Of a DNA stretch of 64,000 nucleotides, positions 1-64,000 are shown piece by piece. Under the pieces are notes generated by a model, which was given only the letters and a program-made list of their open reading frames with translations, did not search any database and had not been told where the DNA came from. The translations under genes were made by a program, and so were the position numbers. The stretch comes from Elusimicrobiota bacterium (GTDB lineage Bacteria; Elusimicrobiota; Elusimicrobia; UBA1565). Location of the stretch: contig JBDREN010000049.1 of NCBI GenBank assembly GCA_043819795.1, positions 2,379 through 66,378 of the forward strand, given 5' to 3'. Each line of letters starts with the position of its first letter. Positions within the stretch are counted from its first letter, which is position 1.

Positions 1-720
1 CTGCGTTTCGAGGATAAGACCGTATTCGAGCGCGGGCCGGGCTACGCGGTCATGAGGATCGTCCATTACGTCATCATCGTCGCTTCGTCGATGGTGGCGC
101 TGCAGACGATCGGGTTCAGGCTCACCAGCGTGGCCGTCGTCGGTGGCTTCCTGGGGGTAGGCTTGGGTTTCGGCCTGAAGAACGTCACGGAAAATTTCAT
201 ATCCGGCATCATCCTGCTGCTGGAGCAGCCCATCCGCGTCGGCGACAAGGTGAGCGTCCAGGACCTCATCGGGACGGTCAAGAGGATCGGCATCCGCTCC
301 ACGGTCATCGACACCTTCGACAACATCACGCTGATCCTGCCGAACTCGGTCCTGGTCCAGGAGCAGGTCATCAACTGGTCGCACAGCGACCCGAAAATAC
401 GCATCCATGTGCCCTTCGGCGTCGCCTACGGCAGCGACATCCCCCGCCTGCGCGCCGCGGCGATCAAGACGGCCCTGGATGCGCCCCGGGTGCTCAAGAG
501 CCCGTCGCCGGAGCTGCGCTTCCTCGGGTTCGGCGATTCCTCCCTCGACTTCGACCTGCTCGTCTGGATCGACGAGCCCCTAAACCAGTTCGTGGTCAAG
601 AGCGACATCTACTACGCGCTGGAGAGGGCTTTGCGCGAAAGCGGGATCGAGATCCCGTTCCCCCAGCGCGACGTGCACATCAAGACCGCGCGCGGCCTTC
701 AAGGAGCGAAGATCGGCTGA
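1..720 (+). CDS. Mechanosensitive ion channel (MscS family), 5' end upstream of window
   Basis: Frame 1 is open from nt 1 to TGA 718-720. Product shows the MscS pore-helix/beta-domain pattern GGFLGVGLGFGLKNVTENFISGIILLLEQPIRVGDKV..GTVKRIGIRSTVIDTFDN..ILPNS..INWS. Confidence 0.85.
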   Translation: MRFEDKTVFERGPGYAVMRIVHYVIIVASSMVALQTIGFRLTSVAVVGGFLGVGLGFGLKNVTENFISGIILLLEQPIRVGDKVSVQDLIGTVKRIGIRSTVIDTFDNITLILPNSVLVQEQVINWSHSDPKIRIHVPFGVAYGSDIPRLRAAAIKTALDAPRVLKSPSPELRFLGFGDSSLDFDLLVWIDEPLNQFVVKSDIYYALERALRESGIEIPFPQRDVHIKTARGLQGAKIG

Positions 721-806
721 GGTGTGCGCTTCTCAAAATCCACGAGCTGTCCCGGGAGTTTGCTAGACTATTTTGAAGGCCAGGCCGGGCGGTTCAGGGG
801 GGGGAC

Positions 807-2240
807 ATGAGAGTCGCAGAGAAGACGAAGTCCGCGCAGGAGGTCTGGGCCAAAGGGTACGGCGTCATCAAGCACGCGCCCGAGACCCAGAGGCGCGTGC
901 GCGCCATGGCCAAGCACTTCAAGGCCACGGGAGACGGGACGCCTCTCTTCGAGATTCTGGCGGCGGCCGACCGGCTCGCGAGCGCGGCCATGTGGCTCAC
1001 GGTGCACGACACCTACGCCAGGAACGTGTACTTGGACGGGCGCAAGCTCGGCCGCGAGGACTTCAAGAAGAGCCCCGAGGGGCACACCGGAGGCTCCCTC
1101 AACATCTGCCCGGCCTACGCGGGCTATCTCGCCGCGAACGCGATCACCGGCCATACCCGGGGCTGGCTCATGGAGCAGGGGCACACGGTCTCGGCGATCG
1201 ACTCCGTGAACCTGCTCGTCGGCAACCTGACGCCGGCCCATGCGGAGCGTTACGACCTGACCAACGAGGGCCTGAGCCGTTTCGTGCGGGACTTCTACTC
1301 CTACCGGCTCAACGACAAGGGCGAGCAGGATTCCCCGCGGGGCAGCCACGTGAACGCCCACACGGCGGGGGGCATCGCCGAAGGCGGGTATCTCGGCTTC
1401 GCCGGCCTGCAGTACGCGCACCTGCCCCTGGCGGGCGAGAGGCTGGTGGCGTTCCTGAGCGACGGCGCCTTCGAGGAGCAGCGCGGCCCGGACTGGGCCC
1501 CGCGATGGTGGCGGCACGCGGACTGCGGCTTGGTCGCGCCCATCATGATCTGCAACGGCAGGCGCATCGACCAGCGCACCACCATGAGCATGTCCGGCGG
1601 CTCGGCCTGGTTCCGCAGGCATCTGGAGCTCAACAACTTCGATCCCATCGTGATCGACGGAAGGGACCCGGCGGCCTTCGCCTGGGCGATCTGGGAGACG
1701 GAGAGAAGGCTCGAGTCCGCTCCCCGGAAATATCCCGTGAGGCTTCCCTACGCGATCGCGGAGACCGTCAAGGGATACGGCTTCCCCGGGCAGGGGACGA
1801 ACGCGGCCCACGGCCTGCCTATAGGCGGCAAGGCGGACGACGAGATGATCCGCGTATTCAATGACGGCGCCGGGAAGCTGCACGTGCCCGCGCAAGAGCT
1901 CAAGGAGGCGGCGGCGAGGTTCCAGCGGCACAAGGACCGGCCCAAGGAGCGGGACCACGCCATGGCGGCGCGGGACGTGAAACTCAAGAGGACGGTCGAG
2001 CCCCCCTGGCTGCGAGTGGACGAGAAGCACATTCCCATGACGATGATCGACTACATGTTCGTCGAGACCTGCCTGGCGAACAAGCACCTCCGGCCCCGCG
2101 TGGGCAACCCGGACGAGCTCCGCTCCAACCGGATGGAGCGCACCTTGGATATCCTCAAGCACCGGGTGACGCTTCCGGAGCGGGGAATGGCGGAGGCGCT
2201 CGACGGGAAGCTGTCTCCGCACGAGGTGATCCTCCGATGA
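807..2240 (+). CDS. Phosphoketolase-like protein, short form (N-terminal TPP-binding part only; divergent motifs, possibly a truncated gene)
   Basis: 477-aa ORF with XFP N-terminal-like blocks (PEGHTGGSLN, SHVNAHTAGGIAEGGYLGF, FLSDGAFEE, VGNPDELRSNRM). It ends where the middle domain of ~800-aa phosphoketolases would start. Its stop overlaps the next start (ATGA 2237-2240). Confidence 0.7.
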   Translation: MRVAEKTKSAQEVWAKGYGVIKHAPETQRRVRAMAKHFKATGDGTPLFEILAAADRLASAAMWLTVHDTYARNVYLDGRKLGREDFKKSPEGHTGGSLNICPAYAGYLAANAITGHTRGWLMEQGHTVSAIDSVNLLVGNLTPAHAERYDLTNEGLSRFVRDFYSYRLNDKGEQDSPRGSHVNAHTAGGIAEGGYLGFAGLQYAHLPLAGERLVAFLSDGAFEEQRGPDWAPRWWRHADCGLVAPIMICNGRRIDQRTTMSMSGGSAWFRRHLELNNFDPIVIDGRDPAAFAWAIWETERRLESAPRKYPVRLPYAIAETVKGYGFPGQGTNAAHGLPIGGKADDEMIRVFNDGAGKLHVPAQELKEAAARFQRHKDRPKERDHAMAARDVKLKRTVEPPWLRVDEKHIPMTMIDYMFVETCLANKHLRPRVGNPDELRSNRMERTLDILKHRVTLPERGMAEALDGKLSPHEVILR

Positions 2241-2815
2241 GCGGCCCGGCATCCGTCGCGAGAAGACTGCTCTTTGTGGGGCTGTTGGCCGCGGTCCTGG
2301 GGCCGCTCGCCGGCTCCGCCCGCGCCGCGGTCTCCCGGGGCATGCACGTGGGCGGCTTCGCCAACGGGGCGAACTGGGGCGTGGGACGCCTCGGCCGCAT
2401 AACGGACACGGGGATCAACTTCGCGCTGCTCTACAGGTATCACATCACCGGAGCGCTCTCCGCGGGAATGGAGGTGCGCCGCATCGACTACGGGGCCACC
2501 GCGGCCTCGGGCACCGAGTCCGACGTGGAGCTGGATTCCTACGCTCTGATCGGCAGGTGGGATGTCCTGCCCAAGTCCGATCTCCGGCCGCATCTGGTCT
2601 GCGGCGTGTCCAGCAACAGGTTCAAGCGGAAGGTCGTCCTCGGCCGCTCCACCTCCGAGTCGTCCTCGTATAAGCCCGGCGGAAGCGTCGCGATCGGCCT
2701 GGACAGGGACTTCGGGAAGGGCTGGACCGTGGGCGGGCAGTTCCGCTACCTGCACGTGGGCTCGGACATCAACGCCCTCGGGCTCCGCCTGGTGATCTCC
2801 TTCAGGTTCGCGTAG
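2237..2815 (+). CDS. Outer-membrane beta-barrel protein (small OmpA/OmpW-like type)
   Basis: Signal peptide RRLLFVGLLAAVLGPLAGSARA, alternating amphipathic strands, aromatic C-terminus LVISFRFA. Confidence 0.65.
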   Translation: MSGPASVARRLLFVGLLAAVLGPLAGSARAAVSRGMHVGGFANGANWGVGRLGRITDTGINFALLYRYHITGALSAGMEVRRIDYGATAASGTESDVELDSYALIGRWDVLPKSDLRPHLVCGVSSNRFKRKVVLGRSTSESSSYKPGGSVAIGLDRDFGKGWTVGGQFRYLHVGSDINALGLRLVISFRFA

Positions 2816-2877
2816 AGAACCGGCCCACTCGCACGCCGTCCGACCGCGCCGACTGGGGAGAATCCGTCAAAACGCCG

Positions 2878-3351
2878 CTAATCCTGGCCGTGGAGGGAAG
2901 ACGACTTGTCGTCGTGCACGCCGCGGCGTAGCGTCTGAAAGAGCCGCTCGAAGTGATGGACGCTGACAAGGACCGTGACCGAAACAAGCGCCATCGCCAG
3001 GGCCAGGCCGAATTCCCGGAACCCGATGGCGCAGCCGATGGCGGCCAGGAGCCACACCACCGCCGCCGAGGTGATCCCCGTGACGAGACCTTGCCTGTGC
3101 ATCATGAGTCCGGCGCCCAGGAACCCGACGCCGGTGGCCACCTGGCCCAGCACCCGTGTCGGGTCCCCCTGACCCATATGGCGCATGCCTATGTCAATGT
3201 AGGTGAGGGTGCCGAGGCAGATGAGGATGCTGGTCCGGATGCCGATCGGCTTGCCGCGCAGCTGCCTCTCGATGCCGATGATCACGCCGCAGGCTATGGC
3301 GGCCAGGATCTGAAGCCAGAAGATGCGATCCGCGAGAACATGTGCGCCCAT
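2878..3351 (-). CDS. MgtC/SapB family membrane protein
   Basis: Internal ATG at 3351 gives MGAHVLADRIFWLQILAAIACGVIIGIERQLRGKPIGIRTSILICLG.., the typical MgtC N-terminal domain. The longer 231-aa ORF only adds an Arg/Gly-rich extension. Confidence 0.8.
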   Translation of the reverse strand: MGAHVLADRIFWLQILAAIACGVIIGIERQLRGKPIGIRTSILICLGTLTYIDIGMRHMGQGDPTRVLGQVATGVGFLGAGLMMHRQGLVTGITSAAVVWLLAAIGCAIGFREFGLALAMALVSVTVLVSVHHFERLFQTLRRGVHDDKSSSLHGQD

Positions 3352-3555
3352 CCCGGGAGTATAACTTACCCATGAACGGCCTGCAAATCGCCGAATCGCC
3401 CCACGCTCCCTTCCTCTCCCCTCACGGAGAGAATTTCGTGCACATCCGCGGCGTTTCGCCGGGCGCGCGCATCTCAGTCCGGGCCAGCTCTCCATCCCGG
3501 CAGCGTAAAAACGGGACGCCGGTGGGGAGAATATGGTTAAATTGATGCCGCTCTC

Positions 3556-5052
3556 ATGCCCGCCGATCCTCAAACGTGGGAATCCCGGAGCCCGTTGCGG
3601 AACTTTCTATTGGAAAGCGTCACGGGGCAGGTCCTGATTTCCCTGACAAGCGGGACCTTCGTGACCGCCTTCGCCGTCAAGCTCGGAGCGTCCAACGCGC
3701 AGGTCGGGATCCTGGCATCCATCGCCGCCCTGTCCCAGCTCGTGCAAATCCCCTCGATCTATCTGATCAACCGCTTGCGGGATCGCAAGATCATCGCCAT
3801 GGCCGGCTTCCTTCTCTCCAAGCTTTCCTGGCTGTTGATCGTCCTGCCCATCTTGTGGGGGGCCCGGTCCGTCCCCATGGGGCGTCTGACCGTCGCCGTG
3901 GCCTTGAGCTCCACCTTCGCGGCGGCGGCGCTCTGCAGCTGGAATTCCTGGCTTCGCGACGTGATCGGGCGCAGCCGCATGGGCGCGTTCTTCGCCAAGC
4001 GGCTGGCCTACAGCAAGGCCGTGGGCATCATCACCGGCCTGTCGGCCGGATTCTTCGTGACGGCTTGGGGGAGCTACTCCCGGGAGACGGTGCTCGCCAG
4101 CTATGCCATCCTCTTCTTGGGCGGCATCCTGTTCGGACTGATGAGCGTGTATTTCGTCTGGACCTCCCCCGAGCCGCCTCAAATCCCGATCGACGTCGGA
4201 TTCCTTTCCTCGATCCTGGAGCCGTTCCGCGACAGGAATTACCGGATGCTCATCATCTTCCTCGCGATGTGGAGCTTTTCGGTCAACCTGGCCGCCCCGT
4301 TCTTCACTGTGTACATGCTCAGGCGGCTGCACTTCACCGTGGCCTTCGTGATGTCCATGTCCGTCTTGAGCAACGTCATGAACCTCATATTCTTCCGGTT
4401 CTGGGGCGCTTTCGCCGACCAGTTCTCCAACAAAGGCGTCCTCGCCGTTTGCGCGCCGCTTTGCATCGTCAGCACCTTGTCTTGGGCTTTCACGACCTTG
4501 CCCGAGCCGCACTTCCTGACCTTGCCGATGGTGATCGCGATACATATAGTGGTGGGCGCGGCCACCGCCGGTGTCATACTGGCGTCGAGCAATATCGGCA
4601 TGAAATTGTCCCCGAAGGGGAAGTCGGCGTCGTTTCTGGCCGCGAGCTCCATCGTAAGCTCCTTGGCGGCCGGCATCGCCCCGGTCATCGGAGGGATGTC
4701 GGCGGACTACTTCGCCAGCCGGGAGCTGTCCCTCCTGCTGACATGGAAGAGTCCGGCGTTGGACCTCGGCTTGCGGGCGATCAGCTTCAGGCACTGGGAC
4801 TTCTTCTTCGCCATCGCGTTCGCGCTCGGACTCTATGCATTGCGGCGCTTGTCCTTGGTCCGGGAGGAGGGGGAGGTGCAGCAGAGGGTCGCCCTCCGGG
4901 AATTCCTCCGGCGCCTGCGCGCGAGAATGCTGGCGTTGACCACGGTCCGCGGGATGCGGCAGTTCATCCTCATGCCCGTGGAATTCCTCCGGGACTTCAC
5001 CGAGGAGGACGATATCCTGCCGCACGCGGAGTCCCGGGAAATCCCACGATGA
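3556..5052 (+). CDS. MFS transporter
   Basis: 498 aa with about 12 hydrophobic segments and an MFS-type basic loop (INRLRDRKIIAMAG). The alternative frame 3576..5075 is Arg/Pro-rich and was rejected. Confidence 0.8.
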   Translation: MPADPQTWESRSPLRNFLLESVTGQVLISLTSGTFVTAFAVKLGASNAQVGILASIAALSQLVQIPSIYLINRLRDRKIIAMAGFLLSKLSWLLIVLPILWGARSVPMGRLTVAVALSSTFAAAALCSWNSWLRDVIGRSRMGAFFAKRLAYSKAVGIITGLSAGFFVTAWGSYSRETVLASYAILFLGGILFGLMSVYFVWTSPEPPQIPIDVGFLSSILEPFRDRNYRMLIIFLAMWSFSVNLAAPFFTVYMLRRLHFTVAFVMSMSVLSNVMNLIFFRFWGAFADQFSNKGVLAVCAPLCIVSTLSWAFTTLPEPHFLTLPMVIAIHIVVGAATAGVILASSNIGMKLSPKGKSASFLAASSIVSSLAAGIAPVIGGMSADYFASRELSLLLTWKSPALDLGLRAISFRHWDFFFAIAFALGLYALRRLSLVREEGEVQQRVALREFLRRLRARMLALTTVRGMRQFILMPVEFLRDFTEEDDILPHAESREIPR

Positions 5053-5071
5053 ACGAAGAGGCGGTATCCTT

Positions 5072-7951
5072 ATGAAGCACACTGCTTGGCTGTCGATCGG
5101 CGCGATGATCCTGTTCGCGGGAGCCGGGTCCGCGGCCCCGTTTCGCCCCCTCGAGCCCAAGGAGGCCGCCGCGCTGATATCGAAGATCCAGGCCAATCCG
5201 CGCGGGCCGTACGAGCGCGTGATGTGGCACTGCCGGGACGGCTCGGTGCTGCCTCCCGCGCCCTATGCCTGCTCCGAGCGCGGCGGCGGCCGGCAATACG
5301 GCGTCCCGAACGCGGACGCGGGGAAGCTGGCTGCGGCCGGGATATACGTCGGCACGGTCTTGGCGTCATTGTCGCCCGAGGATCTGACCGCCGACGGCTA
5401 TTACCGCGCGCGGGCCATTATCGTGGAGAAATTCCTCGAGATCGCGCTGGACGGGTGGGCCTTGCGTTCGGCGAAGTCGTATCGGGGCTTCAGGCAGGCC
5501 GAAGACGAGGAGAAAGCGGCCGAAACCCTTCTGGCGGTATTGGCCCGCGAGGACGGCTGGGCCCTGCGCCATCGCTACCTCGCCGTCCGGCTCGCGCGGT
5601 CCATGCCGGGCGGAGCGGACGCGAGCCTGGCCGATGAGATCCGCGCCCTCGCCGCCAAGATAGCGGACAAGGACCCCGCGTTCCAGGGCATGCGCTCCAA
5701 GATCCACTCCATCATGGAGCCCGGAGACGCCAGCGCGGTGCTGAGCTATTCGGAAACGGCGCCGGCGGCCGCGCCGGCGGCGAGGGAGCTGGCGGAGAAA
5801 ATCCGGGCCTATTACGACCCGCGCCAGTTGCGCGACCGCCTCCGGAGGATCAGACGCTTCTTGCCGGACCGGGGGATCGCAGGCCTGATCGACGAGTTGG
5901 TTTCCGCGGAAGCCGATGTCTTCGAGCGGATACGGATCGTCGAGGAATTGCTGACCCTGGCGGACCGAGCGCTCGGCCAGGCCGCGTCCCGCACCGACGG
6001 GACCCGGCTCCACCTGATCCAACTCATGAGCGCCTTGGAGGATGTCCTGGCCTCGACGACCGCGCAGCTAAGAGGCGCGAGCATGTTCAGGCTTCAGGCG
6101 GTGGAGACCGCGCAGAGGCTGTCGCGGTGCGCCCGGGCGCTCGGGCTTCTCTCGCCGCGCGAGCTGGAGGCCGCCCGGCCGGTCATAGGGCGCATGCGGA
6201 CCGGAGGGGGAGCGGATTACGTCGCCGGGCATCGCCAGCTGATTCGGACCGCCGAATGGGCTCGTGCCCTGGTGCTGTCGGAGCTGGGCATCCCCATCGG
6301 CCGGTACGTCCTGGCCGAAGGCCGGGCGGCGCAGGTCGTGGACGAGCTGCTTCGCAGCGGGGTGATGCTGCCGCTGGCGGCGATCATCGACCGCATCGGC
6401 GCCGACCTGTACTCCCTGCGGGGAGGGAACCATCGCGTCTACGGCGTGAAGGGGGCCGCCGTGCGGGGCGAGAACCCGGGCCTGGCGATCGGGCCGCTTC
6501 GCGTCCGAGAGCATTCCCAATCGCCCAAAGGACTCAAGCGCAACGAGGTGGCGCTCCTATATGAGCTCCCTTCGGAGCTGCCTCCGGTCGCGGGGATCAT
6601 CACCGTGGGCGCGTCCGGCAGCCTATCGCATGTCGCCCTGCTGGTGCGGAATCTGGGGATTCCCTTGGTTTCCGTGGACGGGCGGACCGCCGACGCGATC
6701 AAGGCCTGGGAAGGGCGGGAGGTGGCCGTGGGCGTGAGCGCGGGCGGCCGCGTGGTCTTGGGAGAGCTTATCGCGTTCGGGGAGGAAGACCGGCGGCTGT
6801 TGGGGCGATCGTCGGCCAAGGACCAGCCTTTCCTGAGGATCCCGCGCGAGTCGCTCAACCTCCGCTTCGCGGAGGCCCTCGCGCTGGGCGAGGTGTCGGA
6901 AAAGGATTCCGGGGCGAGGGTCGGGCCCAAGGCCGCGGAGCTGGCCAGGCTCAAGCGTCTGTTCCCGGATCGCGTGAGCGACGCGGCGGTGCTGCCCTTC
7001 GGGCTGTTCGTCGAGCATGTCGACCGGCCGGGGCCGGACGGGGCTCCGTCCCCCCTGGCGAGGCTGCGGTGGGCCTATGCCCAGGCGGCCACAAAAGGCG
7101 CCGAGGAGCGGGAGCGGTTCATGCTGGAAGAGCTCGCCAGGTTCCGCAAGCGGATACTGGAGCTCCCCTTTGCGGATGGGTTCGAGCGGAAGATCGACGA
7201 GGCGCTCGCGCGCGTCGGCCGGCCGGGCGCATTCGGGGTCTTCGTCCGCAGCGACACCAACGTGGAGGACCTCAAGGAGTTCACCGGCGCCGGCCTGAAC
7301 CTGACGGTACCCAACGTCGTAGCGCGCGATTCGGTCTTCTCCGCGATCCGTTCGGTCTGGGCGTCCCCCTATTCCGAACGCTCCTACGCCTGGCGGCAGC
7401 GCATACTCCTCGATCCGGAGCATGTCTATCCGTCGGTCATTCTCCACAAGACCGTTCCCTCCGAAATATCGGGGGTCCTGGTCACGATGGACATGGAGAC
7501 GGGGGATCCGGGCCAGGTCACGGTGAGCGCGAGCGAGGGCGTGGCCGCGGTGGTGGACAGCGGCCTTCCGGAGACGATCGTCGTGCCCAGACAGGGAGGC
7601 GCCCCTCGGTGGCTCTCCTCGTCCCGGACCGCGACCAGGAAGGCGGTCCCCCCGTTGCCGAAAGAGGGGCTCGAGGTGCTCCCCGCCTCCGGCGGCGAGC
7701 CTCTGCTGGGACCGGCAAGGATCAAGGACATCCTCCATGTCGTTTCGCGTCTGGAGACGATCGAACGGGCCGACCCGGCCGTCCCCTGGGATGTGGAGTT
7801 CGGGTTCCTGGGGGATCGGATGTTCCTCATGCAGCTGCGGCCGCTCAAGGTGTCCCGCTCGGCCGTCCGCCAGCCCTATCTGCGGAAGCTCGATCGGGAG
7901 GTCTCGTCGAGGATCGGCGAGGTCGACATGAGCCGGCCGTTGGCAAGGTGA
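5072..7951 (+). CDS. Exported PEP-utilising / PPDK_N (ATP-grasp dikinase-like) protein with permuted domain order
   Basis: N-terminal signal-like MKHTAWLSIGAMILFAGAGSAAP. Swivel phosphohistidine signature GASGSLSHVALLVRNLGIPLV (His codon 6629-6631). Downstream PPDK_N-like blocks VGPKAAELARL, FVRSDTNVEDLKEFTGAGLNLTVPNV, VWASPYSERSYAWR, SGVLVTMD, PWDVEFGF..LMQLRPL. Confidence 0.8.
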   Translation: MKHTAWLSIGAMILFAGAGSAAPFRPLEPKEAAALISKIQANPRGPYERVMWHCRDGSVLPPAPYACSERGGGRQYGVPNADAGKLAAAGIYVGTVLASLSPEDLTADGYYRARAIIVEKFLEIALDGWALRSAKSYRGFRQAEDEEKAAETLLAVLAREDGWALRHRYLAVRLARSMPGGADASLADEIRALAAKIADKDPAFQGMRSKIHSIMEPGDASAVLSYSETAPAAAPAARELAEKIRAYYDPRQLRDRLRRIRRFLPDRGIAGLIDELVSAEADVFERIRIVEELLTLADRALGQAASRTDGTRLHLIQLMSALEDVLASTTAQLRGASMFRLQAVETAQRLSRCARALGLLSPRELEAARPVIGRMRTGGGADYVAGHRQLIRTAEWARALVLSELGIPIGRYVLAEGRAAQVVDELLRSGVMLPLAAIIDRIGADLYSLRGGNHRVYGVKGAAVRGENPGLAIGPLRVREHSQSPKGLKRNEVALLYELPSELPPVAGIITVGASGSLSHVALLVRNLGIPLVSVDGRTADAIKAWEGREVAVGVSAGGRVVLGELIAFGEEDRRLLGRSSAKDQPFLRIPRESLNLRFAEALALGEVSEKDSGARVGPKAAELARLKRLFPDRVSDAAVLPFGLFVEHVDRPGPDGAPSPLARLRWAYAQAATKGAEERERFMLEELARFRKRILELPFADGFERKIDEALARVGRPGAFGVFVRSDTNVEDLKEFTGAGLNLTVPNVVARDSVFSAIRSVWASPYSERSYAWRQRILLDPEHVYPSVILHKTVPSEISGVLVTMDMETGDPGQVTVSASEGVAAVVDSGLPETIVVPRQGGAPRWLSSSRTATRKAVPPLPKEGLEVLPASGGEPLLGPARIKDILHVVSRLETIERADPAVPWDVEFGFLGDRMFLMQLRPLKVSRSAVRQPYLRKLDREVSSRIGEVDMSRPLAR

Positions 7952-7958
7952 ACGGGCG

Positions 7959-9269
7959 ATGAGAGCAAGGGCGCCGAGACTTTTGACGCGGCTGGGGCTG
8001 GCTCTGGGCATGGCCTGCCTACGGCAGGGCGCGGCGGCGTACCCGACGGATTCCGGGGAGCGGACCGGCATCCGCCGGTTGTCCTGGCAGGCGCAGGTCG
8101 ACCGGGGCGAGACGCGGGGAGTCAAGAACCCGCCTGGAGGGCGCTGGGGGGAGGATCGGATACGCCTGCGGCTGCTGAGCTCGGGCGCGCGATTCCGGCT
8201 GTCCGAGGACAGCCCCAAGGACCCGGTCCTTCAGAAGGGCCTGACGGACATACTCAAACGCGGGGGTTGGGAGTCGTACGGGGCGGCGATCGTGGACATC
8301 TCCGACCCGGAAGCCCCGAGATACGCGGCCGTCAACGAGCTCAAGCGCCAGATACCGGGCAGCACGGCCAAGGTGCTGGCGGCCGCGGGCATGCTGGAGG
8401 CGCTGCGGTCCCTTTATCCCGACGACATAGCCGCCCGGGAGAGGGCTTTGCGGACGATTCGGGTTCCGGCGGACTCCTGGGCCATGCCCAACTCTCATGA
8501 TGTCCCGATCCTGACGGCCGAGGGGATGTCGATGCGCCCCATCCGCCCCGGCGACGTCTTCTCACTGTGGGAGTGGCTGGACCACGCACTCTCCCCGAGC
8601 TCCAACGCCGCGGGGACCATGGTGTGGCGCGAGGCGGCGCTGCTGCGCTTGTTGGGGCGGGAATATCCCCCGGCGGCTTGGGACGGAAAGCTCTTCGCAC
8701 GGTGGAGCAGGCAGGATTTCACCAAGGCCGCGTTCGATGCGGTCGACGCTCCGCAGGCCGGGGCCGGGCTCGATACGGACCTGTTGCGGATACGTACATT
8801 CTTCACGGCGGGCGCTTCCCGCCACATCCTTTCGTCGAGCAGCGTCGGGACTCCCTTGGGCCTGGCGCAATGGCTGCTCAGCATGGAGCAGGGCAGGATC
8901 GTGGACCCTTGGTCCAGCCTCGAGCTCAAGCGCCTCCTCTACGTCACGCGCAGGCGCATCCGGTCCGCCGCGGCCCCGGAGCTGGCGGAATGCGCCGTAT
9001 ACTTCAAGAGCGGAAGTCTCTACAAGTGCAGACCCGAGGAGGGCTTCGTCTGCAAGAAGTATATGGGCAACGATCAGAACCTGCTCAACTCGCTGGCCTT
9101 GGTCGAAGTCCCGTCCGCGGAGCCCGATGAGGGCGGTCGACACCGCATTTCAGGGGCGTATATCGTGGCCGTGACGTCGAACGTGCTCAAGCGGAACTCG
9201 GCCGACGATCACGCGCGCCTCGCGGGCGCCATCCATCGCTTGCTGACGGGCCGGCAAAAAAAGAAATGA
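7959..9269 (+). CDS. Exported serine hydrolase, class-A beta-lactamase/PBP-like fold
   Basis: Signal-like N-terminus. SxxK (PGSTAKVLAAAGMLEAL), SxN (SPSSNAAG) and KxG (YFKSGSLY) motifs in the expected order. Confidence 0.7.
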   Translation: MRARAPRLLTRLGLALGMACLRQGAAAYPTDSGERTGIRRLSWQAQVDRGETRGVKNPPGGRWGEDRIRLRLLSSGARFRLSEDSPKDPVLQKGLTDILKRGGWESYGAAIVDISDPEAPRYAAVNELKRQIPGSTAKVLAAAGMLEALRSLYPDDIAARERALRTIRVPADSWAMPNSHDVPILTAEGMSMRPIRPGDVFSLWEWLDHALSPSSNAAGTMVWREAALLRLLGREYPPAAWDGKLFARWSRQDFTKAAFDAVDAPQAGAGLDTDLLRIRTFFTAGASRHILSSSSVGTPLGLAQWLLSMEQGRIVDPWSSLELKRLLYVTRRRIRSAAAPELAECAVYFKSGSLYKCRPEEGFVCKKYMGNDQNLLNSLALVEVPSAEPDEGGRHRISGAYIVAVTSNVLKRNSADDHARLAGAIHRLLTGRQKKK

Positions 9270-10267
9270 CCAAAAATGGCGCCGTGCTCGCCGTGTCCGC
9301 CTTTCTGCTGAGCGTCTTCCCGCATGCCTCGCCGGCGGGAGAGGAAGCCCCGCCGCCCGTCGAGCTGGACTCCAACGGCAATCCCATCGGAGAGGCGGCC
9401 CTCAACTGCAGGGCGAACTATCCTCTTTTGCGCAAGAACGCGGACCTCATGGCCGCGCTCGCGGCGGCGCTGGAGAAGGCCGGATACAGCGAGGCGATAC
9501 GGAAAAGGAAGATGGCGGTTTCCATCGTCGATCTGACGGCCAAGAACCGCGTCTATTACGCGGGCATCAACGGCAACCACATGATGTACGCCGCCAGCCT
9601 CCCGAAGATAGCCGCGCTTCTGGCGTACGTCGAGGCGGTCAAGGACGGCCGGCTGCCCTGGAATGACGATGTCCGGAGGCGGCTCTCGCGCATGATCAAC
9701 GCATCGAGCAACAAGGACGCCACGTGGGCCATCGAGCAGGTGGGCCTCGATTACATCGAAAAGGTCCTGCGCAAGCAGGGCCGGTGTTTCTACGGCGACC
9801 GGTATGGAGGGCAATGGCTGGGCAAGCCGTACCGGAAGGAAAGCAAGGCGAAGAGGGACCCTTTGCGGGGATTGTCTCACGGCGCCACGACCCGCCAGAC
9901 CGCGAGATGGTTCGTTCTGCTGGACAAGGGTTTGCTCGCGGATCCGGTGGGGAGCAGGCGGATGATGGGGGTGATGAGTCCCCCGCAAAAGCGCCACAAA
10001 TTCGTCAAAGGGCTGAAGCCTCTCGGGGACGTCCGTATTCTGGCCAGAAAAAGCGGGACTTGGCGGACCTACCACTCCGACAGCATCCTGGTGGAGCATG
10101 AGAGCGGCGTCCGCTATGTGGCCGTCGGGATGCTGGACCACCCAAGGGGCGGGAGAATCCTCGTCGATCTGATAAGGATCGTCGACCGGCTGATGGTGGG
10201 AGGGAAACACCGCGTTCCTCGGGCGGAGCCCGGCGGGGGCGCCGGATCGCCCGAGATCCCGCGGTGA
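9266..10267 (+). CDS. Exported class-A beta-lactamase-like serine hydrolase (paralogue of preceding gene)
   Basis: ATGA overlap with the upstream gene (9266-9269). Signal peptide AVLAVSAFLLSVFPHASPA. SxxK (AASLPKIAALL), SxN (NASSNKDAT), KxG (ARKSGTW). Confidence 0.75.
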   Translation: MTKNGAVLAVSAFLLSVFPHASPAGEEAPPPVELDSNGNPIGEAALNCRANYPLLRKNADLMAALAAALEKAGYSEAIRKRKMAVSIVDLTAKNRVYYAGINGNHMMYAASLPKIAALLAYVEAVKDGRLPWNDDVRRRLSRMINASSNKDATWAIEQVGLDYIEKVLRKQGRCFYGDRYGGQWLGKPYRKESKAKRDPLRGLSHGATTRQTARWFVLLDKGLLADPVGSRRMMGVMSPPQKRHKFVKGLKPLGDVRILARKSGTWRTYHSDSILVEHESGVRYVAVGMLDHPRGGRILVDLIRIVDRLMVGGKHRVPRAEPGGGAGSPEIPR

Positions 10268-10334
10268 GGGTCCGTCCCCGTCCGGACCGGTAGCTTTTCA
10301 GCTCGACCGGCGACGATCCTTCATCGGAGCTCGG

Positions 10335-10622
10335 TCAGTCGGTCCATTCCCGCGACCGAAGGGCCCGGACCTCGTCCTCGAGCTCGGACACCCGGTCTCT
10401 GAGGGTCAGCATCAAGTGGGCTATCCCGACGTCGACGCCGAGGGCGCGGCAGACGCGCTCTATGCGCCGCAGGCGCGGGAGGGCCCGCCGGTCCAGCTCG
10501 ACCCCCTCATCGGTCTCGCGGACCTCGATGACGGACTCTTCGATGGACCGCTGCAGGAAATCCGGCTCGATGAGCAGCGTCTCCGAAAGTCTGAGGATCT
10601 GCGACCGCCTAACCCGCCGCAT
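10335..10622 (-). CDS. cbpM: Chaperone-modulator CbpM-like (MerR-type HTH-like small protein)
   Basis: 95 aa, directly downstream of and overlapping (14 nt) the CbpA-like J-protein gene. C-terminal pattern LPRLRRIERVCRALGVDVGIAHLMLTLRDRVSELEDEV is typical of CbpM. Confidence 0.65.
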   Translation of the reverse strand: MRRVRRSQILRLSETLLIEPDFLQRSIEESVIEVRETDEGVELDRRALPRLRRIERVCRALGVDVGIAHLMLTLRDRVSELEDEVRALRSREWTD

Positions 10623-11595
10623 TCTGGTGCTCCTTCTTCAGCTCCCCCATCAGAGCCTCCGCCTTGTGCGACAGCTCGGACGGGATGTCGACCTCGATGC
10701 GGGCGTAGAGGTCACCGCGGCCCCGCCGCCCGCCGCCGAGTCCCTTGCCCGGGATGCGAAGCCGCGTACCGGCTCTGGTCCCTTTGGGAACGCGGATGCG
10801 CACCCGGCCGAGAGGAGTGGGGACCAGGACCTCCGCTCCGAGCGCGGCGTCCCACGGCATCACCCGGACGGCGGTCTCGATGTCGGAGCCGCTCACCTTG
10901 AACCTCGGATCGGGCTTGAGCCGGACGGTCAAATAAAGATCGCCCGGAGGCTGGCCGTCCCCCGACTTGTTGCCCTGGCCTTTGAGCCTGATCCTGCTGC
11001 CGTCGCGCAGGTCGGAAGGAAGGCGCGAGCGTATCTCCCGAGCGCTTCGCGTCTCTCCCGCGCCCCCGCAGGCCGGGCAGAACGCCTTCCCGGCGTGCCC
11101 CGCGCCCAGGCATTTCGGGCACACTCCCGTGACGGACATTGAAAAAGAGCGCTCTCCTCCCCGGACAGCCTCTTCCAGGGAAAGCTCGATGACCGCCTCG
11201 ATGTCCAGCGAGGCGGGCGGCGCGCTCCATCGCCCCCCAGCGTGGCCGCCGCCGAAGAAGCTTCGGAAGAAGTCGCTGAATATCTCGTCTCCCGAAGCGC
11301 CCGTCTCGAACCTGAAGGAGTCCCGGGCTCTCTCCTGGGCCGGCGGCGGGCGGAAGGCCTGCCCGTCCTTCCAGTGCTCGCCGAGCTGATCGTACTTCGC
11401 CCGGTTCTCGGCGCTGCCCAGGACCTCGTACGCCTCGTTGATCACCTGGAACGCCTTGGTGTGCTCGGCCTTGTCCTTGTCGGGATGAAGGTCGGGATGA
11501 TGCTCCCGGGCAAGACGCCGGTAAGCCTGCTTGATCTCGTCGGAGCTCGCGCCGCGCGGCACGCCCAGGATCTTGTAGTAGTCCTTGTATTTCAC
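10609..11595 (-). CDS. cbpA: DnaJ-class co-chaperone (CbpA-like J-domain protein with a half zinc-finger)
   Basis: J-domain KDYYKILGVPRGASSDEIKQAYRRLAREHHPDLHPD. Two CxxCxGxG repeats (CPKCLGAG, CPACGGAG) and C-terminal DnaJ_C-like beta domains. Start is uncertain: GTG 11595 gives M-KYKDYY, with alternatives TTG 11616 and GTG 11625. Confidence 0.8.
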   Translation of the reverse strand: MKYKDYYKILGVPRGASSDEIKQAYRRLAREHHPDLHPDKDKAEHTKAFQVINEAYEVLGSAENRAKYDQLGEHWKDGQAFRPPPAQERARDSFRFETGASGDEIFSDFFRSFFGGGHAGGRWSAPPASLDIEAVIELSLEEAVRGGERSFSMSVTGVCPKCLGAGHAGKAFCPACGGAGETRSAREIRSRLPSDLRDGSRIRLKGQGNKSGDGQPPGDLYLTVRLKPDPRFKVSGSDIETAVRVMPWDAALGAEVLVPTPLGRVRIRVPKGTRAGTRLRIPGKGLGGGRRGRGDLYARIEVDIPSELSHKAEALMGELKKEHQNAAG

Positions 11596-11743
11596 CAGTA
11601 CCTGCGATGGTATCAAAACCTGCACGACTCCGCCACCAGAAGGACATGCTCCTGGGCGCGGCTCTCCAAGCGAAATGCTAGAGTATCCGCGTCCCCGCGG
11701 ATACCCGCGTCGGATCGGATCGAAAAGTCTTAAGGAGGCGGCG

Positions 11744-12586
11744 ATGGAAATAACCTTCTGGGGATGTCGCGGATCGATCGCGTCTCCGGGGCAGGACACT
11801 CTTCGCTATGGGGGCAACAGCACCTGCCTGGAGATCCGTCCCCGCGAGGGCGGGGTCATCATCCTGGATGCGGGTTCCGGGATGCGTCATCTCGGCAAGA
11901 AGTTGGCGAAGGACGCGGGGATCAACGAGCTCTATCTGTTGCTGACGCACTCGCATTGGGACCATCTGTCGGGCTTCCCGTTCTTCGCGCCCGCCTACAT
12001 GGAGCGGTTCAAGATCAACGTCTATGGGGGGCCCAAGGCTCGGGAATCCCTTAAGCGCTATCTATCGCACCAGATGAGCGCGCCGTACTTCCCCATCGAA
12101 TTCCGCCACTTGAAGGCGACGTTCAACTTCGGCGACGAGTGCCCCCGCATGGAGGAAATAGGCCTCGTGGAGTTCAGCGCGATCCCTCTCAACCATCCCA
12201 ACGGCGGTTATGGATTCAAGCTTTCGAAGCTCGGCAAGAGCCTCGTCTTTCTCACGGACAACGAGCTCGATGGCCGGCATCCCGGCGGGCTCGGATGGAA
12301 GGACTACCTGGACTTCTGCCGCGGGACCGATTTGCTGATCCACGACGCCCAATACACGGACCAGGAGTACGAGAAGACCAGGGGGTGGGGCCACTCCTCA
12401 TATTCCAGCGCCACGCGCTTCGCCATCGAGTCCGGGGCGAGGAGATTCTGCATTTTCCATCACGATCCCGACAGGACCGACGACGACCTTGACCGCCAGG
12501 TGGAATACTGCGCTCGCCTAATACGGGAGGCAGGCGCATCCGTAGAGTGTTTCGCCGCCAGGGAGGGGATGTCGATCCGTCTCTAG
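11744..12586 (+). CDS. MBL-fold metallo-hydrolase
   Basis: ATG 11744 preceded by AAGGAGG (11732-11738). THSHWDHLSGFPFF (HxHxDH) motif with upstream ILDAGSG. Confidence 0.8.
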   Translation: MEITFWGCRGSIASPGQDTLRYGGNSTCLEIRPREGGVIILDAGSGMRHLGKKLAKDAGINELYLLLTHSHWDHLSGFPFFAPAYMERFKINVYGGPKARESLKRYLSHQMSAPYFPIEFRHLKATFNFGDECPRMEEIGLVEFSAIPLNHPNGGYGFKLSKLGKSLVFLTDNELDGRHPGGLGWKDYLDFCRGTDLLIHDAQYTDQEYEKTRGWGHSSYSSATRFAIESGARRFCIFHHDPDRTDDDLDRQVEYCARLIREAGASVECFAAREGMSIRL

Positions 12587-12709
12587 GACGGATCTTCCGC
12601 CTCGGCGTCGCCGCGCTCGGGCTCCGCCCGGCGGTCGGCTCGCGCCCTTCGTGGCCGAGAGCGGGCGGAAAGGCTTCCCATGCGGCGACGGCCCGGCCAG
12701 GAAGCCCGC

Positions 12710-13045
12710 CTACCTGGACCCGGGCCTCTCCGTCACTTCCCGGTCTTCGGGAAAATTCGAGTTGAAGGAATACGACTTGACCGTCCCATCCGCGCTGAAT
12801 CGGACGTAGAGATCCCGGGTGTCGCGGGCTCCGAGCAGCCGCAGTCTATAGTGGACCCAAGTCGCCGTGGCGTCCCCGTCATCGAGGCCTCTGCGGTATG
12901 GTCCGCCGAGCTCGCGCAGGAGATCCTGCTCCGTGGTCTTCCCCGTCCGGATCTCCGGGACGCGGGAAACATCGAAGGGCCGCCCGATGGTCACGCATCC
13001 GACGGACATGAATGGAATCGCCAGCAATATCAAGAGCGCGCGCAT
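12710..13045 (-). CDS. Lipoprotein with SmpA/OmlA (BamE-like) domain
   Basis: Internal ATG 13045 with GGGAGG 4 nt upstream. Lipobox MRALLILLAIPFMSVGC, then RTGKTTEQDLLRELGGP..VRFSADGTVKSYSF typical of BamE-like proteins. Confidence 0.6.
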   Translation of the reverse strand: MRALLILLAIPFMSVGCVTIGRPFDVSRVPEIRTGKTTEQDLLRELGGPYRRGLDDGDATATWVHYRLRLLGARDTRDLYVRFSADGTVKSYSFNSNFPEDREVTERPGSR

Positions 13046-13441
13046 ACCGCCTCCCGGTCGGCTTCCCGCCGTTGTGCAGAGCCTCCCGCAGCTATCCCCG
13101 TCTGCGCCAAGATGGTACACTTTTGCGCAAGGCTCTTCCAGCTCACCGACGACGGCGCCATCGACGGCGGGAAGAGCGACGGCGTTCTCGCGGCGGAGAT
13201 CCCGATAGCGCCGGGGAGCCGGCGACGCGGGGCAAGCCTTGCGGCGCCGGGTTGACCCGCCGCAGGGGCGCGCGGCCGGCCGGAGAGACTCCATTAAAAG
13301 AAGCGGCCGGAACCGGCGGATTGTGCGCTATGCTGCGGCCCGCGGCGCCCCCCGGCCTATCGACGCGCGGGAGCGGCGCGGGCTAATAGGAGACGTGACT
13401 CCCGTGGATAGGCGACGCGGCGCCCTTCCGCCCAAAGGCGA

Positions 13442-15985
13442 ATGACTTTCCGGCGCGTCGGGCGATTGCTTCTCGTCGCTCTCGGCCTTGCCATGCTCTT
13501 GACCGCGGGAGGCATCGCCCTCCGCCTTCGCGATATGGCCGCCGAGCTCCGCCCCCGGCTGGAGAAAGCCGCATCCAAGCATCTGCGCAGGGAATTGACC
13601 ATCGGGGCCCTGGAGTGGCGCGCGTTTCCAGGGCCCGCCTTGATCGGCAGGAACGTCCTGCTGTTCGAGAAGGACGGCTCCCTTCTGGCGTCGAGCCCCG
13701 AGGTCGTCCTGGAGGCGGCCGTTGGGGAACTGTTGGGCGGGATGGTCGAGATCGAACAGATGACGATCTCTCGGCTGCAGACGCATCTGCTCCGCCGTTC
13801 GGACGGTCTCTGTCCGGTGGCCGAGATGGTGGGGGAGATCGCGCAGGGAGATGCGCCTTCCGGGGCCGACTCCGCGCTCTTCGGGGTCGGGTTCGGGATC
13901 CGCCGGATCGAGCTCACAACGGCGGACATACGCGCTTGGAAGGAAGACGCGCCGCTCGCGCGCACCAGGCTTCTGGCCGACGGCTTCGTCGTGCTCGGCG
14001 GATCGATGCCGTTCCGGCTGGCCGGTCGTTTGGAGCGGGCCGAATCGGGCGGCGACTTGGAGCTGGCGGGGACGTTCGTCCCCGGCCTGGCCGTCCACGC
14101 GAGATCGGAGGGGATGCCGCTGGACGCGCTCCGTGAGATCGCTCCCTCCATCGAGGGATGGACGGGAATGGCCGCGGGCGAGGCCGGCTTGCGGGACGAC
14201 GGCGCGGGGCTTCGCTGGGATGCGGCCGGCACCGTCAAGGGCCTTCGTCCGCCGGGGGAGGCCTCCCTCCCGGAGCTGACCGGCTCCTACGCGCTGTCGT
14301 CCCGTTCGACGTCCACGCTCGTGCTGGCCGCTTCGCATCCTGCGATCCGCGGATCGGCGCGGATGACGTGGGGGGACCCGGCTCGTCCGGGAGTGCGTGT
14401 GGATGTCGACGCGGACCACGTCGACGTCGGGGCGATCCGGGAGATGCTGCTTCGGCCGGCGGGCGAGGCCGGCGTCCCGAGCGACGCGTCGTTCAGGCCC
14501 CCTCCATGGAGACTGTCCGCGCGGATCGGCGGTCTCAGATGGGGCGAGGAGGTCTTGAGACATGCCGTCTTCGAGGGGGCGGGCGCTTCCGACGGCTCGC
14601 TGAAGGCGGGGCCGATCAGCGCCGAGGGATTCGGAGGGCGGTTGCGGGCGGAGATATCGGTCCAGCCGTCCTCCGGACCGGCCGCGGGCTGGAGCGCGCG
14701 CCATGCGCGGCTGGAATGGAGAGCGCGGGACATGCGGCTCGAGCGGGTCCTCCGCGCGCGCGGGTGGCCGCTGAGGGCTTCAGGCACGGTCTCCGGAAGG
14801 GGACGATGGGAGGGGCCGCTGGGGGGACTGCCCGATCTCCATGGCTCGGGACGGGCCGAGCTGATTCTGCGAGAGATCTTTTCCGCGGATATAAGCAGCA
14901 CCACCCCCTTGCTGCCTGAGGTGCGGGGCAAGATCGCGTGGGAGCCGCGGGAGCCCTGGAGCATCGAGCTGAATGCGGGCGACGACTGGTCGGTCCGGGC
15001 CCATGCGCACCCGCCCCCCCTGCGTCGTCTCTCGGCCGAGATCGAGGGGAAGACGCTGGACTTCGAACGCCTCTCCGGATGGACCGCGCTTGTGCGCGAG
15101 GCCGAGGCGCCGGACCCCGGCCGCCCCGCCGATGACGGGTGGGCCATAGACGCTCAGGTGAAGTTCCAGCAGGCCCGATTTCGCGAGGTCCAGCTCGAGG
15201 AGCTGGCCTTGGTGCTGGAGAAGAGGCCGGAGGGACCTGTCCGCATCTCGGGCTTGCGCGCCCGGGGTATGGGAGGCGTTCTGGAGGCCGATCTGGAGCT
15301 ATCCCTCCCCGCGCGGGGAGACCCGCCTGGGCCCGCGTTCTACGGCATCCGATGGAGCACCGATGGAATGGACGTGGAGAGACTCCTGCGCTCTTTCGGC
15401 GCGAAATACATGATATCGGGCGTCGGACGGACCAGCGGCCGCCTGAGAGGGCCCTTGGATCGGCTGAAATGGGGGCATGCAACGGGGACTATCGACATCG
15501 AGGTCGGGGATGGGAACGTCTGGCAGGCTCCCGCCCTCGTCAAAGCCCTATCGACGCTGAGCGTCACATCGGCCTTGCGCAGAATAGGACGAAAGGCCGA
15601 TGTCGGCTTCCCTTTCCGCACTGGGCGGGCTCAGATCGAGCTGGGCGGCGGCAAAGCGGTCATCCGCGCTCCTGCGCACCTTGAGAACCCCAGCCTCAAG
15701 ATCGCCTTCATCGGAACCTACGACCTGGCTGAAGAGACGATAGACGGACGCTTTGTGATCTATTTCCTCACGGTCGTGGACGAGGTCCTGCGCGTAGTCC
15801 CCGGCGTACGCAGACTGCTGTTCAACAAGCGCATGGGGCTGGTGCCCATCTGGGTCGAGGTGAAGGGTCCCCGCCAGGACCCGAAAGTCACGATCCTCCC
15901 GGCAAGGTCGATCTCCGATGCTCTCTGGCAGCCGGTGAGCAGCGTCTTCCACCTCCCGCTGGACCTCATCAAGAAAGCCGAATAG
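13442..15985 (+). CDS. AsmA family protein (outer-membrane/lipid-transport associated)
   Basis: 847 aa with an N-terminal signal-anchor RLLLVALGLAMLLTAGGIAL, a long repetitive beta-rich body, and a C-terminal AsmA-type block (IDGRFVIYFLTVVDEVL..VKGPRQDPKVTILP). Confidence 0.7.
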   Translation: MTFRRVGRLLLVALGLAMLLTAGGIALRLRDMAAELRPRLEKAASKHLRRELTIGALEWRAFPGPALIGRNVLLFEKDGSLLASSPEVVLEAAVGELLGGMVEIEQMTISRLQTHLLRRSDGLCPVAEMVGEIAQGDAPSGADSALFGVGFGIRRIELTTADIRAWKEDAPLARTRLLADGFVVLGGSMPFRLAGRLERAESGGDLELAGTFVPGLAVHARSEGMPLDALREIAPSIEGWTGMAAGEAGLRDDGAGLRWDAAGTVKGLRPPGEASLPELTGSYALSSRSTSTLVLAASHPAIRGSARMTWGDPARPGVRVDVDADHVDVGAIREMLLRPAGEAGVPSDASFRPPPWRLSARIGGLRWGEEVLRHAVFEGAGASDGSLKAGPISAEGFGGRLRAEISVQPSSGPAAGWSARHARLEWRARDMRLERVLRARGWPLRASGTVSGRGRWEGPLGGLPDLHGSGRAELILREIFSADISSTTPLLPEVRGKIAWEPREPWSIELNAGDDWSVRAHAHPPPLRRLSAEIEGKTLDFERLSGWTALVREAEAPDPGRPADDGWAIDAQVKFQQARFREVQLEELALVLEKRPEGPVRISGLRARGMGGVLEADLELSLPARGDPPGPAFYGIRWSTDGMDVERLLRSFGAKYMISGVGRTSGRLRGPLDRLKWGHATGTIDIEVGDGNVWQAPALVKALSTLSVTSALRRIGRKADVGFPFRTGRAQIELGGGKAVIRAPAHLENPSLKIAFIGTYDLAEETIDGRFVIYFLTVVDEVLRVVPGVRRLLFNKRMGLVPIWVEVKGPRQDPKVTILPARSISDALWQPVSSVFHLPLDLIKKAE

Positions 15986-16280
15986 AATCGGATCGCCGGG
16001 GATCGTGTCGCCTGCGCGCTCCCCGCGGTCCGCGCCGCCGCGCAGTGGTCAAGACAGGACCCGTTCCCGGCTCGTTGGAATTCCCGCTGCGCGGCAGACC
16101 CATGGGATTTCCGGGCGCGTCAATCGCCCCGGAACCGCCAATGGAAAGCGCGGCACCGCGGGACGATGAGACAGGTGCGGCTTGATACGATGACGCAGGA
16201 GATGCCGGCTCCCGCGCTTCGCAAGGGGTTTTTCAGCACCCTGCTGGCGGGCCGGAGAATTCGGGCGCCGGCCGTGCGGC

Positions 16281-17759
16281 TCAGAGATAGGGGGAGAGCA
16301 GCCGGACGGCGGCGTCCCTGAGCCTCGCGGCGCGATTGCGCAGCATAAGATCCGCGAGTTTGAGCTCCCTCGCGGAGCGGCGTTTGCGGGCCGCGATCCG
16401 CTCCAGCGCGGCGGCCAGGCCCGGGCTGTAGCATTCCAGGTTGAATTCGAAGTTCAGAGCCAGGCTCCTGGGGTCCCAGTTCCCCGATCCGAGAAGGGCC
16501 CAGGACGAATCAACGAGCATCAGCTTGCTGTGGTCGAACGGAGGCGGCGAAAGCCATATCCTGCACCCGCGGGCGAGCAGCTCCGGCAGCAGGGGGTAGG
16601 AGGCCCACTGGACCAGCCGCAGGTTGGAGCGCTCCGGCAGGAGGATGTCCACGCGTACGCCGGCCATGGCCGCCACGCACAGCGCCGTGACCAGCGCCTC
16701 GTCCGGGAGGAAATAGGGCGTCACGACGATCACCGAGCGCCCGGCGCACTCGATCGCGCCCAAGAGCGTCCAGCGCAGCTTGTCGAAATCCTCGTCGGGG
16801 CCGTCGGCGATGCCGCGGGCGAGGACTCCCCCGGCCTCGGCGAGCGGCGGGAACCAGGCCTCTTCCGAAAGACGCTCGCCCGTGCAGAAGAACCAGTCCT
16901 CCGCGAAGACCTCCTGCAGGTCGGCCACCACCGGCCCCTCGACCCGGAAGTGCAGGTCTCGGATCCGCGGGGGCTCCGCGTCCCGCCCTTGGTAGGACTG
17001 GCCGATGTTCAGGCCGCCCGTGAAGCCGGTCCGTCCGTCGGCGACCAGGATCTTCCTGTGGCTGCGCAGGTTCACGTAGGGCATGCCCCACGGGATCATC
17101 GTGGGCATGAAATGCGCGACCCGCACGCCGGCGCGGCGGAGCGAGGACGTGATGGGAGGGACCGAGTAGCGCGCGCCCACGTCGTCTATCAGGACGCGGA
17201 CCTGGACCCCGCGCCGCACGGCGCGGCCGAGGGCCTCCCGGAACGTCGCCCCGACCGCGTCGTTGGAGAAGATATAGGAAGCCAGCGATACGGACCGTTC
17301 GGCCTCGTCGACGGCGCGCAACATCGCCGGGTAGGCCTGCGAGCCGTCTTGAAGCGGGAGTATCCGGTTTCCCGCGAGCAGCGGCCTTCGCGTCACATTG
17401 TCCATCACCCTCGCCAACGGAAGAAGGTGGCGCCGATCGGGCCCCAGGACGGCTCGCAGCGCTTCCGTCCCGGCGGCCTCGCGGCGGCGCGCGAACCGGA
17501 GCTTGCTCGCCCCCTTGCGCAGGCGCACGGCCTTCCTGCGGATCCGGTTGATGCCGAGCAGCATATAGACGCCGGCTCCGATCACCGGGGCGAGCCAGAT
17601 GAGGCCGATCCATCCCGTCGCCGCCCTGGAGTCCCGTTTGTTGACGAGGACGTGGACGGACGCCGCCACGGTGATCGCGAGGGTGAGGGCCCCGGCGATG
17701 TGGGGCTGAAACTGCCGGATCGTCTCGAGAATCGTCGCCGCGATGAGACCTGAGTTCAT
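16281..17759 (-). CDS. cls: Cardiolipin synthase (PLD superfamily)
   Basis: Two N-terminal TM helices and two HKD motifs (HRKILVADGRTGFTGGLNIG and HSKLMLVDSSWALLGSGNWDPRS). Confidence 0.9.
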   Translation of the reverse strand: MNSGLIAATILETIRQFQPHIAGALTLAITVAASVHVLVNKRDSRAATGWIGLIWLAPVIGAGVYMLLGINRIRRKAVRLRKGASKLRFARRREAAGTEALRAVLGPDRRHLLPLARVMDNVTRRPLLAGNRILPLQDGSQAYPAMLRAVDEAERSVSLASYIFSNDAVGATFREALGRAVRRGVQVRVLIDDVGARYSVPPITSSLRRAGVRVAHFMPTMIPWGMPYVNLRSHRKILVADGRTGFTGGLNIGQSYQGRDAEPPRIRDLHFRVEGPVVADLQEVFAEDWFFCTGERLSEEAWFPPLAEAGGVLARGIADGPDEDFDKLRWTLLGAIECAGRSVIVVTPYFLPDEALVTALCVAAMAGVRVDILLPERSNLRLVQWASYPLLPELLARGCRIWLSPPPFDHSKLMLVDSSWALLGSGNWDPRSLALNFEFNLECYSPGLAAALERIAARKRRSARELKLADLMLRNRAARLRDAAVRLLSPYL

Positions 17760-17888
17760 CCGGATGGCGAAGGCTGCGGGCTCATGGTCTTCTCCAGGAA
17801 AAGTATATCTCTTTTCATCGAGGCGGCCGCACGCATGGCCGGGCCCGGGAACTTCCGCCCGGCGGCCGCGTAGTGAAGGACGGGGAGG

Positions 17889-18827
17889 GTGGCAGCCAGT
17901 CCATCGTCATCGATGAGCCTTTCTTTGGGCCGCATCACGGCCGGCCTTCGCGTCCGCGATCGCTCTCACGACGCGCTGCGCCGGCGCGTGCTCCGGCTTT
18001 CATCCCCGTTCAGTATCCGGCGTCAGTTGCGCCGCCTGGCCCAAGCGCGCGCGGATCCCGGCAAGACCGTCCGGTTCGCGGTCCTGGGAGACTGCGAGCC
18101 GGGGCGGTTCCGGGTCACGCGGGCCCTGTTCGGCTCGCCGGGGGCCTTTCAGCGGCTGATGGCCGCGATCGCCGAGAGGGAGCCGGAGTTCCTCCTACAG
18201 CTCGGCGACATGGTCAGCCGGGGCACCCTGCGCAACTATGAGCGCCTTTTCGAGACCCTCGCGGAGCTCGATCCGGCCTTCCCGTTCCTCCCCGTGCCCG
18301 GGAACCACGAACGGAGGTCTCCGCATCTGCGGTCGGATTCGCGGCTGTTCCGCGCCTGCTTCGGGAAGAGCAACTACGCGTTCGACCACGGTCCGGCGCG
18401 CTTCGTGGCGGTCGATACCAGCGACCGGCGGCTGACGCGATTGCAGCTGTCCTGGCTGGACCGCGTTCTGCGCACCCCCCTTCGAAAGCTCGTCTTCACC
18501 CACTTCCCGCCGCGTCCCCTGAGGGAATGGACTTCCGTGCTCCGCGTCCCGATGGCGGCCGGCTTCCGCAAGGGGGCGGAGGCGTTCGTCAGGCTCGCGT
18601 CCGCTCATCGGGTGGACCGGGTGTACGTCGGCCACATCCACGCGCTGGCCTCGACGCGCCACGGGGGCGTGGGATACGTCCTCTCCGGCGCCGGGGGTTC
18701 CCCGCTCTATCCCTGGCCGGTGGGCGAGAGAAGGCATCACTTTCTGATCGTACGAGCCGGTCCGCGCGGGATCCGGGAGGAGGTCCGCTACCTCGACGGA
18801 AGCTCGAAGCCGCTGGTCCCGTCCTGA
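17889..18827 (+). CDS. Metallophosphoesterase (calcineurin-like)
   Basis: VRFAVLGDCEPG, LQLGDMVSRG, VPGNHE and VGHIHAL motifs. Start is uncertain (GTG 17889 or ATG 17913). Confidence 0.75.
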   Translation: MAASPSSSMSLSLGRITAGLRVRDRSHDALRRRVLRLSSPFSIRRQLRRLAQARADPGKTVRFAVLGDCEPGRFRVTRALFGSPGAFQRLMAAIAEREPEFLLQLGDMVSRGTLRNYERLFETLAELDPAFPFLPVPGNHERRSPHLRSDSRLFRACFGKSNYAFDHGPARFVAVDTSDRRLTRLQLSWLDRVLRTPLRKLVFTHFPPRPLREWTSVLRVPMAAGFRKGAEAFVRLASAHRVDRVYVGHIHALASTRHGGVGYVLSGAGGSPLYPWPVGERRHHFLIVRAGPRGIREEVRYLDGSSKPLVPS

Positions 18828-18830
18828 GCG

Positions 18831-19823
18831 TCACTTCCATCTGGCGCGCCAGCCCCGGGCGTCTATATGGACGAAGGGCGGGTGGCCGGGGTTTCTACGG
18901 TAGCGCGCCAGGCCGCCCGTCAGGCGGCTCAAGACCGGCTTCCCGAACAGCTCGTCGACCAGGCGGTGAAGGACGTCCGCGTCCCTCCAGTCGGACCTGC
19001 CGTCTCCGTTGAGATCGTCCATGTCGCCGTCTTTCGGCGACTGGTCGACGAAGATGTCCGCGCCCCCGCCCCAGAGATGCCTGCTGTGCTTGACCCGGCC
19101 GATCGCGCGGTTGTGGTGGGGGGTGCGGTAGCCGCTCATGATGTGGAAGGTGTCGGCCCGGTGCCCCTTTTTGTTGAGGGCTTCGAGCAGGAGCTCGAGC
19201 TTGAGCAATAGACGCTCCCGCAGCACGAGGTACTTGGGGAAACCGGACTTCTGCTTGCAGAGGAACTGTCCGAGCGAGAAGTGCGGCGAGACGGGGCGCG
19301 CCATGTTCTCGGCGGTCACCTCCACGAAGCCCGCGGGGGGCTTGTAGATGGGAAGGCCCCGGAAAGGCTTGGCCGGATACTCCCCGATGCGGTATCCGTT
19401 CAGGACTCCTTTGCTGACGCGTGAGTAAGGGACCATCACGAAGGCGTTCAGGAGGATGTCGTCCCCGGACTTCACGCGCGACACGCGGAGCGCGAAGGAG
19501 CCGTGCGTCGATGGGGCCTTCCAGACCCACTTCCGCGGCTCTTTGCGGACCACGTCCCCGGCCTCCGCCCACAGCGTGAACTCCTGCGCGTCCTCCCCGT
19601 CCAGCGCCTCGACGTCCAGACTCTCTCCCGGCAGCACGAATACCGCGAAGACCCGGTATGGGACCGGCTCGCCTTTGACCCTGACCACGAACCCGGCCCG
19701 GCCCGGATCGAAGGGGGGATCGGAGCCGGCCGAGATCGGCGCAGGACGAGACAGGGATGCGAGGACGCATACGACAGGCAGAAGCGGAAGCAGCCGCGAG
19801 CTTCGGCCGAGGCGGATGCTCAT
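18831..19823 (-). CDS. Peptidase M15A / DUF882 (MepK/YcbK-like cell-wall peptidase), exported
   Basis: Signal peptide. C-terminal M15-type block HIMSGYRTPHHNRAIGRVKHSRHLWGGGADIF...FVHIDARG. The 4-nt overlap (19820-19823) with the upstream L,D-transpeptidase gene indicates one operon. Confidence 0.8.
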   Translation of the reverse strand: MSIRLGRSSRLLPLLPVVCVLASLSRPAPISAGSDPPFDPGRAGFVVRVKGEPVPYRVFAVFVLPGESLDVEALDGEDAQEFTLWAEAGDVVRKEPRKWVWKAPSTHGSFALRVSRVKSGDDILLNAFVMVPYSRVSKGVLNGYRIGEYPAKPFRGLPIYKPPAGFVEVTAENMARPVSPHFSLGQFLCKQKSGFPKYLVLRERLLLKLELLLEALNKKGHRADTFHIMSGYRTPHHNRAIGRVKHSRHLWGGGADIFVDQSPKDGDMDDLNGDGRSDWRDADVLHRLVDELFGKPVLSRLTGGLARYRRNPGHPPFVHIDARGWRARWK

Positions 19824-21556
19824 GGCTCAGGCGGCGTCGAGAGTAGAGCCAGCGCGACGGCTTCGTCCCGTTCGTAGACGTCGCGCCGGAAGTGGACCGC
19901 GCCATCGCCTTCGGCCCACGCGGTCCAGTAGAGGAGATGGACCGGTATGGGCCGTGGAAGCCGCACCGTCCGCTCCTCGCCGGCCTCGATGGCGGCAAGG
20001 ATGCTCTCGCGGCTCCACGCGGGATCGTCCTCGAGCGCCCGCACGGCGAGCTCCAGGGGTCTCTCCACGCGGATGCAGCCCGAGCTGAACGTGCGCGTCC
20101 CTTCGGCGAACAGGCGTCTATCCGGCGTGTCGTGCAGGTAGACGCTGAACTCGTTCGGGAGCATGAATTTGATGCGGCCGAGGGCGTTGAGCGGGCCGGG
20201 CTCCTGCACGAGGCGGTACGGGAAGTCCTCCTCATTGAGGGAGGCCCAGCCGACGGAGTCCGGGTCCACCTCCACCGTCTCGCCCCCGCGGCTTTCATAG
20301 ACCCGCATCCGTTGGCGCTTCAGATAGCGAGGATCCCTTTGGATCTCCGGGAGCTTGTCCGCCACCGCGATGCTGCGCGGGACGTTCCATGAGGGGTTGA
20401 GCACCAGGTACGTCATCCTGTCGCTGAACATGGGAGTGCGCCGGTAGGCGCGGCCGATGATGACGCTCATCCTCAGCGCCTCACGGCCGTCTTCCTGCAT
20501 GCGCAGGCTGAAATCCGGGACATTGACCAGGATGTGCCGGTCCCCGAAGTCCTGCGGCATCCATCGCCACCGCTCCATGTTCACGACGATCTGCTGCGCC
20601 CGGCGCGCCGGGGATACGTTGATCTCCGCGATCGTCCGGGCGCCCGCCACCCCGTCCGCGTCGAGCCCGTGGCGCGCTTGGAAGCGGCGGACCGCCCGTT
20701 CCAGCTCTTCGTCATACAGTTCCGGCGCGGCCGTGCCGGTCCGCTCGATGTCGCCCAAGACCGCCAGCCTGCGGCGCAGCAGAGCGACCGCCGCCCGGCG
20801 GGCGCCGGGGCGCAGGACGGGCGCGGAGGGGATGGCCGTCCACTTGGTCCGCGAGCCCAGACTCCGGTAATGCGCCAGAGCCTCGCGCAGCTTCCAGTAT
20901 CCCGGATCCCTCGGCAGAAGGCCTCTAAGGGCGGCGGAGACCTCCCCCGACGCGAGCGCGTCCTCGAGCACCCTCTCGACGTCGCCTTCCCGCCCGTGGA
21001 CATGCCACTCGGCGTCCAGGGACTGCGGGTTCAGCCGGCCGGACAGGAGGTGCGACGCGTAGACCAGAAAGGCGTCCGTCATGAGGATGTCCGCTTCGGC
21101 CGCCATGTCCCGTGCCCGAGGGGATGCCGGGAGATTTTCGGGCGGCAAAGCCTCGATGGCGCTCAGGTGGTAGTCCTCGGGACGCAGCCCTTCCCGATCC
21201 GCATCGCGCAGGGCCGCGAGCAGCCGGCGTCCGCCCGCATTGAGGCCTCCCTCGGCGACCCACGCCGGCAGGAAGCCTCGCCGCTCATAGAAGGCGGGCA
21301 GGGCAAGCCTGGCGTGCACGCGCTCGTGCCGGGAGGATATCCTCGCGGGCAGGCCCGCGGTCTCGATACGGCGCCTTATCCCCTCGGCGACGCGCTGCTC
21401 CCGATCCGCCTGGGCGGCGGCCGGGACGCGGATCGCGCAGAGCGCGCCGAGGCACAGGCCGGCGAGGATGGCGCGGCGGCGCCCCATCTTCGAGGAGATC
21501 CCGGGGCAGGGAAGACGCCGCCGCCCGTCGGCGGGGTCACTGCGCGCGGCGGGCAT
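19820..21556 (-). CDS. L,D-transpeptidase, YcbB/LdtD-like (PG-binding + YkuD domains)
   Basis: PG_binding_1-like LERAVRRFQARHGLDADGVAGARTIAEINV. YkuD catalytic block VYLHDTPDRRLFAEGTRTFSSGCIRVERP. An alternative start at 21487 gives the signal peptide MGRRRAILAGLCLGALCAIRVPAAAQA. Confidence 0.85.
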   Translation of the reverse strand: MPAARSDPADGRRRLPCPGISSKMGRRRAILAGLCLGALCAIRVPAAAQADREQRVAEGIRRRIETAGLPARISSRHERVHARLALPAFYERRGFLPAWVAEGGLNAGGRRLLAALRDADREGLRPEDYHLSAIEALPPENLPASPRARDMAAEADILMTDAFLVYASHLLSGRLNPQSLDAEWHVHGREGDVERVLEDALASGEVSAALRGLLPRDPGYWKLREALAHYRSLGSRTKWTAIPSAPVLRPGARRAAVALLRRRLAVLGDIERTGTAAPELYDEELERAVRRFQARHGLDADGVAGARTIAEINVSPARRAQQIVVNMERWRWMPQDFGDRHILVNVPDFSLRMQEDGREALRMSVIIGRAYRRTPMFSDRMTYLVLNPSWNVPRSIAVADKLPEIQRDPRYLKRQRMRVYESRGGETVEVDPDSVGWASLNEEDFPYRLVQEPGPLNALGRIKFMLPNEFSVYLHDTPDRRLFAEGTRTFSSGCIRVERPLELAVRALEDDPAWSRESILAAIEAGEERTVRLPRPIPVHLLYWTAWAEGDGAVHFRRDVYERDEAVALALLSTPPEP

Positions 21557-21593
21557 GGCTCCTTTTGGGCCTCCGGATCACGCCGCCGGCGGC

Positions 21594-21977
21594 TCAGGAG
21601 GCGGATCGGGGCTTGAGCAAAAACTCGATCCGTGTCGTCAGATCGGCCGGGGAGAACGGCTTGGTGATCCAGGAGTCGCACCCGGCTGAGAGCCCTTTGA
21701 TGTATTCCTCGTCGTCGTGGAGCGCGGTCAAAAACAGGATGGGGATGTCCCGGCTCGACGCCCTGGCCCGGAGCTGCCGGCAGACGGATATGCCGTCCGG
21801 CCCCGGCATCATGACGTCGAGGATGATGAGGTCGGGCTCGAAATCCGAGACCGCCTCGTCGATGTCGTCCGCCATGTCGAGCGTGCTGACATCGTAGCGT
21901 CTTCCCAGGCATTCCTGGAGCATCGCGCGGACGCCGGGGTCGTCGTCCACGGCAAGTATTCTCTGTTTTGTCGCCAC
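21594..21977 (-). CDS. Single-domain response regulator (receiver only)
   Basis: GTG start with GAGGAGG 10 nt upstream. ILAVDDDP...DLIILDVMMPGPDG...ITKPF receiver motifs and no output domain. Confidence 0.85.
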   Translation of the reverse strand: MATKQRILAVDDDPGVRAMLQECLGRRYDVSTLDMADDIDEAVSDFEPDLIILDVMMPGPDGISVCRQLRARASSRDIPILFLTALHDDEEYIKGLSAGCDSWITKPFSPADLTTRIEFLLKPRSAS

Positions 21978-22144
21978 CGGGTGAGGACCTCCTCTCTGGA
22001 TATGTATACTACGGGGAGCTCAGAAGAAAGTTCCCGAAGGCGGGGCCCGAAAGCGACCAGGAGAGGGGCCCGTCGGGAAAGCGATGCCGGGAGGGGCCCA
22101 TGCCGGATAGGCGCTCCGCCCGTCTTGGAGAGGGAGATTAAGAC

Positions 22145-22687
22145 ATGGAAGCCGTAAACGCTTTGTTCGCCGGGCCGTGGGGACCCCTCATCATCTTCGC
22201 GCTCCGCATCTGCGACGTGTCGATCGCGACCATCCGGATGCTATTGATGATGCGGAGCGCGAAAATGATCGTGCCGATCCTCGCGTTCTTCGAGATCCTC
22301 ATCTGGATATTCGCGATAGGCAGCGCCATCAAGAACCTCAACAGCCCCTGGCATATCCTGGGCTACGCCGGAGGCTTCGCCACAGGGACCGTCGTGGGGA
22401 TGTGGATCGAGGAGAAGCTCGCCTACGGCTATGCCACGGCCCGCTTCATCTCGAAGAAATCCGGAGCCGAGCTGGGCGCGATCCTCAGGGAGAGGGGGTT
22501 CGGCGTCACCGAGCTCTCGGGCCGGGGCCGCGAGGGCGAGGTGGCCGTCTTCGTCAGCGTTGTCCGGCGCAAAGAGCTTGAGGACCTCGTAGCGGCGGCT
22601 CAGCAGGCGGACCCGGACATCTTCGTGACGGTCGAGGAAACGCGGTCGATCGCCCGGGGATGGCTGTTTCCCAGGAGACGGAAGTAA
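22145..22687 (+). CDS. UPF0316/DUF2179 family membrane protein
   Basis: Three N-terminal TM helices (LIIFALRICDVSIATIRMLLMMR..) followed by a soluble DUF2179-like domain (GFGVTELSGRGREGEVAVFVSVVRRKE). Confidence 0.7.
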   Translation: MEAVNALFAGPWGPLIIFALRICDVSIATIRMLLMMRSAKMIVPILAFFEILIWIFAIGSAIKNLNSPWHILGYAGGFATGTVVGMWIEEKLAYGYATARFISKKSGAELGAILRERGFGVTELSGRGREGEVAVFVSVVRRKELEDLVAAAQQADPDIFVTVEETRSIARGWLFPRRRK

Positions 22688-22893
22688 CGCGTGAAGGCGG
22701 TGAGGAAAGGGCGAATGCCTCTCAGGCTCGGGAACTATCTTGCCGGCGCTCCGTAATGTAAGGGACGACATATGAGGGCCGTTGCCGTGGCGAGAACAGC
22801 GGGGATACTGTCCGCGGGGGAGCGCTCCGATATGGGTGCGGCTCTCCCGCTGAGCCTCGCCGGGCGCTACGGGCGCGGCTGGTCCGGGACAAG

Positions 22894-24000
22894 ATGACGG
22901 ACCCCGGCCAGCCGGCGCAGGGCGACCCCGCCGCCTTCAACCCCCTCGACGGGGCCGAGGGGGATCCTTCCGTCTTCTGGGAGGAGGTCGCCGGACTCCG
23001 GAGAGTGGCCGCGGATCGCGCCGAGCCGCTGGAGCGCCGCCTCGAAGCCTTCGAGGACATTATGGAGTCCGAGGTCGGGGACACGTCGTTCTTGCGCGCC
23101 CGCAAGCTGGAGAGCGAGTTCTCCCTGCGCCAGATCTACCTCAAGTTCGAGGGGGGCAACCCCACCGGCACGCAGAAGGACCGCATCGCTTTCTCCCAGG
23201 TGCTCGACGCCATGCGCCGGGGCTTCGACGCCATCACCCTCGCCACCTGCGGGAACTACGGCGTCGCGGCCGCCCTCGCCGCCTCCATGTGCCGGCTGCG
23301 CTGCATCGTGTACGTCCCGGAGACCTACCGCCCGAGCCGGCTGGGCGAGATCCAGGATCTCGGCGCGGAGGTCGTGCGCGCCGGCGGGGACTACGAGGCG
23401 GCGGTGGCCCTTTCCAGCGAGCGCGCCGCCAAGGAGGAGCTCTACGACGCCAATCCAGGAGGCCAGAACACCCTGCTCCAGCTGCGGGCCTACGGGGAGA
23501 TCTCCTATGAGATCTACGACGAGCTGCGCGACGCTCCCGCCGCCGTGGCCGTGCCCGTGTCCAACGGCACCACCCTCGCCGGGATCTACAAGGGCTTCCT
23601 GAGCCTTTACCGCCGGGGCAAGACCTCCCGGATGCCCAGGCTCGTGGCCGGCTCGGCTTTCAACAAGAATCCCATCGTCCTGGCCTTCCGGAGGGGCAGG
23701 CCCGTCTGCGAGGACCTTCCTCCCCATGTGGTCCGGGAGTCCCGGGTCAACGAGCCGCTGATCAACTGGCATTCCAGCGACGGCGACCACGCGCTGGAAG
23801 CCCTCAGGAAGAGCCATGGCTGGGCGCACAACGCCACGGACCGGATGATGACCGACTTCTGCCGCCTGCTCCGCGAGAAGGAGGGCTACCACGTGCTGCC
23901 CGCCTCCACCGCGGGCCTCATCGCCCTGCTGGAGAGGAACAAAAGCGAGCGGCTCCCGAGCGACCGCTACGTGGCCGTCCTGACGGGTAAGAAGGCATGA
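22894..24000 (+). CDS. PLP-dependent enzyme, threonine-synthase-like (fold type II, PALP)
   Basis: LKFEGGNPTGTQKDRIAF (PLP-lysine motif), ATCGNYG, and the VSNGTTLAG glycine-rich phosphate loop. Confidence 0.75.
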   Translation: MTDPGQPAQGDPAAFNPLDGAEGDPSVFWEEVAGLRRVAADRAEPLERRLEAFEDIMESEVGDTSFLRARKLESEFSLRQIYLKFEGGNPTGTQKDRIAFSQVLDAMRRGFDAITLATCGNYGVAAALAASMCRLRCIVYVPETYRPSRLGEIQDLGAEVVRAGGDYEAAVALSSERAAKEELYDANPGGQNTLLQLRAYGEISYEIYDELRDAPAAVAVPVSNGTTLAGIYKGFLSLYRRGKTSRMPRLVAGSAFNKNPIVLAFRRGRPVCEDLPPHVVRESRVNEPLINWHSSDGDHALEALRKSHGWAHNATDRMMTDFCRLLREKEGYHVLPASTAGLIALLERNKSERLPSDRYVAVLTGKKA

Positions 24001-25091
24001 CCGGGTTTCCCGAGGGCCGCGCGGTCGTCTACTGCCAGGGAGCCTTCGCCACCCCCAACGGGAAGACGGCGCACGGGCTGGTCCGCTTCACGCGGCGCTA
24101 CGAGGTCCTCTCCGTCGTGGACGGTTCCTGCGCGGGGCGGGACGCCGGCGTGGTGCTGGACGGCAGGCATCGGGGCATCCCCGTCCTGGCGACCCTGGAG
24201 GAGGCCCTGAAGCACGGCAAAGACGCCGGCCGGCCGGCCACCCACCTGGTGGTCGGGCTCGCGCCCGACGGAGGCCGCCTGCCCCCTTCCGCCAAAGATG
24301 ACATGGCGGCGGCCATCCGGGCCGGGCTGCACGTGGACAGCGGGCTGCACGACTTCCTGAGCGAGGACCCGCTGCTGAGCCGGCTGGCCGCGGAGCGGGG
24401 GGTGCGGATCCGCGACGTGCGCAAGCCCCCGTCGCGCAACGAGCTGAGCTCCTTCAGCGGCCGCATCCGCCAAGTCCGCGCCCCGCGGCTCGCGGTGCTC
24501 GGCACGGACTCGGCGCTCGGCAAACGCACGACAGCCGTGCTCCTGACGGAGGCCCTCCGGGGGCTCGGCTGCAACGCGGAGTTCATCGGGACGGGGCAGA
24601 CGTCGTGGCTGCAGGGGGCGCGCCACTGCATCGTGCTGGATTCCATCATCAACGATTTCGTCGCGGGGGAGATCGAGCGCGTCGTCTGCCTCGCGGACGA
24701 GCGCGAGAACCCCGACGTGATCGTCATCGAGGGCCAGGGCAGCCTGCTCAACCCCGCCTATCCGGGGGGCTTCGAGATACTGGCCGCCGCGCGTCCGGAG
24801 CTGATCGTCCTGCAGCACGCCCCGGCCAGGACGCACTACGACGGCTTCCCGGACTGTCCGATGGACCCGCTCGACCGGCAGATCCAGGCGGTCGAGCTCA
24901 TCGGCAGGAGGCCGCCGGCGGCGATCACGCTCAACCACGAGGGATTGGACGAAGGCCGGATCCCGGCCGTCTGCGAGGATATCTCCCGGAGGACCGGCCT
25001 CCCCGTGTTCGACGTCCTGCTCCAGGGCGCGCAGCCGCTCGCCCGGAGGATCCTCTCCGAAGCCAAGTCGCTATGCCGGCCGTCCGCATGA
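23997..25091 (+). CDS. DUF1611 domain protein (DgcN-like)
   Basis: ATGA overlap with the upstream gene. N-terminal AVVYCQGAFATPNGKTAHGLVR, P-loop-like VLGTDSALGKRTTAVLL, IVIEGQGSLLNPAYPG. Confidence 0.75.
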   Translation: MTGFPEGRAVVYCQGAFATPNGKTAHGLVRFTRRYEVLSVVDGSCAGRDAGVVLDGRHRGIPVLATLEEALKHGKDAGRPATHLVVGLAPDGGRLPPSAKDDMAAAIRAGLHVDSGLHDFLSEDPLLSRLAAERGVRIRDVRKPPSRNELSSFSGRIRQVRAPRLAVLGTDSALGKRTTAVLLTEALRGLGCNAEFIGTGQTSWLQGARHCIVLDSIINDFVAGEIERVVCLADERENPDVIVIEGQGSLLNPAYPGGFEILAAARPELIVLQHAPARTHYDGFPDCPMDPLDRQIQAVELIGRRPPAAITLNHEGLDEGRIPAVCEDISRRTGLPVFDVLLQGAQPLARRILSEAKSLCRPSA

Positions 25092-25110
25092 CGGGGCAGG
25101 AGGTTTTAAG

Positions 25111-27492
25111 ATGACTTCTAGGGACGCGGCCGGCGACGCCCCTAAGCCGCGCCGCAGGGCCGGCGCCGAGCCTTCGAGCCATCTCGCCGCCCTGCTCTGT
25201 CTCGACGAGCTCCGGGTGGGCCCCCCCAGGCTCGAGCCCCGGAGACTGACGGTGCCCTATGCCGCGACCCGCGACGGCCGCGCCGAGAGCCTGGAGCTCG
25301 TCTACAAGTACGACGAGGACGTCTTCGACCCCGAGGACGAAGGCCACCGCAACCTGGCTTCCATGATCGGCGCCCAGGTGGCGCTGAACTACGGCCTGTT
25401 CTGCCGGGGCATCCGCTTCGACGGGACCTACTCGGAGGCGGACCGCCGGTTCATCGTGGAGATGGCCGAGAACACGGCGCGGGAGATCCTGGTAAAGAAG
25501 CTGCTCCAGCCGAACCCGTTCCTCGTGCCGGACTTCGCCCCGCTGCGGCCGGGGAAGCTCGATACGTACTCCCAGGCCCGAATCCGGTTCTCCTCCCCCG
25601 TGACGGGGGACCGTCAGGTGCCCTGGCAATCCTGGGAGACGAGCCACGAGCGGCTCGCGGTGCTCTCCAGCGGCGGCAAGGACAGCCTCCTGAGCTTCGG
25701 CCTGCTCCAGGAGCTCGGCCGGGAGACGCATCCCATCTTCATCAACGAGTCCGGCCGGCACTGGTTCACCGCGTTCAACGCCTTCAAGCGGTTCAAGGAG
25801 GATGTGCCCCTCACGGCCAAGGTCTGGACCAACGCGGACCAGATGTTCTCCTGGATGCTGCGGCGGCTGCCGTTCATCCGCCGGGACTTCTCCGAGGTGC
25901 GCTCCGACGACTACCCGATCCGTCTGTGGACGGTGGCCGTATTCCTGTTCGGCGCCCTTCCGCTCTTGCGCCGGCGCGGCATCGGCCGCCTCGTCATCGG
26001 CGACGAGTACGACACGACGCGCCGCAGGCGGCATCTCGGCATCCGGCACTACGACGGCCTTTTCGACCAGAGCCGCTACTTCGACAATTATGTGTCGCGC
26101 TACTTCCTGGGCAAGGGCTGGGCCGTGAGCCAGTTCTCCCTGCTGCGCCCCTTGTCCGAGCTTCTGGTCCAGAAGACGCTGGTCGAGCGCTATCCCGATC
26201 TCCAGAGGCTGCAGGTCTCCTGCCACGCCGCCCACATGCGGGAGGGGGCGGCGCGGCCCTGCGGCGGCTGCGAGAAGTGCCGCCGCGTGGTCGGGATGCT
26301 CCTGGCCGCGGACGCGGACCCCTCGCGCTGCGGCTACACCCCGGCGCAGGTCGAAAGCTGTCTCTCCCAGATGGGCAGCAAGGGCGTGCATCAGGAGGAA
26401 GCCTGCTGGCGGCACGTGCTGTTCCTGCTGCGATCCAAGGGGCTCCTCCGCCGGGAAGGGCCCCTGATCGCGCGGGCGGAGGAGAAGCCCGAGGCGCTCA
26501 GCCTGCGCTTCGACGGCGAACGCGCGCCCCTGGACGCCGTCCCCGTGGACCTGCGCCGCCCCCTCTACCGCATCCTCCTGGGCCACGCCGCGGGCGCGAT
26601 GAGGCGGGTGGAGCGGCGCTGGGCGCCCTTCGACCTGCTGGCCGACCGCGGTCTCGCGAAGACCTACCCCTTCGAGTTCGAGACCAAGCGTCAGCCGGGG
26701 GAAGGCGCTCCCCGCAGCTATCTTTACGGCGAGCTGACCTGGCCCGAGATGACGGAGAGGCTGCGGAAGGTCGACCTCGCCCTCCTCCCCGTGGGCGCGA
26801 TCGAGCAGCACGGGCCGCACCTGCCGCTCGACACCGACGCATTCGACGCCGCCTACCTGGCGAGCCGGGTCGCCGAGGCGTGCGGCAAGCCCCAGCCCCT
26901 GGTCCTTCCGGGCATCCCATACGGCGTCTCGTATCACCACGACGAATTCAAGGGCACCGTGAGCATCCGGAACGGCACGCTCTCCGGCCTCGTCTACGAC
27001 GTCGGCATGAGCCTGGCCCGCAACGGCATCCGGAAGCTCGTCATCATCAACGGCCACGGCGGGAACAGCCCGGCGCTCAACTACGCCGCGCAGATGATCA
27101 ACCGCGACGCCCGCATCTTCGTCTGCGTCGATACCGGCGAGACCAGCGACGTGGACATCAACGAGCTGATCGAGACGCCCAACGACGTGCACGCCGGCGA
27201 GATCGAGACCAGCACGGCCCTGGCGGTCCGGCCGGAGCTGGTCCGGATGCGCCTGGCCAAGCGCTCCGTCCCGAGGTTCTCCAGCCGCTATCTCGACTTC
27301 AGCTCGAAGCGCAGCATCTCCTGGCACGCCCACACCAAAAGGATCTCCGAGAGCGGCGTGATGGGCGACCCCACGCGCGCGAGCCGGGAGAAGGGCCGGC
27401 GTATCTGGGAGATCATGGTCGCCCACCTGGTCAACCTGGTGGAGGAGCTGAAATCCTTGAGCCTCGAAGAGATATGCCAGCGCCGCTACTGA
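25111..27492 (+). CDS. Fusion protein: PP-loop ATP pyrophosphatase-like domain + creatininase-family amidohydrolase domain
   Basis: SGGKDS PP-loop at 25669-25686 (LAVLSSGGKDSLLSFG) and a CGGCEKC motif in the N-terminal half. The C-terminal ~250 aa carry creatininase blocks LPVGAIEQHGPHLPLDTD, INGHGGN, HAGEIETS. Confidence 0.75.
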   Translation: MTSRDAAGDAPKPRRRAGAEPSSHLAALLCLDELRVGPPRLEPRRLTVPYAATRDGRAESLELVYKYDEDVFDPEDEGHRNLASMIGAQVALNYGLFCRGIRFDGTYSEADRRFIVEMAENTAREILVKKLLQPNPFLVPDFAPLRPGKLDTYSQARIRFSSPVTGDRQVPWQSWETSHERLAVLSSGGKDSLLSFGLLQELGRETHPIFINESGRHWFTAFNAFKRFKEDVPLTAKVWTNADQMFSWMLRRLPFIRRDFSEVRSDDYPIRLWTVAVFLFGALPLLRRRGIGRLVIGDEYDTTRRRRHLGIRHYDGLFDQSRYFDNYVSRYFLGKGWAVSQFSLLRPLSELLVQKTLVERYPDLQRLQVSCHAAHMREGAARPCGGCEKCRRVVGMLLAADADPSRCGYTPAQVESCLSQMGSKGVHQEEACWRHVLFLLRSKGLLRREGPLIARAEEKPEALSLRFDGERAPLDAVPVDLRRPLYRILLGHAAGAMRRVERRWAPFDLLADRGLAKTYPFEFETKRQPGEGAPRSYLYGELTWPEMTERLRKVDLALLPVGAIEQHGPHLPLDTDAFDAAYLASRVAEACGKPQPLVLPGIPYGVSYHHDEFKGTVSIRNGTLSGLVYDVGMSLARNGIRKLVIINGHGGNSPALNYAAQMINRDARIFVCVDTGETSDVDINELIETPNDVHAGEIETSTALAVRPELVRMRLAKRSVPRFSSRYLDFSSKRSISWHAHTKRISESGVMGDPTRASREKGRRIWEIMVAHLVNLVEELKSLSLEEICQRRY

Positions 27493-27508
27493 GCCGGCCG
27501 GGGCCGCG

Positions 27509-28579
27509 ATGAGGATCGCCCGCTGCGAGGCCTGGCTCGTGGAGATGCCCCTGTCCGAGCCCTACGAGATCGCCTATGAGAAGGTCGACAAGGCTCGAAA
27601 CGTGTTCCTGCGCGTCGAGACCACCCGGGGGACCTCGGGCTTCGGCTGCGCGGCGCCGGACCCGAACATCACCGGCGAGACCGTCGAGCAGGCGCTGGCC
27701 GCTCTGCGGGACGCGGCCCCGCCCGTCCTGAAAGGGCTCGATCCCCTGCGCCCGGTCATGGTCATGGAGCGGTTCAAGGTGTCTCTTCAGGCCTTCCCCT
27801 CCGCTCGCGCTGCGATCGACATGGCGCTCCACGACATCTTGGGAAAGGAAGCGGGGCTCCCCCTGTGGAAGCTCCTGGGCGGGTTCCGTTCATCCTTCCG
27901 GACCACCGTCACGCTGGGGATCATGGGCGTCCGCGAGTCCGTCGATAGGTCCCTGGAGATGGCGGCCCGCGGCTTCAAGGCGCTGAAGATCAAGGGGGGG
28001 CTGGACGCGGAGCAGGACGTCGAGCGGCTGGTCCGTATCCGGGAAGCGGTGGGGCCCAGGATCGAGCTGCGATTCGACGCCAACCAGGGCTATACGGCCG
28101 AGCAGACGGCGCGGTTCCTCCGCCGGACGCGCCCGGTCAAGCTGGAGCTCATCGAGCAGCCCACGCCGAGCAAGGACCTCGACCAGCTGGAGCGCGCGAC
28201 CCGGATGGCCTCGATCCCCGTGATGGCCGACGAGAGCCTCATCAACCTCCGGGACGCCTTCCGCCTCGTCCGCAGGGGCATCGCGGACATGGTGAACATC
28301 AAGCTGATGAAGTGCGGCGGCATCACGGAGGCTCTCAACATCAACTCGGTGGCCAAGGCCGGGGGCTACGAGGCGATGGTCGGCTGCATGGACGAGTCGG
28401 CCCTTGCGATCGCGGCCGGCCTGGCTTTCGCCCTGTGCCGGCCGAACGTCGCCTATGCGGACCTGGACGGACACCTGGGCCTGGCGGGCGATCCGTTCGA
28501 GGGGTCGGTCGTGCTGAAGGAAGGAGTGCTCTATCCCACCGGGGCTCCGGGCCTGGGCTGCAAGGCGCCGCGGTCATGA
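27509..28579 (+). CDS. Enolase-superfamily dipeptide epimerase / N-acyl-amino-acid racemase-like enzyme
   Basis: MR/MLE-type pattern: ALKIKGG, RFDANQGYT, ELIEQP, MADESL, NIKLMKCGGI, GCMDES (catalytic Lys pair and Asp/Glu/Asp metal ligands). Confidence 0.85.
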   Translation: MRIARCEAWLVEMPLSEPYEIAYEKVDKARNVFLRVETTRGTSGFGCAAPDPNITGETVEQALAALRDAAPPVLKGLDPLRPVMVMERFKVSLQAFPSARAAIDMALHDILGKEAGLPLWKLLGGFRSSFRTTVTLGIMGVRESVDRSLEMAARGFKALKIKGGLDAEQDVERLVRIREAVGPRIELRFDANQGYTAEQTARFLRRTRPVKLELIEQPTPSKDLDQLERATRMASIPVMADESLINLRDAFRLVRRGIADMVNIKLMKCGGITEALNINSVAKAGGYEAMVGCMDESALAIAAGLAFALCRPNVAYADLDGHLGLAGDPFEGSVVLKEGVLYPTGAPGLGCKAPRS

Positions 28580-28616
28580 AGAAACACGACACCTCCTCCT
28601 GCCCGCGCCGCGCGGC

Positions 28617-28814
28617 CTAATCCTTTCGATCCAGATCCTCTTCGGCCACGTCCTTCTCCTGCGCCCCCTCGTCCTCCTCGGCGGCATATTCGTCCGCCGT
28701 CTGCTCCTCCTCCTGCGGCGTGTCGTCGTACGCTTCCTCCGCCGGGCCGCGCGCGCAGCCCCAGGAGGCGGACATCAAGACCCACATCGCGAACAACACT
28801 CCAAGCTTCCTCAT
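28617..28814 (-). CDS. Small exported protein / possible lipoprotein with highly acidic C-terminal tail
   Basis: ATG 28814 preceded by GGAGGAGGAG. MRKLGVLFAMWVLMSASWGC then a Glu/Asp-rich tail (EEAYDDTPQEEEQTADEYAAEEDEGAQEKDVAEEDLD). Confidence 0.5.
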   Translation of the reverse strand: MRKLGVLFAMWVLMSASWGCARGPAEEAYDDTPQEEEQTADEYAAEEDEGAQEKDVAEEDLDRKD

Positions 28815-28833
28815 CCTCGATTCTCCTCCTCCT

Positions 28834-29202
28834 TCAGAGGGGGGCTCTGGCGCCGTGCTTGCGGCGCGGCGCGGGCCGGCCGCCCTTCTTGTTTCTCGCC
28901 GGCCCGGCATCCGAGACGGTCCCGACGCGGAAATACCTCGACTTAGTCCTGCATGATCGGCCGTCTCCGCCTCCGGCCATCCGGGCCGCCAGCTTGTGCC
29001 TTCCGGGCCGCCCCGCCATCCAGTCGAACCACCAGTAGCCCACGGAAGGCCGGCAGTCCTGCCACGGCCCGTCATCGATAGATACCTCCACCGGCTTCCC
29101 GCCGGGGGAGTCGATGCGGACGGTGTAGTCGCCCGGGGCCACCATCTCGTTGAACCTCGGATAATCCACGCGGATCGTCCCGCGCGCCGCTACCTCTTCC
29201 AT
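28834..29202 (-). CDS. Hypothetical protein, beta-sandwich-like core with basic C-terminal tail
   Basis: ATG 29202 sits 6 nt after GAGGAGG. Non-GC-artefact composition (GDYTVRIDSPGGKPVEVSIDDGPWQDCRPSVGYWWFDW). Lys/Arg-rich tail NKKGGRPAPRRKHGARAPL. Confidence 0.5.
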   Translation of the reverse strand: MEEVAARGTIRVDYPRFNEMVAPGDYTVRIDSPGGKPVEVSIDDGPWQDCRPSVGYWWFDWMAGRPGRHKLAARMAGGGDGRSCRTKSRYFRVGTVSDAGPARNKKGGRPAPRRKHGARAPL

Positions 29203-29286
29203 CGGCATCCTCCTCGCCTCCTTATGCGGCCTTGCGCGACGGCTTCCGCCGTCCCTGAAATCACGTCGCGGTCCGGCTCCCCTGAT

Positions 29287-29979
29287 TCACAGCGTCCTCT
29301 CCGGAGGTCCCTCTTTGCCCTCCTCTTGGGGCGGAGGCTCTCGGTCCTGGCCGCCGCGCGGCTGGCGTTTCTTGACGGGGACGGGCGGACGGTCCCGCGG
29401 GCGGTCATCGGGAGCCGGTTGCGCGGAAGACGGCGCCGCGGGCTTTAAGGGGATCCTTTGGTGGTCCGCCCCGTAGCCGAATCGTTCCTCGCCGTCCACG
29501 CTGAAGAGCGCCTTGTCGGCCACGCGCCATGCCCCGTCCGTCCGGGCCAACGTGAAGTCCACCACCGCGCGGACGGGACGGTCGTCCAGCTCCAGGTCGC
29601 TGGGCTCCATGAACTCCGCGCGGAGGATGTACTTGTCCGCGCTTACCCGGCGCATCCCCGCGGGATCGATCCTCTTGAACTCCAGGAAGTACGTCTGATC
29701 GAAGGCGCCATCGTCGACGGGGAATAGTCCGCTGCCCTCGTCGACGGCATTCCGGATATGGGCGAGAAGTTCTTTGCGCAGGCTTCGCCGCAATTCCGAG
29801 TCCTCCGCGTTCGGCATCGGCGCGGGCTCTTTGACCGGGCTCCGTCCGGCGCCGCCGTCCGGCGCGGGCGCCGGACTCCGGGCGTCACCGTCGCGGGCTC
29901 GGGCATCGCCGCCGGGGAGCGCCTGCTGCCCCGCCACGGCGGCCGCGAGCACGGCGATCACGACGAGGCGATTCTTCAT
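29287..29979 (-). CDS. Secreted hypothetical protein
   Basis: MKNRLVVIAVLAAAVAG signal peptide (ATG 29979), a central globular region (FLEFKRIDPAGMRRVSADKYILRAEF..VVDFTLARTDGAWRV) and Pro-rich termini. Confidence 0.5.
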   Translation of the reverse strand: MKNRLVVIAVLAAAVAGQQALPGGDARARDGDARSPAPAPDGGAGRSPVKEPAPMPNAEDSELRRSLRKELLAHIRNAVDEGSGLFPVDDGAFDQTYFLEFKRIDPAGMRRVSADKYILRAEFMEPSDLELDDRPVRAVVDFTLARTDGAWRVADKALFSVDGEERFGYGADHQRIPLKPAAPSSAQPAPDDRPRDRPPVPVKKRQPRGGQDREPPPQEEGKEGPPERTL

Positions 29980-30046
29980 TGCGCGCCGCTGTTTCCCGAT
30001 GTGCATATTTACACTACGCGGTTGACGGCGGGAAGTTCCGGAGCGG

Positions 30047-30083
30047 CCTGCCGGTCAGCCTGCCGGTCAGGCCTGCCGGTCAG
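30047..30083. repeat. Three tandem copies of the 12-mer CCTGCCGGTCAG
   Basis: Copies at 30047-30058, 30059-30070 and 30072-30083 (one extra G at 30071), read directly. Intergenic, just upstream of a sigma-70-like promoter. Confidence 0.8.
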
Positions 30084-30099
30084 GGCGCAGGGCACAGGG

Positions 30100-30128
30100 T
30101 TGCCAAGCCGCTCCCGCAAGGTTAGAAT
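30100..30128 (+). promoter_or_regulatory. Putative sigma-70 promoter for the DUF502 gene
   Basis: TTGCCA (30100-30105), 17-nt spacer, TAGAAT (30123-30128), 68 nt upstream of ATG 30196. Confidence 0.45.
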
Positions 30129-30195
30129 CCGGGGGACGGCGAACGGGGTCTATGGCGAGCCCTGAGCCCGCGCCTTCCGGCGCAGGAGGAATACG

Positions 30196-30825
30196 ATGTT
30201 CATGAAGTTCAAGAAAGCCCTCTATAAAAATTTCATGGCCGGACTGCTGGTGGTCGTGCCGATCGGCGCGACCTGGATGATCCTGCGGTTCGTGGCGCGC
30301 AGGCTGGACGCCGTGCTGCCCCTGCCCGTCCCGGGCCTGGGCGTGGTGGTCGTCCTGGTCGTGATCGTGCTCGTCGGCGCGCTCGGCAGGCTGTTCGCCG
30401 TGCGCAGGGCGATCGACCTTGGCAACCGCTTCCTGGCCAGCGTGCCGCTGGTCAATAAGATATACGAGCCCTTGCGGCAGATCCTGCACTTTCTGCTGGC
30501 CAAGAAGCCCCATGCCTTCGGGCAGCCGGCCCTCATCGAGTTCCCGCGCAGGGGCATGCGCAGCCTGTGCTTCGTGACCGGGGCCGCTTCCGGGTCCGTC
30601 CGGGAAGCCATGGGCGAGGACTCCGTGCACGTGTTCTGTCCGACCTCGCCCAATCCCACCTCGGGCTTTCTCCTCGTCGTCCCCCGTAGGGACGTGGTCC
30701 TTCTGAGGATGGGCGTGGAGGAGGCGCTGCGCCTGATCCTCTCCGGGGGCATGGTCGGCGCCCAAGCCGCGCAGCCCAGGGCTCAAGCCGCAGGCGAGGA
30801 GCGCTCGCACGAGAAGCCCGATTGA
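30196..30825 (+). CDS. DUF502 domain membrane protein
   Basis: Two N-terminal TM helices (GLLVVVPIGATWMILRFV..) and the conserved C-terminal block TSPNPTSGFLLVVPR. Confidence 0.75.
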   Translation: MFMKFKKALYKNFMAGLLVVVPIGATWMILRFVARRLDAVLPLPVPGLGVVVVLVVIVLVGALGRLFAVRRAIDLGNRFLASVPLVNKIYEPLRQILHFLLAKKPHAFGQPALIEFPRRGMRSLCFVTGAASGSVREAMGEDSVHVFCPTSPNPTSGFLLVVPRRDVVLLRMGVEEALRLILSGGMVGAQAAQPRAQAAGEERSHEKPD

Positions 30826-30941
30826 CGGGCCCGTGGTTGGGCCGGCTCGTCCGTTGTCCGCCCGTCGGGAACTTCTTCACCGAGGCTCCGTAGTGCAGGC
30901 AGGACGCCTTCGGAGCGGGATGATTATCAGGGAGGATCCAT

Positions 30942-32255
30942 ATGCCCACGCGCACGTTGGCCGTTGCCGCCGTCCGGCAGCTGATCGAAGCCGATCCTAG
31001 ACGGGCCGCGTTCTTCCTAGAGGGCCTCGACATCAATGATGCGGGAGCCATGCTGGCCGCCTTGCCGCCGTCCTCCGCGCGCCGCCTCTTCAAGCACCTC
31101 CAGCCCGCCTTCGCGGGCAGGATGCTGAGCGCCTTGCGGCCGGACAGTGTCGCCGCGGTCCTGGAGAGTGTCGAGCCCGAAGCCGCGGTCGATGCCTTCC
31201 GCTCCATGGAGAACGGGGTCCGTCAGACGGTGCTGGGCGCTCTTTCCGAGCAGAGGAAGATCGCGCTTCAGGAGCTGTTGGCCTATCCGGAAGGGAGCGC
31301 GGGCAGGCTCATGAGCACCGACGTCGTGTCCTTCATCCAGGGGACCAAGGTGCGCGAAGTCATCCAGAGGCTGCGCGCGGCCGTCAGGAAGGGCTCGTCG
31401 CCGACGTACGCCTACGTCGTCGATGAGGACCGGAAGCTCAAGGGGGTCCTGGTGATGCGGGACCTGCTCTTCGCGGATTCGGGCGCGCCGATCGAGAGCG
31501 TGATGAGCCCGGGGGTCAAGGCCGTATCCGGCTTCACGGACCGCGAGGATTTGGTCCAGCTGGCCAAGGAGAGACGCTACCTCTCGGTGCCGGTGGTGGA
31601 CGCGGACGGACGGATCCTCGGCTCGGTGCGCATGGCCGAGCTCCTGGAGTCCAGCCAGGAGGAGGCCGGCGAGGACATCCAGCTCATGTTCGGCGGGAGC
31701 GCGGACGAGAGGCCGTTCTCTCCGGTCTCGTTCAAGCTGGCGCGAAGGCTGCCGTGGCTCCATGTGAACCTCGTTACGGCCTTCATGGCCGGGGCGGTGG
31801 TGGCCCTCTTCGAGGGACTGATCAGCCAGCTGGCCGTGCTCGCGGTGTTCCTGCCGATCATCGCGGGGCAGGGGGGCAACGCCGGGACCCAGACGCTGTC
31901 CGTGGTCCTGCGCGGCCTCATCATGCGGGAGATCCGGCCCCGGGACGCTTGGCGCGCGATCGTCAGGGAGTCGGGGGTGGGCGCGATCACCGGCCTGGTC
32001 ACGGGCGTGGTGACCGCAGGCGTGGCGTGGCTGTGGAAGGGGAACCTGTTTCTGGGGCTCGTCGTGGGGCTCGCCATGATCGTGAACCTGGTCGCGGCGG
32101 GGGCCGCGGGCGCGGTCATACCGCTGGCCATGAAGAGGCTCGGCTTCGACCCGGCCCAATCCTCGGGCATCATCCTTACCACGGTGACGGACGTCGTCGG
32201 TTTCTTCGCCTTCCTGGGCTTCGCGTTCCTGTTCCGGAGCCGGCTCATCGGATGA
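30942..32255 (+). CDS. mgtE: Magnesium transporter MgtE
   Basis: N-domain, tandem CBS region (PVVDADGRILGSVRMAELL) and TM domain with IAGQGGNAGTQTLSVVLRGL. Confidence 0.9.
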   Translation: MPTRTLAVAAVRQLIEADPRRAAFFLEGLDINDAGAMLAALPPSSARRLFKHLQPAFAGRMLSALRPDSVAAVLESVEPEAAVDAFRSMENGVRQTVLGALSEQRKIALQELLAYPEGSAGRLMSTDVVSFIQGTKVREVIQRLRAAVRKGSSPTYAYVVDEDRKLKGVLVMRDLLFADSGAPIESVMSPGVKAVSGFTDREDLVQLAKERRYLSVPVVDADGRILGSVRMAELLESSQEEAGEDIQLMFGGSADERPFSPVSFKLARRLPWLHVNLVTAFMAGAVVALFEGLISQLAVLAVFLPIIAGQGGNAGTQTLSVVLRGLIMREIRPRDAWRAIVRESGVGAITGLVTGVVTAGVAWLWKGNLFLGLVVGLAMIVNLVAAGAAGAVIPLAMKRLGFDPAQSSGIILTTVTDVVGFFAFLGFAFLFRSRLIG

Positions 32256-32268
32256 GCGCGCGCCGCGA

Positions 32269-35200
32269 TCACCGGAAGGCGAAGTTGAGCAGGATGTCGA
32301 TGACGTACGTGCCGTCGCTCGAGTCGCGGCCCTCCAGGCTCCAGCGGGGCGAGAGCGTGTAACGCGCCTCGACGCGCCTCTGCCCCGCGGGTCCCAGCGT
32401 CTGGCCGTAGGTCACGAAGAGCCGCTTCGTGAGATACTTCCCGGCGGTCACGTCCGCTTCCCGCGCCCCCCTGGCACGCACCTGGAAGGTGTCGATCTTG
32501 GCCTTGCGGATGACGTGCCGATGGAGGCTCCGGGAGACGTACTCGGTGAACAGCCGGGCCGCTTCCTCCCGCTTCTTCTTGGAGTCGCTCTCCGATCCCA
32601 GATCGTAGACGGGCTTTCCCAGGGTGAGCATGGAGATGATGTCGCGCTGCTCCATGGGGGGCTCCGAGCTCAGAGACACGACGGGCCGGCTGGCCGTGCC
32701 GCTCAGGTCAAGGAAGACCTTGGCCCGCGTGCCCTGGTCCACGTAGACGGCTCGGACGTCGATGGTGGGATCCGGGGGAGCCGCGCCCGAGAACTCGGCG
32801 CGCCCTTCCCGGATATCGAACGGCCGGCCGTAGATGACGTAGCGGCCCTGCAGGGTCCGCACCGCGCCCAGGATCCGGGCGGGCTCGCTTTGCTCTTTCT
32901 TCACGAGGAGCTCGCCTTTGGTCTCTATGTCGCTCGCGCCCTGCCGGAACCAGGCGTTCCTGTCGAAGCGCACGCGCAGGTCGAGCTGCAGCGGGGACAT
33001 CTCCGCCCGCGCGGAAGCCTTCAACTCCCGGGCCCCGCGCGCGGGGGCGCGCGGGGAGGCCGGAGCCTCGGGCTTCTTGGGGGGCGGCATGAATTCGGCC
33101 TCGGAGAGCGCGATCGTCCCTCCCACCCGGAGGGCTTTCCAGGCTCCTTTCAGGCCGACGTCGAGGTCCGCCTCTCCCGAGAGGCCGGCCTCGGAGCGGA
33201 AAGGAAGGTTCCGCGCCGAGACGAGTAGATCAGGCCCGTCCAGCCCGGCCTCGCCGGACAGCGTCAGGGTCCCGCGCGGCTCCTCTATCTTCCGTTCGAA
33301 TATCCCGGAGAGCCTTCGGGCGACGCGCCGCAGCAGGCCGGCCAGCGGCGGCTCCTGTCCCAGAGGGACCGCCGATCCCCGCAACGACAGGGCCGGTCGT
33401 CCTTCTCCAACGGCGCTTAGGGTCACGCCGGTCAGCGTTATCCCGGCCGCGGGGATGCGGACGGCTTCCGCGCGCAGAGCCGCCTCGCCGTCGCAGAACG
33501 GCGCGCCGGCGCGCCGGCCGACGCGCATCCGCCCCGAGAGCCGGCTTGACTCCGGAACGATCGCGTCGGACCAAGCGGCCAGGGGAGCGGGATCGAACCC
33601 GTCCGCTTCCAGGTCCACGAGGAAGTCGGGGGTCTCGCCCCCGCCGAAAGCCAGCGGCGCCGTGCCGCGGAGGGTCAGCGTTCCCCCTCCGGATTCCCAG
33701 AGCAGAGTCTCGACGCGCAGGGTCTTCCCGTCGGAGGAGAGCCTGCCAGAAATGTCGCCCAGCGGCCGTCTCCGCCAATGCCCGTCTCGGAGCCGGAAGG
33801 CCGCCTTCCCCGACGGCGCGGACAGCGCGCCTTTCAGCTCGATCGCGGCGTCCACCTCTCCGTCCAATGGGACCGTGCGGACGCCTATGTGCCGCAGAAA
33901 GGCGGGGTCGAAGCCGGACGCGGTCATCCGGAGGCGCTCGAAGATGGTCCCCCTCGCGGCCGCGTCGACCGCGAGCCGCGCCTTCCCATCCGAGACCGCG
34001 AGGCTCGAGACCGACCAGGCGCCGGACCCGATCTCGGTCTTGAACGGCGTCGAGCTGCGGTATACCCGCCCCGCGTATGCTTGAAGCTCTTTCCAACGCA
34101 CGGTCCAGACGCCGCCGGCGAGCGCGCCGCTCCCTCTCGCCGCCAAAGTACCGCCGGAGACCGCCGCCTCCCAATCGGTCGTGTGCGAGGAGGTCGAGCC
34201 TGAGAGGGATACCCGCGCCTCATCCAGGGAGACCGCCCCGGCGCGCAGTCCCGCCGCGACCACCCGCACGTCCATGACGGCCGGCCGCAAGCCGCGGCCC
34301 GCGGCGGTGAATGCCGCGCTGGAGAGGCGGATGGTTTCGTGGTCCAGGCCTTCCATCCGGCCTTCGGCCCGCCATCGCAAGGCCGGCCACGTTCCGGAGA
34401 CCGATCCCGCGGCCCGCATCCCCGCCGCCCAGGTCCCGGCCAGGCGTCGGATCGCGGCCGCGTCCGCCTCCAGCGTCCAGGTCGCCCGAACGACGCCGGA
34501 CTCGAAGGAGCCTAGGGAGGAGGCGGAGGCTCCCGCCGTGGAGAGCTCCACGCGCCAGTCCGTTCTTCCCTCCGCCGTATGTCCCTTCGCCTGGAGGCGG
34601 AGGCCTCCCTCCTCTTGCAGATCGAACAGGCCCGCGGATATTCCTCCCGGACCGGGACCGCCGCCCTTTGCCTGGAGGTCGCCGGAGACGGGCGCGATCC
34701 GGAAAGGCAGGGCGATCATCAAGTCGGCCGGGTCCAGCCGGGCCAGGTTCCCCTGGAAATGCCAGGCGTTCTCCTTGTCCGAGCGGGCGGCGACAGAGAG
34801 CGACGGTTTCCGTCGCTTCTTGATCTCGGCGTTGGCCTTCCAGCCTTCCGCATCGCGGGTCCACCGGAAGGACCCCTCGATGTCGCGGTCCCAGCGCAGG
34901 GTCGTGTTCACGGAGAGAGGGGCAAAACCGACCGTGCCTGTGGCATTCATCTCCCGCCCCGCCATGCGCCACGTGGCTGATTCGAGGTGAACGCGCTCTT
35001 CGTCCACGCGCAGGCGGGCGTCCAGACGTTCGATCCGGCCGGGCAGGATCGCGGAAGGGGGCTCCCATATGATGGCCCCCTCCTGGATGCTGGCTCGGAG
35101 GAGGGATATGATCCAGGCCGGCTTCTTGCGCGCGGAAGAATCCGGCAGGGATGTTTCCCCGGGCGGTTTGAGCCGCAGGGTCGGCCGGGTCAGCGCCAGC

Positions 35201-35493
35201 GATGTCACGATCACGCGCTTGCGCAACAAAGACTTCGCGTCTACCTTCATGGCCAAGCGGGGAACCGCGAGGACGCCTGCGGGCCAGCTCAGCTCGACGT
35301 CGTGGAGCACGAGGCCTTCGGCGGGGCTTCCCGATACGCCGCCGACTTCCACGCGCACGCCCGTCCGGGCCTCGAGCCAGGAGGCCGCTTTTTCGACGAA
35401 CGGTCCCGGAATCCTGAGCGCCGCGGTCGCCGGCCCGGCGACGGCCGCCATCGCCGCCGCGAGGAGCGCAAAGTGAAGGGGCTTGCGGCCCAT
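32269..35493 (-). CDS. tamB: Translocation and assembly module subunit TamB-like (DUF490)
   Basis: ATG 35493 shares its A with the tamA stop (TGATG). Signal-anchor MGRKPLHFALLAAAMAAVAGPATA and C-terminal DUF490-type block LFVTYGQTLGPAGQRRVEARYTLSPRWSLEGRDSSDGTYVIDILLNFAF. The upstream part of the 1314-aa ORF overlaps tamA and is not coding. Confidence 0.8.
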   Translation of the reverse strand: MGRKPLHFALLAAAMAAVAGPATAALRIPGPFVEKAASWLEARTGVRVEVGGVSGSPAEGLVLHDVELSWPAGVLAVPRLAMKVDAKSLLRKRVIVTSLALTRPTLRLKPPGETSLPDSSARKKPAWIISLLRASIQEGAIIWEPPSAILPGRIERLDARLRVDEERVHLESATWRMAGREMNATGTVGFAPLSVNTTLRWDRDIEGSFRWTRDAEGWKANAEIKKRRKPSLSVAARSDKENAWHFQGNLARLDPADLMIALPFRIAPVSGDLQAKGGGPGPGGISAGLFDLQEEGGLRLQAKGHTAEGRTDWRVELSTAGASASSLGSFESGVVRATWTLEADAAAIRRLAGTWAAGMRAAGSVSGTWPALRWRAEGRMEGLDHETIRLSSAAFTAAGRGLRPAVMDVRVVAAGLRAGAVSLDEARVSLSGSTSSHTTDWEAAVSGGTLAARGSGALAGGVWTVRWKELQAYAGRVYRSSTPFKTEIGSGAWSVSSLAVSDGKARLAVDAAARGTIFERLRMTASGFDPAFLRHIGVRTVPLDGEVDAAIELKGALSAPSGKAAFRLRDGHWRRRPLGDISGRLSSDGKTLRVETLLWESGGGTLTLRGTAPLAFGGGETPDFLVDLEADGFDPAPLAAWSDAIVPESSRLSGRMRVGRRAGAPFCDGEAALRAEAVRIPAAGITLTGVTLSAVGEGRPALSLRGSAVPLGQEPPLAGLLRRVARRLSGIFERKIEEPRGTLTLSGEAGLDGPDLLVSARNLPFRSEAGLSGEADLDVGLKGAWKALRVGGTIALSEAEFMPPPKKPEAPASPRAPARGARELKASARAEMSPLQLDLRVRFDRNAWFRQGASDIETKGELLVKKEQSEPARILGAVRTLQGRYVIYGRPFDIREGRAEFSGAAPPDPTIDVRAVYVDQGTRAKVFLDLSGTASRPVVSLSSEPPMEQRDIISMLTLGKPVYDLGSESDSKKKREEAARLFTEYVSRSLHRHVIRKAKIDTFQVRARGAREADVTAGKYLTKRLFVTYGQTLGPAGQRRVEARYTLSPRWSLEGRDSSDGTYVIDILLNFAFR

Positions 35494-37022
35494 CAGAAGG
35501 CCTCCCCCAGGCTGAAGTGGACGCGCCAGTCCGAGCCGTCGGCGGGCTGCCGGCTGAGCTTGTAGCCCGCGTCCAGCCGCAGCGGGCCGACCGGCGTCCT
35601 CAGGCGCAGCCCGAAGCCCGTCCCGTAGCGCCACTGGCCCGGGACCGCGAGGTCCTCGTGCGCGGCTACTTGGCCGCCGTCCACGAACACCGCCCCCCAG
35701 AACCGCCATGCGAGGGGGAAGCGCAGCTCCGCGTTGGCGCCCGTCATCACGTTCCCGCCCAGGGGCGCGCCCAGGCTGTCCACGGGCCCCACGCCGCGCT
35801 CGCGGTAGCCGCGGACCGTGTTCGCGCCCCCCATGAAGAAGCGCTCGTAGACCGGGACCTCCGACGCGCGTCCGAACTGACGTACGACTCCGGCGCGAGC
35901 CGAGAAGGCGGCGGTGAGCCTCTTCCATGGCGTCCAGTAACGGGACGCTTCCAGGCTCGCCCGGTTGAGGTGGACGTCGCCGCCCAGCACGCCGCCGGAG
36001 CGCTCGATGCGTCCCTGCAGGAGAGCCCCCTTGGTCGGGAAGAAGGGATCGTCGGTCGTGTCCCGGTTGGCGAGCAGGGCGACGGAGCTGGCCAGGTCGT
36101 GACGCCGCGCGGACGCGGCGGTTTCCGGGTTCAGGTTGAAGAGCGCCGAGCGCTGGAGCTTGTACAGGAAGGTCCCCCGGAGCCGGTAAGGCAGCGCCCG
36201 GCCCAGGCTGCACTGCCCCCCGGCCCTTTCGATGTCGTAGCCGCGGCGGTCTTCCCTGCGCCAGGAGGCCTGAAGGCGGTTCTCGATATCGGTTCCGAGG
36301 AGGTGGCGGTTGACGAACTCGCCGCGGTACTCCAGCCAGATGCGGGAGTAGAGGGCGCCGAACTCGGTCCGGTAGGCGCGTCCCAGGAAGTTGCCGTGCG
36401 TGAGCCGGGCCGAGAAGCGCTCCTGCTCTTCGGACCCGTAACCGACGCCGGTGTTGACCGACTTCATCGGCTTCTCTTGAAGCCCGATGAGGACCTCCGC
36501 CGTTTTCGCCGCCGTCGTGGAGGCGCGGATGCTCAGGTCCTCGAAGAAGCCGAGGCCGTAGAGACGGCTCTGGGCCGTGAAGAGGAGCGGCCTCTCGTAC
36601 GGGTCGCCCGGGCGGTAGGGCAGTTCCCTGCGGACATGCTTCTCCTTGACGGCGCTGAGCCCTTCGATGCGTGTCTCCCCGAAGCGGTAGAGGGGGCCTT
36701 CCGTCGACCGGAGCGTCAGCTCGAACGCTCCCTCCCGCCGGACCACCCGGCTCTCCACCGAGGCCTCCAGGTATCCGCTGTTCTGCAGAAGAGAGAGGAG
36801 GCTCTCGGTCGCGAAGTCCACCTTGGCGGGTTCGTAGGGATCGCCCGCGTGGACCGCGACCGCCGCGTCCACTCTGGACCGCGGGAGCGAAGGCGCGCCT
36901 TCGATCAGGACCGACGAGAAGGTGGTGGTGGATGCGGGAGCGGCGTCGGCGCCGGCCCAGGAAGGACTCCGTGCCGAGAGAGCGCCGATGACGGCCGCGG
37001 CTAGGAAGAGAGAGCGCGTCAT
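35493..37022 (-). CDS. tamA: Omp85-family outer-membrane protein, TamA-like
   Basis: ATG 37022 gives the signal peptide MTRSLFLAAAVIGALSARSPSWA. POTRA-like repeats, an Omp85 barrel and the C-terminal WRVHFSLGEAF. Confidence 0.8.
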   Translation of the reverse strand: MTRSLFLAAAVIGALSARSPSWAGADAAPASTTTFSSVLIEGAPSLPRSRVDAAVAVHAGDPYEPAKVDFATESLLSLLQNSGYLEASVESRVVRREGAFELTLRSTEGPLYRFGETRIEGLSAVKEKHVRRELPYRPGDPYERPLLFTAQSRLYGLGFFEDLSIRASTTAAKTAEVLIGLQEKPMKSVNTGVGYGSEEQERFSARLTHGNFLGRAYRTEFGALYSRIWLEYRGEFVNRHLLGTDIENRLQASWRREDRRGYDIERAGGQCSLGRALPYRLRGTFLYKLQRSALFNLNPETAASARRHDLASSVALLANRDTTDDPFFPTKGALLQGRIERSGGVLGGDVHLNRASLEASRYWTPWKRLTAAFSARAGVVRQFGRASEVPVYERFFMGGANTVRGYRERGVGPVDSLGAPLGGNVMTGANAELRFPLAWRFWGAVFVDGGQVAAHEDLAVPGQWRYGTGFGLRLRTPVGPLRLDAGYKLSRQPADGSDWRVHFSLGEAF

Positions 37023-37075
37023 GAAGGGCAACCCTTTGGATCCTCCGCTCGGGCCGTGGGCCGAGATCGCGCGCT

Positions 37076-38254
37076 TCAGGACCTTTCGGCCCCGGCGCCG
37101 AATGCGTGCATCTTGTCCACGACCGCGGGGATCTCCTCCGCCGACACGTTTCCCAGGGCTAACCGGACGCAGCGCTCTTGTCCGGGACCGAAGAAGGTCC
37201 CCGGCAGCATGATGATGTTCTCTTTCCGGAGGAAGCCGCGGCAGATCTCGTCGGCCGAGGCGCACATGTCGGACTCCAGGTAGACGAAGAAGGCGCCGGC
37301 GGCGCGCAGGCGGAAGCGCGATGGCCGGCTCGCGAAAGCGTCTTGGAAGGCCTTCAGCCGGGCGCGCATCATCTCGATCTTCCCCTCGAGCCAGGCCCTG
37401 GAGGCGCGCAAGCCCCCGAGCGCCGCGGCCTGGCCTATGCTCGGGGCGCAGATGACGTTGGTGTCGTGGACCTTCATGAACTCGCGGAGGAACCGCGTGG
37501 AGGCCGCTACGAAGCCCACGCGCAAGCCCGTCAGGCTGAAGGTCTTGGAGTAGGAATGGACGGCGACCGCGTGCTCCTCGAAGCCCTCGATGTTCAGTAC
37601 CGAGGCGGGCCGAGGATAGGCGTCGTGGAAGTAGTTGTAGACCTCGTCGGAGATGAGGACGACCCCGCGCTCGCGGCACAGCGCGAAGAGGGCGTCGACC
37701 TCCTCCTGAGCGCTGGACCTCCCGGTGGGGTTGCAGGGATTGACCAGGACGACGGCCCGGGTTCTGGGGCCCAGGGCCCTCTCGATCTCAGCCAAGGGCA
37801 GGGGGAAGCCGGCCGCGGGGTCCCGCACGATCTCCACCGGCTTGAGGCCGCGGATGACCGCCGCCATGTAGTAGTTGAAATAGTAAGGCGCCAGGAATAC
37901 GATCTCGTCGCCCGCCTCGGCCAGGGTGTTCAGGACGGAGAAGAACGCGTTATTGGCTCCGGCCGTGAGGCAGATGCTCTCCGCCGCGGGGGGGCGGGCG
38001 TAGAGCCTTCCTAGCTCCTGGGCGATGGCCTCTCTGAGCTCTCGCGTGCCCTCGTCCGCGGTGTAGTGCGAGTAGTCGTCCGTGTTCAGGAACCTCTTGA
38101 GAGCGAGGCGGATCTCTTCGGGAGGGGGGTAGTCGGGTACGGCCTGGCTCAGGTCGTAGACCTTCTTGGCCGGGTCCGTCGTCTTCTCGGCCAGGTCCTT
38201 GAAGTCGCAGATGGGAGGATAGTATAGGTCTCGGATGGCTTTGGGCAGGTCCAT
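37076..38254 (-). CDS. Pyridoxal-phosphate-dependent aminotransferase (class I/II)
   Basis: ATG 38254 (MDLPKAIRDLYYP..). VLVNPCNPTG and SYSKTFSLTGLRVGF (PLP lysine). Confidence 0.85.
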   Translation of the reverse strand: MDLPKAIRDLYYPPICDFKDLAEKTTDPAKKVYDLSQAVPDYPPPEEIRLALKRFLNTDDYSHYTADEGTRELREAIAQELGRLYARPPAAESICLTAGANNAFFSVLNTLAEAGDEIVFLAPYYFNYYMAAVIRGLKPVEIVRDPAAGFPLPLAEIERALGPRTRAVVLVNPCNPTGRSSAQEEVDALFALCRERGVVLISDEVYNYFHDAYPRPASVLNIEGFEEHAVAVHSYSKTFSLTGLRVGFVAASTRFLREFMKVHDTNVICAPSIGQAAALGGLRASRAWLEGKIEMMRARLKAFQDAFASRPSRFRLRAAGAFFVYLESDMCASADEICRGFLRKENIIMLPGTFFGPGQERCVRLALGNVSAEEIPAVVDKMHAFGAGAERS

Positions 38255-38351
38255 AGCTGATGGCCAGTATATTAAAAAAACGCGGCCATAGCTCAGCTTC
38301 TCGTCGCACGGTTTTGTATTATGCTGGACCGACGCATCGCAGTCCGGAGGC

Positions 38352-39686
38352 GTGCCCATGACCGCAGCGATCAGCCGTTTTTTCGAGCTCGAGGAGCGGA
38401 ACACGAACGTCCGCACGGAGCTGGCCGCGGGGCTGACCACGTTCATGACCATGGCCTATATCATCTTCGTCCAGCCCCAGGTCTTGGGAGCGGCCGGGAT
38501 GGACAAGGGGGCGGTCCTGGTGGCCACGTGCCTCTCCAGCGCCTTGGCGTGCTTTCTGATGGGCATCCTGGCCAACTATCCCATCGCCCAGGCCCCGCTG
38601 ATGGGCGAGAACTTCTTCTTCGCCTACACGGTGATCCTGGGTATGGGGATACCCTGGGAGAAGGCCCTGGGGCTGGTATTCCTGTCGGGCGTGCTTTTCT
38701 TGGCCCTGACGCTGACCCAGGTGCGCGAGATGATCGTGAACTCCGTGCCGGAGGGGCTCAAGTACGGGATCGCGGTGGGGATAGGCTTCTTCGTCACGCT
38801 GATCGGCTTGAAAGAGGCCGGAGTGGTGGTGTTCACCGAGGCCGCCCCGAAGCTGGGGCCCGTCACGAGCCTTCCCGTGGCCCTCTCCTTGGCGGGCTTC
38901 ACGCTGATGGCCGTCTTGACGGCCCGGCGGGTGAAGGGCGCCGTGCTCATCGGGATCCTGGCCACTGGAGTCGCGGCCTGGGCCTGCGGCCTGGTCGTCT
39001 ACGAGGGGCTCGTCAGCGCGCCTCCCTCGCTGTCCCCGACGTTCCTGAAGTTCGATCTCGCGGGGCTGTGGCGCTGGGAGTACCTCTCCCTGATCATCGT
39101 ATTCCTCTACATGACCCTCTTCGATACCGTGGGCACCCTCCTCGGCGTGAGCATTCAGGCGGACCTCCTCAAGGACGGCAAGCTCCCCCGGGCCTCCCGG
39201 GCGCTCATGGCGGACGCCGTGGCCACCACCGTGGGCGCGTGTCTGGGGACCTCCACGGTCTCGAGCTACATCGAGAGCAGCACGGGGGTAAGGGTGGGAG
39301 GCAGGACGGGGCTCACCGCCGTGACGGTCGGAGGCTTGTTCCTGGCGGCGCTCTTCGCGTTCCCGCTGGTGCGCATGATCAGCGGGGGCGTTGAGATCGC
39401 GGGCGGCCACATGATCCATCCCATCACGGCCCCGGCGTTGATCCTCGTCGGAGCCTTCATGGTGGAGGGCCTGCGGCGCATCGACTGGAAGGACTTCACC
39501 GAGTCCATGCCCGCCTTCCTGACGATCGTATGCATCCCCTTCACGTTCAGCATCGCCGAGGGCATCGCGATCGGGTTCATCTCCTATCCGATCCTCAAGG
39601 CCGCCGCCGGCCGGCCGCGGGACGCCAGCCCCCTGGTCTGGGTCATGGCGACGTTGTTCGTGCTGCGCTACGTCTTTCTTGATTAG
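38352..39686 (+). CDS. NCS2 family purine (adenine/guanine/hypoxanthine) permease, AzgA/PurP-like
   Basis: RFFELEERNTNVRTELAAGLTTFMTMAYIIFVQPQVL, YIESSTGVRVGGRTGLTA, and about 12-13 TM segments. Confidence 0.85.
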   Translation: MPMTAAISRFFELEERNTNVRTELAAGLTTFMTMAYIIFVQPQVLGAAGMDKGAVLVATCLSSALACFLMGILANYPIAQAPLMGENFFFAYTVILGMGIPWEKALGLVFLSGVLFLALTLTQVREMIVNSVPEGLKYGIAVGIGFFVTLIGLKEAGVVVFTEAAPKLGPVTSLPVALSLAGFTLMAVLTARRVKGAVLIGILATGVAAWACGLVVYEGLVSAPPSLSPTFLKFDLAGLWRWEYLSLIIVFLYMTLFDTVGTLLGVSIQADLLKDGKLPRASRALMADAVATTVGACLGTSTVSSYIESSTGVRVGGRTGLTAVTVGGLFLAALFAFPLVRMISGGVEIAGGHMIHPITAPALILVGAFMVEGLRRIDWKDFTESMPAFLTIVCIPFTFSIAEGIAIGFISYPILKAAAGRPRDASPLVWVMATLFVLRYVFLD

Positions 39687-40126
39687 GCGGGGCGGATGTA
39701 CTTCGCGGGGACTTCGCCGGTGAGCCAGGTCCCGCTCGCGTTGAAGAATCGGTAGCGGTCCTTGAACATCCCCCCGGAGTCCACCCTCAGCACCGCCGGT
39801 GTGCCGCGCCTGCGTCCGACACTGCGGGCGGTCTTCGTATCCGGTGAGAGATGCACGTACTGCCTGCGCATGGGCTTGATGCCGTGCGCCAGGATCGAGG
39901 CCACGCTGGACTGCGCGGTTCCATGGAAGAGCGTCGAAGGAGGGCGCGCGGGCTCGTATTGGAGGTCCACCGGCGCCGAGTGGCCGTAGTTGGCCCTGAT
40001 ATGCCTGCCGTCCATCGACAGGGAGAGCCTAGGCTTATCCCCGTCGACGACCACTCCCTCGACGTCCCGCCCGGTGAGAGGGAAATCGTGGCGCTTACAG
40101 GCATCGAGCAAGGCCTTGAGTTCCAC
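39683..40126 (-). CDS. kptA: RNA 2'-phosphotransferase KptA/Tpt1
   Basis: LFHGT..GIKPMRRQYVHLS..A..VG.RRG. Homology continues upstream of the GTG at 40126 (SKYLSRHLRHHPERLGLRLAPGGWV, to about 40225), where no ATG/GTG/TTG exists. See findings. Confidence 0.8.
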   Translation of the reverse strand: MELKALLDACKRHDFPLTGRDVEGVVVDGDKPRLSLSMDGRHIRANYGHSAPVDLQYEPARPPSTLFHGTAQSSVASILAHGIKPMRRQYVHLSPDTKTARSVGRRRGTPAVLRVDSGGMFKDRYRFFNASGTWLTGEVPAKYIRPA

Positions 40127-40461
40127 CCAGCCGCCCGGAGCCAGACGGAGCCCCAGGCGCTCCGGGTGATGCCTCAGGTGCCTGCTCAGGTACTTGCTTA
40201 TCTTGACGAGGCGTGAGCTGCGCAGAGACTACCTCTTCTTGTGTCCGCAGTCCGACCGGCCGGCCTCGCCGTCGCATTCGTTGTCCGAGCCGTCGCAGGC
40301 TTCGGCGGACGGCGCCACGGGAAATTGTACATTGTCCGGAGCGCGGGGCTCAAGGCCGCCGGGAGGGGCCGCCGGGAGGGGCGCTCAAGGTGGCGGGTGG
40401 TTTGCGGGCCCGGCATTTTCTGGTATAGTTTCAAGTATACACCCCGTTTCTGGAGGCGGAT

Positions 40462-41577
40462 ATGGCTGACATCAGGCTGATAAGACTCGCGAAGATACTT
40501 GTCGAATATTCGCTTGGGATCAAGAAGGGCGATTATCTGGCGATCCAGGGCGCGGTCGTGGCGCAGCCCCTCATGAAAGAGGTGACGCGCCTTGCCGCGC
40601 GCAAGGGCGCCATGGTCGACGTCTACACCAATCTGCCCGAGATCAAGAGGGTCTTCCTGGAGAACGCCGGTCCCGACCAGCTGAAGCGGACGCCGCTTCT
40701 GATGAAGACGTTCCTCGGGGACTACGACAAGAACCTGACGCTCTTCGGCGAGACGAACACCCGGGAGCTCAACAGCCTCCCGCCCCAGAAGCTGAAGGCG
40801 TCCATGCAGGGGGTCAAGAAGATCCGCGAGAAGTTCTTCAAGCGGATGGGGGAGAACAAGGTCAGCTGGTGCGGCAGCATATTCCCCACCAACCCGCTCG
40901 CCCAGGAGGCGGGGATGGCGCTCGAGGAGTACGAGGATTTCGTCTATGGCGCGTGCTTCTGCGATAAGCCGGATCCCGTGGCCCTCTGGAAGAAGATGTC
41001 CCGGAAGCAGGAGAAGGTGGCGGCTTTCCTCAACAGGGCCAAAGAGATCCATATCATGGCCCCGGGCACCGATCTCAGGGCGAGCGTCAAAGGGCGCAGG
41101 TGGGTGAACTGCGACGGCAAAGTAAACCTGCCCGACGGAGAGGTCTTCACCGGCCCGGTCGAGACGAGCATCAACGGGCATATCCGGTTCTCTTTCCCGG
41201 GGATCTATATGTCCAAAGAGGTCGACGACATCTACCTGGAGTTCAAGGACGGCAAGGTGGTCAAGGCCCGGGCCGCGAAGGGAGAGGGACTGCTGCACCA
41301 GCTTCTGAAGACCGACGCGGGCGCGCCGTTCGTGGGCGAGCTGGCCGTCGGGACGAACCACGGGATCCAGACCTTCACGCGCAACATGCTCTTCGACGAA
41401 AAGATCGGGGGCACGGTCCACCTCGCCATCGGCGCCGGGTTCCCCGAGACCGGCTCGAAGAACAGGTCCTCGCTCCACTGGGACATGCTCTGCGACATGC
41501 GCAAGGGCGGGAGGCTCTCCGTCGACGGCAAGCTCGCCTACAAGAACGGCAAGTTCGTCGACAATCGTTTGAACTGA
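40462..41577 (+). CDS. Aminopeptidase, M29 family (aminopeptidase T/PepS-like)
   Basis: LAKILVEYSLGIKKGD.., GTDLRASVKGRRWVNCDGKVNLPDGEVFTGP, ELAVGTN, GGTVHLAIGAGF, HWDM. Confidence 0.85.
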   Translation: MADIRLIRLAKILVEYSLGIKKGDYLAIQGAVVAQPLMKEVTRLAARKGAMVDVYTNLPEIKRVFLENAGPDQLKRTPLLMKTFLGDYDKNLTLFGETNTRELNSLPPQKLKASMQGVKKIREKFFKRMGENKVSWCGSIFPTNPLAQEAGMALEEYEDFVYGACFCDKPDPVALWKKMSRKQEKVAAFLNRAKEIHIMAPGTDLRASVKGRRWVNCDGKVNLPDGEVFTGPVETSINGHIRFSFPGIYMSKEVDDIYLEFKDGKVVKARAAKGEGLLHQLLKTDAGAPFVGELAVGTNHGIQTFTRNMLFDEKIGGTVHLAIGAGFPETGSKNRSSLHWDMLCDMRKGGRLSVDGKLAYKNGKFVDNRLN

Positions 41578-41705
41578 GGCGCGGAGGAATACCGCCGTCC
41601 GCCGTCCGTTCGTCGGCGGGGCGCTCTGCTCGGCATCTCCACCTTCCGGAAATCCCGGCGGCGTTCTCGCGACTTTAATGCCAAAATAGAACGTCATCCG
41701 CACGG

Positions 41706-44700
41706 TTGGCGGCGGCGCTTGATGACAAGCGGGGACGTAACTTCTTACACTACATCAAGGACATGAGAGCGGGAAGAGCGGGCAGCGAAAAGGCCAGGCT
41801 CGCGGCCGCGGCCGAGTCGGGGCTGCTCGATACGCCGCCGGAGGAGCGTTTCGACCGCATCACGCGGATCGCCCGGCGGCATTTCGGGACCTCGGTGGCC
41901 TACATCTCCCTGGTGGACGCCGACCGCGAGTGGTTCAAGTCCCGGCAGGGACTGCGCCTGCGGTCCGTCCCGCGGGAAGTCTCGTTCGGCGCGCGGGTCG
42001 TCCGGAAGAGCGGGGTATTCTCTCTCGTGGACGCCCGCAAGGACCCGAAGTTCTCCGAGCATCCCCTGGTGGCCGGAGGGCCGCGCGTCCGGTTCGTGGC
42101 GGCATGCCCGCTTTCCACATCGGACGGAAGCCGGGTCGGCGCTCTGGCGATCGCGGACCGGAAGCCCAGACGGCTGGGGAAAGGGGATCTCGGCGCGCTG
42201 CGCGACCTGGCCCGGATCGCCGAGGCGGAGCTGCGCGCTTCCGGGGCTCATGATCCGGCCGCCGGGACGCTCCGGCGGGTCCGGGACCTGCAGGACTTCG
42301 TGGACAACGTGCCCGAGCTCATCCAAAGCGTCGCTCCCGACGGGAGTTTCCGGTACGTGAACCGGGCCTGGCGCCGGGCCCTGGGCTACGACGAGGATGA
42401 TGTCGCGCGGCTCAACCTCTTCGACATCATCGCCCCGGAGAGTTTCGCGCATTGCCAGGACGTCTTTAAAAGGGTGATGTCCGGGGAGTACGTCCAAGAC
42501 ATGGAGGCGGTGTTCCTCGCCAAGGGCGGGGGCAAGGTATTCCTTTCCGGGAGCGCGAACTGCCACATGGAAAGCGGCAAGCCCACGCACACCCGGGCCA
42601 TTTTCAGAGACGTCACGGAGCAGAAGCGCGCGGAGGCCGAGTTGCGGAAGCGGACGTATGAGCTCGGCGAACGGGTCAAGGAGCTGAACTGCCTCTACGG
42701 GATCTCGGCTCTGTCCGAGAGGGCGGATATCTCGTTGGAGGAGTTCCTCCAGGAGACCGCGGAGCTCATCCTCCGTTCGTGGCAGTATCCGGAGGTCACC
42801 TGCGCGCGCATCACTTTGGAGGGCCGGGAGTTCAGGACGAGGAACTTCCGCGAGAGTCCCTGGAAACAAACCGCGGACCTCCAGGCGCGCGGCGCGCGGT
42901 TCGGCTCCGTCGAGGTGTATTACCTCGAGAAACGGCCGCGGCGCTACGAAGGCCCCTTTCTCAAGGAGGAGCGGAGGCTGCTCAACGCTATCGCGGAGCG
43001 GTTGGGGAAGATCGCGCAGCGCCGGCGAGTGGAGGACGCTCTCAGGAAGGGCGAGGCCGGTTACAGGACGCTCGTGGACAACCTGCCGCAGAAGGTTTTC
43101 CTGAAGGACGAAAATTCCGTCTACCTGTCCTGCAATGAGAGGTACGCGCGCGACCTGAAGATCCGTCCCGAGGAGATCCTGGGAAGGACGGACTACGAGT
43201 TCTTCCCCCGGGAGCTCGCCGAGAAATACAGGACCGACGACAAGAGGATCATGGAGTCGGGCAGGATCGAGGATCTGGAGGAGGAGTACATAGAGGACGG
43301 CCGGCGGGCGATCATCCAGACCGTAAAGACGCCGATCAAGGACGACTCGGGCGTCGTCGTCGGGGTGCTGGGCATCTTCTGGGACATCACGGAGCGCAAG
43401 CGGGCGGAGCAGAAGCTGCGCCAGCTGTCGCTCGCCGTCGAGCACAGCCCGAACATCGTGATGATCACCGATCCCGAGGGCAAGATCGAATACGTCAATC
43501 CGGCGTTCTCCTCGGTGGCCGGATACGCGCCCGAGGACGTGCTCGGGCGGGGCGCGGGGGAGCTGGGCGAGCAGTCCGCCGAGGAGCAGGGGCGGATGTG
43601 GGCCGCCATCAGGTCCGGCACGGTATGGCGGGGAGAGTTCCCGAACAAGACCAAGTCCGGCGGGTCCTACTGGGAGCTGGCCTCGATCGCTCCGATCAAG
43701 GACGAGGACGGGAATATCACTCATTTCGTCAAGGTCGCGCAGGACATCACCGAGCGCAAGCGCATGGAGGCCGAGCTGGCCAAGGCCCGGGACCAGGCCC
43801 TGGCGGCGGCCAAGGCCAAGGCCCAGTTCCTGGCCAAGATGAGCCACGAGCTTCGCACGCCCCTCAACGCCATCATCGGCATGAGCGACCTGCTCTTGGA
43901 TACCCCGCTCAAGCACCAGCAGCGGGAATACGCGTCCACGGTCCACGATTCCGGCGAGGTGCTGCTGTCCTTGATCAACGACGTCCTGGACTTCTCCAAG
44001 CTCGAGGTCGGGAAGCTCCAGCTGGAAAGCGTCGAGTTCGACCTTCGCTTGCTCTTAGAGGAGGCGGCCCAGCTCTGCTCGTTCCAGGCCCACGCGAAGG
44101 GGCTGGAGGTGCTGCTCGCCATGCCCGACGACGTGCCGAGCGCCCTGCGCGGGGATTCGGGCCGGCTGCGCCAGATCCTGATGAATTTCCTGGGCAACGC
44201 CGTGAAGTTCACGGAGAAGGGCCAGGTGGTCCTGCTCGCGTCCAAGGAAGAGGAGGACGAGCGGCGCGCGATGCTGCGGCTGGCGGTGGCGGATACGGGC
44301 CTCGGGATCGAGCCCGAGACGCAGGCCCGCCTGTTCGAGGCCTTCACCCAGGCGGACGCCTCGACCACCAGGAGGTTCGGCGGGACGGGTCTCGGGCTGG
44401 CCATCTCGCGGCAGATCATCGAGCGGATGGGAGGAGAGTTCGGGGTCGAGAGTTCTCCGGGCATCGGCTCGACCTTCTGGTGCCGGGTTCCTTTCGAGAA
44501 GGCGCCGGGCGAGGGCTCCGCCGAGGCCGCGCGCAAGCCGGATTTCTCGGGCGCGCGGGTGCTCGTGGTCGACGACAACGCGGCCAACCGCGAGATCATG
44601 CGCGAGCGGCTCTCGGGCTGGGGGATGCGGCCGGATGTGGCCGCGGGAGCCCCCGAGGCGCTGGACAGGCTGCGGCGGGAGGCGGCGGGACCGGACCCGC

Positions 44701-45680
44701 ACCGTCTCCTGCTCACGGACATGCGGATGCCGGAGACGGACGGCGCGGACCTGGCGCGGGAGGTGCGCCGGGACCCGGCCTTGGCGGACGTTCCGATCGT
44801 GGTGATGACCTCGCTGGGGCAGTCGCTTCCCGCGGACCAGGCGCGCGAGGCCGGGATCGTGGGCTGGCTCTACAAGCCGGTCCGGTCGGCGGAGCTTCTC
44901 GCCTGTCTCGCCTTGGTCCTGGGCAAGGGCGGGCGGGAGCCCGCGGGGCCGGCGCCCGCACCTCCTCGATGGCGCGCGCGACGCAGACAGCGTCTTCGCG
45001 TGCTTCTCGTCGAGGATAACCCCGTGAACCGGAAAGTAGCCCTGATCCAGCTCGACAGGCTGGGGTACCAGGCCGACGCGGCGGCCAACGGCCTGGAGGC
45101 GCTCCGCGCGTTCGAGAAGGGCTCCTATGACCTGGTGCTCATGGACTGCGAGATGCCGGAGATGGACGGCTATCAGGCGACCGCGGAGATCCGCCGCCGC
45201 GAGGGGGCCCAGGATCGCGTCCCCATCATCGCCATGACGGCGCACGCGCTGAAAGGGGACCGCGAGAAGTGTCTGGCGGCCGGGATGGACGACTACGTCT
45301 CCAAGCCGGTCCGGTTCAAGGACCTGTCGGCGGCGCTGGCGCGCTGGGAGGATCCGCTGGACCGTTCCGTCGTGGACGATCTGCGCGAGGTCGCCGGCGA
45401 TGTGAGCGAGGTGGCCGGCGTCTTCCTGGAGGACGCCCCGAAGCGGATCGCGGCGATGCGCGGAGCCGTCTCGGCGGGCGATTCCCATAAGCTCGCTTTC
45501 GAGAGCCACCAGCTCAAGGGCGCGAGCGGCAGCATTGGCGCGAGGCGTCTGCGCCGGCTCTGCGCCCGGATCGAGGCGATCGCCAAGTCGGGCGCCGTCT
45601 CCGAGGTCGAGGGGCTCCTCAGCGGGCTGGAGGACGAGTTCCAGGAGGTTCAGGCGGGGCTCGAGAGGAATACTAGATAG
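41706..45680 (+). CDS. Soluble hybrid sensor histidine kinase (GAF, PAS repeats, HisKA, HATPase_c, 2x REC, HPt)
   Basis: No TM segment. GAF-like N-terminus and PAS repeats (FRDVTEQKRAE, FWDITERKRAE, VAQDITERKRME boundaries). H-box MSHELRTPLNAIIGMSDLL, G-boxes DTGLGI / GGTGLGLAI, receivers VLVVDDN..LLLTDMRMPETDG and VLLVEDNPVN..LVLMDCEMPEMDG, HPt ESHQLKGASGSIGA. TTG start at 41706 (alternative ATG 41763). Confidence 0.9.
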   Translation: MAAALDDKRGRNFLHYIKDMRAGRAGSEKARLAAAAESGLLDTPPEERFDRITRIARRHFGTSVAYISLVDADREWFKSRQGLRLRSVPREVSFGARVVRKSGVFSLVDARKDPKFSEHPLVAGGPRVRFVAACPLSTSDGSRVGALAIADRKPRRLGKGDLGALRDLARIAEAELRASGAHDPAAGTLRRVRDLQDFVDNVPELIQSVAPDGSFRYVNRAWRRALGYDEDDVARLNLFDIIAPESFAHCQDVFKRVMSGEYVQDMEAVFLAKGGGKVFLSGSANCHMESGKPTHTRAIFRDVTEQKRAEAELRKRTYELGERVKELNCLYGISALSERADISLEEFLQETAELILRSWQYPEVTCARITLEGREFRTRNFRESPWKQTADLQARGARFGSVEVYYLEKRPRRYEGPFLKEERRLLNAIAERLGKIAQRRRVEDALRKGEAGYRTLVDNLPQKVFLKDENSVYLSCNERYARDLKIRPEEILGRTDYEFFPRELAEKYRTDDKRIMESGRIEDLEEEYIEDGRRAIIQTVKTPIKDDSGVVVGVLGIFWDITERKRAEQKLRQLSLAVEHSPNIVMITDPEGKIEYVNPAFSSVAGYAPEDVLGRGAGELGEQSAEEQGRMWAAIRSGTVWRGEFPNKTKSGGSYWELASIAPIKDEDGNITHFVKVAQDITERKRMEAELAKARDQALAAAKAKAQFLAKMSHELRTPLNAIIGMSDLLLDTPLKHQQREYASTVHDSGEVLLSLINDVLDFSKLEVGKLQLESVEFDLRLLLEEAAQLCSFQAHAKGLEVLLAMPDDVPSALRGDSGRLRQILMNFLGNAVKFTEKGQVVLLASKEEEDERRAMLRLAVADTGLGIEPETQARLFEAFTQADASTTRRFGGTGLGLAISRQIIERMGGEFGVESSPGIGSTFWCRVPFEKAPGEGSAEAARKPDFSGARVLVVDDNAANREIMRERLSGWGMRPDVAAGAPEALDRLRREAAGPDPHRLLLTDMRMPETDGADLAREVRRDPALADVPIVVMTSLGQSLPADQAREAGIVGWLYKPVRSAELLACLALVLGKGGREPAGPAPAPPRWRARRRQRLRVLLVEDNPVNRKVALIQLDRLGYQADAAANGLEALRAFEKGSYDLVLMDCEMPEMDGYQATAEIRRREGAQDRVPIIAMTAHALKGDREKCLAAGMDDYVSKPVRFKDLSAALARWEDPLDRSVVDDLREVAGDVSEVAGVFLEDAPKRIAAMRGAVSAGDSHKLAFESHQLKGASGSIGARRLRRLCARIEAIAKSGAVSEVEGLLSGLEDEFQEVQAGLERNTR

Positions 45681-45712
45681 TATAAGGCGCAGTTTCCGGA
45701 GGAGGCCGCCAT

Positions 45713-47005
45713 ATGACATCCGAAACCCGTGGGTACGCGATCGTCTTGAGCGCGCTCCTGCTTCTGGCCGGGGGAGCCGGGGCCGGTCATGCGGCGCCGG
45801 ACAAGCTGGGGAAGGTCAACGTCCTGGGCGTCTGGAAAGGCGAGGAGCTGCGCAGCTTCCGGGCCGTGGTGAAGCCGTGGGAAAAGGAGACGGGCGGCAA
45901 GATGCGTTTCGAGGGCAGCCGGGACCTGTCGGCCGTCTTGACGGCTCGGGCGGCGAAGGGCGACGCGCCCGACGTCGCCATCCTGCCCAATCCCGGCCTC
46001 ATGGTCCAGCTGGCGAAGACGAAGAAGCTCGTCCCCCTCGACGGGATGCTGGATATGACGCATTTCGAGGCGGAGTACGCGCGGACCTGGATCGAGCTGG
46101 GATCGGTGGAGGGCAGCCTCTACGGCGTCTTCTACAAGGCCGCCAACAAGAGCACGCTTTGGTACAGCCCCCAGCAGTTCTCCGACCACCAGTGGCCGAT
46201 CCCGCGGACCTGGAAGAGCCTCCTGGCGGTGTCGGAAAGGATCCACGAGGAGGGCAAGACCCCCTGGGCCCTGGGCCTGGAAAGCGGGGATGCGAGCGGC
46301 TGGCCGGCCACCGACTGGATCGGCGAGATCCTGCTCAAGGAGTACGGCCCGGAGAAATACGACGCGTGGGTCGCGCATGAGATCCCCTGGACCGACGAAG
46401 CCGTGCGCTCGGCGTGGGAGAATTTCGGGCGGATCGCGCACGGCGAGGGATACGTGGCGGGAGGCGCTTCCGGGATATTGACCACCGGCTTCCGGGAAGC
46501 GGCGTACCGGGTCTTCCGGAAGCCACCGAAGGCGTATCTCTACTTCCTCGGGAGCTTTACCAAGAAATTCATCACCGAGCGGTTCTCCGGCCTGATGCCG
46601 GCGAAGGACTATTCCTTCATCCCGTTCCCGGCCTTGAACCCCGCATACAGCGGGGCCGTGACCGGCGGGGCGGACGTGGTCGTCGTGTTCAAGGACAACG
46701 CGACCACGCGCTCGTTCATCAACTATCTCGCCTCGGCCGAGGCTCAGGAGATCTGGGTCGAGCGCGGGGGCTTCACGGCCGTCAACCGGAAGGTCAGGCT
46801 CCACAGCTATCCCGACTGGGTCTCCGCGCGGATCGCCTTGCAGCTGTCGAACGCCAAGGTCTTCCGCTTCGACGCCGACGACCAGATGCCGGCCGAGGTC
46901 CAGAAGGCCTTCTGGAAGGGAGCGCTCGACTACGTCCGTGATCAGGCGAGCCTGGACCGCGTCCTCGAAGACATCGAAGCCGTCGCCCGGAAGGCCTACC
47001 GGTAG
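45713..47005 (+). CDS. ABC transporter extracellular solute-binding protein (family 1, sugar-type), orphan
   Basis: Signal peptide YAIVLSALLLLAGGAGAGHA and family-1 SBP pattern (VNVLGVWKGEE..DVAILPNPGLM..YKAANKSTLWY). No permease or ATPase genes follow. Confidence 0.85.
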   Translation: MTSETRGYAIVLSALLLLAGGAGAGHAAPDKLGKVNVLGVWKGEELRSFRAVVKPWEKETGGKMRFEGSRDLSAVLTARAAKGDAPDVAILPNPGLMVQLAKTKKLVPLDGMLDMTHFEAEYARTWIELGSVEGSLYGVFYKAANKSTLWYSPQQFSDHQWPIPRTWKSLLAVSERIHEEGKTPWALGLESGDASGWPATDWIGEILLKEYGPEKYDAWVAHEIPWTDEAVRSAWENFGRIAHGEGYVAGGASGILTTGFREAAYRVFRKPPKAYLYFLGSFTKKFITERFSGLMPAKDYSFIPFPALNPAYSGAVTGGADVVVVFKDNATTRSFINYLASAEAQEIWVERGGFTAVNRKVRLHSYPDWVSARIALQLSNAKVFRFDADDQMPAEVQKAFWKGALDYVRDQASLDRVLEDIEAVARKAYR

Positions 47006-47177
47006 CGTTGAAGCGGCCCGCTCGTAATGGGAAGGCCGTTCCCAAGCGAATCCGCGAGAGAGTGAGCGTCCTGGCCGGGTCGCCGCGTCTGTGTCTCCCC
47101 GGAAGGAACGAATGAATGCGTAGGCCGCGGGGCGAGCTTGCGGCGCTGGAAAGAATCCGCCGGTGTTGAACGCCGGT

Positions 47178-47220
47178 CCGCACGGCTGGGGATAGATCGG
47201 GAAAGTCCCCAGCCGTGCGG
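47178..47220. other. Perfect 15-bp stem hairpin (CCGCACGGCTGGGGA / TCCCCAGCCGTGCGG, 13-nt loop)
   Basis: Arms at 47178-47192 and 47206-47220 are exact reverse complements, followed by TGCTTTG. Possible weak terminator of the SBP transcript or a structured RNA element. Confidence 0.6.
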
Positions 47221-47470
47221 TGCTTTGAGGCCTGCCCGAGTATCCTAGCCCGAATTCCCCGTCTGGATCGCTGGATTCGACGCAAGATGCCGGGACTTTT
47301 CTGTGCGAAATGTCTCGACCGCACGGTTTCCTGACAGGGAGTGGAAGCGGCATTTCCTCGTGGTGACGCTTGGTCATGCCGCAGCGGGTACGCTCTCCAA
47401 ATTCCGCGTTGAACTGGCCTCGGCCTCTTGCATCTCGGTCCCACGCGCCCAACTGGGGAATCCGGGCCAG

Positions 47471-47771
47471 GTGTAGTGAACCATAAATCCCTTGACATTC
47501 GGGCGATCGATTTCGGCCTCCGGCTAGGCGCGGGGAGCGCGCATGCCCGCAGGTATGTAAGCGACGAGCAACGACGCCGGAAGCCAAAAGCGCCCGCCCC
47601 CTCCTCCTTGACGCGGACAGCGGCGAAATTCTATGGAAAGGGGAGGCCCGATCCCGGCCGATTCCCACGTTGCTCCTCGGTTGCATAGCTTAAGCCATGC
47701 GCCCTCATCGCGCCTCGAAATCGACTCGGGCTCGGGCCTCCAAATGACAAGGGATTTATGATTCACTACAC
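47471..47771. mobile_element. MITE-like non-autonomous element (~300 bp) bounded by 29-bp terminal inverted repeats
   Basis: GTGTAGTGAACCATAAATCCCTTGACATT (47471-47499) versus the reverse complement of 47743-47771 (GTGTAGTGAATCATAAATCCCTTGTCATT) matches at 27/29. Imperfect complementarity continues inward (CGATCGATTTCGG / CGAAATCGACTCG). No ORF inside. Confidence 0.45.
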
Positions 47772-47941
47772 TAGCGATGGCCACTTACTGATTCGGATGG
47801 GGCAAATCCTTTCTATAGCGCAGTATTGTTAAATATGAAACATGTGGCGCTGCTAAACGTTGCAAAAGAGAAACTAGAAGCAGTTTGGAGGCATTCTGAA
47901 CTGGTCAAAAAGAACGAAAAAAACGCAACTATTGGTGGCTA

Positions 47942-47970
47942 TTGCAAAATGGAACGATATCTGCTATAAT
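47942..47970 (+). promoter_or_regulatory. Promoter of the PAS/AAA+ regulator gene (sigma-70 TTGCAA-17-TATAAT, overlapping a sigma-54-like GG-N10-GC element)
   Basis: TTGCAA 47942-47947, 17-nt spacer, TATAAT 47965-47970 with TG at 47962-47963. Also TGGAACGATATCTGCT (47950-47965). RBS GGGAG lies 7 nt before ATG 48011. Confidence 0.5.
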
Positions 47971-48010
47971 AGAACCATAGCATACGTTTCCAGCCGCCGG
48001 GAGTTGATAT

Positions 48011-49369
48011 ATGCAGTTTGAAGGCCAAGGTCGTTTTTTCGAGACCATCCTCCGTTGTGTCGCTGACGGCGTGTTCACGGTGGACCGCGACTGGCGTATC
48101 ACCTCCTTCAATAAGGCGGCCGAGCGCATCACGGGCATGAGCGCCCGGCAGGCCATGGGCAAGAGATGCTCCGAAGTCTTTCACGCGGACCTCTGCGGTG
48201 ACGGCTGCGCCATCAGGCGGGCTCTCGAGACCAAACGCGAGGTCATCGAGCAGCCGGCCAATATCCGCGACCAGCGCGGCAGGGCGATCCCGATAAGCAT
48301 CAGCGCGGCCGTGCTTCGGGGGGAGGACGGGACCGTCCTCGGCGGGGTCGAGACGTTCCGCGACCTGTCGGCCATCGAGCAGCTCAGGCGCGAGATCCGG
48401 AGCCAGTACACCTTCGAGGAGATCGTCGGCAAGAGCGAGGCTTTCCAGAAGGTGTTCTCCATCCTGCCGGACGTCGCCGCCAGCGAGAGCACGGTCCTCA
48501 TCGAAGGCCCGAGCGGCTCCGGCAAACAGCTCCTGGCGCGGACCATACACAACCTGAGCCCCCGCCGGGATCGGCCTTACGTCGTGGCGAACTGCGGGAT
48601 GATGCCGTCCGGCCGCTGCGCGTCCGAGCTTTTCGGCCACGTGCGAGGCGCCTTCAAGGACGCCAAGGGGGACCGGCTCGGCCGCATCGCGCAGGCCGAA
48701 GGGGGGACCATCTTCCTGGACGAGATCGGCGACCTGTCGATGGAGAGCCAGGTCAGGCTCCTCAAGGTCCTTCGGGACGGAGAATACGAGCCGCTGGGCG
48801 GCGTCAGTCCCCGGCGCGCCGATGTGCGCGTGGTCGCTGCCACGAGCAAGAGCCTGCCGGATCTGGTCGGGCGGGGGCTTTTCCGCGACGATCTCTACTT
48901 CCGCCTGGCGGTGGTGCGGCTGAGCATACCGCCCCTGTCCGAGCGGCGCGAGGACATCCCCTGCCTGGTCGAGCACTTCGTCCAGCGCTTCAACGCCAAG
49001 CGCGGCAAGAGCATCCAGGGGGTGACGCCCGCGGCCATGGAGCTTCTCATGCGCCATGGTTTTCCCGGGAACGTGCGCGAGCTGGAGAACCTGATCGAAT
49101 GCGGCTTCGCTCTATGCCACGGCGGATGGATGGACGTCGGCCATCTGCCCGAGGATCTGAGGCCGTCGCGGCGGCCGGGCGCCGCCGGGCGCCGCCTCGA
49201 GGGCGCGTCCCTGCTCCGGCACATCGAGGCGGACGCGGTCCGCGCCTCCTTGGGGCGGAACGCGGGCCATCTCGGCCGCACGGCCGAGGAGCTGGGCATC
49301 AGCCGGACCACGTTGTGGCGCAAGATGAACAAGTACGCCATCGAAGCGGACGAGTTCCGGGCCGGTTGA
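48011..49369 (+). CDS. PAS-domain AAA+ enhancer-binding-protein-type transcriptional regulator (NtrC family, no receiver domain; GAFTGA replaced by GAFKDA)
   Basis: N-terminal PAS (ILRCVADGVFTVDRDWRITSFNKAAERITG), Walker A GPSGSGKQ, ELFGHVRGAFKDA, GGTIFLDEIGDL, RVVAAT, FRDDLYFRL, GNVRELEN, C-terminal Fis-type HTH GISRTTLWRKMNKY. Confidence 0.9.
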   Translation: MQFEGQGRFFETILRCVADGVFTVDRDWRITSFNKAAERITGMSARQAMGKRCSEVFHADLCGDGCAIRRALETKREVIEQPANIRDQRGRAIPISISAAVLRGEDGTVLGGVETFRDLSAIEQLRREIRSQYTFEEIVGKSEAFQKVFSILPDVAASESTVLIEGPSGSGKQLLARTIHNLSPRRDRPYVVANCGMMPSGRCASELFGHVRGAFKDAKGDRLGRIAQAEGGTIFLDEIGDLSMESQVRLLKVLRDGEYEPLGGVSPRRADVRVVAATSKSLPDLVGRGLFRDDLYFRLAVVRLSIPPLSERREDIPCLVEHFVQRFNAKRGKSIQGVTPAAMELLMRHGFPGNVRELENLIECGFALCHGGWMDVGHLPEDLRPSRRPGAAGRRLEGASLLRHIEADAVRASLGRNAGHLGRTAEELGISRTTLWRKMNKYAIEADEFRAG

Positions 49370-49388
49370 CCCGGGGGGAGAGAACGCG

Positions 49389-50762
49389 GTGAGCACCCAA
49401 AGGAAATACAGCTACTTCGTCGAGCCCAAGGCGCTCGAGGTCGCGGAGCGTCCGCGAAAATTCCTCATGGCATTCGCGGCCGTGCTGAAGAACGCCAGCT
49501 ACGGGCTGGCGCTCGATACGTACGCGCGCCTGAGCACCAAATGCGGGCGTTGCGTGGCCTCCTGTCAGCTCTATCAGACCACGCGCGAGGAGCGGGACAT
49601 CCCCTGCCATCGCTCCGAGCTCCTGCTGCGGGTGTACCGGCGGTACTTCACGCATTCGGGCCGCCTCAAGGCCAAGATATTCAGCGGTTTCGAGTTGACG
49701 GACGCCTACTTGGACGAGATGGGCGAGGCCTACTACCGCTGCACCGCCTGCCGGCGGTGCAAGGCCACCTGCCCCATGGGCATCGACCACGCCCTGGTCA
49801 CTCATCTGGCCCGGTGGCTGCTCTCGGAGATCGACGTCATCCCCAAGGCGCTGTTGGTGGCGACGCGCGAGCAGCTCGAGGGCGTCGGCAATACCTCGGC
49901 CATCCCGGTCCCCGCGCTCAAGGACACCTGCGAGTTTCTGGAGGAGGAGCTCAAGGAGATCACCGGCGTGGACATCAAGTTCCCCATGGATGTCGAGGGC
50001 GCCGAGTACGTCTTCTTCCCGGCGGTCTCGGACTATCTGCTCGAGGCGGACACCCTCATGGGCAACGCGGCCGTCATGCACGTCACCGGCGGGTCGTGGA
50101 CCATCGGCACGGGCAACTACGACGGCATCAACTACGGCCTGTTCTACAGCGATCGCATGATGGAGCGGATCGTCAACAACGTCGTCAAGGAGGTCCGCCG
50201 CCTCAAGGGGAGGAAGGTCCTCGTCGGCGAATGCGGCCACGCCACTCGCAGCGCCTGGTACGTGCCGGCCTTCGGCGGCCCGGACGCGCCGCCGGTGGTC
50301 AATTGCTTGCAGTACGCCCACCGGATGCTCGAGGCCGGGAAGCTCCCCCTGAAGAAAGAGCTTATCAAGGAGCGGGTCACCTATCACGATCCGTGCAATA
50401 TCGCCAGGAGCGGGCGGATCACCGAGGAGCCTCGGGAGCTCCTTAAGGCTATCTGCGGGGACTTCGTGGAGATGACGCCGAACCGCGCGGAGAACTACTG
50501 CTGCGGCGGAGGCGGCGGCACGGTCTCCATCGACGAGATCCGGGCTTTCCGCACGGGTCTCATGGGAAAGCGCAAGGCGGATCAGATCCGCGCGACCGGC
50601 GCCAAATACGTCGTGTCGCCCTGCGCCAACTGCAAGAAACAGCTCCGCGAGGTCTGCGAGGACAACGGCCTCAACGAGGTCGAGGTCGTGGGCCTGCACG
50701 ACCTGCTGCTGAAGGCGATCGACTTCGGGGTCCCCGAGAAGAAAGGAGAGGACGATGGGTGA
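49389..50762 (+). CDS. HdrD/DsrK/HmcF-like iron-sulfur protein (2x 4Fe-4S + CCG domain), cytoplasmic
   Basis: CGRCVASCQLY and CTACRRCKATCPMGIDH ferredoxin motifs. CCG-domain signatures YHDPCNIARS and NYCCGGGGG. Confidence 0.85.
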   Translation: MSTQRKYSYFVEPKALEVAERPRKFLMAFAAVLKNASYGLALDTYARLSTKCGRCVASCQLYQTTREERDIPCHRSELLLRVYRRYFTHSGRLKAKIFSGFELTDAYLDEMGEAYYRCTACRRCKATCPMGIDHALVTHLARWLLSEIDVIPKALLVATREQLEGVGNTSAIPVPALKDTCEFLEEELKEITGVDIKFPMDVEGAEYVFFPAVSDYLLEADTLMGNAAVMHVTGGSWTIGTGNYDGINYGLFYSDRMMERIVNNVVKEVRRLKGRKVLVGECGHATRSAWYVPAFGGPDAPPVVNCLQYAHRMLEAGKLPLKKELIKERVTYHDPCNIARSGRITEEPRELLKAICGDFVEMTPNRAENYCCGGGGGTVSIDEIRAFRTGLMGKRKADQIRATGAKYVVSPCANCKKQLREVCEDNGLNEVEVVGLHDLLLKAIDFGVPEKKGEDDG

Positions 50763-51465
50763 GCTAGAGATCTGGACCGAGTGGGCGCGCGGGCCGCTGT
50801 TCAGGGCCGCGCTGGCGTTCATGATCCTGGGCCTTCTGCGTCACGCGGCGTTGACCATATGGGAGCTGGCGGGGATCATGTACCGCGCCGGCGACAAGGC
50901 CTTCCCGTGGAGGCGGGCATTCTCCGCCACGCTAAAATGGCTTTTCCCGGTGGGGCAGATCAAGAACCGTGTCCTCTACAGCCTGACCACGCTCGGCTTC
51001 CATGCCGCCGTCATCATCGTTCCCGTTTTTCTCGCGGGCCACGTCGCGCTCTGGGAGCGGGGCACGGGCCTGTGCTGGCCGACCATCCCCAACGGCGTGG
51101 CGGACGTGCTGACGATCATGGCCGTGCTCGCGGCGGCCTTGCTCGTGGCGGAGCGCGCGGCCGCGCGGGACTCCCGGGCGCTGAGCCGCTTCCAGGACTA
51201 CGCCTTGCCCCTGCTCGTGGCCGCGCCCTTCGCGACCGGCTTCCTGGTCATGCATCCGGCTTTAAACCCGTTCGGCCATGAAGCGACGATTCTGGTCCAC
51301 GTGTTGAGCGCGGATATTCTGTTCATCCTCATCCCGCTGACCAAGCTGAGCCACATGATCCTGCTCCCGGGCACGCAGATCATCTCCGAGCTGTCCTGGC
51401 ATTTCCCGCCGGACGCCGGCAGGAAAGTGGGCGTCGATCTCGGGAAGGAGAAGCAACCCATATGA
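50755..51465 (+). CDS. NarI/DsrM/HmcE-like membrane cytochrome b subunit
   Basis: 8-nt overlap with the upstream gene. About 5 TM helices with conserved His (LLRHAAL, GFHAAVIIVP, GHVALWE, HVLSADILF, KLSHMILLP). Confidence 0.7.
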   Translation: MGELEIWTEWARGPLFRAALAFMILGLLRHAALTIWELAGIMYRAGDKAFPWRRAFSATLKWLFPVGQIKNRVLYSLTTLGFHAAVIIVPVFLAGHVALWERGTGLCWPTIPNGVADVLTIMAVLAAALLVAERAAARDSRALSRFQDYALPLLVAAPFATGFLVMHPALNPFGHEATILVHVLSADILFILIPLTKLSHMILLPGTQIISELSWHFPPDAGRKVGVDLGKEKQPI

Positions 51466-52595
51466 AGAAGCCCGTCGCCATCCTTACGGACACGACGCTC
51501 TGCACCGGCTGCGAGGAATGCGTCGCGGCGTGCAAGAAGGAGAACGGCCTGGGCGAGGATCGCCGGTGGCGCTGGCAAAGCTCCGTGAGCGAGCTTTCCG
51601 CGTCGCGCTTCACCGCAATCATCCGTCGGCCCGGCAACCGCTACGTCCGCCAGCAGTGCCGGCACTGCGTGGACCCGGCGTGCGTGAGCGCCTGCATCGT
51701 GGGCGCGCTGCGGAAGACGGAAGAAGGCGCGGTGGTCTACGACCAGGATAAGTGCATCGGCTGCCGTTACTGCATGCTGGCCTGCCCCTACGGGATCCCG
51801 CGCTACGATTGGGAGAAGCCGATCCCGTACATCAGGAAGTGCACGCTCTGCTATGACAGGCTTGAGGAGGGAAAGGCCCCCGCCTGCGTGGAGGCCTGCC
51901 CCGAGAAGGCGACGATATTCGGCTCCCGCTCCGATATGCTGGCCGAGGCCCATCGGCGCCTGAAACGGCATCCCGGGAAGTACGTCCAGAAGGTCTACGG
52001 GGAACGCGAGGTGGGGGGGACGTCGGTCCTCTACATCTCGGACATACCCCTTGATTTCCTCGGCTGGCAGACCGATCCCGGCGAGCGGCCGCTGCCGGAC
52101 CTCACGTGGGCCGCCCAAAGGAAGATCCCGGCCGCGGCTCTGGGGGTGTTCGGGCTCATGGGCGGCACCTACTGGGTCATCGGCCGGAGGATGCAGGCCG
52201 CGGCGCGGGCGGGCCTGAAAGACGCGCCCCGGGAAGGGGACGCCCCGTCCGTGGGGCACGGGCATCCGGAGCAGGGAGGGGCCCTCTCCGGCCTGAAGAC
52301 GGCCCTGTGGATGCCTCTCGGCGTGGTGGCGGCCGTGACCATCGTGCGTTTCGCGCGGAATCTGGACGCGGCCGCGAGCCTCGGGGACGGAGCCCTCTGG
52401 ACCCTGTGGCTCGCCCTCGGCGTGGCGGGAGGCACCGGTCTCGGGGCGGGGATCCATTGGCTCGCCGCCCGCCGCAAGAAGGCGCCGGAGGAGGACGCGG
52501 AGCCCGAGGAAGGAACTCCCACCCCGCCCGTCCAGGCGTCGAAGACTTCCGTTCCCAAGCAGATCGCGGGCGACGGCGGCCCGAAGGAGCGATAG
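51462..52595 (+). CDS. Four-cluster 4Fe-4S ferredoxin subunit (HybA/HmcB/DsrO/NrfC-like) with C-terminal TM helices and no signal peptide
   Basis: ATGA overlap. CTGCEECVAAC, CRHCVDPACVSAC, CIGCRYCMLACP, CTLCYDR..CVEACP. The first Cys is residue 14 (MKKPVAILTDTTLC). Three hydrophobic segments lie after residue ~215. Confidence 0.85.
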   Translation: MKKPVAILTDTTLCTGCEECVAACKKENGLGEDRRWRWQSSVSELSASRFTAIIRRPGNRYVRQQCRHCVDPACVSACIVGALRKTEEGAVVYDQDKCIGCRYCMLACPYGIPRYDWEKPIPYIRKCTLCYDRLEEGKAPACVEACPEKATIFGSRSDMLAEAHRRLKRHPGKYVQKVYGEREVGGTSVLYISDIPLDFLGWQTDPGERPLPDLTWAAQRKIPAAALGVFGLMGGTYWVIGRRMQAAARAGLKDAPREGDAPSVGHGHPEQGGALSGLKTALWMPLGVVAAVTIVRFARNLDAAASLGDGALWTLWLALGVAGGTGLGAGIHWLAARRKKAPEEDAEPEEGTPTPPVQASKTSVPKQIAGDGGPKER

Positions 52596-52599
52596 GGCG

Positions 52600-54561
52600 A
52601 TGATGCCTCTGAGAAGAATCAAGAGCCTGCTCTGGTTCGTCCTGGGCGCGGGCATGGTGACCATCGCCGCGCGGCTGCTCACCGGGCTCGGCGCGGTCAC
52701 CAACCTGTCCCACAACGTTTCCTGGGGCCTGTGGAACGCGGTCAAGATCAGCATCGTGCCCCTCTCGGCCGGAGGGTTCGTTTTGGCTGCGATCGTCTAC
52801 GTCTTCCATATGGAGAGGTTCCGTCCCGTGCTCCGTTTGGCCATCCTTACGGGGTTTTTGGGCTACTCGACCTTCGCCACGATGCTCATGTTCGATATCG
52901 GGGTGCCCTACCGGATATGGCATCCCATGGTCTACTGGCAGCACCATTCCGTGCTCTTCGAAGTGGCGTGGTGCGTGATGCTGTATCTGACCGTGCTGGC
53001 CCTCGAGTTCTTGCCCAACGTGCTGGAGCATCCTCTGCTGAAGCACCCCCTGCTCCAGAAGGGATACAAGCTCCTGAAGAGCGCGACCGTACCCCTGGTG
53101 ACCGCGGGGATCGTGCTGTCCACGCTGCACCAGTCGTCGTTGGGCTCGCTGTTTTTGATCGTCCCCCACCGTCTCGATCCCTTATGGTACAGCCCGCTGA
53201 TACACGCGCTCTTCCTGGTCTCCGCCGTCGGGATGGGGCTTCTGGTGATCGCCGTGGAGGCGGTCCTGATCGAGCGTCTCTACGGCGTCAAGGCGCCGCT
53301 GGACGTCCTCGCCCCTTTGGCCCGCGCGGGCGCGGTGGTGATGGCCCTCTTCTTGGCCGTCAGGCTGGCCGACCAGGTCGCTCGCGGGGTGCTCCCGGGT
53401 GCTCTGAGCACATCTCCGATGGCGGCGGCATTCGTCCTTGAGACTCTGATCGCCTCGATCGTGCCGCTGCTGCTTCTGCGCAGGAGCGTCCGCGAGAGCC
53501 GCGGGGGCCTGTTCGCCTGCTCTCTTTCCGCGGTGCTGGGAGTCGTCTGGTACAGGTCGAACGTCGCCTTGCTGGCCATCGACTGGGGCGAGGCGGCCTA
53601 TTTCCCGGCGTGGACCGAGTTCGCCCTGTGCTTCGGCATACTGGCCGGGTCGGGCTTGGTGTTCTTCTTGCTGCTGGAGAACCTGGACATTTATTACGGG
53701 CCGGCCGCATCCGGCCGTGACCGCGAGCCGCAGGTGCCGGGGTTGGCGTTCGAGGCTTGGCTGGCGGACGCGAGGATCACCGCGGCCAGGCGCTATTCCC
53801 TGTTCATCGTGGCGGGCGCGGCGGCGGCCGTCTTGTTTCTCCCCGAGGGCACGGTGTTCGGAGCCAGGCCCGCGGACACGCCGGCGGCGCAGGCCCGGCG
53901 GGTCCGGGGCTTGTCGGTCCGGACCGGCGGCGGACGCGTCAGCACGCTGCGCCTCGGCGAGAGGCCGGTCCCCGCTAAGGGCCGAGTGAAGCGCCTGCCG
54001 CTTTACCTGATTGACGGCGACCGCGATGAGGACGCGGTCCTCTTCGATCACGCGGGCCATGTCAAGCGGGCGGGCGGCGAGAAGCGCTGCGGGGTGTGCC
54101 ATCACCTGAACATGCCGCTCGACGAGAACACCTCCTGCCATGAATGTCATCGCGACATGTACGAGCCCGCCTCCGTGTTCAGCCACGCATCGCATGTGCG
54201 CGAACTCGGGGGGAACGCGGGCTGCGTCAAGTGCCATGAGGATCCTCTCGTGGTGAAGGACCGCCGGACGGCCGTCGCTTGCGGGGAATGCCACTCCGAT
54301 TCGGCGGCAAAGGGCTCCTTCGTCGAGGCGCCGGGGCCGAGGTGGGGGGCCGCGCCGGGCTACGCGGACGCGATGCACGGCCTCTGCGAGAGTTGTCATA
54401 AGAAGAAGGCGAAAGAAGAGCCGGGCCGTTATCCCGCGGCGCTGGGGCGTTGCGCCGCCTGCCACGATACGGACCGCCCCATGGATATCCGTCGGATGGC
54501 GCCGCGAAGTGATAGAATGCGGGCCATGCGCGCCGAGGAACGCGGGCTCTCGGGCGGCTGA
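52600..54561 (+). CDS. NrfD/DsrP/HmcC-like quinone-interacting membrane subunit fused to a C-terminal hexahaem cytochrome c domain
   Basis: NrfD hallmark GLGAVTNLSHNVSWGLWNAVKISIV plus multiple TM helices, then an extra TM (RRYSLFIVAGAAAAVLFL). Six CxxCH motifs lie between 54088 and 54465 (CGVCH, CHECH, CVKCH, CGECH, CESCH, CAACH). Confidence 0.85.
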   Translation: MMPLRRIKSLLWFVLGAGMVTIAARLLTGLGAVTNLSHNVSWGLWNAVKISIVPLSAGGFVLAAIVYVFHMERFRPVLRLAILTGFLGYSTFATMLMFDIGVPYRIWHPMVYWQHHSVLFEVAWCVMLYLTVLALEFLPNVLEHPLLKHPLLQKGYKLLKSATVPLVTAGIVLSTLHQSSLGSLFLIVPHRLDPLWYSPLIHALFLVSAVGMGLLVIAVEAVLIERLYGVKAPLDVLAPLARAGAVVMALFLAVRLADQVARGVLPGALSTSPMAAAFVLETLIASIVPLLLLRRSVRESRGGLFACSLSAVLGVVWYRSNVALLAIDWGEAAYFPAWTEFALCFGILAGSGLVFFLLLENLDIYYGPAASGRDREPQVPGLAFEAWLADARITAARRYSLFIVAGAAAAVLFLPEGTVFGARPADTPAAQARRVRGLSVRTGGGRVSTLRLGERPVPAKGRVKRLPLYLIDGDRDEDAVLFDHAGHVKRAGGEKRCGVCHHLNMPLDENTSCHECHRDMYEPASVFSHASHVRELGGNAGCVKCHEDPLVVKDRRTAVACGECHSDSAAKGSFVEAPGPRWGAAPGYADAMHGLCESCHKKKAKEEPGRYPAALGRCAACHDTDRPMDIRRMAPRSDRMRAMRAEERGLSGG

Positions 54562-54565
54562 AACC

Positions 54566-55681
54566 ATGGCCCCCAAAGAGATAGAAAGCTGGCTTCGATC
54601 GAGCCTCTTTAACGAGGTCCCGGTGAGCATCTGCGTGATCGACCGGGGTTTCCGGATCATCGAGGCGAACCGGAGGTTCAGGGAGGAATACGGCCCCTGG
54701 AAGGACCGGGCGTGCCACGAGGTCTGCAAGGGTCTGGAGGAGCCCTGCGAGCGTTGCGGCGCGGTCAAGACCTTCTCGGACGGGCGCGTGCGCAACCGGG
54801 AGGAGACGGGAGCGGGCGGGAAGCACTACCTGGTGCACATGGTCCCCATCACCACCGACGGCGGGGATATCTCCTACGTCATCGAGACGTTCACGGATAT
54901 CACGCAGGTGAAGCAGCTGGAGGGCGAGAAGCGCGAAGCCGAGCGTCTGGCCGCCGTCGGCGAGACCGTGGCCGGCATCGCCCACGGCATGAAGAACGTG
55001 CTTACCGGGCTCGAAGGCGGCGTCTATGCCGTCAATACGGGCATCCAGCATGGCGACGACGAGAGGATCACCGAAGGCTGGGCCATGCTCGAGGAGAATA
55101 TCGCGCGCATCTCGGAGTTTGTCAAGGAGTTCCTGGCTTTCTCCAAGGGGCGCATCGCGCGGGTGGCCTTCGTGGACCCCAACGCCCCGGCGCGGGCGGT
55201 CTTTGAGCTCTTCCGGGAGAAGGCCGCGCAGGCGGGCATCGAGCTGAAGGCGGACCTGCAAGAGGGGATTCCTCCCGCGCCCCTGGACGAGCAGGGGATC
55301 CACGCCTGCCTGGCCAACCTCGTATCGAACGCCCTGGACGCCTGCTCCATGGGCGAGCAGCGGCGCGCGTGCGTGGTGACGATTCGCTCCCGGGAGCGCA
55401 GCGGGACGCTAGTGTACGAGGTTGCGGACAACGGCCGCGGGATGGACTACGAGATCAGTAGGAAAGTGTTTTCGAGGTTCTTCAGCACGAAGGGCTCGGA
55501 CCGGGGCACGGGTCTGGGGCTGCTCACCACTAAGAAGACCATCCACCAGCACGGCGGCCGGGTCTCGTTCAGCTCCGAGGAGAGCAGGGGCTCGGTGTTC
55601 CGCATCGAGCTTCCCCGGGAAAGACTGCCCAAGCCGGGCGGGAAGCCCGCCCAACGACAGGCCGCGGAAGGAGACGCCTGA
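54566..55681 (+). CDS. Cytoplasmic PAS sensor histidine kinase
   Basis: ATG 54566 (MAPKEIESWL..). PAS with a four-Cys cluster, H-box LAAVGETVAGIAHGMKNVL, N/G boxes LVSNALDA, DNGRGM, GTGLGL. Confidence 0.85.
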   Translation: MAPKEIESWLRSSLFNEVPVSICVIDRGFRIIEANRRFREEYGPWKDRACHEVCKGLEEPCERCGAVKTFSDGRVRNREETGAGGKHYLVHMVPITTDGGDISYVIETFTDITQVKQLEGEKREAERLAAVGETVAGIAHGMKNVLTGLEGGVYAVNTGIQHGDDERITEGWAMLEENIARISEFVKEFLAFSKGRIARVAFVDPNAPARAVFELFREKAAQAGIELKADLQEGIPPAPLDEQGIHACLANLVSNALDACSMGEQRRACVVTIRSRERSGTLVYEVADNGRGMDYEISRKVFSRFFSTKGSDRGTGLGLLTTKKTIHQHGGRVSFSSEESRGSVFRIELPRERLPKPGGKPAQRQAAEGDA

Positions 55682-56229
55682 TGGACAAAGAGAACGCCAA
55701 AGGACGCGCCGAGGATAAGACCGTACTCGTGGTCGATGACGAGCCGAACGTGCGCCGCCACCTGGCCCACATCCTAGAGGACGCCGGCTTCAAGGTCCTT
55801 ACGGCCTCCGATGGGGATGAGGCCCTGAAGACCATCCGGGAGCGGCGCCCGGACATCATCTCGCTCGACCTGGTCATGCCGCGCAAGAGCGGGCGCCGGC
55901 TGCTCTACGAGCTGAAGAAGGATAAGGAGCTCTCCCGCATCCCGGTGGTCATCGTCACCGCGCACGCCCAGGACGAGCTGGGCCAGAGCGACATGGAAGC
56001 CATCAGGGAGAGCATGATCATATCGGGCCCGGGCTTCTATCTGGAGAAGCCGGTTAGGCCCATGGACTACGTGCGCTGCATCCAGGAAGCCCTGGGCATC
56101 GAAGTGGCGGATCAAGCCGCGGACAAAGTCAGCCTCAAGGACGAGCTGAAGCGGCAGATGCAGGGGGCGGAGCCGCACGCGCTGCGCCGCGCCCTCGAGG
56201 CGTTGAGAAAGAAAGGCCCGCCGCGCTAG
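55681..56229 (+). CDS. Response regulator, receiver domain with short C-terminal extension (no recognised output domain)
   Basis: TGATG overlap with the kinase gene. VLVVDDEPNVR..DIISLDLVMPRKSG..VVIVTAH..LEKP. Confidence 0.85.
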   Translation: MDKENAKGRAEDKTVLVVDDEPNVRRHLAHILEDAGFKVLTASDGDEALKTIRERRPDIISLDLVMPRKSGRRLLYELKKDKELSRIPVVIVTAHAQDELGQSDMEAIRESMIISGPGFYLEKPVRPMDYVRCIQEALGIEVADQAADKVSLKDELKRQMQGAEPHALRRALEALRKKGPPR

Positions 56230-56248
56230 AGGGCCGAGGAGACCTGCG

Positions 56249-56602
56249 ATGGCGAAGAAGATCCTGATCGTCGAAGACGAGCCGCACGTCGTGAAGTATC
56301 TCGAGATGTTCCTCCACGACGCGGGCTTCCAGACGGTATCCGCGAGCGACGGTCAGACGGGTCTGGAGCTGGCCAAGCGCGAGAAGCCGGACCTGGTGAT
56401 CCTGGACCTTATGATGCCGAAGAAGACGGGGACGGACTTCTACCGGAAGCTCTCCAGGGACAAGGAGCTCGGCGATACCCCCGTCATCGTGGTCAGCGGT
56501 CTGGCCGGCCGAGATCTCGTCGTCAGGAAGCCTGCGGCGGTGTTCGACAAGCCCCCGGACCGCGAGGGGCTCATCGCCGCCATCAAGAAAGCCCTCCCGT
56601 AG
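56249..56602 (+). CDS. Single-domain response regulator (receiver only)
   Basis: KILIVEDEPHV..DLVILDLMMPKKTG..VIVVSG..FDKP. Confidence 0.85.
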   Translation: MAKKILIVEDEPHVVKYLEMFLHDAGFQTVSASDGQTGLELAKREKPDLVILDLMMPKKTGTDFYRKLSRDKELGDTPVIVVSGLAGRDLVVRKPAAVFDKPPDREGLIAAIKKALP

Positions 56603-56651
56603 AGCCCCGGCTTCTGGAGCTTGCCCGGAGCAGGTATCCGGGCGACCGCCC

Positions 56652-56676
56652 CGGCAGGAACGTTGCGTGCTATAAT
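56652..56676 (+). promoter_or_regulatory. Promoter of the hydrogenase operon: sigma-54-like -24/-12 (GG-N10-GC) overlapping an extended -10 TGCTATAAT
   Basis: CGGCAGGAACGTTGCG (56652-56667) and AGGAACGTTGCGTGCT (56656-56671) both fit GG-N10-GC. TGCTATAAT at 56668-56676. 33 nt upstream of ATG 56709. Confidence 0.45.
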
Positions 56677-56708
56677 CCTGTGAGAACGCGGCGCCGGGGG
56701 GAAGTCCG

Positions 56709-57752
56709 ATGCTGTACAAGGTGATCACGAAGGCCGAGTTTCGGAAGTTCGTCGACGGCCTGATCCAGGACAACCAGACTATAGGCCCCAAGCGGGTCGC
56801 CACGGACGCGAAAGGCAAGCCCGTCTACCAGTTTGTCGAGGTCCGCTCCTTCGACGAGTTGGACCTCGACTACACGATCACCTACTCCTCGGTGAAGAAT
56901 TTCTTCCACCCCTTCCGCGAGGAGCTGTCTCGTTTCAAGCTGAAAGATGACGATTGGGAGCAGGAGATCGAATACCGCGTCAATCCGAGGGTCATCATCG
57001 GCGTGCGGCCGTGCGACATCAACGCCTTGGCGATCCTGGACAAGGTGTTCTTGAGCGGGAGATTCCCCTCGCCGTACTACATCGCCCGGCGCCGGAACAC
57101 CTTCCTGATCGGAATGGACCATCTGCCCCTGGATGACTGCTTCTGCGAGTCCCTGAACCGGCACGCCCCGCGCGAGGGGTTCAACCTCTACTGCTCGGAC
57201 ATCGGGGACAGATACTATCTCTCGATCCTTTCCTCAAAGGCCTTCAGCTTCCTCAAGAACGTGAGGACGAGCGAGCCCTCCAAGGCGGACAACAAAAGAT
57301 ACATCGAGAGAAGAAAGCTCATCAAACGGAGCTTCAAGACCAAGGTGGAGGTCTCGGGCCTGCCGAGCTTCCTGGACATCGAGTTCAAGTCCCCGATATG
57401 GGATAAATGGGGGGACAAGTGCCTGAACTGCGGGACATGCGCCATGGTCTGCCCCACGTGCTACTGCTACGGGGTGGAGCAGTCCGTGGACGTGGACCTG
57501 AAGACCGCCCGCAAGGAGCGCATGCTGTACTCCTGCAACGTCGTGGATTTCGCGGAGGTGGCCGGAGGGCACAACTTCAGGCCGAAGAAGGCGGACAGGC
57601 TGAAGTACCGGTTCTATCACCATTACAGGGGTTTCGAGGAGAACGCCGACGAGCAGATCTGCGTTGGCTGCAACCGGTGCGGCAGGGCCTGCCTGGCGGG
57701 GATCAACCCGAAGGACGTGATCAACGACTTGAGGCTGGAGACCGGAGAATGA
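56709..57752 (+). CDS. [NiFe] hydrogenase group 3b-type beta subunit (AsrA/HydB-like Fe-S protein)
   Basis: [37 protein letters not shown]. First gene of the beta-gamma-delta-alpha order known from sulfhydrogenases. Confidence 0.8.
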
Positions 57753-58663
57753 AGGCGGGATTCAAAATACCCAGGCAGGACATCAATCTCGAGCCGTTCA
57801 TGACGGCGCCTCCCCAGTTCAACCGCAAGACCATCGTCATGCGCACGGACAAGGTCTACAAGTGCGAGCTCATCAACATCGTCGAGCTGACCTCCATGGA
57901 GAAGCTCTTCCATCTCAAGATCATCGACCCCCGCGAGAGGAAGCTGTTCTCCTTCCGGCCGGGACAGTTCGTGATGGTCCAGGTGCCCGGCTCCGGGGAG
58001 GTCCCGGTCTCCATATCGAGCTCGAGCAACAACCGGGAGTTCCTGGAGCTGTGCGTCCGCAGGGCGGGGCGCACCACCGGCATGCTGCACCGGGCCCGGA
58101 TCGGCGCGAAGGTGGGGATCCGCGGGCCCTTCGGCTCGTCTTTCCCCATGGAGGAGATGGCTGGCCACAACGTCCTGCTGATCGCCGGAGGGCTCGGCCT
58201 GGCCCCCCTGCGCGCCCCCATCTGCTGGGTCAACGAGCGCCGGGACCAGTACGGCGACGTCCACATCCTCTACGGCGCCAAAGAGCCTTCCCAGATGCTC
58301 TTCACGTACGAATTCAAGGAATGGGAACGGGTGAACCACATCAATCTGCTGACCATCGTCGAGAAGGCGGACAAGGCCTGGAAGGGCGGGACGGGCCTCA
58401 TCACCGAGCTCTTCAGGGATTTCTCCATCAAGCCGCTCGACACCTACGCGATCGTGTGCGGGCCGCCCGTCATGTTCAAGTTCGTGTGCGGGCATCTGGA
58501 CTCCATCGGGGTTCCCATGAACCGCATGTTCGTCTCCCTGGAGCGGCGGATGCACTGCGGCATGGGCAAGTGCTGCCGGTGCATGGTGGGCTCGACGTTC
58601 ACCTGCGTGGAAGGCCCCGTGTTCGACTACTGGAGCGTCATGAATTTGAAGGAGGCGATTTGA
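57749..58663 (+). CDS. [NiFe] hydrogenase group 3b-type gamma subunit (FAD/NAD(P)-binding, 2Fe-2S; AsrB/HydG-like)
   Basis: ATGA overlap (57749-57752). [36 protein letters not shown]-terminal [10 protein letters not shown] cluster. Confidence 0.85.
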
Positions 58664-59415
58664 GATACCTCGGCATCGAGCTCAAGAAGCCCAGGATCGC
58701 CGTCTTCGACTTCACCTGCTGCGAGGGCTGCGAGCTGCAGCTGGCGAACAAGGAGGAGACCCTGGTCGATTTCCTCTCCCTTGTCGAGGTCGTGAACTTC
58801 CGGGAGGTGTCCTCGGACAAGAGCGAGGACTACGAGATCGCCTTCGTGGAGGGGGCGGTCTCGAGGGAGGATGAGGTCGCTCGCCTGAAGAAGATCAGGG
58901 TGAACGCGAAGGTCCTCGTGGCTTTCGGCGCCTGCGCCTGCTTCGGCGGCGTGAACCAGATCAAGAACAAGTTCCCGCTCAAGTCGGTCGTCCGAGAGGT
59001 GTACGGCAGGCACCGCGTGGCCACGTCCAAGGTGCGGAAGATCAGCGAAGTGGTCAAAGTGGATCTCGAGATCCCGGGCTGTCCGGTCTCCAAGAAAGAG
59101 GTGGAAAGGATCGTCGTCGCTCTGGTCACGGGCGCGGGCATCAGCCTGCCGAAGTACCCCGTCTGCCTCGAGTGCAAGGCGAAGTGCAACGTCTGCGTCC
59201 TGGACCTCGGGCAGATCTGCCTGGGTCCGATCACGCGCGCGGGCTGCGATTCGCCCTGCCCATCCGGGGGGACCGCGTGCCTGGGCTGCAGGGGGCCGGC
59301 GCCCGAGGCCAATTACGAGTCGTTCCTGCGGATATTGAAAGACCGGGGCTTCAAGGCCCCGGAGATCAAGGAGAGGCTCGAGTTCTACGGCGCCTTCAAC
59401 GGGGTCATGAGATGA
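58660..59415 (+). CDS. [NiFe] hydrogenase small (delta) subunit, group 3 type
   Basis: TTG 58660 overlaps the gamma stop, with GAAGGAGG upstream. [28 protein letters not shown], and distal cluster cysteines [12 protein letters not shown]. Confidence 0.85.
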
Positions 59416-60686
59416 AGCGCGCCAGGGAGATCACCGTACGCCATGTGACCCGGGTCGAGGGCCACGGCGACATCCATATCAAGGTGAAAGACGGCCGGCT
59501 CGTGGATGCGCGGTGGGCCGTGGTGGAGACCCCGCGTTTCTTCGAGGCCATGCTCAAGGGCATGTCCCATGATCTGGCGCCCATACTGACGGCCAGGATC
59601 TGCGGCATCTGCTCCATAGGCCACTGCCTGGCGAGCCTGAGGGCGGTGGAGAGGGCCATGGACGTCAAGGTCCCGGAGACCGCGCGGCTGTTGCGCCTGC
59701 TCGCCAAGCACGGCGAGACCCTTCAGAGCCACGCGCTCCACGTGTTCTTCCTGTCCGCGCCCGATCTCTTCAAGGTGGGGAGCGTCATCCCCCTGATCAA
59801 GTCCCATCCCGAGGTCGTCGGCATCGCGGCCAGGCTCAAGAAGCTGGGAAACGACGCTTGCGACCTGATCGCGGGGCGGACCACGCACCCGGTGAGCCTG
59901 GTGGTGGGCGGGCTCAGCAGGCTGCCCACGGACAAGCAGATCGAGGAGCTGAGGGGCGCGTTCCTTGCGAGGCTGCCGGACATGCGCGCGGCCGTCGACC
60001 TCTTCAAGACGCTTCCCATGCCGGACTTCCAGCGGGAGACGGAGTTCGTGTCATTGAAGGGCCAGGGGGACTATCCCTGGATCGGGGGGGATCTCGTGTC
60101 GTCCGACGGCGTCCGCAGGCCGGAGGACGGCTACCTGGCCATGACGAACGAATACAAAGTGGAGTTCAGCACCTCGAAGTTCGCCAAGCTGAGTAGGGAG
60201 TCCTTCGCGGTCGGCGCCCTGGCGAGGTTCAACAACAATCACAAGCATCTGCGGCCGGAGGCGAAGGGAGCCGCCAAGGCGCTGGGCTTGAGTCCCCTGA
60301 GCCACAACCCTTTCATGAACAACGTGGCCCAGCTCGTGGAATGCTATCACGTGATGCTGGAGTCCATCGAGTTGCTGGACGGGCTTCTGGGCCGCCGGGG
60401 AAAGACCGCGTCCCGTCCTTATAAAGTGAAGGCCGGCCGGGGCGTCGCCGCCGTGGAGGTGCCCCGGGGCATCCTCTACCACGAATACGAGCTCGACAAG
60501 AAGGGCAAGGTCGTCAGGGCGAACTGCGTCATCCCCACCACGCAGAACCACGCCAACATCCACCACGATCTCCGGGCGCTCGCCGCGCGGCTGGTGCGGG
60601 AAGGCAAAAGCGACGGGGAGATCACTTTGCTGAGCGAGATGCTGGTCCGGTCCTACGACCCCTGCATCTCCTGCTCCGTCCACTAG
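59412..60686 (+). CDS. [NiFe] hydrogenase large (alpha) subunit, group 3b type, ending at the C-terminal His
   Basis: ATGA overlap. VTRVEGHG, L1 motif [11 protein letters not shown]-terminal DPCISCSVH followed directly by TAG (60684-60686). Confidence 0.9.
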
Positions 60687-61591
60687 AGCAGATCTTTCGC
60701 CTCGGGGAAGCTCGTCTGGGTGCCGGACGAGCGCACGCTGAGGGCGGCCACGCGGTTGGCCCGCCGTACCGCTTCGGGCAGCGCCGTGCCGGAGGCCAGG
60801 AAGAAGGCCAGGCTGCCCACGAACGCGTCCCCGGCTCCGGTCGTGTCGACGGCCTTCACGGGCTCGACGGGCACGTGCTCGGCGCCGCCGCCGGCGACTA
60901 GCAGGCTGCCCCGCTCTCCCAGGGTCAGGATCACCGTCCCCGCTCCGCGCTCCACGAGGACGCGCGCCGCGGCCTCGGCCTCCTTTGGGGTCCCCACCGG
61001 CATGCCGGTCAGGAGCTCGGTCTCGCTCTCGTTGGGGCAGAAGACGTCGCTCAGCCGGTAGAGCTCCTCCGGCAGGTCCGGACGGGCCGGCGCCGGATTG
61101 AAGATGGTCCTTACTCCTTCCTGGCGGGCGATGCGCAGGGCGGCCAAGGAGACCTCCAGGGGGATCTCCAGCTGGCAGACCAGTATCCGGGCGGCGGCGA
61201 TCGACCGGCGCCCGGCCTCGATCTCACCCTCGGTCAGCAGATCGTTGGCTCCGGTCACGATGATGATGGAGTTGCGCCCTTCCGGGTCCACGGCGATCGG
61301 GGCCACTCCCGAGAACGCCCGGTCGGTGAGATGCACATGCCGGGTGTCCACTCCCAGGGACTCGAAGTTCTTCAAGGTGTCCTTGCCGAAGACGTCGTCT
61401 CCCAGCTTGGCCACCATGGCGACGTCGCCTCCCAGTTTGGCGGCCATGACCGCCTGGTTGGCGCCCTTGCCCCCGAATCCCATGTGGAAGCGGGTCCCAT
61501 GCAGAGTCTCGCCCACGCGGGGCAGCCTCGGCACGTAACTGATCAGATCGAGATTGCATGCCCCCACGACGCAGATCTTCGGTCTATCCAT
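60683..61591 (-). CDS. rbsK: Ribokinase
   Basis: GGKGANQAV, NESE, DTTGAGDAFVGSL. GGAGGA lies 6 nt before ATG 61591. Confidence 0.9.
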   Translation of the reverse strand: MDRPKICVVGACNLDLISYVPRLPRVGETLHGTRFHMGFGGKGANQAVMAAKLGGDVAMVAKLGDDVFGKDTLKNFESLGVDTRHVHLTDRAFSGVAPIAVDPEGRNSIIIVTGANDLLTEGEIEAGRRSIAAARILVCQLEIPLEVSLAALRIARQEGVRTIFNPAPARPDLPEELYRLSDVFCPNESETELLTGMPVGTPKEAEAAARVLVERGAGTVILTLGERGSLLVAGGGAEHVPVEPVKAVDTTGAGDAFVGSLAFFLASGTALPEAVRRANRVAALSVRSSGTQTSFPEAKDLL

Positions 61592-61637
61592 GTGGCTTCC
61601 TCCTGAGCGTGCGGCCGGCCAGCTCGTAGATGGTATG

Positions 61638-61681
61638 AAAAAAAGCGGGCGGCGGACCCGGGCCCGAGTCCCGCCGGAAGC
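61638..61681 (-). terminator. Terminator-like GC hairpin + U7 in the 5' leader of rbsK (minus strand)
   Basis: Minus-strand RNA reads CUUCCGGCGGGACUCGGGCCCGGGUCCGCCGCCCGC-UUUUUUU. The A7 run on the plus strand is 61638-61644. It lies 47 nt upstream of the rbsK start codon. Confidence 0.4.
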
Positions 61682-61706
61682 ATCCTACATGTGTTCGGTC
61701 AGGTTA

Positions 61707-61735
61707 TTGATTTGGGAGTACAGTTAAGCTATACT
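61707..61735 (+). promoter_or_regulatory. Putative sigma-70 promoter of the MerR-family gene
   Basis: TTGATT (61707-61712), 17-nt spacer, TATACT (61730-61735) in an AT-rich island. The palindrome CTATATAG overlaps the -10 region. Confidence 0.4.
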
Positions 61736-61756
61736 ATATAGAGTAGCTTTGTAATA

Positions 61757-62272
61757 ATGGTAGACCCTGCAAAGGCTTTTACCGAACCTGTGATTGCGAT
61801 CGGGACGCTGGCTGAGAAGAGCGGCCTTTCCGTATCCGCGATCCGGAAGTACGAGGCGGAGGGCCTGCTCATTCCCTTTCGGACGCCTTCCGGCCATCGC
61901 CTGTTTTCTCACGAGGACATGGACCGGGTGAAGATCATCCGCCACATGATCCAGGAGCTGGGCCTGAACATCGAGGGCATCAGGAGGCTGCAGGCGCTGC
62001 TTCCGTGCTGGGAGCTGGTCCGGTGCTCGGAGGATAAGCGAAGCGAGTGCCCGGCCTACAAAGACAACTCCAAGCCGTGCTGGATGGTCCGGGGAGGGGA
62101 CTGCAGCGCGCGCGGGAACGAATGCCGCAGCTGCGCGGTGTACCGGTTCGGCTCGCAGTGCACCGAGGACATCAAGCGCGTGGTGCACAACCGGGCGGCT
62201 CCGGAGGAGCTGAGCGAGGAAGTGCGGAAGGCTTTGAACAGGCTGGAACAACCTGAGAAGGGGGATAGATGA
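61757..62272 (+). CDS. MerR family transcriptional regulator with C-terminal cysteine-rich (2x PCW) domain
   Basis: MerR HTH IGTLAEKSGLSVSAIRKYEAEGLL..RTPSGHRLFS, then LLPCWELVRCSEDKRSECPAYKDNSKPCWMVRGGDCSARGNECRSCAVYRFGSQC. Confidence 0.85.
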   Translation: MVDPAKAFTEPVIAIGTLAEKSGLSVSAIRKYEAEGLLIPFRTPSGHRLFSHEDMDRVKIIRHMIQELGLNIEGIRRLQALLPCWELVRCSEDKRSECPAYKDNSKPCWMVRGGDCSARGNECRSCAVYRFGSQCTEDIKRVVHNRAAPEELSEEVRKALNRLEQPEKGDR

Positions 62273-63156
62273 TAGTCATACTCACCTATGTCGCGTTGAT
62301 CGTGTTCGGGGCGGGATTCCTTTATAGAGGCTTAAGCATCGCGATGATGCCGGTGCATCTGCGATGGGAGCTCGCGCCCGTGCCGCACGAAAAAGGAAGA
62401 GCCCATTACGGGGGGTCTTACCTGGAGGAGTTCGAGTGGTGGACCAAGCCCAGGGAGAAGTCGCTTGTGGGCGAAGCCTTCTACATGTTCCAGGAGATCG
62501 TCTTCCTCAAGGGAGTCTGGGAGCACAACCGCTCTTTGTGGGTGTTCTCCTTCCCGTTCCATTTCGGTTTGTACCTGCTCGTCGGCATGGGGGGGTGCCT
62601 CATCCTGGCGTCTTTCGGCGTCCCATTCTTCGGCCCGGCGGCTTTGGCCCTCGGAGGAGCGGGCTACGTGCTGGGCAGCGTCGGGACCTTGGGGCTCCTT
62701 GCCAGGCGCGCCTTCGACCCCAAGCTCAAGCCCTTCACCAGCATGGCGTCGTATTTCAACCTCCTGTTCCTGGCGGCGGTGTTCGTGACCGGCTGCGTCG
62801 CGTTGTTCTCGGGGGGCTTTCTGGCGGACATGACCTCCTACCTCAAGGCCGTCGCCTTCGCCGAGGCGGGGCCGGCGCTGGGCGCCGCGATCTCGACGCA
62901 CATCGCCGTGGGGATGCTCTTCCTCGTCTACCTGCCGTTCACCTACATGATGCATTTCGTGGCCAAGTACTTCACCTACCACGAAGTGCGGTGGAACGGC
63001 GAGCCCATGTCGGGCAATGACGCCATGCAGGAAGAGGTCAAGAAGCTGCTCGGGCAGACCGTGACGTGGTCCGCTCCACACATCGGCGCCGACGGCAAGA
63101 AGAACTGGGTCGATATCGCCACCGCGGGGACAGCCAAGGAGAAAAAAGATGCCTAA
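62269..63156 (+). CDS. DsrM/HmeC/NarI-like membrane cytochrome b subunit
   Basis: ATGA overlap with the MerR gene. MPVHLRWELAPVPHEKG, FQEIVFLKGVWEHNRSLWVFSFPFHFGLYLL, YMMHFVAKYFTYH. Confidence 0.75.
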   Translation: MIVILTYVALIVFGAGFLYRGLSIAMMPVHLRWELAPVPHEKGRAHYGGSYLEEFEWWTKPREKSLVGEAFYMFQEIVFLKGVWEHNRSLWVFSFPFHFGLYLLVGMGGCLILASFGVPFFGPAALALGGAGYVLGSVGTLGLLARRAFDPKLKPFTSMASYFNLLFLAAVFVTGCVALFSGGFLADMTSYLKAVAFAEAGPALGAAISTHIAVGMLFLVYLPFTYMMHFVAKYFTYHEVRWNGEPMSGNDAMQEEVKKLLGQTVTWSAPHIGADGKKNWVDIATAGTAKEKKDA

Positions 63157-64000
63157 GCCCCTGAGAGTCGAGGATTTCGGGAAGAACGAAGGGCAGCAGC
63201 TGACCAGCGTCGACATGAGCGACCTGGTCCCCCTGCCGCCCCCTTACGACAAGATCGAGGAGCAGCCGGTATGGAAGGAGATCAAGCCGGAGGCGAAGGA
63301 GAAGATGGCCTGCAACCTCGACGGGGTGGTCGCCTGCAGCCTGCCCAAGCCCAAGGACGCCGCCGAGGAGCAGGAGATCGTCGACAAGTTCGTCTCGGGC
63401 CTTAGGAAAATCCTGACGAAAGAGAACAATTGGACCTTCCTCCAGCCGCTTATGCTGTCTTTGGAGTACTGCGCCAAGTGCCAGACCTGCAACGACGCCT
63501 GCCCGGTCTACGAATTCAGCGGCAAGAACGACCTCTACCGGCCCACTTACCGTTCCGAGGTGTGGCGGCGCCTGGTCAACAAGTACGTCAAGTCCGGCCC
63601 CAAGTGGCTGGCGAAGTTCAAGCACGGGGATATCGACCTTAACTGGACGACGGTCTCGAGGCTCTACGAGCTTGCCTACCGCTGCACCTTGTGCCGCCGC
63701 TGCGCGCAGGCCTGCCCCATGGGAGTCGACAACGGGCTCATCACCCACGAGCTGCGCAAGATCTTCAGCCAGGAGCTGGGCTGGGCCCCGAAGGAGCTCC
63801 ATGAGAAGGGCACCGTGCTGCAGCTCGATGTCGGCTCCTCGACGGGCATGAGCCCCCTGGTGGTCAAGGACAACATCGAGTTCGTGGACGAGGACTTCTC
63901 CGAGGAGTCCGGCCTGGACGCCAAGACTCCGTGGGACAAGGAGGGCGCGGAGGTCCTGCTCATCCATAACGCGGGCGAGATCATGACCTGGCCGGAGAAC
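63149..64000 (+). CDS. DsrK/HdrD/HmeD-like iron-sulfur protein, 3' end beyond window
   Basis: Not in the ORF track because no stop is reached. I translated it by hand: ATG 63149 after AAGGAG, open to nt 64000. EYCAKCQTCNDACPVY and YRCTLCRRCAQACPMGVDN. Confidence 0.8.
   Translation, partial: MPKPLRVEDFGKNEGQQLTSVDMSDLVPLPPPYDKIEEQPVWKEIKPEAKEKMACNLDGVVACSLPKPKDAAEEQEIVDKFVSGLRKILTKENNWTFLQPLMLSLEYCAKCQTCNDACPVYEFSGKNDLYRPTYRSEVWRRLVNKYVKSGPKWLAKFKHGDIDLNWTTVSRLYELAYRCTLCRRCAQACPMGVDNGLITHELRKIFSQELGWAPKELHEKGTVLQLDVGSSTGMSPLVVKDNIEFVDEDFSEESGLDAKTPWDKEGAEVLLIHNAGEIMTWPEN

Follow-up and report, generated by a model that had tools for sequence, protein, structure and literature searches.

The window analysed is a stretch of 64 kb from a contig of an Elusimicrobiota MAG. 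Its positions 48011-64000 (16 kb) resolve into four adjacent units, A to D, and every gene that a preliminary description had listed for them was found, on frames supported by GC3. Coordinates, strands and assignments are given below, with the basis of the assignment in brackets.

47951-47970, +, promoter motif copy 1, GGAACGATATCTGCTATAAT, its end 40 nt before the start codon of G1
48011-56602, +, unit A, eight-gene cassette G1-G8 in the order PAS-sigma54 activator, CCG protein, putative di-haem b protein, four-cluster protein, NrfD-hexahaem fusion, PAS kinase, two receivers
48011-49369, +, G1, enhancer-binding protein with PAS, Sigma54_activat and HTH_8 domains (domain search)
49389-50762, +, G2, HdrD/DsrK/HmcF-like cytoplasmic iron-sulfur protein (profile matches)
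50755-51465, +, G3, five-helix membrane protein of TmcC/HmcE (NarI) type (profile matches, hydropathy)
51462-52595, +, G4, HmcB/HybA/FdnH-like protein, Fer4_11 (profile matches)
52600-54561, +, G5, NrfD/HmcC/HybB-like quinone-site subunit fused to a hexahaem cytochrome c (domain and motif searches)
54566-55681, +, G6, soluble PAS histidine kinase with the PAS cysteine cluster CHEVC-x6-CERC (domain search)
55681-56229, +, G7, receiver-only response regulator, C-terminal tail about 60 residues long (domain search)
56249-56602, +, G8, receiver-only response regulator (domain search)
56657-56676, +, promoter motif copy 2, GGAACGTTGCGTGCTATAAT, its end 32 nt before the beta gene of the hydrogenase
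56709-60686, +, unit B, group 3b [NiFe] hydrogenase
56709-57752, +, hydrogenase beta
57749-58663, +, hydrogenase gamma (FAD/NAD-binding)
58660-59415, +, hydrogenase delta (small subunit)
59412-60686, +, hydrogenase alpha (large subunit)
60683-61591, - (opposite strand), unit C, ribokinase (TIGR02152)
61757 to window end, +, unit D, seven-Cys MerR with NarI-like and DsrK-like proteins (G14-G16)
61757-62272, +, G14, MerR-family regulator with a Cys-rich C-terminal domain (domain search, alignment)
62269-63156, +, G15, NarI-type membrane protein (profile search)
63149-64000, +, G16, DsrK-like CCG iron-sulfur protein, cut by the window end (profile search)

G2 carries two ferredoxin-type 4Fe-4S motifs and one complete CCG site (C336, C371, C372, C412 and C415; CCG domain E = 2.8e-16), whose cysteines are kept in 98-100% of 64 orthologues, and scores 274 bits against DsrK (cut-off 400), 203 against TmcB (735) and 200 against HmcF (750). 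Four histidines of G3 (H83, H96, H182 and H200), a protein reaching 126 bits against TmcC (cut-off 240) and 117 against HmcE (275), are kept in 90-100% of 70 orthologues and would, judged from the sequence, be enough for two haems b. Sixteen invariant cysteines give G4 four clusters, followed by a C-terminal membrane helix and an Elusimicrobiota-specific extension with further hydrophobic segments. Its alignment to HmcB (246 bits, cut-off 420) starts at profile position 36, its best PDB match is FdnH, and the charge bias of the tail helix in orthologues puts the cluster domain outside. No N-terminal signal peptide was found in G4, nor an upstream start when one was looked for, an absence borne out by about 75 orthologues that start only ~8-28 residues (most 10-13) before the first cysteine motif. 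Among its relatives, HmcB, HybA and DsrO have Tat signals of their own and FdnH is carried along by a Tat partner; as G4 lacks a signal throughout these orthologues, the periplasmic placement demanded by the model given below lacks an explanation. G5 consists of a ten-helix NrfD part (NrfD domain at residues 33-319), then one further helix, the eleventh (residues 396-414), and, after a small beta region, a c3/c7-like six-haem domain, with six CXXCH motifs at residues 497-622 that are all invariant across 28 homologues. A Lys+Arg count of 18 on odd loops versus 5 on even loops places its N-terminus inside, and the six-haem domain is predicted to face the periplasm. The membrane domain of an AF2 model (mean pLDDT 67) finds a match in ActC of alternative complex III. 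Both G4 and G5 match HybA/HybB nearly as strongly as HmcB/HmcC.

G1 is indeed a Cys-PAS AAA+ activator with a degenerate GAFTGA motif, as had been described: its N-terminal PAS domain carries C-x8-C-x3-C (C52, C61, C65), its HTH is of the Fis type, and the sigma54-contact loop is ELFGHVRGAFKDA (GAFKDA) where GAFTGA is expected. Among 41 G1 orthologues, 37 have GAFTDA as the loop and one has GAFTGA, with GAFKDA in the G1 of the window only; the cysteine spacing recurs in 20 of the 41, and near variants in eight more. Of 64 loci, 17 have a sigma54-like -24/-12 site upstream of the core at a threshold of at least 9 matching positions out of 11, where by our own estimate chance would give about 2.4. 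The GAFKDA loop and a gap of only 20 nt before G2 suggest that this inherited regulation may be rewired in the present genome. Paralogues of the kinase G6 (43-46% identity) adjoin the NarI/DsrK-like pair in the sister Elusimicrobiota loci L086 and L087, where paralogous sets of kinase and receiver flank the pair. As to the signal, we infer that the Cys-PAS activator, the Cys-PAS kinase and the two receivers borne by the cassette probably sense redox state or reactive sulfur.

In unit B the gene starts overlap, and the enzyme is of the cytoplasmic group 3b type. The promoter motif said to be shared by cassette and hydrogenase is real: GGAACG-N5-TGCTATAAT (20 nt) has exactly two matches in 64 kb, before G1 and before the hydrogenase, the relaxed pattern GG[AC]AC-N6-TGC[AT] retrieves the same two sites only, and TGnTATAAT occurs in the 64 kb at these sites alone, against 0.05 expected. 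The motif can be read as an extended -10 sigma70 box (TGCTATAAT, preceded by TTGCAA at a distance of 17 nt) or as a GG-N10-GC element of the sigma54 type, and unit B may share its regulation with unit A, in this genome only. The ribokinase (TIGR02152, 352 bits, cut-off 299.65), left unmentioned in the preliminary description, is convergent with the hydrogenase, stands between it and the MerR unit, and lies outside any redox module.

Seven cysteines of G14 are invariant in the alignment (C84, C90, C98, C108, C116, C123 and C126). G15, with 2172 homologues, gives no match to the DsrM equivalog model and is probably DsrM-like in role. G16 is 83-84% identical to the proteins of L086 and L087; its full-length orthologues have 533-551 aa, and those of Gemmatimonadota score 323-336 bits against DsrK (cut-off 400). 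The seven-Cys MerR, confirmed in Elusimicrobiota only, precedes the NarI/DsrK-like pair in three copies there (window, L086, L087), and a second copy of this regulator precedes a canonical Hmc operon in L086. The pair lies beside aprBA in Gemmatimonadota and in the two sister Elusimicrobiota loci, of which only L087 also has sat: the order in L086 is SulP, aprBA, CxxCxxCC protein, MerR and pair, while in L087 genes for CxxCxxCC protein, aprA, aprB and sat are found ~5-10 kb downstream of the pair on the opposite strand, with a Fic-domain gene and a Cys/Met-metabolism (PF01053) gene in between. Unit D, with a MerR of its own, would be a separate quinol/cytoplasmic thiol-disulfide module of two subunits, and its neighbours in relatives tie it to the sat/aprBA step.

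Relatives of the fusion protein G5 occur in at least 581 species-level genomes, and most of the 80 loci retrieved, which come from more than ten phyla, keep the four core genes at constant distances. Counted over 83 sources (82 distinct loci and the window), G4 is present in 76, G3 in 74, G2 in 65, the receivers in 50, the kinase in 48 and the activator in 41, all at fixed offsets. Eight Planctomycetota loci hold a variant that lacks the CCG subunit and the regulators, an 863-aa multihaem cytochrome then following in 7 of the 8, which argues that the NrfD-cytochrome/FeS/b-type core can work without a cytoplasmic thiol site. All cassette subunits fall below the NCBIfam cut-offs for Hmc, Tmc and Dsr and no curated equivalog matches, in line with the earlier remark that the system could not be equated with a described one; source annotations give generic names only, and we found no paper that describes G1-G8. 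Unit A is a widespread, self-regulated membrane electron-transfer complex without a name, which in other bacteria often adjoins genes of sulfate/sulfite respiration.

A dsr, apr or sat gene lies within 10 kb of the cassette core in 13 of the 80 loci, from several phyla (about 1% by our own rough chance estimate), and about 83% of cassette loci have no sulfur gene within this distance, which counts against a sulfur reading. Among the 13, the core directly follows dsrC-dsrT-like-dsrMKJOP or is near aprBA or sat, a candidate context for the carrier and the reductase that had been called unidentified and missing. At L047, DsrM (504 bits, cut-off 300), DsrK (730, 400) and DsrP (425, 350) are encoded directly upstream of the core and sat downstream; DsrC is encoded there as well, the family representative (from L062) scoring 126 bits against a cut-off of 53.5. 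The Gemmatimonadota order is aprBA, rex, NarI/DsrK-like pair, activator, cassette, and in seven loci of this phylum the G15-G16 pair adjoins the cassette, which links the two HdrD-type modules. The opposite view, that the modules belong to characterised pathways elsewhere, is also partly borne out, as the cassette or the MerR-pair lies near dsr, aprBA and sat in relatives. For the window itself, tblastn of the 64 kb gave no Apr, Sat or Dsr protein, in agreement with the terminal reductase having been reported absent; no dsr, apr, sat or dsrC is encoded within it, which counts against a DsrC-linked reading. A Pfam scan of ~27 ORFs in the remaining window, covering all but a few (among these a 1314-aa ORF at 32269-36213), gave housekeeping families only.

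The 16 kb is not one co-inherited island but four neighbouring units. The coherent system proposed earlier holds for G1-G8, which have their own regulation and an order recurring across phyla, and fails for the whole stretch as an H2-driven island. The best joint explanation, which we regard as reasonably probable, combines the four units with unit A as an unnamed paralogue of the Hmc/DsrMKJOP class acting on a DsrC-type substrate, unit D as a separate thiol-disulfide module and unit B as independent. From domain content, cofactor ligands, predicted topology, synteny and neighbourhoods we infer an electron path for unit A, with its direction and substrate. G1-G8 would be one operon encoding a transmembrane redox complex, in which six periplasmic haems are joined to the NrfD subunit via a helix in place of the canonical HmcD peptide gene. 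The six-haem domain would exchange electrons with the four-cluster protein G4 and the NrfD quinone site, the di-haem b protein G3 would move them across the membrane, and the cytoplasmic CCG site of G2 would reduce, or in reverse oxidise, a disulfide or trisulfide carried on a protein, for which the DsrC type is the most likely. The regulators carried by the operon would set expression of unit A. Its likeliest role is to pass electrons, in the manner of Hmc, to a DsrC-type sulfur carrier in the cytoplasm.

The reading given in the preliminary description, a single island in which the group 3b hydrogenase gives or takes H2/NAD(P)H reductant for both HdrD-type complexes under common regulation, appears quite improbable. 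In its favour, the genes adjoin one another on one strand, the GGAACG motif is confined to the two sites named, and the solved relatives of the hydrogenase are sulfhydrogenases; yet hydrogenase, ribokinase and MerR stand beside the cassette in none of the 83 loci tested, the hydrogenase is absent at the two further loci with the closest cassettes, L084 and L085 (gene tables and tblastn), as it is next to the MerR-pair unit of L086 and L087, the convergent ribokinase parts it from the MerR unit, and no subunit connects NAD(P)H with the membrane complexes. The sole tie between cassette and hydrogenase is the promoter motif shared in this genome, and unit B is an independent NAD(P)-linked enzyme.

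Two further alternatives concern the function of the cassette. It is unlikely that unit A is a general quinol:periplasmic-cytochrome or extracellular module unrelated to sulfur, its CCG subunit giving electrons to, or drawing them from, another cytoplasmic thiol or metabolite as in GlpC, LldF and TfrB: DsrK is the best-scoring profile of G2, with GlpC, LdhH and TfrB far behind, the core is repeatedly appended to dsrMKJOP operons, adjoining sat or aprBA, and the cassette-bearing lineages match those reported in surveys to have dsr genes. Such a module would account for the majority of loci without sulfur genes within 10 kb and for the Planctomycetota variant, which is devoid of the CCG subunit and in 7 of its 8 loci is followed by the large multihaem cytochrome; CCG domains are found also in glycerol-3-phosphate, lactate and fumarate enzymes, and NrfD/FeS/b-type/multihaem clusters have been linked to electrode respiration in Methanoperedens (PMC10874420). 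We consider it rather improbable that the cassette provides the membrane and cytoplasmic coupling for a periplasmic enzyme encoded elsewhere and exported by Tat (such as a hydrogenase, a formate dehydrogenase or a molybdoenzyme), on which G4 hitchhikes as FdnH does on FdnG, a proposal compatible with the best explanation as to the electrons' end point. The signal-less G4 orthologues with their cluster domain outside, FdnH as the best solved relative, the near-equal scores against HybA/HybB and HmcB/HmcC, and the published precedent of signal-less HybA-like proteins riding on a Tat-signal [FeFe] hydrogenase (PMC10924467) argue for it, whereas the 80 loci show no conserved protein with a Tat signal within the cassette or next to it, and the fused cytochrome already gives a periplasmic entry point.

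Among known systems, unit B resembles the group 3b [NiFe] hydrogenases (sulfhydrogenase, HydBGDA/ShyBCDA) in its four subunits and their beta-gamma-delta-alpha order, in the FAD- and NAD-binding domains of gamma, in the full-length alignment of the large subunit to its best solved relative, Pyrococcus/Thermococcus sulfhydrogenase I alpha, and in the nickel-site motifs (one 10-residue motif and DPCISCSVH). It differs as a bacterial member well under the cut-offs of the archaeal equivalogs, with no hyp or protease genes nearby and a large subunit that ends at the His of the C-terminal motif. G1 recalls the FisR activators, which are likewise of sigma54 type with cysteines in the regulatory domain; those of Cupriavidus FisR are reported, in a work cited in PMC7315123, to contribute to sulfide-dependent expression. 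In G1, however, the sensor is of the PAS type with C-x8-C-x3-C and the GAFTGA loop has changed, and the likeness, drawn by description, is a lead only. G15-G16 show the same minimal pairing of NarI-type and CCG proteins as Tmc (TmcABCD) and the two-subunit DsrMK/HmeCD modules, from which they differ in G16 orthologues under the DsrK cut-off, in G15 without a DsrM match, in the dedicated seven-Cys MerR of the three Elusimicrobiota copies, and in recurrent neighbours that are aprBA (sat in one locus), not dsrAB.

With Hmc of Desulfovibrio (HmcABCDEF) the cassette has five kinds of module in common: periplasmic multihaem c, tail-anchored four-cluster protein, ten-helix NrfD, NarI-type di-haem b and CCG. 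G4 and G5 score highest against HmcB and HmcC, and the gene order C-D-A equals the domain order of the G5 fusion. In the sister MAG locus L084 the cassette adjoins a canonical hmcE-F-B-C-D-A operon, to which the window proteins show identities of 31% (G2/F), 31% (G3/E), 40% (G4/B) and 38% (G5/C). In contrast, the Hmc cytochrome has sixteen haems and that of the cassette six, fused to the NrfD subunit via an extra helix; the four-cluster subunit lacks a Tat signal, all subunits are far under the Hmc equivalog cut-offs, the operon includes a sigma54 activator, a kinase and two receivers, and the cassette is found mostly outside classical sulfate reducers. DsrMKJOP offers the same module set (K CCG, M di-haem b, O cluster protein, P NrfD, J c-type cytochrome), and DsrK is the best profile of G2, although at 274 bits against a cut-off of 400; G3 matches HmcE/TmcC and not DsrM, G5 reaches only 28 bits against DsrP, and the cytochrome is a six-haem c3/c7 type where DsrJ has three haems. 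As the core is encoded straight after genuine dsrMKJOP in several phyla and thus coexists with it, the cassette is a paralogue, not a replacement, in those genomes.

Coding frames in 48011-64000 were chosen by third-position GC (window GC about 66%), giving one frame per gene, and the sixteen genes counted were assigned by Pfam and NCBIfam profile matches. The NCBI numbers of the NrfD-cytochrome fusion (MFH1723724.1) and the NarI-like protein (MFH1723734.1) lie ten apart, consistent with the gene count. Judged by these assignments, the genes had been described accurately in the preliminary description, save for a ribokinase that was left out. The first eight genes are referred to as the cassette and G2-G5 as its core:

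48011-49369: G1, activator with PAS, Sigma54_activat and HTH_8 domains
49389-50762: G2, CCG protein with two ferredoxin-type motifs and one CCG domain
50755-51465: G3, di-haem b-type protein, without a Pfam match and TmcC/HmcE-like by NCBIfam
51462-52595: G4, four-cluster protein, Fer4_11
52600-54561: G5, fusion of NrfD and Cytochrom_CIII/C7 with six CXXCH motifs
54566-55681: G6, PAS kinase
G7 and G8: receivers
56709-60686: hydrogenase, four overlapping genes
60683-61591, minus strand: ribokinase
61757-62272: G14, MerR protein
62269-63156: G15, NarI-type protein
from 63149, cut by the window end: G16, DsrK-like protein

Synteny was assessed by tblastn searches with all sixteen window proteins as queries and, in a separate analysis, by clustering of all ORFs. 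Homologues of the fusion protein number in the thousands. Each of the best 120 is a fusion of 627-698 aa, with precomputed NrfD and cytochrome c3 matches in 119 and cytochrome matches only in one. When one genome per species was scanned, at least 581 genomes had a relative. Eighty loci, every one a MAG, were fetched from Latescibacterota, Gemmatimonadota, Planctomycetota, Acidobacteriota, Zixibacteria, Ignavibacteria/Kapabacteria, Bacteroidota, Thermodesulfobacteriota, Hyphomicrobiales and others. Offsets from the fusion gene were fixed at -2.9 kb for the CCG protein, -1.5 kb for the b-type protein and -0.8 kb for the four-cluster protein, which were present in 65, 74 and 76 of 83 sources, respectively; of the regulators, 48 sources had the kinase, 50 the receivers and 41 the activator. 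The gene tables of three distant loci share the order activator, optional small ORF, CCG protein, b-type protein, cluster protein, fusion, kinase, receiver, receiver. With its order conserved, its offsets fixed and its regulators recurring across loci, the cassette is coherent and self-regulated, as had been proposed.

The hydrogenase, ribokinase and MerR genes accompanied the cassette in none of the 83 loci tested, and stood neither beside the closest cassette, in a sister Elusimicrobiota MAG (L084; G5 69% identical), nor beside a related one on an unclassified metagenome contig (L085). The proposal of one integrated H2 island therefore does not hold; judged from gene neighbourhoods, 48011-64000 is a row of adjacent units and no single co-inherited island. 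A variant of the core in eight Planctomycetota loci (L014, L015, L017, L020, L022-L024, L027) is without the CCG subunit and without any regulator, and its b-type match is only weak; the next gene in seven of the eight (not L020) encodes an 863-aa cytochrome rich in CXXCH motifs. This variant may use the same NrfD-cytochrome fusion to form an electron conduit facing outward.

Dissimilatory sulfur genes are reported from many uncultured phyla, in which the coupling of quinone pool, periplasmic carrier and cytoplasmic sulfur carrier has largely been inferred from Desulfovibrio. The cassette is physically attached to dsrMKJOP, sat or aprBA in several phyla, with dsr, apr or sat genes within 10 kb of the core in 13 of the 80 loci, against a chance rate of about 1% by our own rough estimate, even if every genome carried such genes. 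ORF clustering found a DsrC family ending in ...CKVAGLPKPTGCV, whose L062 representative scores 126 bits in TIGR03342 (cut-off 53.5), and, in regulator-less loci, DsrM, DsrK and DsrP directly upstream of the core. Locus L047 reads dsrC, a DsrT-like gene, dsrMKJOP, G2-G5 and sat; its genuine Dsr subunits (DsrM 504 bits, cut-off 300; DsrK 730, cut-off 400; DsrP 425, cut-off 350) pass the curated Dsr models that the cassette subunits fail. Gemmatimonadales carry aprA, aprB (AprB 183 bits, cut-off 136) and rex on one strand, then NarI-like and DsrK-like genes, the activator and the cassette, an arrangement that upholds the suggested link between the two HdrD modules.

DsrC is not encoded in the 64 kb of the window. 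A published analysis reports DsrAB in Elusimicrobia, along with an assembly in which DsrK was not found (PMC10504309); paralogues from the cassette or the MerR/NarI-like/DsrK-like unit filling the role of the missing DsrK would fit. The cassette most likely functions in Hmc-type transmembrane electron transfer for dissimilatory sulfur metabolism; its substrate, direction and sensed signal we infer. As a conserved, self-regulated operon whose fusion protein has relatives in so many genomes, and which is attached to sulfur genes in several phyla, it offers a concrete candidate that can be tested as a missing or alternative coupling site. Two neighbours of cassettes elsewhere, a Pyr_redox_2 and rhodanese protein (persulfide-reductase-like) with DUF4405 (L003, 2614-4974) and an HdrA-like flavoprotein with an FlpD/MvhD domain (L001, 15326-18883), hint at sulfur or heterodisulfide chemistry.

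For the unit G14-G16, homologues of the NarI-like protein numbered 2172, and two sister Elusimicrobiota contigs carried the unit (identity to the window: MerR 61-70%, G15 64-68%, G16 83-84%). The first (L086) reads SulP, aprB, aprA, a small ORF, a CxxCxxCC protein, MerR (171 aa), NarI-like and DsrK-like (533 aa), followed by two receivers, a PAS kinase, a receiver, a second MerR, an unknown protein and a canonical Hmc operon. The second (L087) reads Hmc, receivers and kinase, MerR, the NarI-like/DsrK-like pair, a Fic-domain gene and a Cys/Met-metabolism gene (PF01053), with a CxxCxxCC protein, aprA, aprB and sat further on, on the opposite strand. The kinases of both contigs are 43-46% identical to the cassette kinase. 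The helix-turn-helix of G14 matches MerR_1 (58.6 bits), and the protein falls below every cut-off of the MerR, CueR, SoxR and ZntR subfamily models; its tail is a distinct domain with seven cysteines invariant in the alignment. The pair in Gemmatimonadota is accompanied by an excisionase-type HTH regulator bearing a similar PCWE...CxxCxVYR motif. The pair as genuine DsrMK was ruled out, since full-length orthologues of G16 reach 323-336 bits against a DsrK cut-off of 400 and G15 does not match the DsrM model. From these scores and neighbours, G14-G16 is taken as a conserved, separately regulated HdrED/DsrMK-type module, with an APS-reduction gene set as recurrent partner. Elsewhere in the window, an ordinary MerR_2-type regulator unrelated to G14 lies next to a DnaJ gene (10335-11805, minus strand) in an HspR-like arrangement.

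The beta, gamma, delta and alpha subunits of the hydrogenase match sulfhydrogenase models in Pfam and NCBIfam, and the large subunit aligns end to end with the solved sulfhydrogenase I alpha subunit (221 bits). Nickel-site motifs are present and signal peptides were not seen in any subunit. The components of a group 3b [NiFe] hydrogenase, large and small subunits, FeS beta and FAD/NAD(P)-binding gamma, were all found in the operon as cytoplasmic proteins, and by its sequence 56709-60686 is an ordinary bacterial group 3b enzyme. The large subunit ends at the His of DPCISCSVH (60660-60686), without a C-terminal extension for a maturation protease, and no hyp or protease genes occur among the ORFs annotated in the 64 kb.

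The activator has a sigma54-interaction domain scoring 190 bits. Sigma54 enhancer-binding proteins have an intact GAFTGA loop, the Thr of which contacts sigma54 (PspF, NtrC), whereas G1 has GAFKDA, replacing that Thr; within the activator family the loop is GAFTDA in 37 of 41 members, GAFTGA in one and GAFKDA in the window only. Among relatives, activator and CCG genes are 200-1400 nt apart (about 3.1 kb in the outlier L056), and in 28 loci, including L001, L002, L006, L008, L009 and loci within L044-L080, the gap holds a small PF02579/MrpORP-C-terminal-like ORF (NifX/orange-protein-like) of 132 or 274 aa. Of 64 loci, 17 had sigma54-like sites ahead of the core, compared with about 2.4 expected by our own estimate. 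The gap in the window is only 20 nt and contains no sigma54-like site, and the small PF02579 ORF, not found in a search of the window, has been lost. In L084 and L085, entire orp-like clusters with CbiA/ParA-FeS ATPases, DUF364 and several PF02579 genes stand upstream.

GGAACG-N5-TGCTATAAT occurs upstream of the activator and of the hydrogenase and nowhere else in the 64 kb; it fits an extended -10 sigma70 promoter (TGnTATAAT) and a GG-N10-GC sigma54 promoter equally well. A scan of the window for the canonical sigma54 consensus gave 14 matches vs 16.9 expected, not above chance. Beyond the motif, the two promoters share no word of 8 nt or longer. The motif was not in the sister loci L084-L087, and an orp-like operon of L085 carries GGCACG-N5-TGCTAT at its start. 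Given the motif at both starts, co-regulation of cassette and hydrogenase in this genome is plausible, but lineage-specific.

The Cys motifs of the PAS domains recur in relatives, as C-x8-C-x3-C in the activator; the kinase PAS has four Cys in the window, and a three-Cys form was seen by eye in two Gemmatimonadota kinases (L009). Against solved structures, the activator PAS domain gave generic PAS matches only and no clue to a cofactor. The sulfide-responsive FisR offers a lead and not a match (PMC7315123). Upstream of the activator lies a 1-kb non-coding stretch (47006-48010) in which Rfam found nothing credible. Within it are a terminator-like perfect 15-nt hairpin (47178-47220), downstream of a substrate-binding-protein gene, and, just upstream of the cassette promoter, a MITE-like element of 301 bp (47471-47771; a 32-nt inverted repeat, 91% complementary, around 237 nt), single-copy in the window and without an Rfam match. 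The genes directly upstream (41706-47005), a 1324-aa hybrid PAS histidine kinase/receiver (BarA/TorS-like) and a sugar-type ABC substrate-binding protein, are not conserved beside the cassette elsewhere and appear unrelated to it.

Orthologue alignments showed the four His of the b-type protein conserved at 90-100%, the CX(n)CCGX(n)CXXC cysteines of the CCG protein at about 100% and the sixteen Cys of the four-cluster protein at 99-100%; the six haem motifs and several extra His of the fusion are invariant across 28 of its best homologues. Hydropathy predicts ten helices in the fusion and an eleventh at residues 396-414, and the loop charges (18 K+R on one side, 5 on the other) predict the N-terminus inside and the cytochrome domain outside. 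Its AlphaFold model (mean pLDDT 67; membrane part good, haem part poor) matches ActC of alternative complex III in a structure search. Sequence searches of solved structures matched nothing for the fusion and gave one distant match for the CCG protein.

The four-cluster protein has no signal peptide, and no upstream start would supply one. In about 75 orthologues, approximately 8-28 residues (most 10-13) precede the first Cys motif, a stretch too short to hold a signal peptide, whereas the canonical HmcB of L084 has a twin-arginine-like leader (MRISRKKFLG...). The best solved relative is FdnH, whose export rides on FdnG. Neither the cassette nor the neighbour families that recur around it in the fetched loci include a conserved Tat-signal partner. 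Either the partner is encoded elsewhere or the subunit is assembled differently, and its location is a predicted one. Signal-less HybA-like proteins riding on a Tat-signal [FeFe] hydrogenase have been described in a survey (PMC10924467). A clean question of cell biology arises here: in all phyla sampled, every orthologue examined of this HybA/FdnH-type iron-sulfur protein has lost the signal peptide, yet the protein must in some way still assemble at the membrane's outer face. The protein is 351-377 aa long in Elusimicrobiota and about 255-285 aa elsewhere; a C-terminal extension (52284-52481, residues ~275-340), found only in Elusimicrobiota versions, is similar to the first two helices of the neighbouring NrfD subunit, suggesting that the beginning of G5 was partly duplicated onto the G4 end.

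NCBIfam curated cut-offs were used to define Hmc, Tmc and Dsr equivalogs. Every cassette subunit matches Hmc, Tmc or Dsr models, each below the curated cut-off; the DsrM model had no match among them.

Scores of cassette subunits against curated models (bits; cut-off in brackets)
CCG protein: DsrK 274 (400); HmcF 200 (750)
b-type protein: TmcC 126 (240); HmcE 117 (275)
Four-cluster protein: HmcB 246 (420); HybA 209 (263)
NrfD-cytochrome fusion: HmcC 224, best NCBIfam match (550); HybB 222 (450); DsrP 28 (350)
Cassette: DsrO 120 (200); HmcA 26 (400)

A hydrogenase-2 membrane module was rejected, as no HybO/HybC-type hydrogenase gene turned up next to the cassette in the tabulated loci or among recurrent neighbour families. 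The current labels of cassette genes, 'hydrogenase cytochrome b subunit' and 'nitrate reductase gamma subunit', are both misleading; none of the NCBI curated models names the cassette, and no description was found in the searched literature. Taken jointly, it is possible, if rather doubtful, that G1-G8 form a further unnamed class of HdrD-linked respiratory membrane complex beside Dsr, Hmc, Tmc and Qmo, with its own three-part sulfur/redox-sensing regulation, acting as an alternative or auxiliary oxidoreductase for DsrC (or a related sulfur carrier) in non-classical sulfate/sulfite/sulfur metabolisers of ten or more, mostly uncultured, phyla, and with an Fe-S subunit that reaches the periplasm without its own signal peptide.

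Compared with DsrMKJOP, which has the three-haem DsrJ, the cassette has six haems. Hmc has a separate periplasmic HmcA of sixteen haems, whereas the six CXXCH motifs of the cassette lie in a cytochrome fused to the NrfD subunit; HmcB has a Tat signal and a C-terminal anchor, whereas G4 has the clusters and a tail helix but no signal peptide. Like the cofactor-less, ten-helix, NrfD-like HmcC, G5 has ten predicted helices and an ActC-like fold. The HmcE and HmcF ligands (four His; CCG Cys) are conserved in G3 and G2, with scores below equivalog level. The small single-helix HmcD peptide has no separate gene in the cassette; helix 396-414 of G5 occupies the corresponding C-D-A position, and PF28260 was not matched by G5 in the Pfam scan. 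Downstream of the cassette, L084 carries a canonical hmcE-F-B-C-D-A operon, including a 43-aa DVU_0533/HmcD peptide; its genes C, D and A run in the same order as the NrfD, extra-helix and cytochrome portions of G5. Identity between the window proteins and this adjoining operon is no more than 31-40%, which argues that the cassette is a paralogue coexisting with Hmc.

Follow-up and report, generated by a model that had tools for sequence, protein, structure and literature searches.

Organization of the Locus

The four genes at 49389-54561 of the window (a 64,000-nucleotide stretch from an Elusimicrobiota MAG) raise the question whether they encode a known transmembrane redox complex in an unusual order or one of a separate family, and how electrons would pass through it. 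All four open reading frames lie on the + strand, and their coding status is supported by the codon-position GC content (GC3 0.86-0.90). A GGAG-type ribosome-binding site is present at each start, and neighbouring genes overlap by 8 nt and 4 nt at the first two junctions and stand 4 nt apart at the third, so that the ORF coordinates bear out the translational coupling proposed in an earlier note on this DNA. The four modules named there are likewise recovered by Pfam and NCBIfam domains:

49389-50762, +, 457 aa: cytoplasmic CCG-domain Fe-S subunit of the DsrK/HmcF/TmcB type (Pfam, NCBIfam, conserved ligands)
50755-51465, +, 236 aa: NarI/HmcE/TmcC-type cytochrome b with five transmembrane helices (NCBIfam TmcC, HmcE)
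51462-52595, +, 377 aa: tail-anchored 4x[4Fe-4S] ferredoxin, HmcB/HybA-like (Fer4_11, conserved cysteines)
52284-52469, +: relic copy of NrfD helices 1-2, fused in frame at the ferredoxin C-terminus (residues ~275-336)
52600-54561, +, 653 aa: NrfD-cytochrome c subunit
52600-53682, +: its NrfD/HmcC/HybB-type core, 10 transmembrane helices (Pfam NrfD; NCBIfam HmcC, HybB)
53776-53838, +: eleventh transmembrane helix, which takes the C-terminal domain through the membrane (AF2 helix 393-413)
53887-54474, +: periplasmic beta-rich linker and hexahaem c3/c7-like cytochrome c domain (Pfam, conservation, AF2)

The earlier statement that all Hmc modules A-F are present holds for the other modules but is slightly too broad, since HmcD has no equivalent. 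In a Pfam survey of the remaining window dsrAB, dsrC, apr and qmo were all absent, in agreement with what had been noted. The first reading had missed a second DsrMK-like pair, from 62269 to the window end, as well as the wide spread of the cassette and its own regulation.

Comparison With Characterized Complexes

The NCBIfam equivalog models of Hmc, Tmc, Dsr, Qrc and Hyb served as family tests, and all cassette subunits scored far under their cutoffs. Bit scores against cutoffs were 246/420 (HmcB), 224/550 (HmcC), 117/275 (HmcE) and 200/750 (HmcF) for Hmc, or about 27-59% of the cutoffs; 274/400 (DsrK), 120/200 (DsrO) and 28/350 (DsrP) for Dsr, with no match to the DsrM model among the cassette subunits; 203/735 (TmcB) and 126/240 (TmcC) for Tmc; and 67/400 (QrcC) and 124/570 (QrcD) for Qrc. 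HybA (209 bits) and HybB (222 bits) were near-best profile matches. On a related Elusimicrobiota contig (L085), the cassette adjoins a canonical Tmc/Hmc cluster whose scores attain, or come close to, most equivalog cutoffs (its HmcA-like gene, truncated by the contig, stays under). Identity of the cassette subunits to these canonical paralogs is only 31-40%, as opposed to 45-85% for cassette orthologs of other phyla. The sub-cutoff scores, alongside a canonical cluster that passes most cutoffs, indicate at the sequence level that the cassette is a distinct, previously unnamed paralogous family. This upholds the earlier view of an Hmc/DsrMKJOP-like complex that matches no named one; by the same scores and identities, the gene set does not cluster cleanly within a characterized family of the same architecture. 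No description of the cassette or its function was found in the searchable literature.

That the genes merely encode a characterized complex, Hmc or DsrMKJOP, in a rearranged gene order is highly improbable. HmcB, HmcC, HmcE/TmcC and DsrK/TmcB/HmcF do give the best family matches, the functional modules are the same, and a few orthologs carry the JGI automatic annotation '[DsrC]-trisulfide reductase subunit K'. However, besides the low scores and the coexistence with a divergent canonical cluster in L085, HmcA, HmcD and DsrJ are all missing, the ferredoxin lacks the Tat signal that the canonical HmcB of L085 carries, neither dsrAB nor dsrC is present in the window or linked to the cassette, and most of the host phyla are not sulfate reducers.

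The module set is, HmcD excepted, that of Desulfovibrio HmcABCDEF: a multihaem cytochrome c, a tail-anchored four-cluster ferredoxin, a 10-TM NrfD protein, a NarI-type cytochrome b and a single-CCG GECGH protein, with HmcB and HmcC as top profiles for the ferredoxin and NrfD subunits. In contrast to Hmc, with its separate 16-haem HmcA, the cassette has a six-haem domain fused to NrfD and the gene order F-E-B-C(+A). DsrMKJOP has a similar five-module architecture and contributes the best CCG-subunit profile (DsrK); as its cytochrome c lies between ferredoxin and cytochrome b, it is the best mechanistic template, although DsrJ is a trihaem protein with a His/Cys haem whereas the cassette has six bis-His haems. 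With TmcABCD the cassette shares a TmcB-like CCG subunit and a TmcC-like cytochrome b, but it lacks TmcA and TmcD and adds the ferredoxin/NrfD module. HybA/HybB of hydrogenase-2, and the FeFe-hydrogenase hitchhiker modules, which also combine a signal-less tail-anchored ferredoxin with a HybB-like protein (PMC10924467), differ from the cassette in that the latter has no linked periplasmic hydrogenase and does have a fused cytochrome c and a CCG/cytochrome b module. The periplasmic half follows the same logic as Geobacter Cbc4/CbcSTU, Nhc, Ohc, Qrc and alternative complex III, but these lack the cytochrome b/CCG module and have their cytochromes as separate subunits; equivalents of ActB, ActD, ActE and ActF of alternative complex III are missing from the cassette. 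EtfD (Rv0338c) and HdrED, like the cassette, combine a haem b membrane domain of the NarI type with a CCG Fe-S domain, but EtfD is one fused polypeptide that passes electrons from ETF to menaquinone and lacks any NrfD, ferredoxin or cytochrome c component, and HdrD has two CCG motifs instead of one.

Conservation and Cofactor Ligands

Of 80 related loci, all from MAGs and spread over about 12 phyla, at least 60 show the order CCG subunit, cytochrome b, ferredoxin, NrfD-cytochrome c. The sole recurrent accessory gene, a small NifX-like ORF (26 loci), is not in the window, and the cassette has no linked gene for a candidate substrate such as DsrC. Cofactor ligands are kept across the family in all four subunits.

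The CCG subunit, 55-85% identical across phyla, contains two [4Fe-4S] motifs (C52/C55/C59/C73 and C118/C121/C124/C128), a single complete CCG motif (C336, C371, C372, C412, C415) and a GECGH motif with cysteine C282. The combination of GECGH, a signature described previously (PMC10861901), and a single CCG motif identifies it as a DsrK/HmcF/TmcB-type protein. Its AF2 model is nearest to EtfD, LutA and HdrB, with EtfD as the closest solved structure.

In the cytochrome b, with a topology read from the sequence by the positive-inside rule, the invariant pair H96/H182 is predicted to bind the P-side haem and H83/H200 the N-side haem. The latter ligands are retained in all 49 cytochromes b with an adjacent CCG gene; they are lost in eight, every one of them in a locus without a CCG gene, a co-variation that represents only about two independent lineages. 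One CCG-less locus (L055) is an exception and keeps all four histidines. In the CCG-less variant a large multihaem cytochrome (~850 aa) is encoded next downstream.

All 16 ferredoxin cysteines are invariant, and the anchor helix (~52125-52181) is followed by a conserved W-x-x-x-R-R-M motif. The relic of NrfD helices in its tail shares 44-55% identity with residues 5-66 of NrfD-cytochrome c proteins of other phyla and just 30% with NrfD of the same window; this tail (the last ~100 aa) is shared with L085.

In its AF2 model the NrfD core consists of 10 helices; it has no redox cofactor, is predicted to hold the quinone site and has ActC of alternative complex III as its nearest solved fold. The AF2 predictions are of single chains, and their confidence is moderate (pLDDT 79 and 72). 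A conserved PRRYS motif stands just before the eleventh helix. The hexahaem domain belongs to a module family that counts 336 representatives at 50% identity; its six CxxCH motifs and another six histidines are invariant in 66 homologs.

Proposed Complex and Electron Path

We propose, with a probability of about 0.7, that the products of the four genes make up a single redox complex of respiratory type that spans the membrane and is of the Hmc/Tmc/DsrMKJOP architectural class but of a separate family, with a continuous wire inferred through it. Physical association of the four proteins is suggested by gene order, translational coupling and analogy. The path in DsrMKJOP runs through DsrP, DsrO, DsrJ, DsrM and DsrK (preprint 10.64898/2026.08.25.746951). 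By analogy with that cryo-EM structure, the cofactors would form a single wire from a P-side menaquinone/menaquinol site in NrfD through the ferredoxin clusters, the haems c, the P-side and N-side haems b and the cubane clusters to the non-cubane cluster. The fused haem domain would take the bridging role of DsrJ and may also be an electron entry or exit for periplasmic partners. In this way the quinone pool and/or periplasmic cytochromes c could be coupled to reduction (or oxidation) of a cytoplasmic substrate of the thiol/disulfide or persulfide type, with accompanying charge separation across the membrane.

Alternatively, the genes could encode two independent, co-regulated modules, a DsrMK/HdrED-like quinol:disulfide reductase made of the CCG subunit and cytochrome b, and a Cbc4/Nhc-like quinone:cytochrome c oxidoreductase made of the ferredoxin and NrfD-cytochrome c. 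Each kind works alone elsewhere (DsrMK-only organisms; Geobacter CbcSTU and tail-anchored ferredoxin/HybB/cytochrome modules). Yet both the order of the genes and the overlaps of stop and start codons are strictly kept across phyla, and in the CCG-less variant the cytochrome b remains with the ferredoxin and NrfD-cytochrome c genes and thus belongs with the periplasmic module, which makes such a division distinctly unlikely. DsrM contacts DsrJ in the solved DsrMKJOP complex (10.64898/2026.08.25.746951).

Outward flow, from a cytoplasmic donor via the CCG subunit to quinone and/or periplasmic or extracellular cytochromes as a respiratory exit, is doubtful but quite conceivable. EtfD, the nearest relative of the CCG subunit with a solved structure, takes electrons from ETF (PMC8593149), NrfD proteins of the HybB/HmcC type are regarded as quinone reductases (PMC6303296), and the CCG-less variant adjoins a multihaem cytochrome; the DsrK-type catalytic cysteine of GECGH and the DsrK profile as best match argue against it. 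The difference is one of direction, and is compatible with the architecture proposed here.

Localization of the Ferredoxin

Alignments of the ferredoxin to the HmcB/HybA profiles begin only at positions 36-38 of the profiles, and the upstream sequence offers no start codon in frame; the ferredoxin therefore has no signal peptide, as the earlier note had remarked. An export signal is absent from every family member, and the cassette encodes no partner with a Tat signal, so that a periplasmic location of the ferredoxin is tentative. Signal-less ferredoxins are known to hitchhike on FeFe hydrogenase for export (PMC10924467). In line with this precedent, and with that of FdnH, the C-tailed ferredoxin and NrfD could serve to anchor an unlinked Tat-exported periplasmic enzyme (hydrogenase, formate dehydrogenase) that co-exports the ferredoxin; the cassette would then be one half of a larger enzyme, the half that couples it to quinone and cytoplasm. 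HybA and HybB are near-equal best matches. We consider this unlikely: no recurrent Tat-exported partner gene occurs in the flanks of the 80 loci, the hydrogenase adjoining the cassette in the window is cytoplasmic, group-3b-like and not conserved at other loci, and the fused hexahaem domain already provides periplasmic electron entry.

The lack of an export signal throughout the family would also suit a cytoplasmic Fe-S domain that forms an enlarged Fe-S module with the CCG protein, with haem c feeding cytochrome b directly; SoeABC is a precedent for a cytoplasm-facing NrfD system. This arrangement is very unlikely in view of the positive-inside rule (K+R averages of 1.79 before and 3.96 after the anchor helix, n = 47) and of the NrfD orientation, which is set by the 10 + 1 helices together with the cytochrome c domain in the periplasm. 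Moreover, a cytoplasmic ferredoxin would be disconnected where the CCG-less cytochrome b lacks the N-side haem ligands.

Regulation

The functional unit is wider than the four genes and extends over 48011-56602, regulators included:

47942-47970, +: promoter-like site upstream of the activator gene, sigma-70-type TTGCAA-17-TATAAT with extended TG
48011-49369, +: sigma-54-dependent activator, PAS-AAA+-HTH without receiver domain (Pfam, NCBIfam, conservation)
54566-55681, +: soluble PAS histidine kinase, likely start ATG 54566 (Pfam, NCBIfam, conservation)
55681-56229, +: response regulator, receiver with ~60-aa C-terminal extension, without DNA-binding domain
56249-56602, +: stand-alone receiver-domain response regulator

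This larger cassette (activator, four structural genes, kinase and two response regulators) is the usual one, and the activator is co-conserved upstream of the structural genes at many loci. Of 28 loci, 21 have sigma-54 promoters between activator and structural genes, compared with 16% of shuffles. No sigma-54 element was found directly upstream of the CCG gene of the window, which makes the assignment of the promoter-like site before the activator gene ambiguous; a sigma-54-like TGGAAC-N5-CTGCT (47950-47965) overlaps the sigma-70-type site. The cassette is expressed under control of the sigma-54 activator and the two-component system, and not of Rrf1/Rrf2 as in Hmc. The three invariant cysteines in each PAS domain (C53, C62 and C66 of the activator; C69, C80 and C83 of the kinase, in ORF numbering from 54509) suggest sensing of the cytoplasmic redox, thiol or metal-cluster state.

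The four-gene locus and its distribution

ORF calling returned four coupled genes where the earlier note had placed them, joined by an 8-nt overlap, a 4-nt overlap and a 4-nt gap:

49389-50762, + strand, CCG gene (ORF, 457 aa, GTG start)
50755-51465, + strand, cytochrome b gene (ORF, 236 aa)
51462-52595, + strand, ferredoxin gene (ORF, 377 aa)
52600-54561, + strand, NrfD-cytochrome c gene (ORF, 653 aa)

All four starts are preceded by a GGAG-type ribosome-binding site, and the third-position GC of 0.86-0.90, in a sequence of 66% GC overall, indicates that the ORFs are genuine genes. As the window also encodes TamB and an Omp85 protein (Pfam), the organism is a diderm, which justifies speaking of a periplasm. 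That the four products form one physical complex, with their cofactors in an unbroken chain, is suggested by gene order, translational coupling and the structure of DsrMKJOP. The claim that dsrAB, dsrC, apr and qmo are missing from this 64-kb stretch agreed with a Pfam survey of its other genes, and neither dsrAB nor dsrC was found in the flanking sequence of 80 related loci.

The NrfD-cytochrome c fusion protein of the window has a 100% identical counterpart among NCBI proteins, encoded on a 91-kb contig of an Elusimicrobiota MAG. Scanning a single genome for each species gave 566 relatives of the fusion protein. The best 80 of these 566 all have the cytochrome domain, are all from metagenome-assembled genomes (MAGs; 80/80), and come from Latescibacterota, Gemmatimonadota, Planctomycetota, Thermodesulfobacteriota, Zixibacteria, Myxococcota, Acidobacteriota, Chloroflexota, Fibrobacterota, Pseudomonadota and others. 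Most of the 80 loci keep the order CCG, cytochrome b, ferredoxin, NrfD-cytochrome c, and in most such loci the four genes lie within a larger cassette, with a PAS sigma-54 activator on the 5' side and a soluble PAS histidine kinase plus two response regulators on the 3' side. The corresponding regulators of the window are:

48011-49369, sigma-54 activator
54566-56602, histidine kinase (54566-55681) and two response regulators

Clustering of the flanking ORFs yielded a single other recurrent gene, encoding a NifX-like protein (PF02579, approximately 115-135 aa) in 26 loci. It lies between the activator and the CCG gene (4654-5004 and 4659-5033 in L001 and L002, two related loci from other genomes, and in 24 others), is not present in the window, and its product has conserved APCF and CGG cysteines; this protein may serve the CCG subunit as an accessory factor or as a redox partner.

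Among the subunits, the CCG protein is the best conserved across phyla (55-84% identity to that of the window), with approximately 50-68% for the ferredoxin, approximately 35-67% for cytochrome b and 37-50% for the fusion protein. The best 120 database matches of the CCG subunit (78-85% identity) and the best 120 of the fusion protein are all MAG or metagenome sequences, and the matches listed for the latter include at least 120 full-length homologs with the same NrfD and cytochrome architecture (45-69% identity).

Relation to the named complexes

Hmc, Tmc, and DsrMKJOP are models for electron transfer among periplasm, quinone pool and cytoplasm in anaerobes. The locus had been thought to match no named complex, and the NCBIfam scores bear this out: every subunit falls well below the equivalog cutoffs, and none of the named families takes the cassette in as a member.

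Table. NCBIfam scores (bits / curated equivalog cutoff) of the window cassette and of the canonical cluster in L085, an Elusimicrobiota contig (GCA_042569715.1)
Family; window cassette; L085 canonical cluster
HmcA; 26/400; 370/400 (HmcA-like, contig-truncated)
HmcB; 246/420; 456/420
HmcC; 224/550; 637/550
HmcE; 117/275; -
HmcF; 200/750; -
TmcB; 203/735; 712/735
TmcC; 126/240; 292/240
TmcD; no gene; 488/440
DsrK; 274/400; -
DsrO; 120/200; -
DsrP; 28/350; -
HybA (hydrogenase-2); 209/263; -
HybB (hydrogenase-2); 222/450; -
QrcC; 67/400; -
QrcD; 124/570; -

The architecture differs as well. Whereas Hmc has a separate 16-haem HmcA, the cassette has a domain with six CxxCH motifs fused to NrfD, and in contrast to HmcB, which carries a Tat signal, the cassette ferredoxin aligns from profile position 36 and has no signal peptide. 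The small hydrophobic HmcD is missing, since the overlapping and abutting genes leave no room for a further ORF, and a gene of the DVU_0533 family was found only in the canonical cluster of L085. In Hmc terms the gene order of the cassette is F-E-B-C(+A). Compared with DsrMKJOP, a trihaem DsrJ with a His/Cys-ligated haem is replaced by six CxxCH and six further histidines fused to NrfD. No TmcA gene accompanies the Tmc-like subunits, and neither an ActB/QrcB molybdopterin-like subunit nor further Act genes, as in alternative complex III or Qrc, were present in the window locus and the annotated related loci.

In L085, a canonical cluster lies directly downstream of the cassette (10071-16821), in the order TmcD, TmcC, TmcB, HmcB, HmcC, HmcD-family gene and large HmcA-like cytochrome; Tmc and Hmc components are thus found in one operon in a phylum other than Desulfobacterota. 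The canonical HmcB has an N-terminal signal (MRISRKKFLG), whereas the cassette ferredoxin of the same contig has none. Identity of the window proteins to these canonical paralogs is 31-40%, versus 64-85% to the L085 cassette proteins and 45-85% to cassette proteins of other phyla, which together with the difference in signal indicates that the cassette is a deep paralog with its own architecture. Judged by its sequence, the cassette is within the Hmc/Tmc/Dsr architectural class and outside each named family.

We did not find the cassette described in literature on NrfD, Qrc/NrfD phylogeny, Tat tail anchors, Geobacter Cbc, Methanoperedens, cable bacteria, Deferribacter or Anaeromyxobacter, which does not fully exclude an earlier description. 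In databases its parts are labeled "(Fe-S)-binding protein," "Fe-S oxidoreductase," "Ni/Fe-hydrogenase cytochrome b subunit" and "NrfD/PsrC family molybdoenzyme membrane anchor"; the second and third of these labels mislead metabolic reconstructions.

CCG subunit

The best profiles of the CCG protein were DsrK, followed by TmcB and HmcF, and a CCG domain and two 4Fe-4S motifs were identified with Pfam and NCBIfam. The cubane-cluster ligands are C52/C55/C59/C73 and C118/C121/C124/C128, a complete CX34CCX39CX2C motif is formed by C336, C371-C372, C412 and C415, and a G280-E281-C282-G283-H284 motif is present. The combination of one CCG motif with the cysteine in T/GECGH is a signature common to DsrK, HmcF, and TmcB (PMC10861901), and with two cubane motifs, one complete CCG motif and this cysteine the subunit is of the DsrK/HmcF/TmcB type. 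Each of the cluster-ligand and GECGH residues is kept by at least 93% of 54 family members, and at most of these positions 34 close homologs show no variation. The AF2 model (pLDDT 72) was nearest to M. smegmatis EtfD, LutA, and HdrB, and EtfD (9ojn) was the only match in a sequence search of the PDB.

Cytochrome b and the variant without the CCG gene

Cytochrome b, with TmcC and HmcE as best profiles, is of the NarI/DsrM/HmcE dihaem type, with two His pairs on helices 2 and 5 (H83/H96 and H182/H200) as predicted haem ligands. Hydropathy and the positive-inside rule suggest a NarI-like topology of five helices, the N-terminus lying outside and the C-terminus inside, and with this topology H96/H182 would be the P-side and H83/H200 the N-side haem pair. 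All sequences (62/62) have H96 and H182, and 54/62 have H83 and H200.

H83 and H200 are lost, and H96/H182 kept, in exactly eight loci, all of a three-gene variant that lacks the CCG gene and also the regulators:

L018, L019, L022, L024, L030, L031, L036: Planctomycetota
L057: Myxococcales

All cytochromes b with an adjacent CCG gene (49/49) keep the four histidines, and so does that of L055, a further locus without CCG gene. The co-variation of CCG absence and loss of the predicted N-side ligands gives some independent support to a DsrMKJOP-like electron chain; this support is suggestive and not strong, as the eight loci amount to about two independent lineages and L055 is an exception. In six loci of the Planctomycetota variant, the next gene encodes a membrane-anchored cytochrome of approximately 850 aa with eight paired-CXXCH repeats, which would fit a periplasmic side that talks to cytochromes.

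NrfD-cytochrome c fusion

The best profiles of the fusion protein were HmcC and HybB, with a C-terminal class III cytochrome c domain; PF03916 (NrfD) was found at 70 bits against a cutoff of 25.8. The protein belongs to the NrfD/PsrC 10-TM subgroup, in which the NrfD domain has two four-helix bundles plus two extra helices and no redox cofactor. Six CxxCH motifs are invariant, as are six more histidines (H484, H487, H502, H529, H532, H593), and this set is consistent with six bis-His haems. In the AF2 model (66-sequence alignment; pLDDT 78.9, pTM 0.73) ten TM helices are followed by an 11th helix (393-413), a beta-rich segment at approximately 430-482 and the haem domain. Among the best Foldseek matches, the NrfD core was nearest to ActC of alternative complex III (E = 1e-7, target-normalised TM-score approximately 0.6); a PDB sequence search with the fusion protein gave no match. 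Since c-type haem domains mature on the P-side, the termini of NrfD are placed in the cytoplasm and its ferredoxin-binding face in the periplasm; as modeled, the orientation of NrfD is the canonical one.

Ferredoxin: anchor, export and relic tail

The ferredoxin, with HmcB and HybA as best profiles, has 16 cysteines that are conserved in the family alignment, sufficient for four [4Fe-4S] clusters. The alignment to both profiles begins at positions 36-38, and the stretch from the upstream in-frame stop to the ATG holds no start codon, from which it follows that the protein has no signal peptide; the earlier note was right in describing it as lacking an export signal. A signal peptide was found in the ferredoxin of no family member.

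Four lines of evidence, namely HmcB/HybA homology, the charge bias around the anchor, the orientation of NrfD and the variant without CCG gene, point to a periplasmic Fe-S domain without deciding its location. Around the tail anchor, the mean number of K+R is 1.79 before the helix and 3.96 after it (n = 47). Signal-less tail-anchored ferredoxins are known to hitchhike on partners with a Tat signal, such as FdnG or FeFe hydrogenase (PMC10924467); no such partner is encoded in the cassette, and none recurs among the flanking ORFs of 80 loci. Directly after the anchor helix, 43/52 family members have the motif W-[IV]-[IV]-x-R-R-[MN] (window approximately 52182-52202, ferredoxin residues 241-247), which is not in the canonical HmcB of L085. 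Placement could depend on an unlinked partner or on a new targeting determinant, or the ferredoxin could be cytoplasmic. A periplasmic-type ferredoxin without signal is a concrete puzzle for Tat biology. Natural ferredoxin-NrfD fusions would fix the topology of the ferredoxin; the candidates (ORFs of 900-990 aa) have an in-frame stop between the genes and are artefacts of tblastn-based ORF extension.

The window ferredoxin is approximately 100 aa longer than the family norm, and the extra tail (52284-52469, residues approximately 275-336) contains NrfD helices 1 and 2 as an in-frame relic. This relic matches NrfD N-termini of other phyla at 44-55% identity, and the NrfD encoded just downstream in the window at only 30%. 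A similar tail is found in L085 and none in L084, another of the related loci. Partial duplication and gene replacement are both possible sources. Recombination is not supported, with the ferredoxin core nearer to Elusimicrobiota relatives (72-75%) than to other phyla (68%).

Possible electron flow and function

Cryo-EM of DsrMKJOP places DsrJ on the periplasmic face of DsrM within a continuous cofactor chain, and the authors of that study argue that menaquinol is oxidised at DsrP, with electrons passing on to DsrO, DsrJ, DsrM, and DsrK (preprint 10.64898/2026.08.25.746951). The cassette subunits would map one-to-one onto this chain, with the fused hexahaem domain in the bridging position of DsrJ, where it may also be a docking surface for soluble periplasmic cytochromes. 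The DsrK-like catalytic motif points to a cytoplasmic substrate, of the disulfide or persulfide type, that would be reduced. An NrfD of the HybB/HmcC type is thought to be a quinone reductase (PMC6303296), and EtfD shows that NarI and CCG modules can carry electrons outward (PMC8593149). That the subunits assemble, what they act on and which way the electrons run are all points that we infer.

We give a probability of 0.3 to the reading that the cassette represents an undescribed, widespread family of energy-transducing complexes in uncultured phyla that do not reduce sulfate (Gemmatimonadota, Planctomycetota, Latescibacterota, Elusimicrobiota, Acidobacteriota, Chloroflexota and others). The DsrK-like subunit (78-85% identity between phyla) would act on a universal cytoplasmic thiol/persulfide carrier, so that the quinone pool and periplasmic cytochromes would be linked to cytoplasmic sulfur/thiol redox outside dissimilatory sulfate reduction. 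The ferredoxin would be periplasmic without a Tat signal of its own or a linked partner, possibly through a new determinant, for instance the twin-arginine motif at the cytoplasmic end of the anchor.

We know of no identified cytoplasmic substrate for subunits of the HmcF/TmcB type. The cassette offers a broader comparative handle, with the same logic in about a dozen phyla, most of which lack sulfate respiration, in a compact form of four genes with a fused cytochrome, its own sensors, and naturally occurring forms that have or lack the CCG module. The breadth of phyla, the extreme conservation of the DsrK-like subunit outside sulfate reducers, the variation in the CCG module and the puzzle of ferredoxin export are its notable aspects. 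Abundant uncultured bacteria of soil, sediment, groundwater, and wastewater may commonly use it, so far unannotated, to conserve energy or to balance their redox state.

Regulation

Between the activator and the structural genes, a TGG-N9-TGC element was found in 21/28 loci, versus 16% of shuffled controls, at a consistent distance and with GTTTCA/TGAAAC palindromes ahead of it; a strict sigma-54 consensus occurs in 3/57 loci only. In the window only 19 nt separate the activator and CCG genes, so the intergenic promoter region of other loci is missing. A promoter-like site was found only ahead of the activator gene (47942-47970), where a strong sigma-70-type and a weaker sigma-54-type reading overlap. 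Because of this overlap, and because no sigma-54-like site is found directly upstream of the window's CCG gene, sigma-54 control of this copy is putative. The site lies in a non-coding stretch of approximately 1 kb (47006-48010, GC 0.61) between the genes for a solute-binding protein and the activator; an Rfam scan of the window gave no match.

The PAS domains of both sensors have three invariant cysteines, C53, C62, and C66 in the activator (C-x8-C-x3-C) and C69, C80, and C83 in the kinase (C-x10-C-x2-C), and neither protein has a membrane segment. Cytoplasmic sensing of redox state, thiols, or a metal cluster is a reasonable reading of these sequences.

Other genes near the cassette

Just upstream of the cassette (41706-47005) lie the genes for a 1324-aa hybrid sensor kinase (GAF, three PAS, HisKA, HATPase, two receiver domains, Hpt) and, after it, an extracellular solute-binding protein. 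On the other side, 106 nt past the last response regulator and on the same strand, lie the genes for a four-subunit cytoplasmic NiFe hydrogenase (56709-60686). Its best profiles are those of sulfhydrogenase ShyABCD/HydABGD (group-3b-like), all below cutoffs, and it has no Tat signal; its adjacency to the cassette is not kept in other phyla or loci.

A second cytochrome b/CCG pair lies at 61757-64000:

61757-62272, MerR regulator
62269-63156, NarI/DsrM-like cytochrome b, 295 aa
from near 63146, past the window end, DsrK-like Fe-S protein (DsrK profile 139 bits, N-terminal 284 aa)

Three other loci encode a cytochrome b like the one of this pair close to the cassette, and in L003, a related locus from another genome, a MerR gene lies ahead of the cassette.

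Follow-up and report, generated by a model that had tools for sequence, protein, structure and literature searches.

A conserved gene fusion of an NrfD-type membrane domain with a predicted six-haem cytochrome c domain in Elusimicrobiota and other bacteria

Introduction

Subunits of the NrfD type are the quinone-coupling element of anaerobic respiratory complexes such as Psr, Nrf, Hyb, Qrc, Dsr and alternative complex III (ACIII), and, to our knowledge, the cytochrome partner of such a subunit is a separate chain in every characterised case. A quinone-reactive membrane domain and a periplasmic multihaem cytochrome c are combined in a single polypeptide in CbcL of Geobacter; however, its membrane part is a dihaem b-type domain of the HydC/FdnI family and not a cofactor-free NrfD domain, and the protein has nine haems and neither Fe-S nor CCG partners. 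Precedent for a membrane subunit joined to a cytochrome c domain is provided by the ActD-ActE fusion in ACIII (PMC3534657). In the cryo-EM structure of DsrMKJOP from Archaeoglobus fulgidus, the quinol in DsrP lies <8 Å from a cluster of DsrO, and the haems of DsrJ form the bridge to DsrM and DsrK (bioRxiv 10.64898/2026.08.25.746951). The members of the group comprising HybB, HmcC and QrcD have been proposed to reduce quinones, with protons drawn from the cytoplasm (Duarte et al. 2018, PMC6303296).

Here we describe a gene from an Elusimicrobiota genome that encodes an NrfD domain and a hexahaem cytochrome c domain in one chain. The analysis covered a stretch of 64,000 nucleotides, referred to below as the window; related loci from other assemblies are designated by L numbers. 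We found neither an NrfD-cytochrome c fusion nor the gene cassette around it described in the literature searched in full text, including a review of the NrfD family (PMC8076601).

Results

The fusion gene and its distribution

The product of the fusion gene (Table 1) has the NCBI accession MFH1723724.1 and belongs to an Elusimicrobiota MAG; a search of contigs for the identical protein gave no match. The open reading frame contains no internal stop codons, and its GC3 is 0.77-0.93 in all 60-codon windows, including the linker near 53.7 kb, where an earlier note on this DNA had considered a hidden stop or frameshift; as GC3 is uniform, the reading frame is unchanged throughout. Two Pfam models scored above their cut-offs, NrfD (PF03916) at residues 33-319 with 70.2 bits (cut-off 25.8) and Cytochrom_CIII (PF02085) at residues 477-565 with 44.3 bits (cut-off 22.9).

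Table 1. Features of the fusion gene and of the surrounding cassette; positions are those of the window.
Feature	Position	Strand	Basis
PAS-domain sigma-54-dependent activator, first cassette gene	48011..49369	+	Pfam Sigma54_activat 189.8 bits, PAS, HTH_8
Cytoplasmic DsrK/HmcF/TmcB-like Fe-S protein, one complete CCG motif	49389..50762	+	Pfam CCG 59.8 bits, Fer4_8
TmcC/HmcE/DsrM-like membrane cytochrome b	50755..51465	+	NCBIfam TmcC 125.8, HmcE 117.1 bits (cut-off 275), both below cut-off
HmcB/HybA-like tail-anchored four-cluster Fe-S subunit, 16 Cys	51462..52595	+	Pfam Fer4_11 87.1 bits
NrfD-hexahaem cytochrome c fusion	52600..54561	+	Single ORF, 653 aa, ATG start
NrfD domain, residues 1-366, ten transmembrane helices, both termini cytoplasmic (predicted)	52600..53697	+	Hydropathy, positive-inside counts
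Cytoplasmic linker (predicted), residues 367-395	53698..53784	+	Low model confidence, variable sequence
Eleventh transmembrane helix, residues 396-419	53785..53856	+	Hydropathy, model, conserved motif
Periplasmic beta-strand linker (predicted), residues 420-479, ending in conserved IDG(N/D)RD	53857..54036	+	Strands in both models
Hexahaem domain, residues 480-622: haems 1-4 in a cytochrome c3 fold, then two more (predicted)	54037..54465	+	Six CxxCH and six distal His
Cytoplasmic PAS histidine kinase	54509..55681	+	Pfam HATPase_c 81.3 bits, PAS_4
Response regulator 1	55681..56229	+	62-67% identical to same-position genes in L001, L002, L004, L007 (Pfam Response_reg)
Response regulator 2, stand-alone receiver, last cassette gene	56249..56602	+	Same-position homologues in L001, L002, L004, L007

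The fused architecture, for which the earlier note had suggested a database search, proved to be common there under generic names; it is therefore undescribed rather than rare. More than 120 clusters of proteins carry it; their members are about 630-700 aa long, 45-69% identical and cover 94-100% of the query, and they stem from NCBI, JGI, ENA and Logan assemblies, two of which are closed MAG chromosomes. The hosts belong to Elusimicrobiota, Latescibacterota, Gemmatimonadota, Planctomycetota, Acidobacteriota and Myxococcota. The length and the collinear linker are the same across these clusters, which come from independent projects, and, because many independent assemblies carry the fusion, the sequence data confirm that it is a genuine, conserved gene fusion and not an assembly error. 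A contig search with the fusion protein as the sole query yielded five loci only.

An unfused ancestor of the cytochrome was sought and not found. Two candidates for a stand-alone cytochrome were rejected: P0133 is a contig-end fragment, and P0124, on a contig of low coverage, is a fusion gene that was miscalled or carries a frameshift, its NrfD part being located upstream on the same strand.

The membrane domain and topology

The layout given in the earlier note, that is, a polytopic N-terminal domain similar to NrfD/HybB, an extra hydrophobic helix after a linker, and six CxxCH motifs at c3-like density in a periplasmic domain, agrees with the present analysis. The first domain, of about 370 residues, is of the HybB/HmcC type, as judged from the Pfam match, NCBIfam, Foldseek and the residues shared with HybB. 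Its NCBIfam scores were 224.3 bits for HmcC (cut-off 550), 221.7 bits for HybB (NF008133, cut-off 450) and 28.1 bits for DsrP (cut-off 350), all below the cut-offs; no NCBIfam equivalog cut-off was reached in this analysis. The best Foldseek matches were structures of ActC of ACIII (6btm_C, 8k9e_C, 6lod_C and 6f0k_C; E 7e-8 to 6e-7, target TM-score 0.59-0.64), followed by ActF. Ten helices precede the anchor helix, an eight-helix NrfD core plus the extra helices A and B. Residues R89, Y99, E148 and H184 of HybB, mutation of which impairs H2 oxidation (PMC8076601), correspond to R79, Y89, E136 and H177 here and are invariant in 36 homologues. Most of the predicted Q-site and channel residues are kept, and conservation extends to the N-side channel residues of HybB. 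The domain is thus predicted to be functional.

In ten-helix NrfD proteins, including ActC, both termini are on the N-side (PMC8076601). The loops predicted to be cytoplasmic contain 18 K+R in this protein, compared with 2 in the opposite loops (means 16.9 and 2.4 over the 36 homologues), and the predicted topology comprises 11 helices with the haem domain in the periplasm. An eleventh helix is needed because the ten-helix core ends in the cytoplasm. Its hydrophobic stretch, RRYSLFIVAGAAAAVLFLPEG, occupies residues 398-418 (nt 53791-53853), with a hydropathy peak of 1.92 at residues 401-419; in the structure model the helix spans residues 383-412, and its conserved motif is RRYSL...LP. The preceding linker has a pLDDT below 50 at residues 367-388, and its columns in the alignment of homologues are variable, while in the beta-strand linker after the helix D472, G473 and R475 are almost invariant. 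The haem domain was poor in a first AlphaFold model, built with 36 sequences; a second model, built with 120, reached a pLDDT of 87. According to the earlier note, helix 11 looks like the former signal peptide of a downstream cytochrome gene; this is plausible and, as no unfused ancestor was found, is kept here as a suggestion.

The haem domain

The six CxxCH motifs begin at nt 54088, 54136, 54223, 54280, 54385 and 54451. The first of them is at residue 497 and none occurs earlier in the protein, in agreement, as far as haem c is concerned, with a membrane domain free of redox cofactors. All six motifs and six further His residues are invariant in 120 homologues (37-56% identity over the haem region), and the domain has no conserved extra Cys. 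A full-length alignment to 2bq4 includes the VxFxHxxH motif and four CxxCH; the tetrahaem bis-His pattern of class III cytochromes c is present, and the domain tested positive for the c3 fold. Besides, it matches parts of HmcA and, weakly, ActA, the NCBIfam model of HmcA giving 26.1 bits (cut-off 400). These observations support a C-terminal cytochrome domain of the c3 fold with six haems, all of the bis-His type, for which covalent attachment is predicted. The scan of window genes revealed neither ccm nor ccs genes.

The gene cassette

The fusion gene is the fifth in a cassette that encodes, in this order, a sigma-54 activator, a CCG protein, a cytochrome b, a four-cluster Fe-S protein, the fusion protein, a histidine kinase and two response regulators. 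The same order is found in Latescibacterota, Gemmatimonadota, Phycisphaerales, Polyangiaceae, Acidobacteriota and one unclassified MAG, and the complex that the cassette is predicted to encode is conserved in many uncultured bacterial phyla. There is no small extra membrane gene between the four genes of the complex. The CCG protein, presumed to be the catalytic subunit, is 79-82% identical to its cassette homologues from other phyla; its NCBIfam scores were 273.8 bits for DsrK (cut-off 400), 203 for TmcB and 199.9 for HmcF (cut-off 750). Two His pairs of the cytochrome b, FH..13..GH and VH..17..SH, are shared by the window, L001 and L002 and suggest two haems. As for the regulatory genes, the sigma-54 activator occupies the matching place in L001, L002, L007, L012 and L016. 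Homologues of the histidine kinase align only from residue 19-24 onward; the ATG at 54566, immediately past the stop codon of the fusion gene, is probably where the kinase gene truly begins.

Matches to the sigma-54 promoter pattern were not significant (14 compared with 16.9 expected), and the whole window gave no match to Rfam. One GG-N10-GC element is situated 46 nt upstream of the sigma-54 activator gene. In L001, L002, L007 and L012 a small Nitro_FeMo-Co-like protein is encoded before the CCG gene; it was rejected as an obligatory substrate of the complex, being absent from the window and L004. Just downstream of the cassette the window encodes a [NiFe] hydrogenase matched by the ShyA/HydA, HydD and ShyB models; it resembles a cytoplasmic sulfhydrogenase, which to judge from these model names is group 3b-like.

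Nine places (the window, L001/L003, L002, L004-L007, L015 and L016) have the Fe-S gene as well as the NrfD core, and five sequence-distinct variant loci (L009-L012 and L019) have neither, which indicates that the two act as a unit. L013 and L014, which repeat L012 on other contigs, were left out of this count, and the variant types were listed without fragments beginning at helix 9 or 10. The variants keep the CCG protein, the cytochrome b and the hexahaem domain, the latter being anchored by 3 or 5-6 helices. Since the haem domain persists without NrfD and the Fe-S subunit, the haems must have, in addition, a role that is independent of the NrfD quinone site.

The Fe-S subunit

The gene of the Fe-S subunit ends 4 nt upstream of the fusion gene, and the 16 Cys of its product fall into four cluster motifs. 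The NCBIfam model of HmcB gave 246.2 bits (cut-off 420) and was matched only from profile position 36; DsrO gave 119.8 bits (cut-off 200). Compared with HybA of E. coli, the subunit lacks the 33-aa Tat signal, while the C-terminal tail is aligned; the protein of the window has two extra C-terminal helices. A signal peptide is absent from all seven Fe-S homologues examined, upstream extension of the reading frames found either no room or no signal-like sequence, and no hitchhiker partner with a Tat signal is encoded in the cassette. Because both the signal and such a partner are lacking, the periplasmic position of the subunit is deduced from homology and charge bias only. Two arrangements out of the ordinary may be considered, both of which taken together we regard as doubtful: the subunit could be periplasmic without any Tat signal or partner, or it could be cytoplasmic, with the fused haems as the direct partner of the NrfD quinone site. 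If true, either arrangement would mean that NrfD-type quinone modules can be assembled or wired in a novel manner, in a complex shared by at least six phyla of mostly uncultured bacteria.

Discussion

What the sequences show is the domain and motif content, the predicted topology, the conservation and the linkage of the genes; the docking, the electron path and its direction proposed in the following are inferred. Our preferred reading, which we hold to be probable with some reserve, is that the fusion protein is the hub of a four-subunit transmembrane redox complex, assembled from modules of Hmc, Tmc and DsrMKJOP and running from quinol to the cytoplasm. The ten-helix domain of the HybB/HmcC type would contribute a quinone site, situated close to its periplasmic face, together with a path for protons to the cytoplasm, and helix 11 would take the chain to the periplasmic side, where it would form a membrane-tethered six-haem wire of the c3 type. 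The Fe-S protein encoded upstream would bind to the NrfD domain from the periplasm and link the quinone site to the haems, and these would pass electrons to the dihaem cytochrome b and further to the cytoplasmic CCG protein. By analogy with DsrMKJOP of A. fulgidus, electrons would run from menaquinol via the Fe-S clusters, the haems and the cytochrome b to the CCG cluster, which might reduce a cytoplasmic substrate of the di- or polysulfide type; electrons can probably also take the reverse path. The sigma-54 activator and the two-component system of the cassette itself would control its expression. The direct wiring of the haems to the quinone site put forward in the earlier note is probably not realised, as the adjacent four-cluster Fe-S subunit most likely lies between them, like its counterpart in DsrMKJOP.

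A first alternative concerns the direction. Membership of the HybB/HmcC/QrcD group would favour an opposite or different direction, and with a proton path to the cytoplasm the reaction from menaquinol to the cytoplasm would conserve no energy. The complex may instead be used in the manner of Hmc, Qrc or Tmc: periplasmic donors (soluble cytochromes, a hydrogenase or a formate dehydrogenase) would deliver electrons to the haems and, via the Fe-S subunit and NrfD, to menaquinone, electrogenically and with protons from the cytoplasm, and/or via the cytochrome b and the CCG protein to the cytoplasm. This is possible, although we consider it clearly the less probable use. It agrees with the scores of the NrfD domain, high for HmcC and HybB (224 and 222 bits) and poor for DsrP (28 bits), with the conserved N-side channel residues of HybB, with the role of quinone reducers proposed for HybB, HmcC and QrcD (PMC6303296), and with the similarity of the NrfD-less variants to TmcABC, which needs a periplasmic partner. 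However, no locus has a gene for a periplasmic donor enzyme or a soluble cytochrome in the conserved cassette, and DsrMKJOP, the closest solved complex with all five modules, runs from quinol to the cytoplasm.

The side of the membrane on which the Fe-S subunit lies is the second point. The subunit could be cytoplasmic and tail-anchored, with its N-terminal domain inside and serving the CCG protein, so that the haem domain would take electrons directly from the NrfD site; such direct wiring, if true, would be new for the NrfD family. The absence of signal peptides and of a Tat-signal partner speaks for it, and a fusion of NrfD with a cytochrome would be sensible if the cytochrome had replaced the Fe-S partner. 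Nevertheless, we think this arrangement unlikely. The C-terminal tail and its RR cluster align with the tail anchor of HybA, the N-terminal domain of which is outside, and in the window version the two extra helices and the RRKK tail place all positive clusters opposite the Fe-S domain. Moreover, loss of the Fe-S gene together with the NrfD core in the five variant loci fits an Fe-S/NrfD unit and not an Fe-S/CCG unit, and in the solved structures of Psr, ACIII and DsrMKJOP the Fe-S subunit is on the P side, beside the quinone site.

It is improbable, to a greater degree, that helix 11 is an internal signal peptide cut by signal peptidase, the mature proteins being separate and the fusion existing at the gene level only. 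The helix does resemble a signal peptide, with a positive n-region (RR), a core of some 20 hydrophobic residues and a Pro-Glu-Gly that breaks the helix. However, a conserved AxA-type site after the helix is absent in the 36 homologues, where the conserved positions are LP...G..P..TPV, and the nearest AQA in the window protein is about 17 residues past the helix. In addition, membrane-anchored, uncleaved cytochromes are normal in related complexes, DsrJ and ActA being of this kind; QrcA, too, is membrane-anchored (PMC6303296).

The database name "Ni/Fe-hydrogenase cytochrome b subunit" implies that the fusion protein is the HybB anchor of a periplasmic enzyme of the hydrogenase-2 type, which we regard as most improbable: the HybB score and the conserved functional residues are in line with the name, as is the [NiFe] hydrogenase encoded nearby in the window, but the score is far below the cut-off, the downstream enzyme resembles a cytoplasmic sulfhydrogenase and is not found beside the cassette in other genomes, and no cassette contains genes of the HybO/HybC type. 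Finally, the merging of two genes through a missed stop or frameshift, as an assembly or annotation artefact, has next to no credibility and is already refuted as far as sequence data allow, given the continuous frame and GC3, the fused length and collinear linker shared by the independent clusters and two closed chromosomes, and the nature of the apparent stand-alone cytochromes as a contig-end fragment or a miscalled gene.

In the preferred reading, the fusion would mark a compact, self-regulated four-subunit complex that combines modules of Hmc, Tmc and Dsr. What is known of the respiratory chains of the host groups comes almost entirely from annotation, in which the fusion protein bears the name of an anchor for a hydrogenase or a molybdoenzyme. 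The tethered haem domain and the natural variants lacking NrfD and the Fe-S subunit provide material on how haems, Fe-S clusters and quinone site are connected, and also on the direction of modules of the HybB/HmcC type, while the signal-less Fe-S subunit raises a separate question of export.

Comparison with known systems

The features of the cassette are distributed over several described complexes. First, QrcABCD and ACIII share with it the ten-helix NrfD protein, an Fe-S subunit, which in those complexes is periplasmic, and a cytochrome with five or six haems that is anchored in the membrane; in them, however, the cytochrome is a separate chain, the cytochrome b/CCG module is absent, and the Tat signal is brought by the molybdopterin-like subunit QrcB/ActB1, which has no counterpart here. 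Second, TmcABCD has in common with the cassette a TmcB-like CCG protein, a TmcC-like cytochrome b and a cytochrome of the c3 fold, and the variants L010 and L012 have exactly the layout of TmcB, TmcC and cytochrome; compared with TmcABCD, the cassette adds the Fe-S/NrfD quinone module, its cytochrome is membrane-anchored, and there is no TmcD. Third, subunits similar to HmcB, HmcC, HmcE and HmcF of HmcABCDEF from Desulfovibrio are all present, HmcB and HmcC being the top NCBIfam matches of the Fe-S subunit and the NrfD domain, respectively. HmcA, however, is a separate protein with sixteen haems, whereas here six haems are fused to the HmcC-like domain; besides, HmcD is missing, the HmcB-like subunit has no signal peptide, the gene order is reversed, and no score exceeds 59% of its equivalog cut-off.

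Finally, DsrMKJOP differs in its DsrJ, which has three haems, one of them with His/Cys ligation, in place of six bis-His haems in a c3 fold fused to NrfD. The NrfD domain here is of the HybB/HmcC type and not close to DsrP, the gene order is K-M-O-P::cytochrome, and the hosts are not known sulfate reducers, with no dsrAB or dsrC seen among the window genes scanned. On the other hand, DsrMKJOP contains the same five modules, namely the CCG protein DsrK, the dihaem DsrM, the multihaem cytochrome c DsrJ, the four-cluster Fe-S protein DsrO and the NrfD-type DsrP; the CCG protein of the cassette scores best with DsrK, and our proposed path is modelled on the cofactor chain of DsrMKJOP.

The fusion protein and its relatives

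The fusion gene encodes 653 amino acids from an ATG start and joins, at the domain level, a member of the NrfD/PsrC family to a class III cytochrome. Pfam places the NrfD domain at residues 33-319 (70.2 bits, cut-off 25.8) and class III cytochrome c and c7 domains at residues 477-630. Six CxxCH motifs start at nt 54088, 54136, 54223, 54280, 54385, and 54451, and an extra hydrophobic stretch, RRYSLFIVAGAAAAVLFLPEG, starts at nt 53791. Both the motif positions and that of the stretch agree with the earlier note, which had recognized an NrfD-like N-terminal part, an additional helix and a c3/c7-like domain with six CxxCH motifs. GC3 is 0.77-0.93 in every 60-codon window, linker included, and stop codons interrupt both remaining forward frames in the linker region, so the sequence gives no sign of the hidden stop or frameshift that the note had considered.

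A search of 5.8 billion proteins yielded 3,746 relatives. The best 120 clusters all have 627-698 aa, 94-100% query coverage and 45-69% identity, and nearly all contain the NrfD and cytochrome domains of Pfam. Their sources are NCBI, JGI, ENA, and Logan assemblies, and the named taxa are Elusimicrobiota, Latescibacterota, Gemmatimonadota, and Planctomycetota. An identical protein (MFH1723724.1) is found in an Elusimicrobiota MAG, two closed MAG chromosomes (4.3 and 5.5 Mb) carry the fusion, and a genome scan added carriers from Phycisphaerales, Polyangiaceae, and Acidobacteriota. As far as sequence can tell, an assembly artefact as the origin of the fusion is excluded.

Across 120 aligned sequences, neither the six CxxCH motifs nor six additional histidines (H484, H487, H502, H529, H532, and H593, full-length numbering) vary, and thus the ligands suffice for six bis-His haems. 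The extra helix retains the motif RRYSL...LP. Two representative proteins from the haem-domain search contain additions, a response-regulator receiver domain after the haem domain (P0197) and CxxCH motifs beyond six (P0138), which may represent genuine additional fusions or overlooked stops.

Predicted topology and putative quinone site

Haem c is attached only on the periplasmic side. Hydropathy analysis revealed 11 transmembrane segments in the fusion, with 18 Lys and Arg in the predicted cytoplasmic loops vs. 2 in the periplasmic ones in sharp alternation; the means over 36 homologues are 16.9 and 2.4, respectively. In the AlphaFold model of the whole fusion the membrane part is confident, and among solved structures the model best matches ActC of alternative complex III (E 7e-8 to 6e-7) and next ActF. 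The ten-helix NrfD members (ActC, HybB, HmcC, DsrP, and QrcD) consist of an eight-helix core and helices A and B, both termini of ActC being cytoplasmic (PMC8076601). Given an ActC-like core with cytoplasmic termini, the eleventh helix would carry the C-terminal domain to the periplasm. The haem domain is accordingly predicted to be periplasmic, as the initial reading of the fusion presupposed, rather than cytoplasmic, the location that would have refuted this reading.

The NrfD part scores highest with the HmcC (224 bits) and HybB (222 bits) models, both far under the equivalog cut-offs. Residues R79, Y89, E136, and H177, invariant in the fusion family, align with R89, Y99, E148, and H184 of E. 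coli HybB, whose replacement lowers hydrogen oxidation, and the proposed quinone-site and channel residues of HybB are mostly retained (PMC8076601).

The cassette and its neighborhood

The operon of four genes is tight, neighbors overlapping by at most 8 nt or being separated by at most 4 nt; a PAS sigma-54 activator gene is located upstream, and genes for a PAS histidine kinase and two response regulators downstream. The full cassette is present in the same order in every related locus of sufficient length (L001/L003, L002, L004-L007, and the more distant L016). Across phyla the CCG protein is 79-82% identical, vs. 46-50% for the fusion (window vs. L001, L002, L004, L005, and L007), which, judged from these sequences, suggests that the CCG protein is under very strong constraint or that the cassette has recently spread horizontally. 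Many cassettes have, before the CCG gene, another gene whose small, Cys-containing product matches the Pfam model Nitro_FeMo-Co weakly and may serve the CCG protein as substrate or partner; the window and L004 lack it. Database names of the fusion ("hydrogenase cytochrome b subunit" or "molybdoenzyme anchor") are unsupported by the gene context.

Features of the cassette, its related loci and the surrounding window
Feature	Locus	Coordinates	Strand
CCG protein, DsrK/HmcF/TmcB-like	window	49389-50762	+
Membrane cytochrome b, TmcC/HmcE-like, two conserved His pairs	window	50755-51465	+
Four-cluster Fe-S protein, HmcB/HybA-like	window	51462-52595	+
NrfD-cytochrome fusion, fourth gene of operon	window	52600-54561	+
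Fe-S subunit	L001	7160-8008	
Fe-S subunit	L002	7177-7998	
Fe-S subunit	L004	from 7169	
Fe-S subunit	L016	5169-5996	
Variant cytochrome, haem domain on 3 or 5-6 helices	L009	235-1113	
Same	L010	1445-2347	
Same	L011	569-1441	
Same	L012	6001-6867	
Same	L019	239-1564	
Nitro_FeMo-Co-like	L001	4659-5033	
Nitro_FeMo-Co-like	L002	4654-5004	
Nitro_FeMo-Co-like	L007	about 4607-4978	
Nitro_FeMo-Co-like	L012	2972-3715	
Region without convincing ORF	window	47005-48011	
Sigma-54-like element	window	47950-47965	
Four-gene hydrogenase	window	56709-60686	
MerR regulator and following genes	window	61757-64000	
NarI-like membrane protein	window	62269-63156	
Second DsrK/HmcF-type Fe-S protein	window	from about 63153, beyond window	
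1314-aa ORF	window	32269-36213	-

Between a solute-binding protein gene and the cassette lies about 1 kb of lower G+C (0.61) without a convincing ORF, in which Rfam found nothing. The activator gene is preceded, at a distance of 46 nt, by a GG-N10-GC sigma-54-like element, TGGAACGATATCTGCT. Across the window, this pattern shows no enrichment (14 matches, 16.9 expected). The hydrogenase directly after the cassette (ShyB/HydB-, HydD-, and ShyA-like subunits, the second gene having no family match) resembles cytoplasmic NAD(P)-linked sulfhydrogenases and, from the subunit names, is presumably group 3b-like; it is not kept beside the cassette in other genomes. Further downstream, the NarI-like protein and the second DsrK/HmcF-type protein form a second cytochrome b and CCG pair. 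The 1314-aa ORF, which GC3-based gene picking overlooked, has a TamB-like C-terminal region.

Variant cassettes

The C-terminal 271 residues of the fusion, searched against 1.84 billion representative proteins, matched only 336 clusters at E up to 0.001. Among the best 150 of these, most are full fusions or their fragments, about eleven are complete three-helix forms of approximately 290 aa with the same haem domain, and about seven have five or six helices. In five sequence-distinct variant loci (L009, L010, L011, L012, and L019; the L012 locus recurs on other contigs as L013 and L014), the Fe-S gene is absent and the cytochrome gene stands immediately after that for cytochrome b; contigs of sufficient length retain all other cassette genes. 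The three-helix forms open with (R/K)xxKxxLW, the same motif as at the start of the NrfD domain, and the family profile assigns their helix 1 to helix A, and helices 2 and 3 to helix B and helix 11, with weak partial scores (5-11 bits); by sequence they look like the fusion minus its eight-helix core. Since the Fe-S gene and the NrfD core are both present at nine places and both absent at the five distinct loci, their distribution argues for one working unit; retention of the haem domain beside cytochrome b and CCG in the variants argues that it belongs functionally with this pair as well.

Possible export of the Fe-S subunit

The Fe-S subunit begins directly at its first cluster motif, MKKPVAILTDTTLCTGCEEC, where, in alignment, E. 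coli HybA carries a 33-residue Tat signal, and its matches to the HmcB, HybA, DsrO, and NrfC profiles start only at profile position 36-44. None of the subunits of the window, L001, L002, L004, L005, L007, and L016 has a Tat or other signal peptide; two codons before the ATG, a stop closes the reading frame in L001 and L004. The tail anchor of HybA aligns with the C-terminal helix of the subunit and the RR cluster that follows it. The window subunit alone is longer (377 aa vs. 273-282 aa in homologues), its C-terminal approximately 100 residues (52290-52595) containing two added transmembrane helices, an RRKK cluster and an acidic tail, with all positive clusters on one side. From the HybA-like anchor and the one-sided charges, the Fe-S domain is predicted to be periplasmic.

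Fe-S subunits that lack a signal of their own are normally exported together with a partner that has a Tat signal; in one published example, such a subunit and a HybB-like protein occur beside a Tat-dependent [FeFe] hydrogenase (PMC10924467). The cassette genes include no candidate for such a carrier. Accordingly, the partner may be encoded outside the cassette, the subunit may be exported by an unusual route, or it may be cytoplasmic, with the fused haems contacting the quinone site directly.

Proposed electron path and comparison with known systems

In the cryo-EM structure of A. fulgidus DsrMKJOP, the menadiol bound by DsrP lies close to the periplasmic face, with a DsrO cluster <8 A away, and the DsrJ haems touch DsrM, which feeds DsrK (bioRxiv 10.64898/2026.08.25.746951). 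The domains, motifs, gene linkage and predicted topology are observed here, whereas the docking of the subunits and the path are inferred by this analogy: electrons would pass from the quinone site of the NrfD domain through the four [4Fe-4S] clusters to the six tethered haems, then to two haems b and the CCG cluster. The weakest point is the direction, for which we propose a Dsr-like flow from menaquinol to a cytoplasmic substrate because the cassette encodes no periplasmic donor. The same lack speaks against Hmc/Qrc/Tmc-like use, which is nevertheless a serious rival, as the NrfD domain is of the HybB/HmcC/QrcD type, considered a quinone reducer drawing protons from the cytoplasm (Duarte et al.; PMC6303296), and the NrfD-less variants imply a periplasmic partner for the haems.

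In its proposed operation the complex resembles DsrMKJOP, Hmc, and Tmc, yet it belongs to none of them, its subunits missing every equivalog cut-off. It comprises the modules of DsrMKJOP and Hmc. DsrJ has three haems and HmcA sixteen, in contrast to six bis-His haems in the fusion, and HmcD and TmcD are absent from the cassette. Neither dsrAB nor dsrC was seen among the window genes scanned. Neither an NrfD-cytochrome fusion nor the cassette was found described in the literature searched. Another membrane subunit joined to cytochrome c is CbcL of Geobacter. A precedent for such joining is also provided by ActD-ActE in alternative complex III (PMC3534657).
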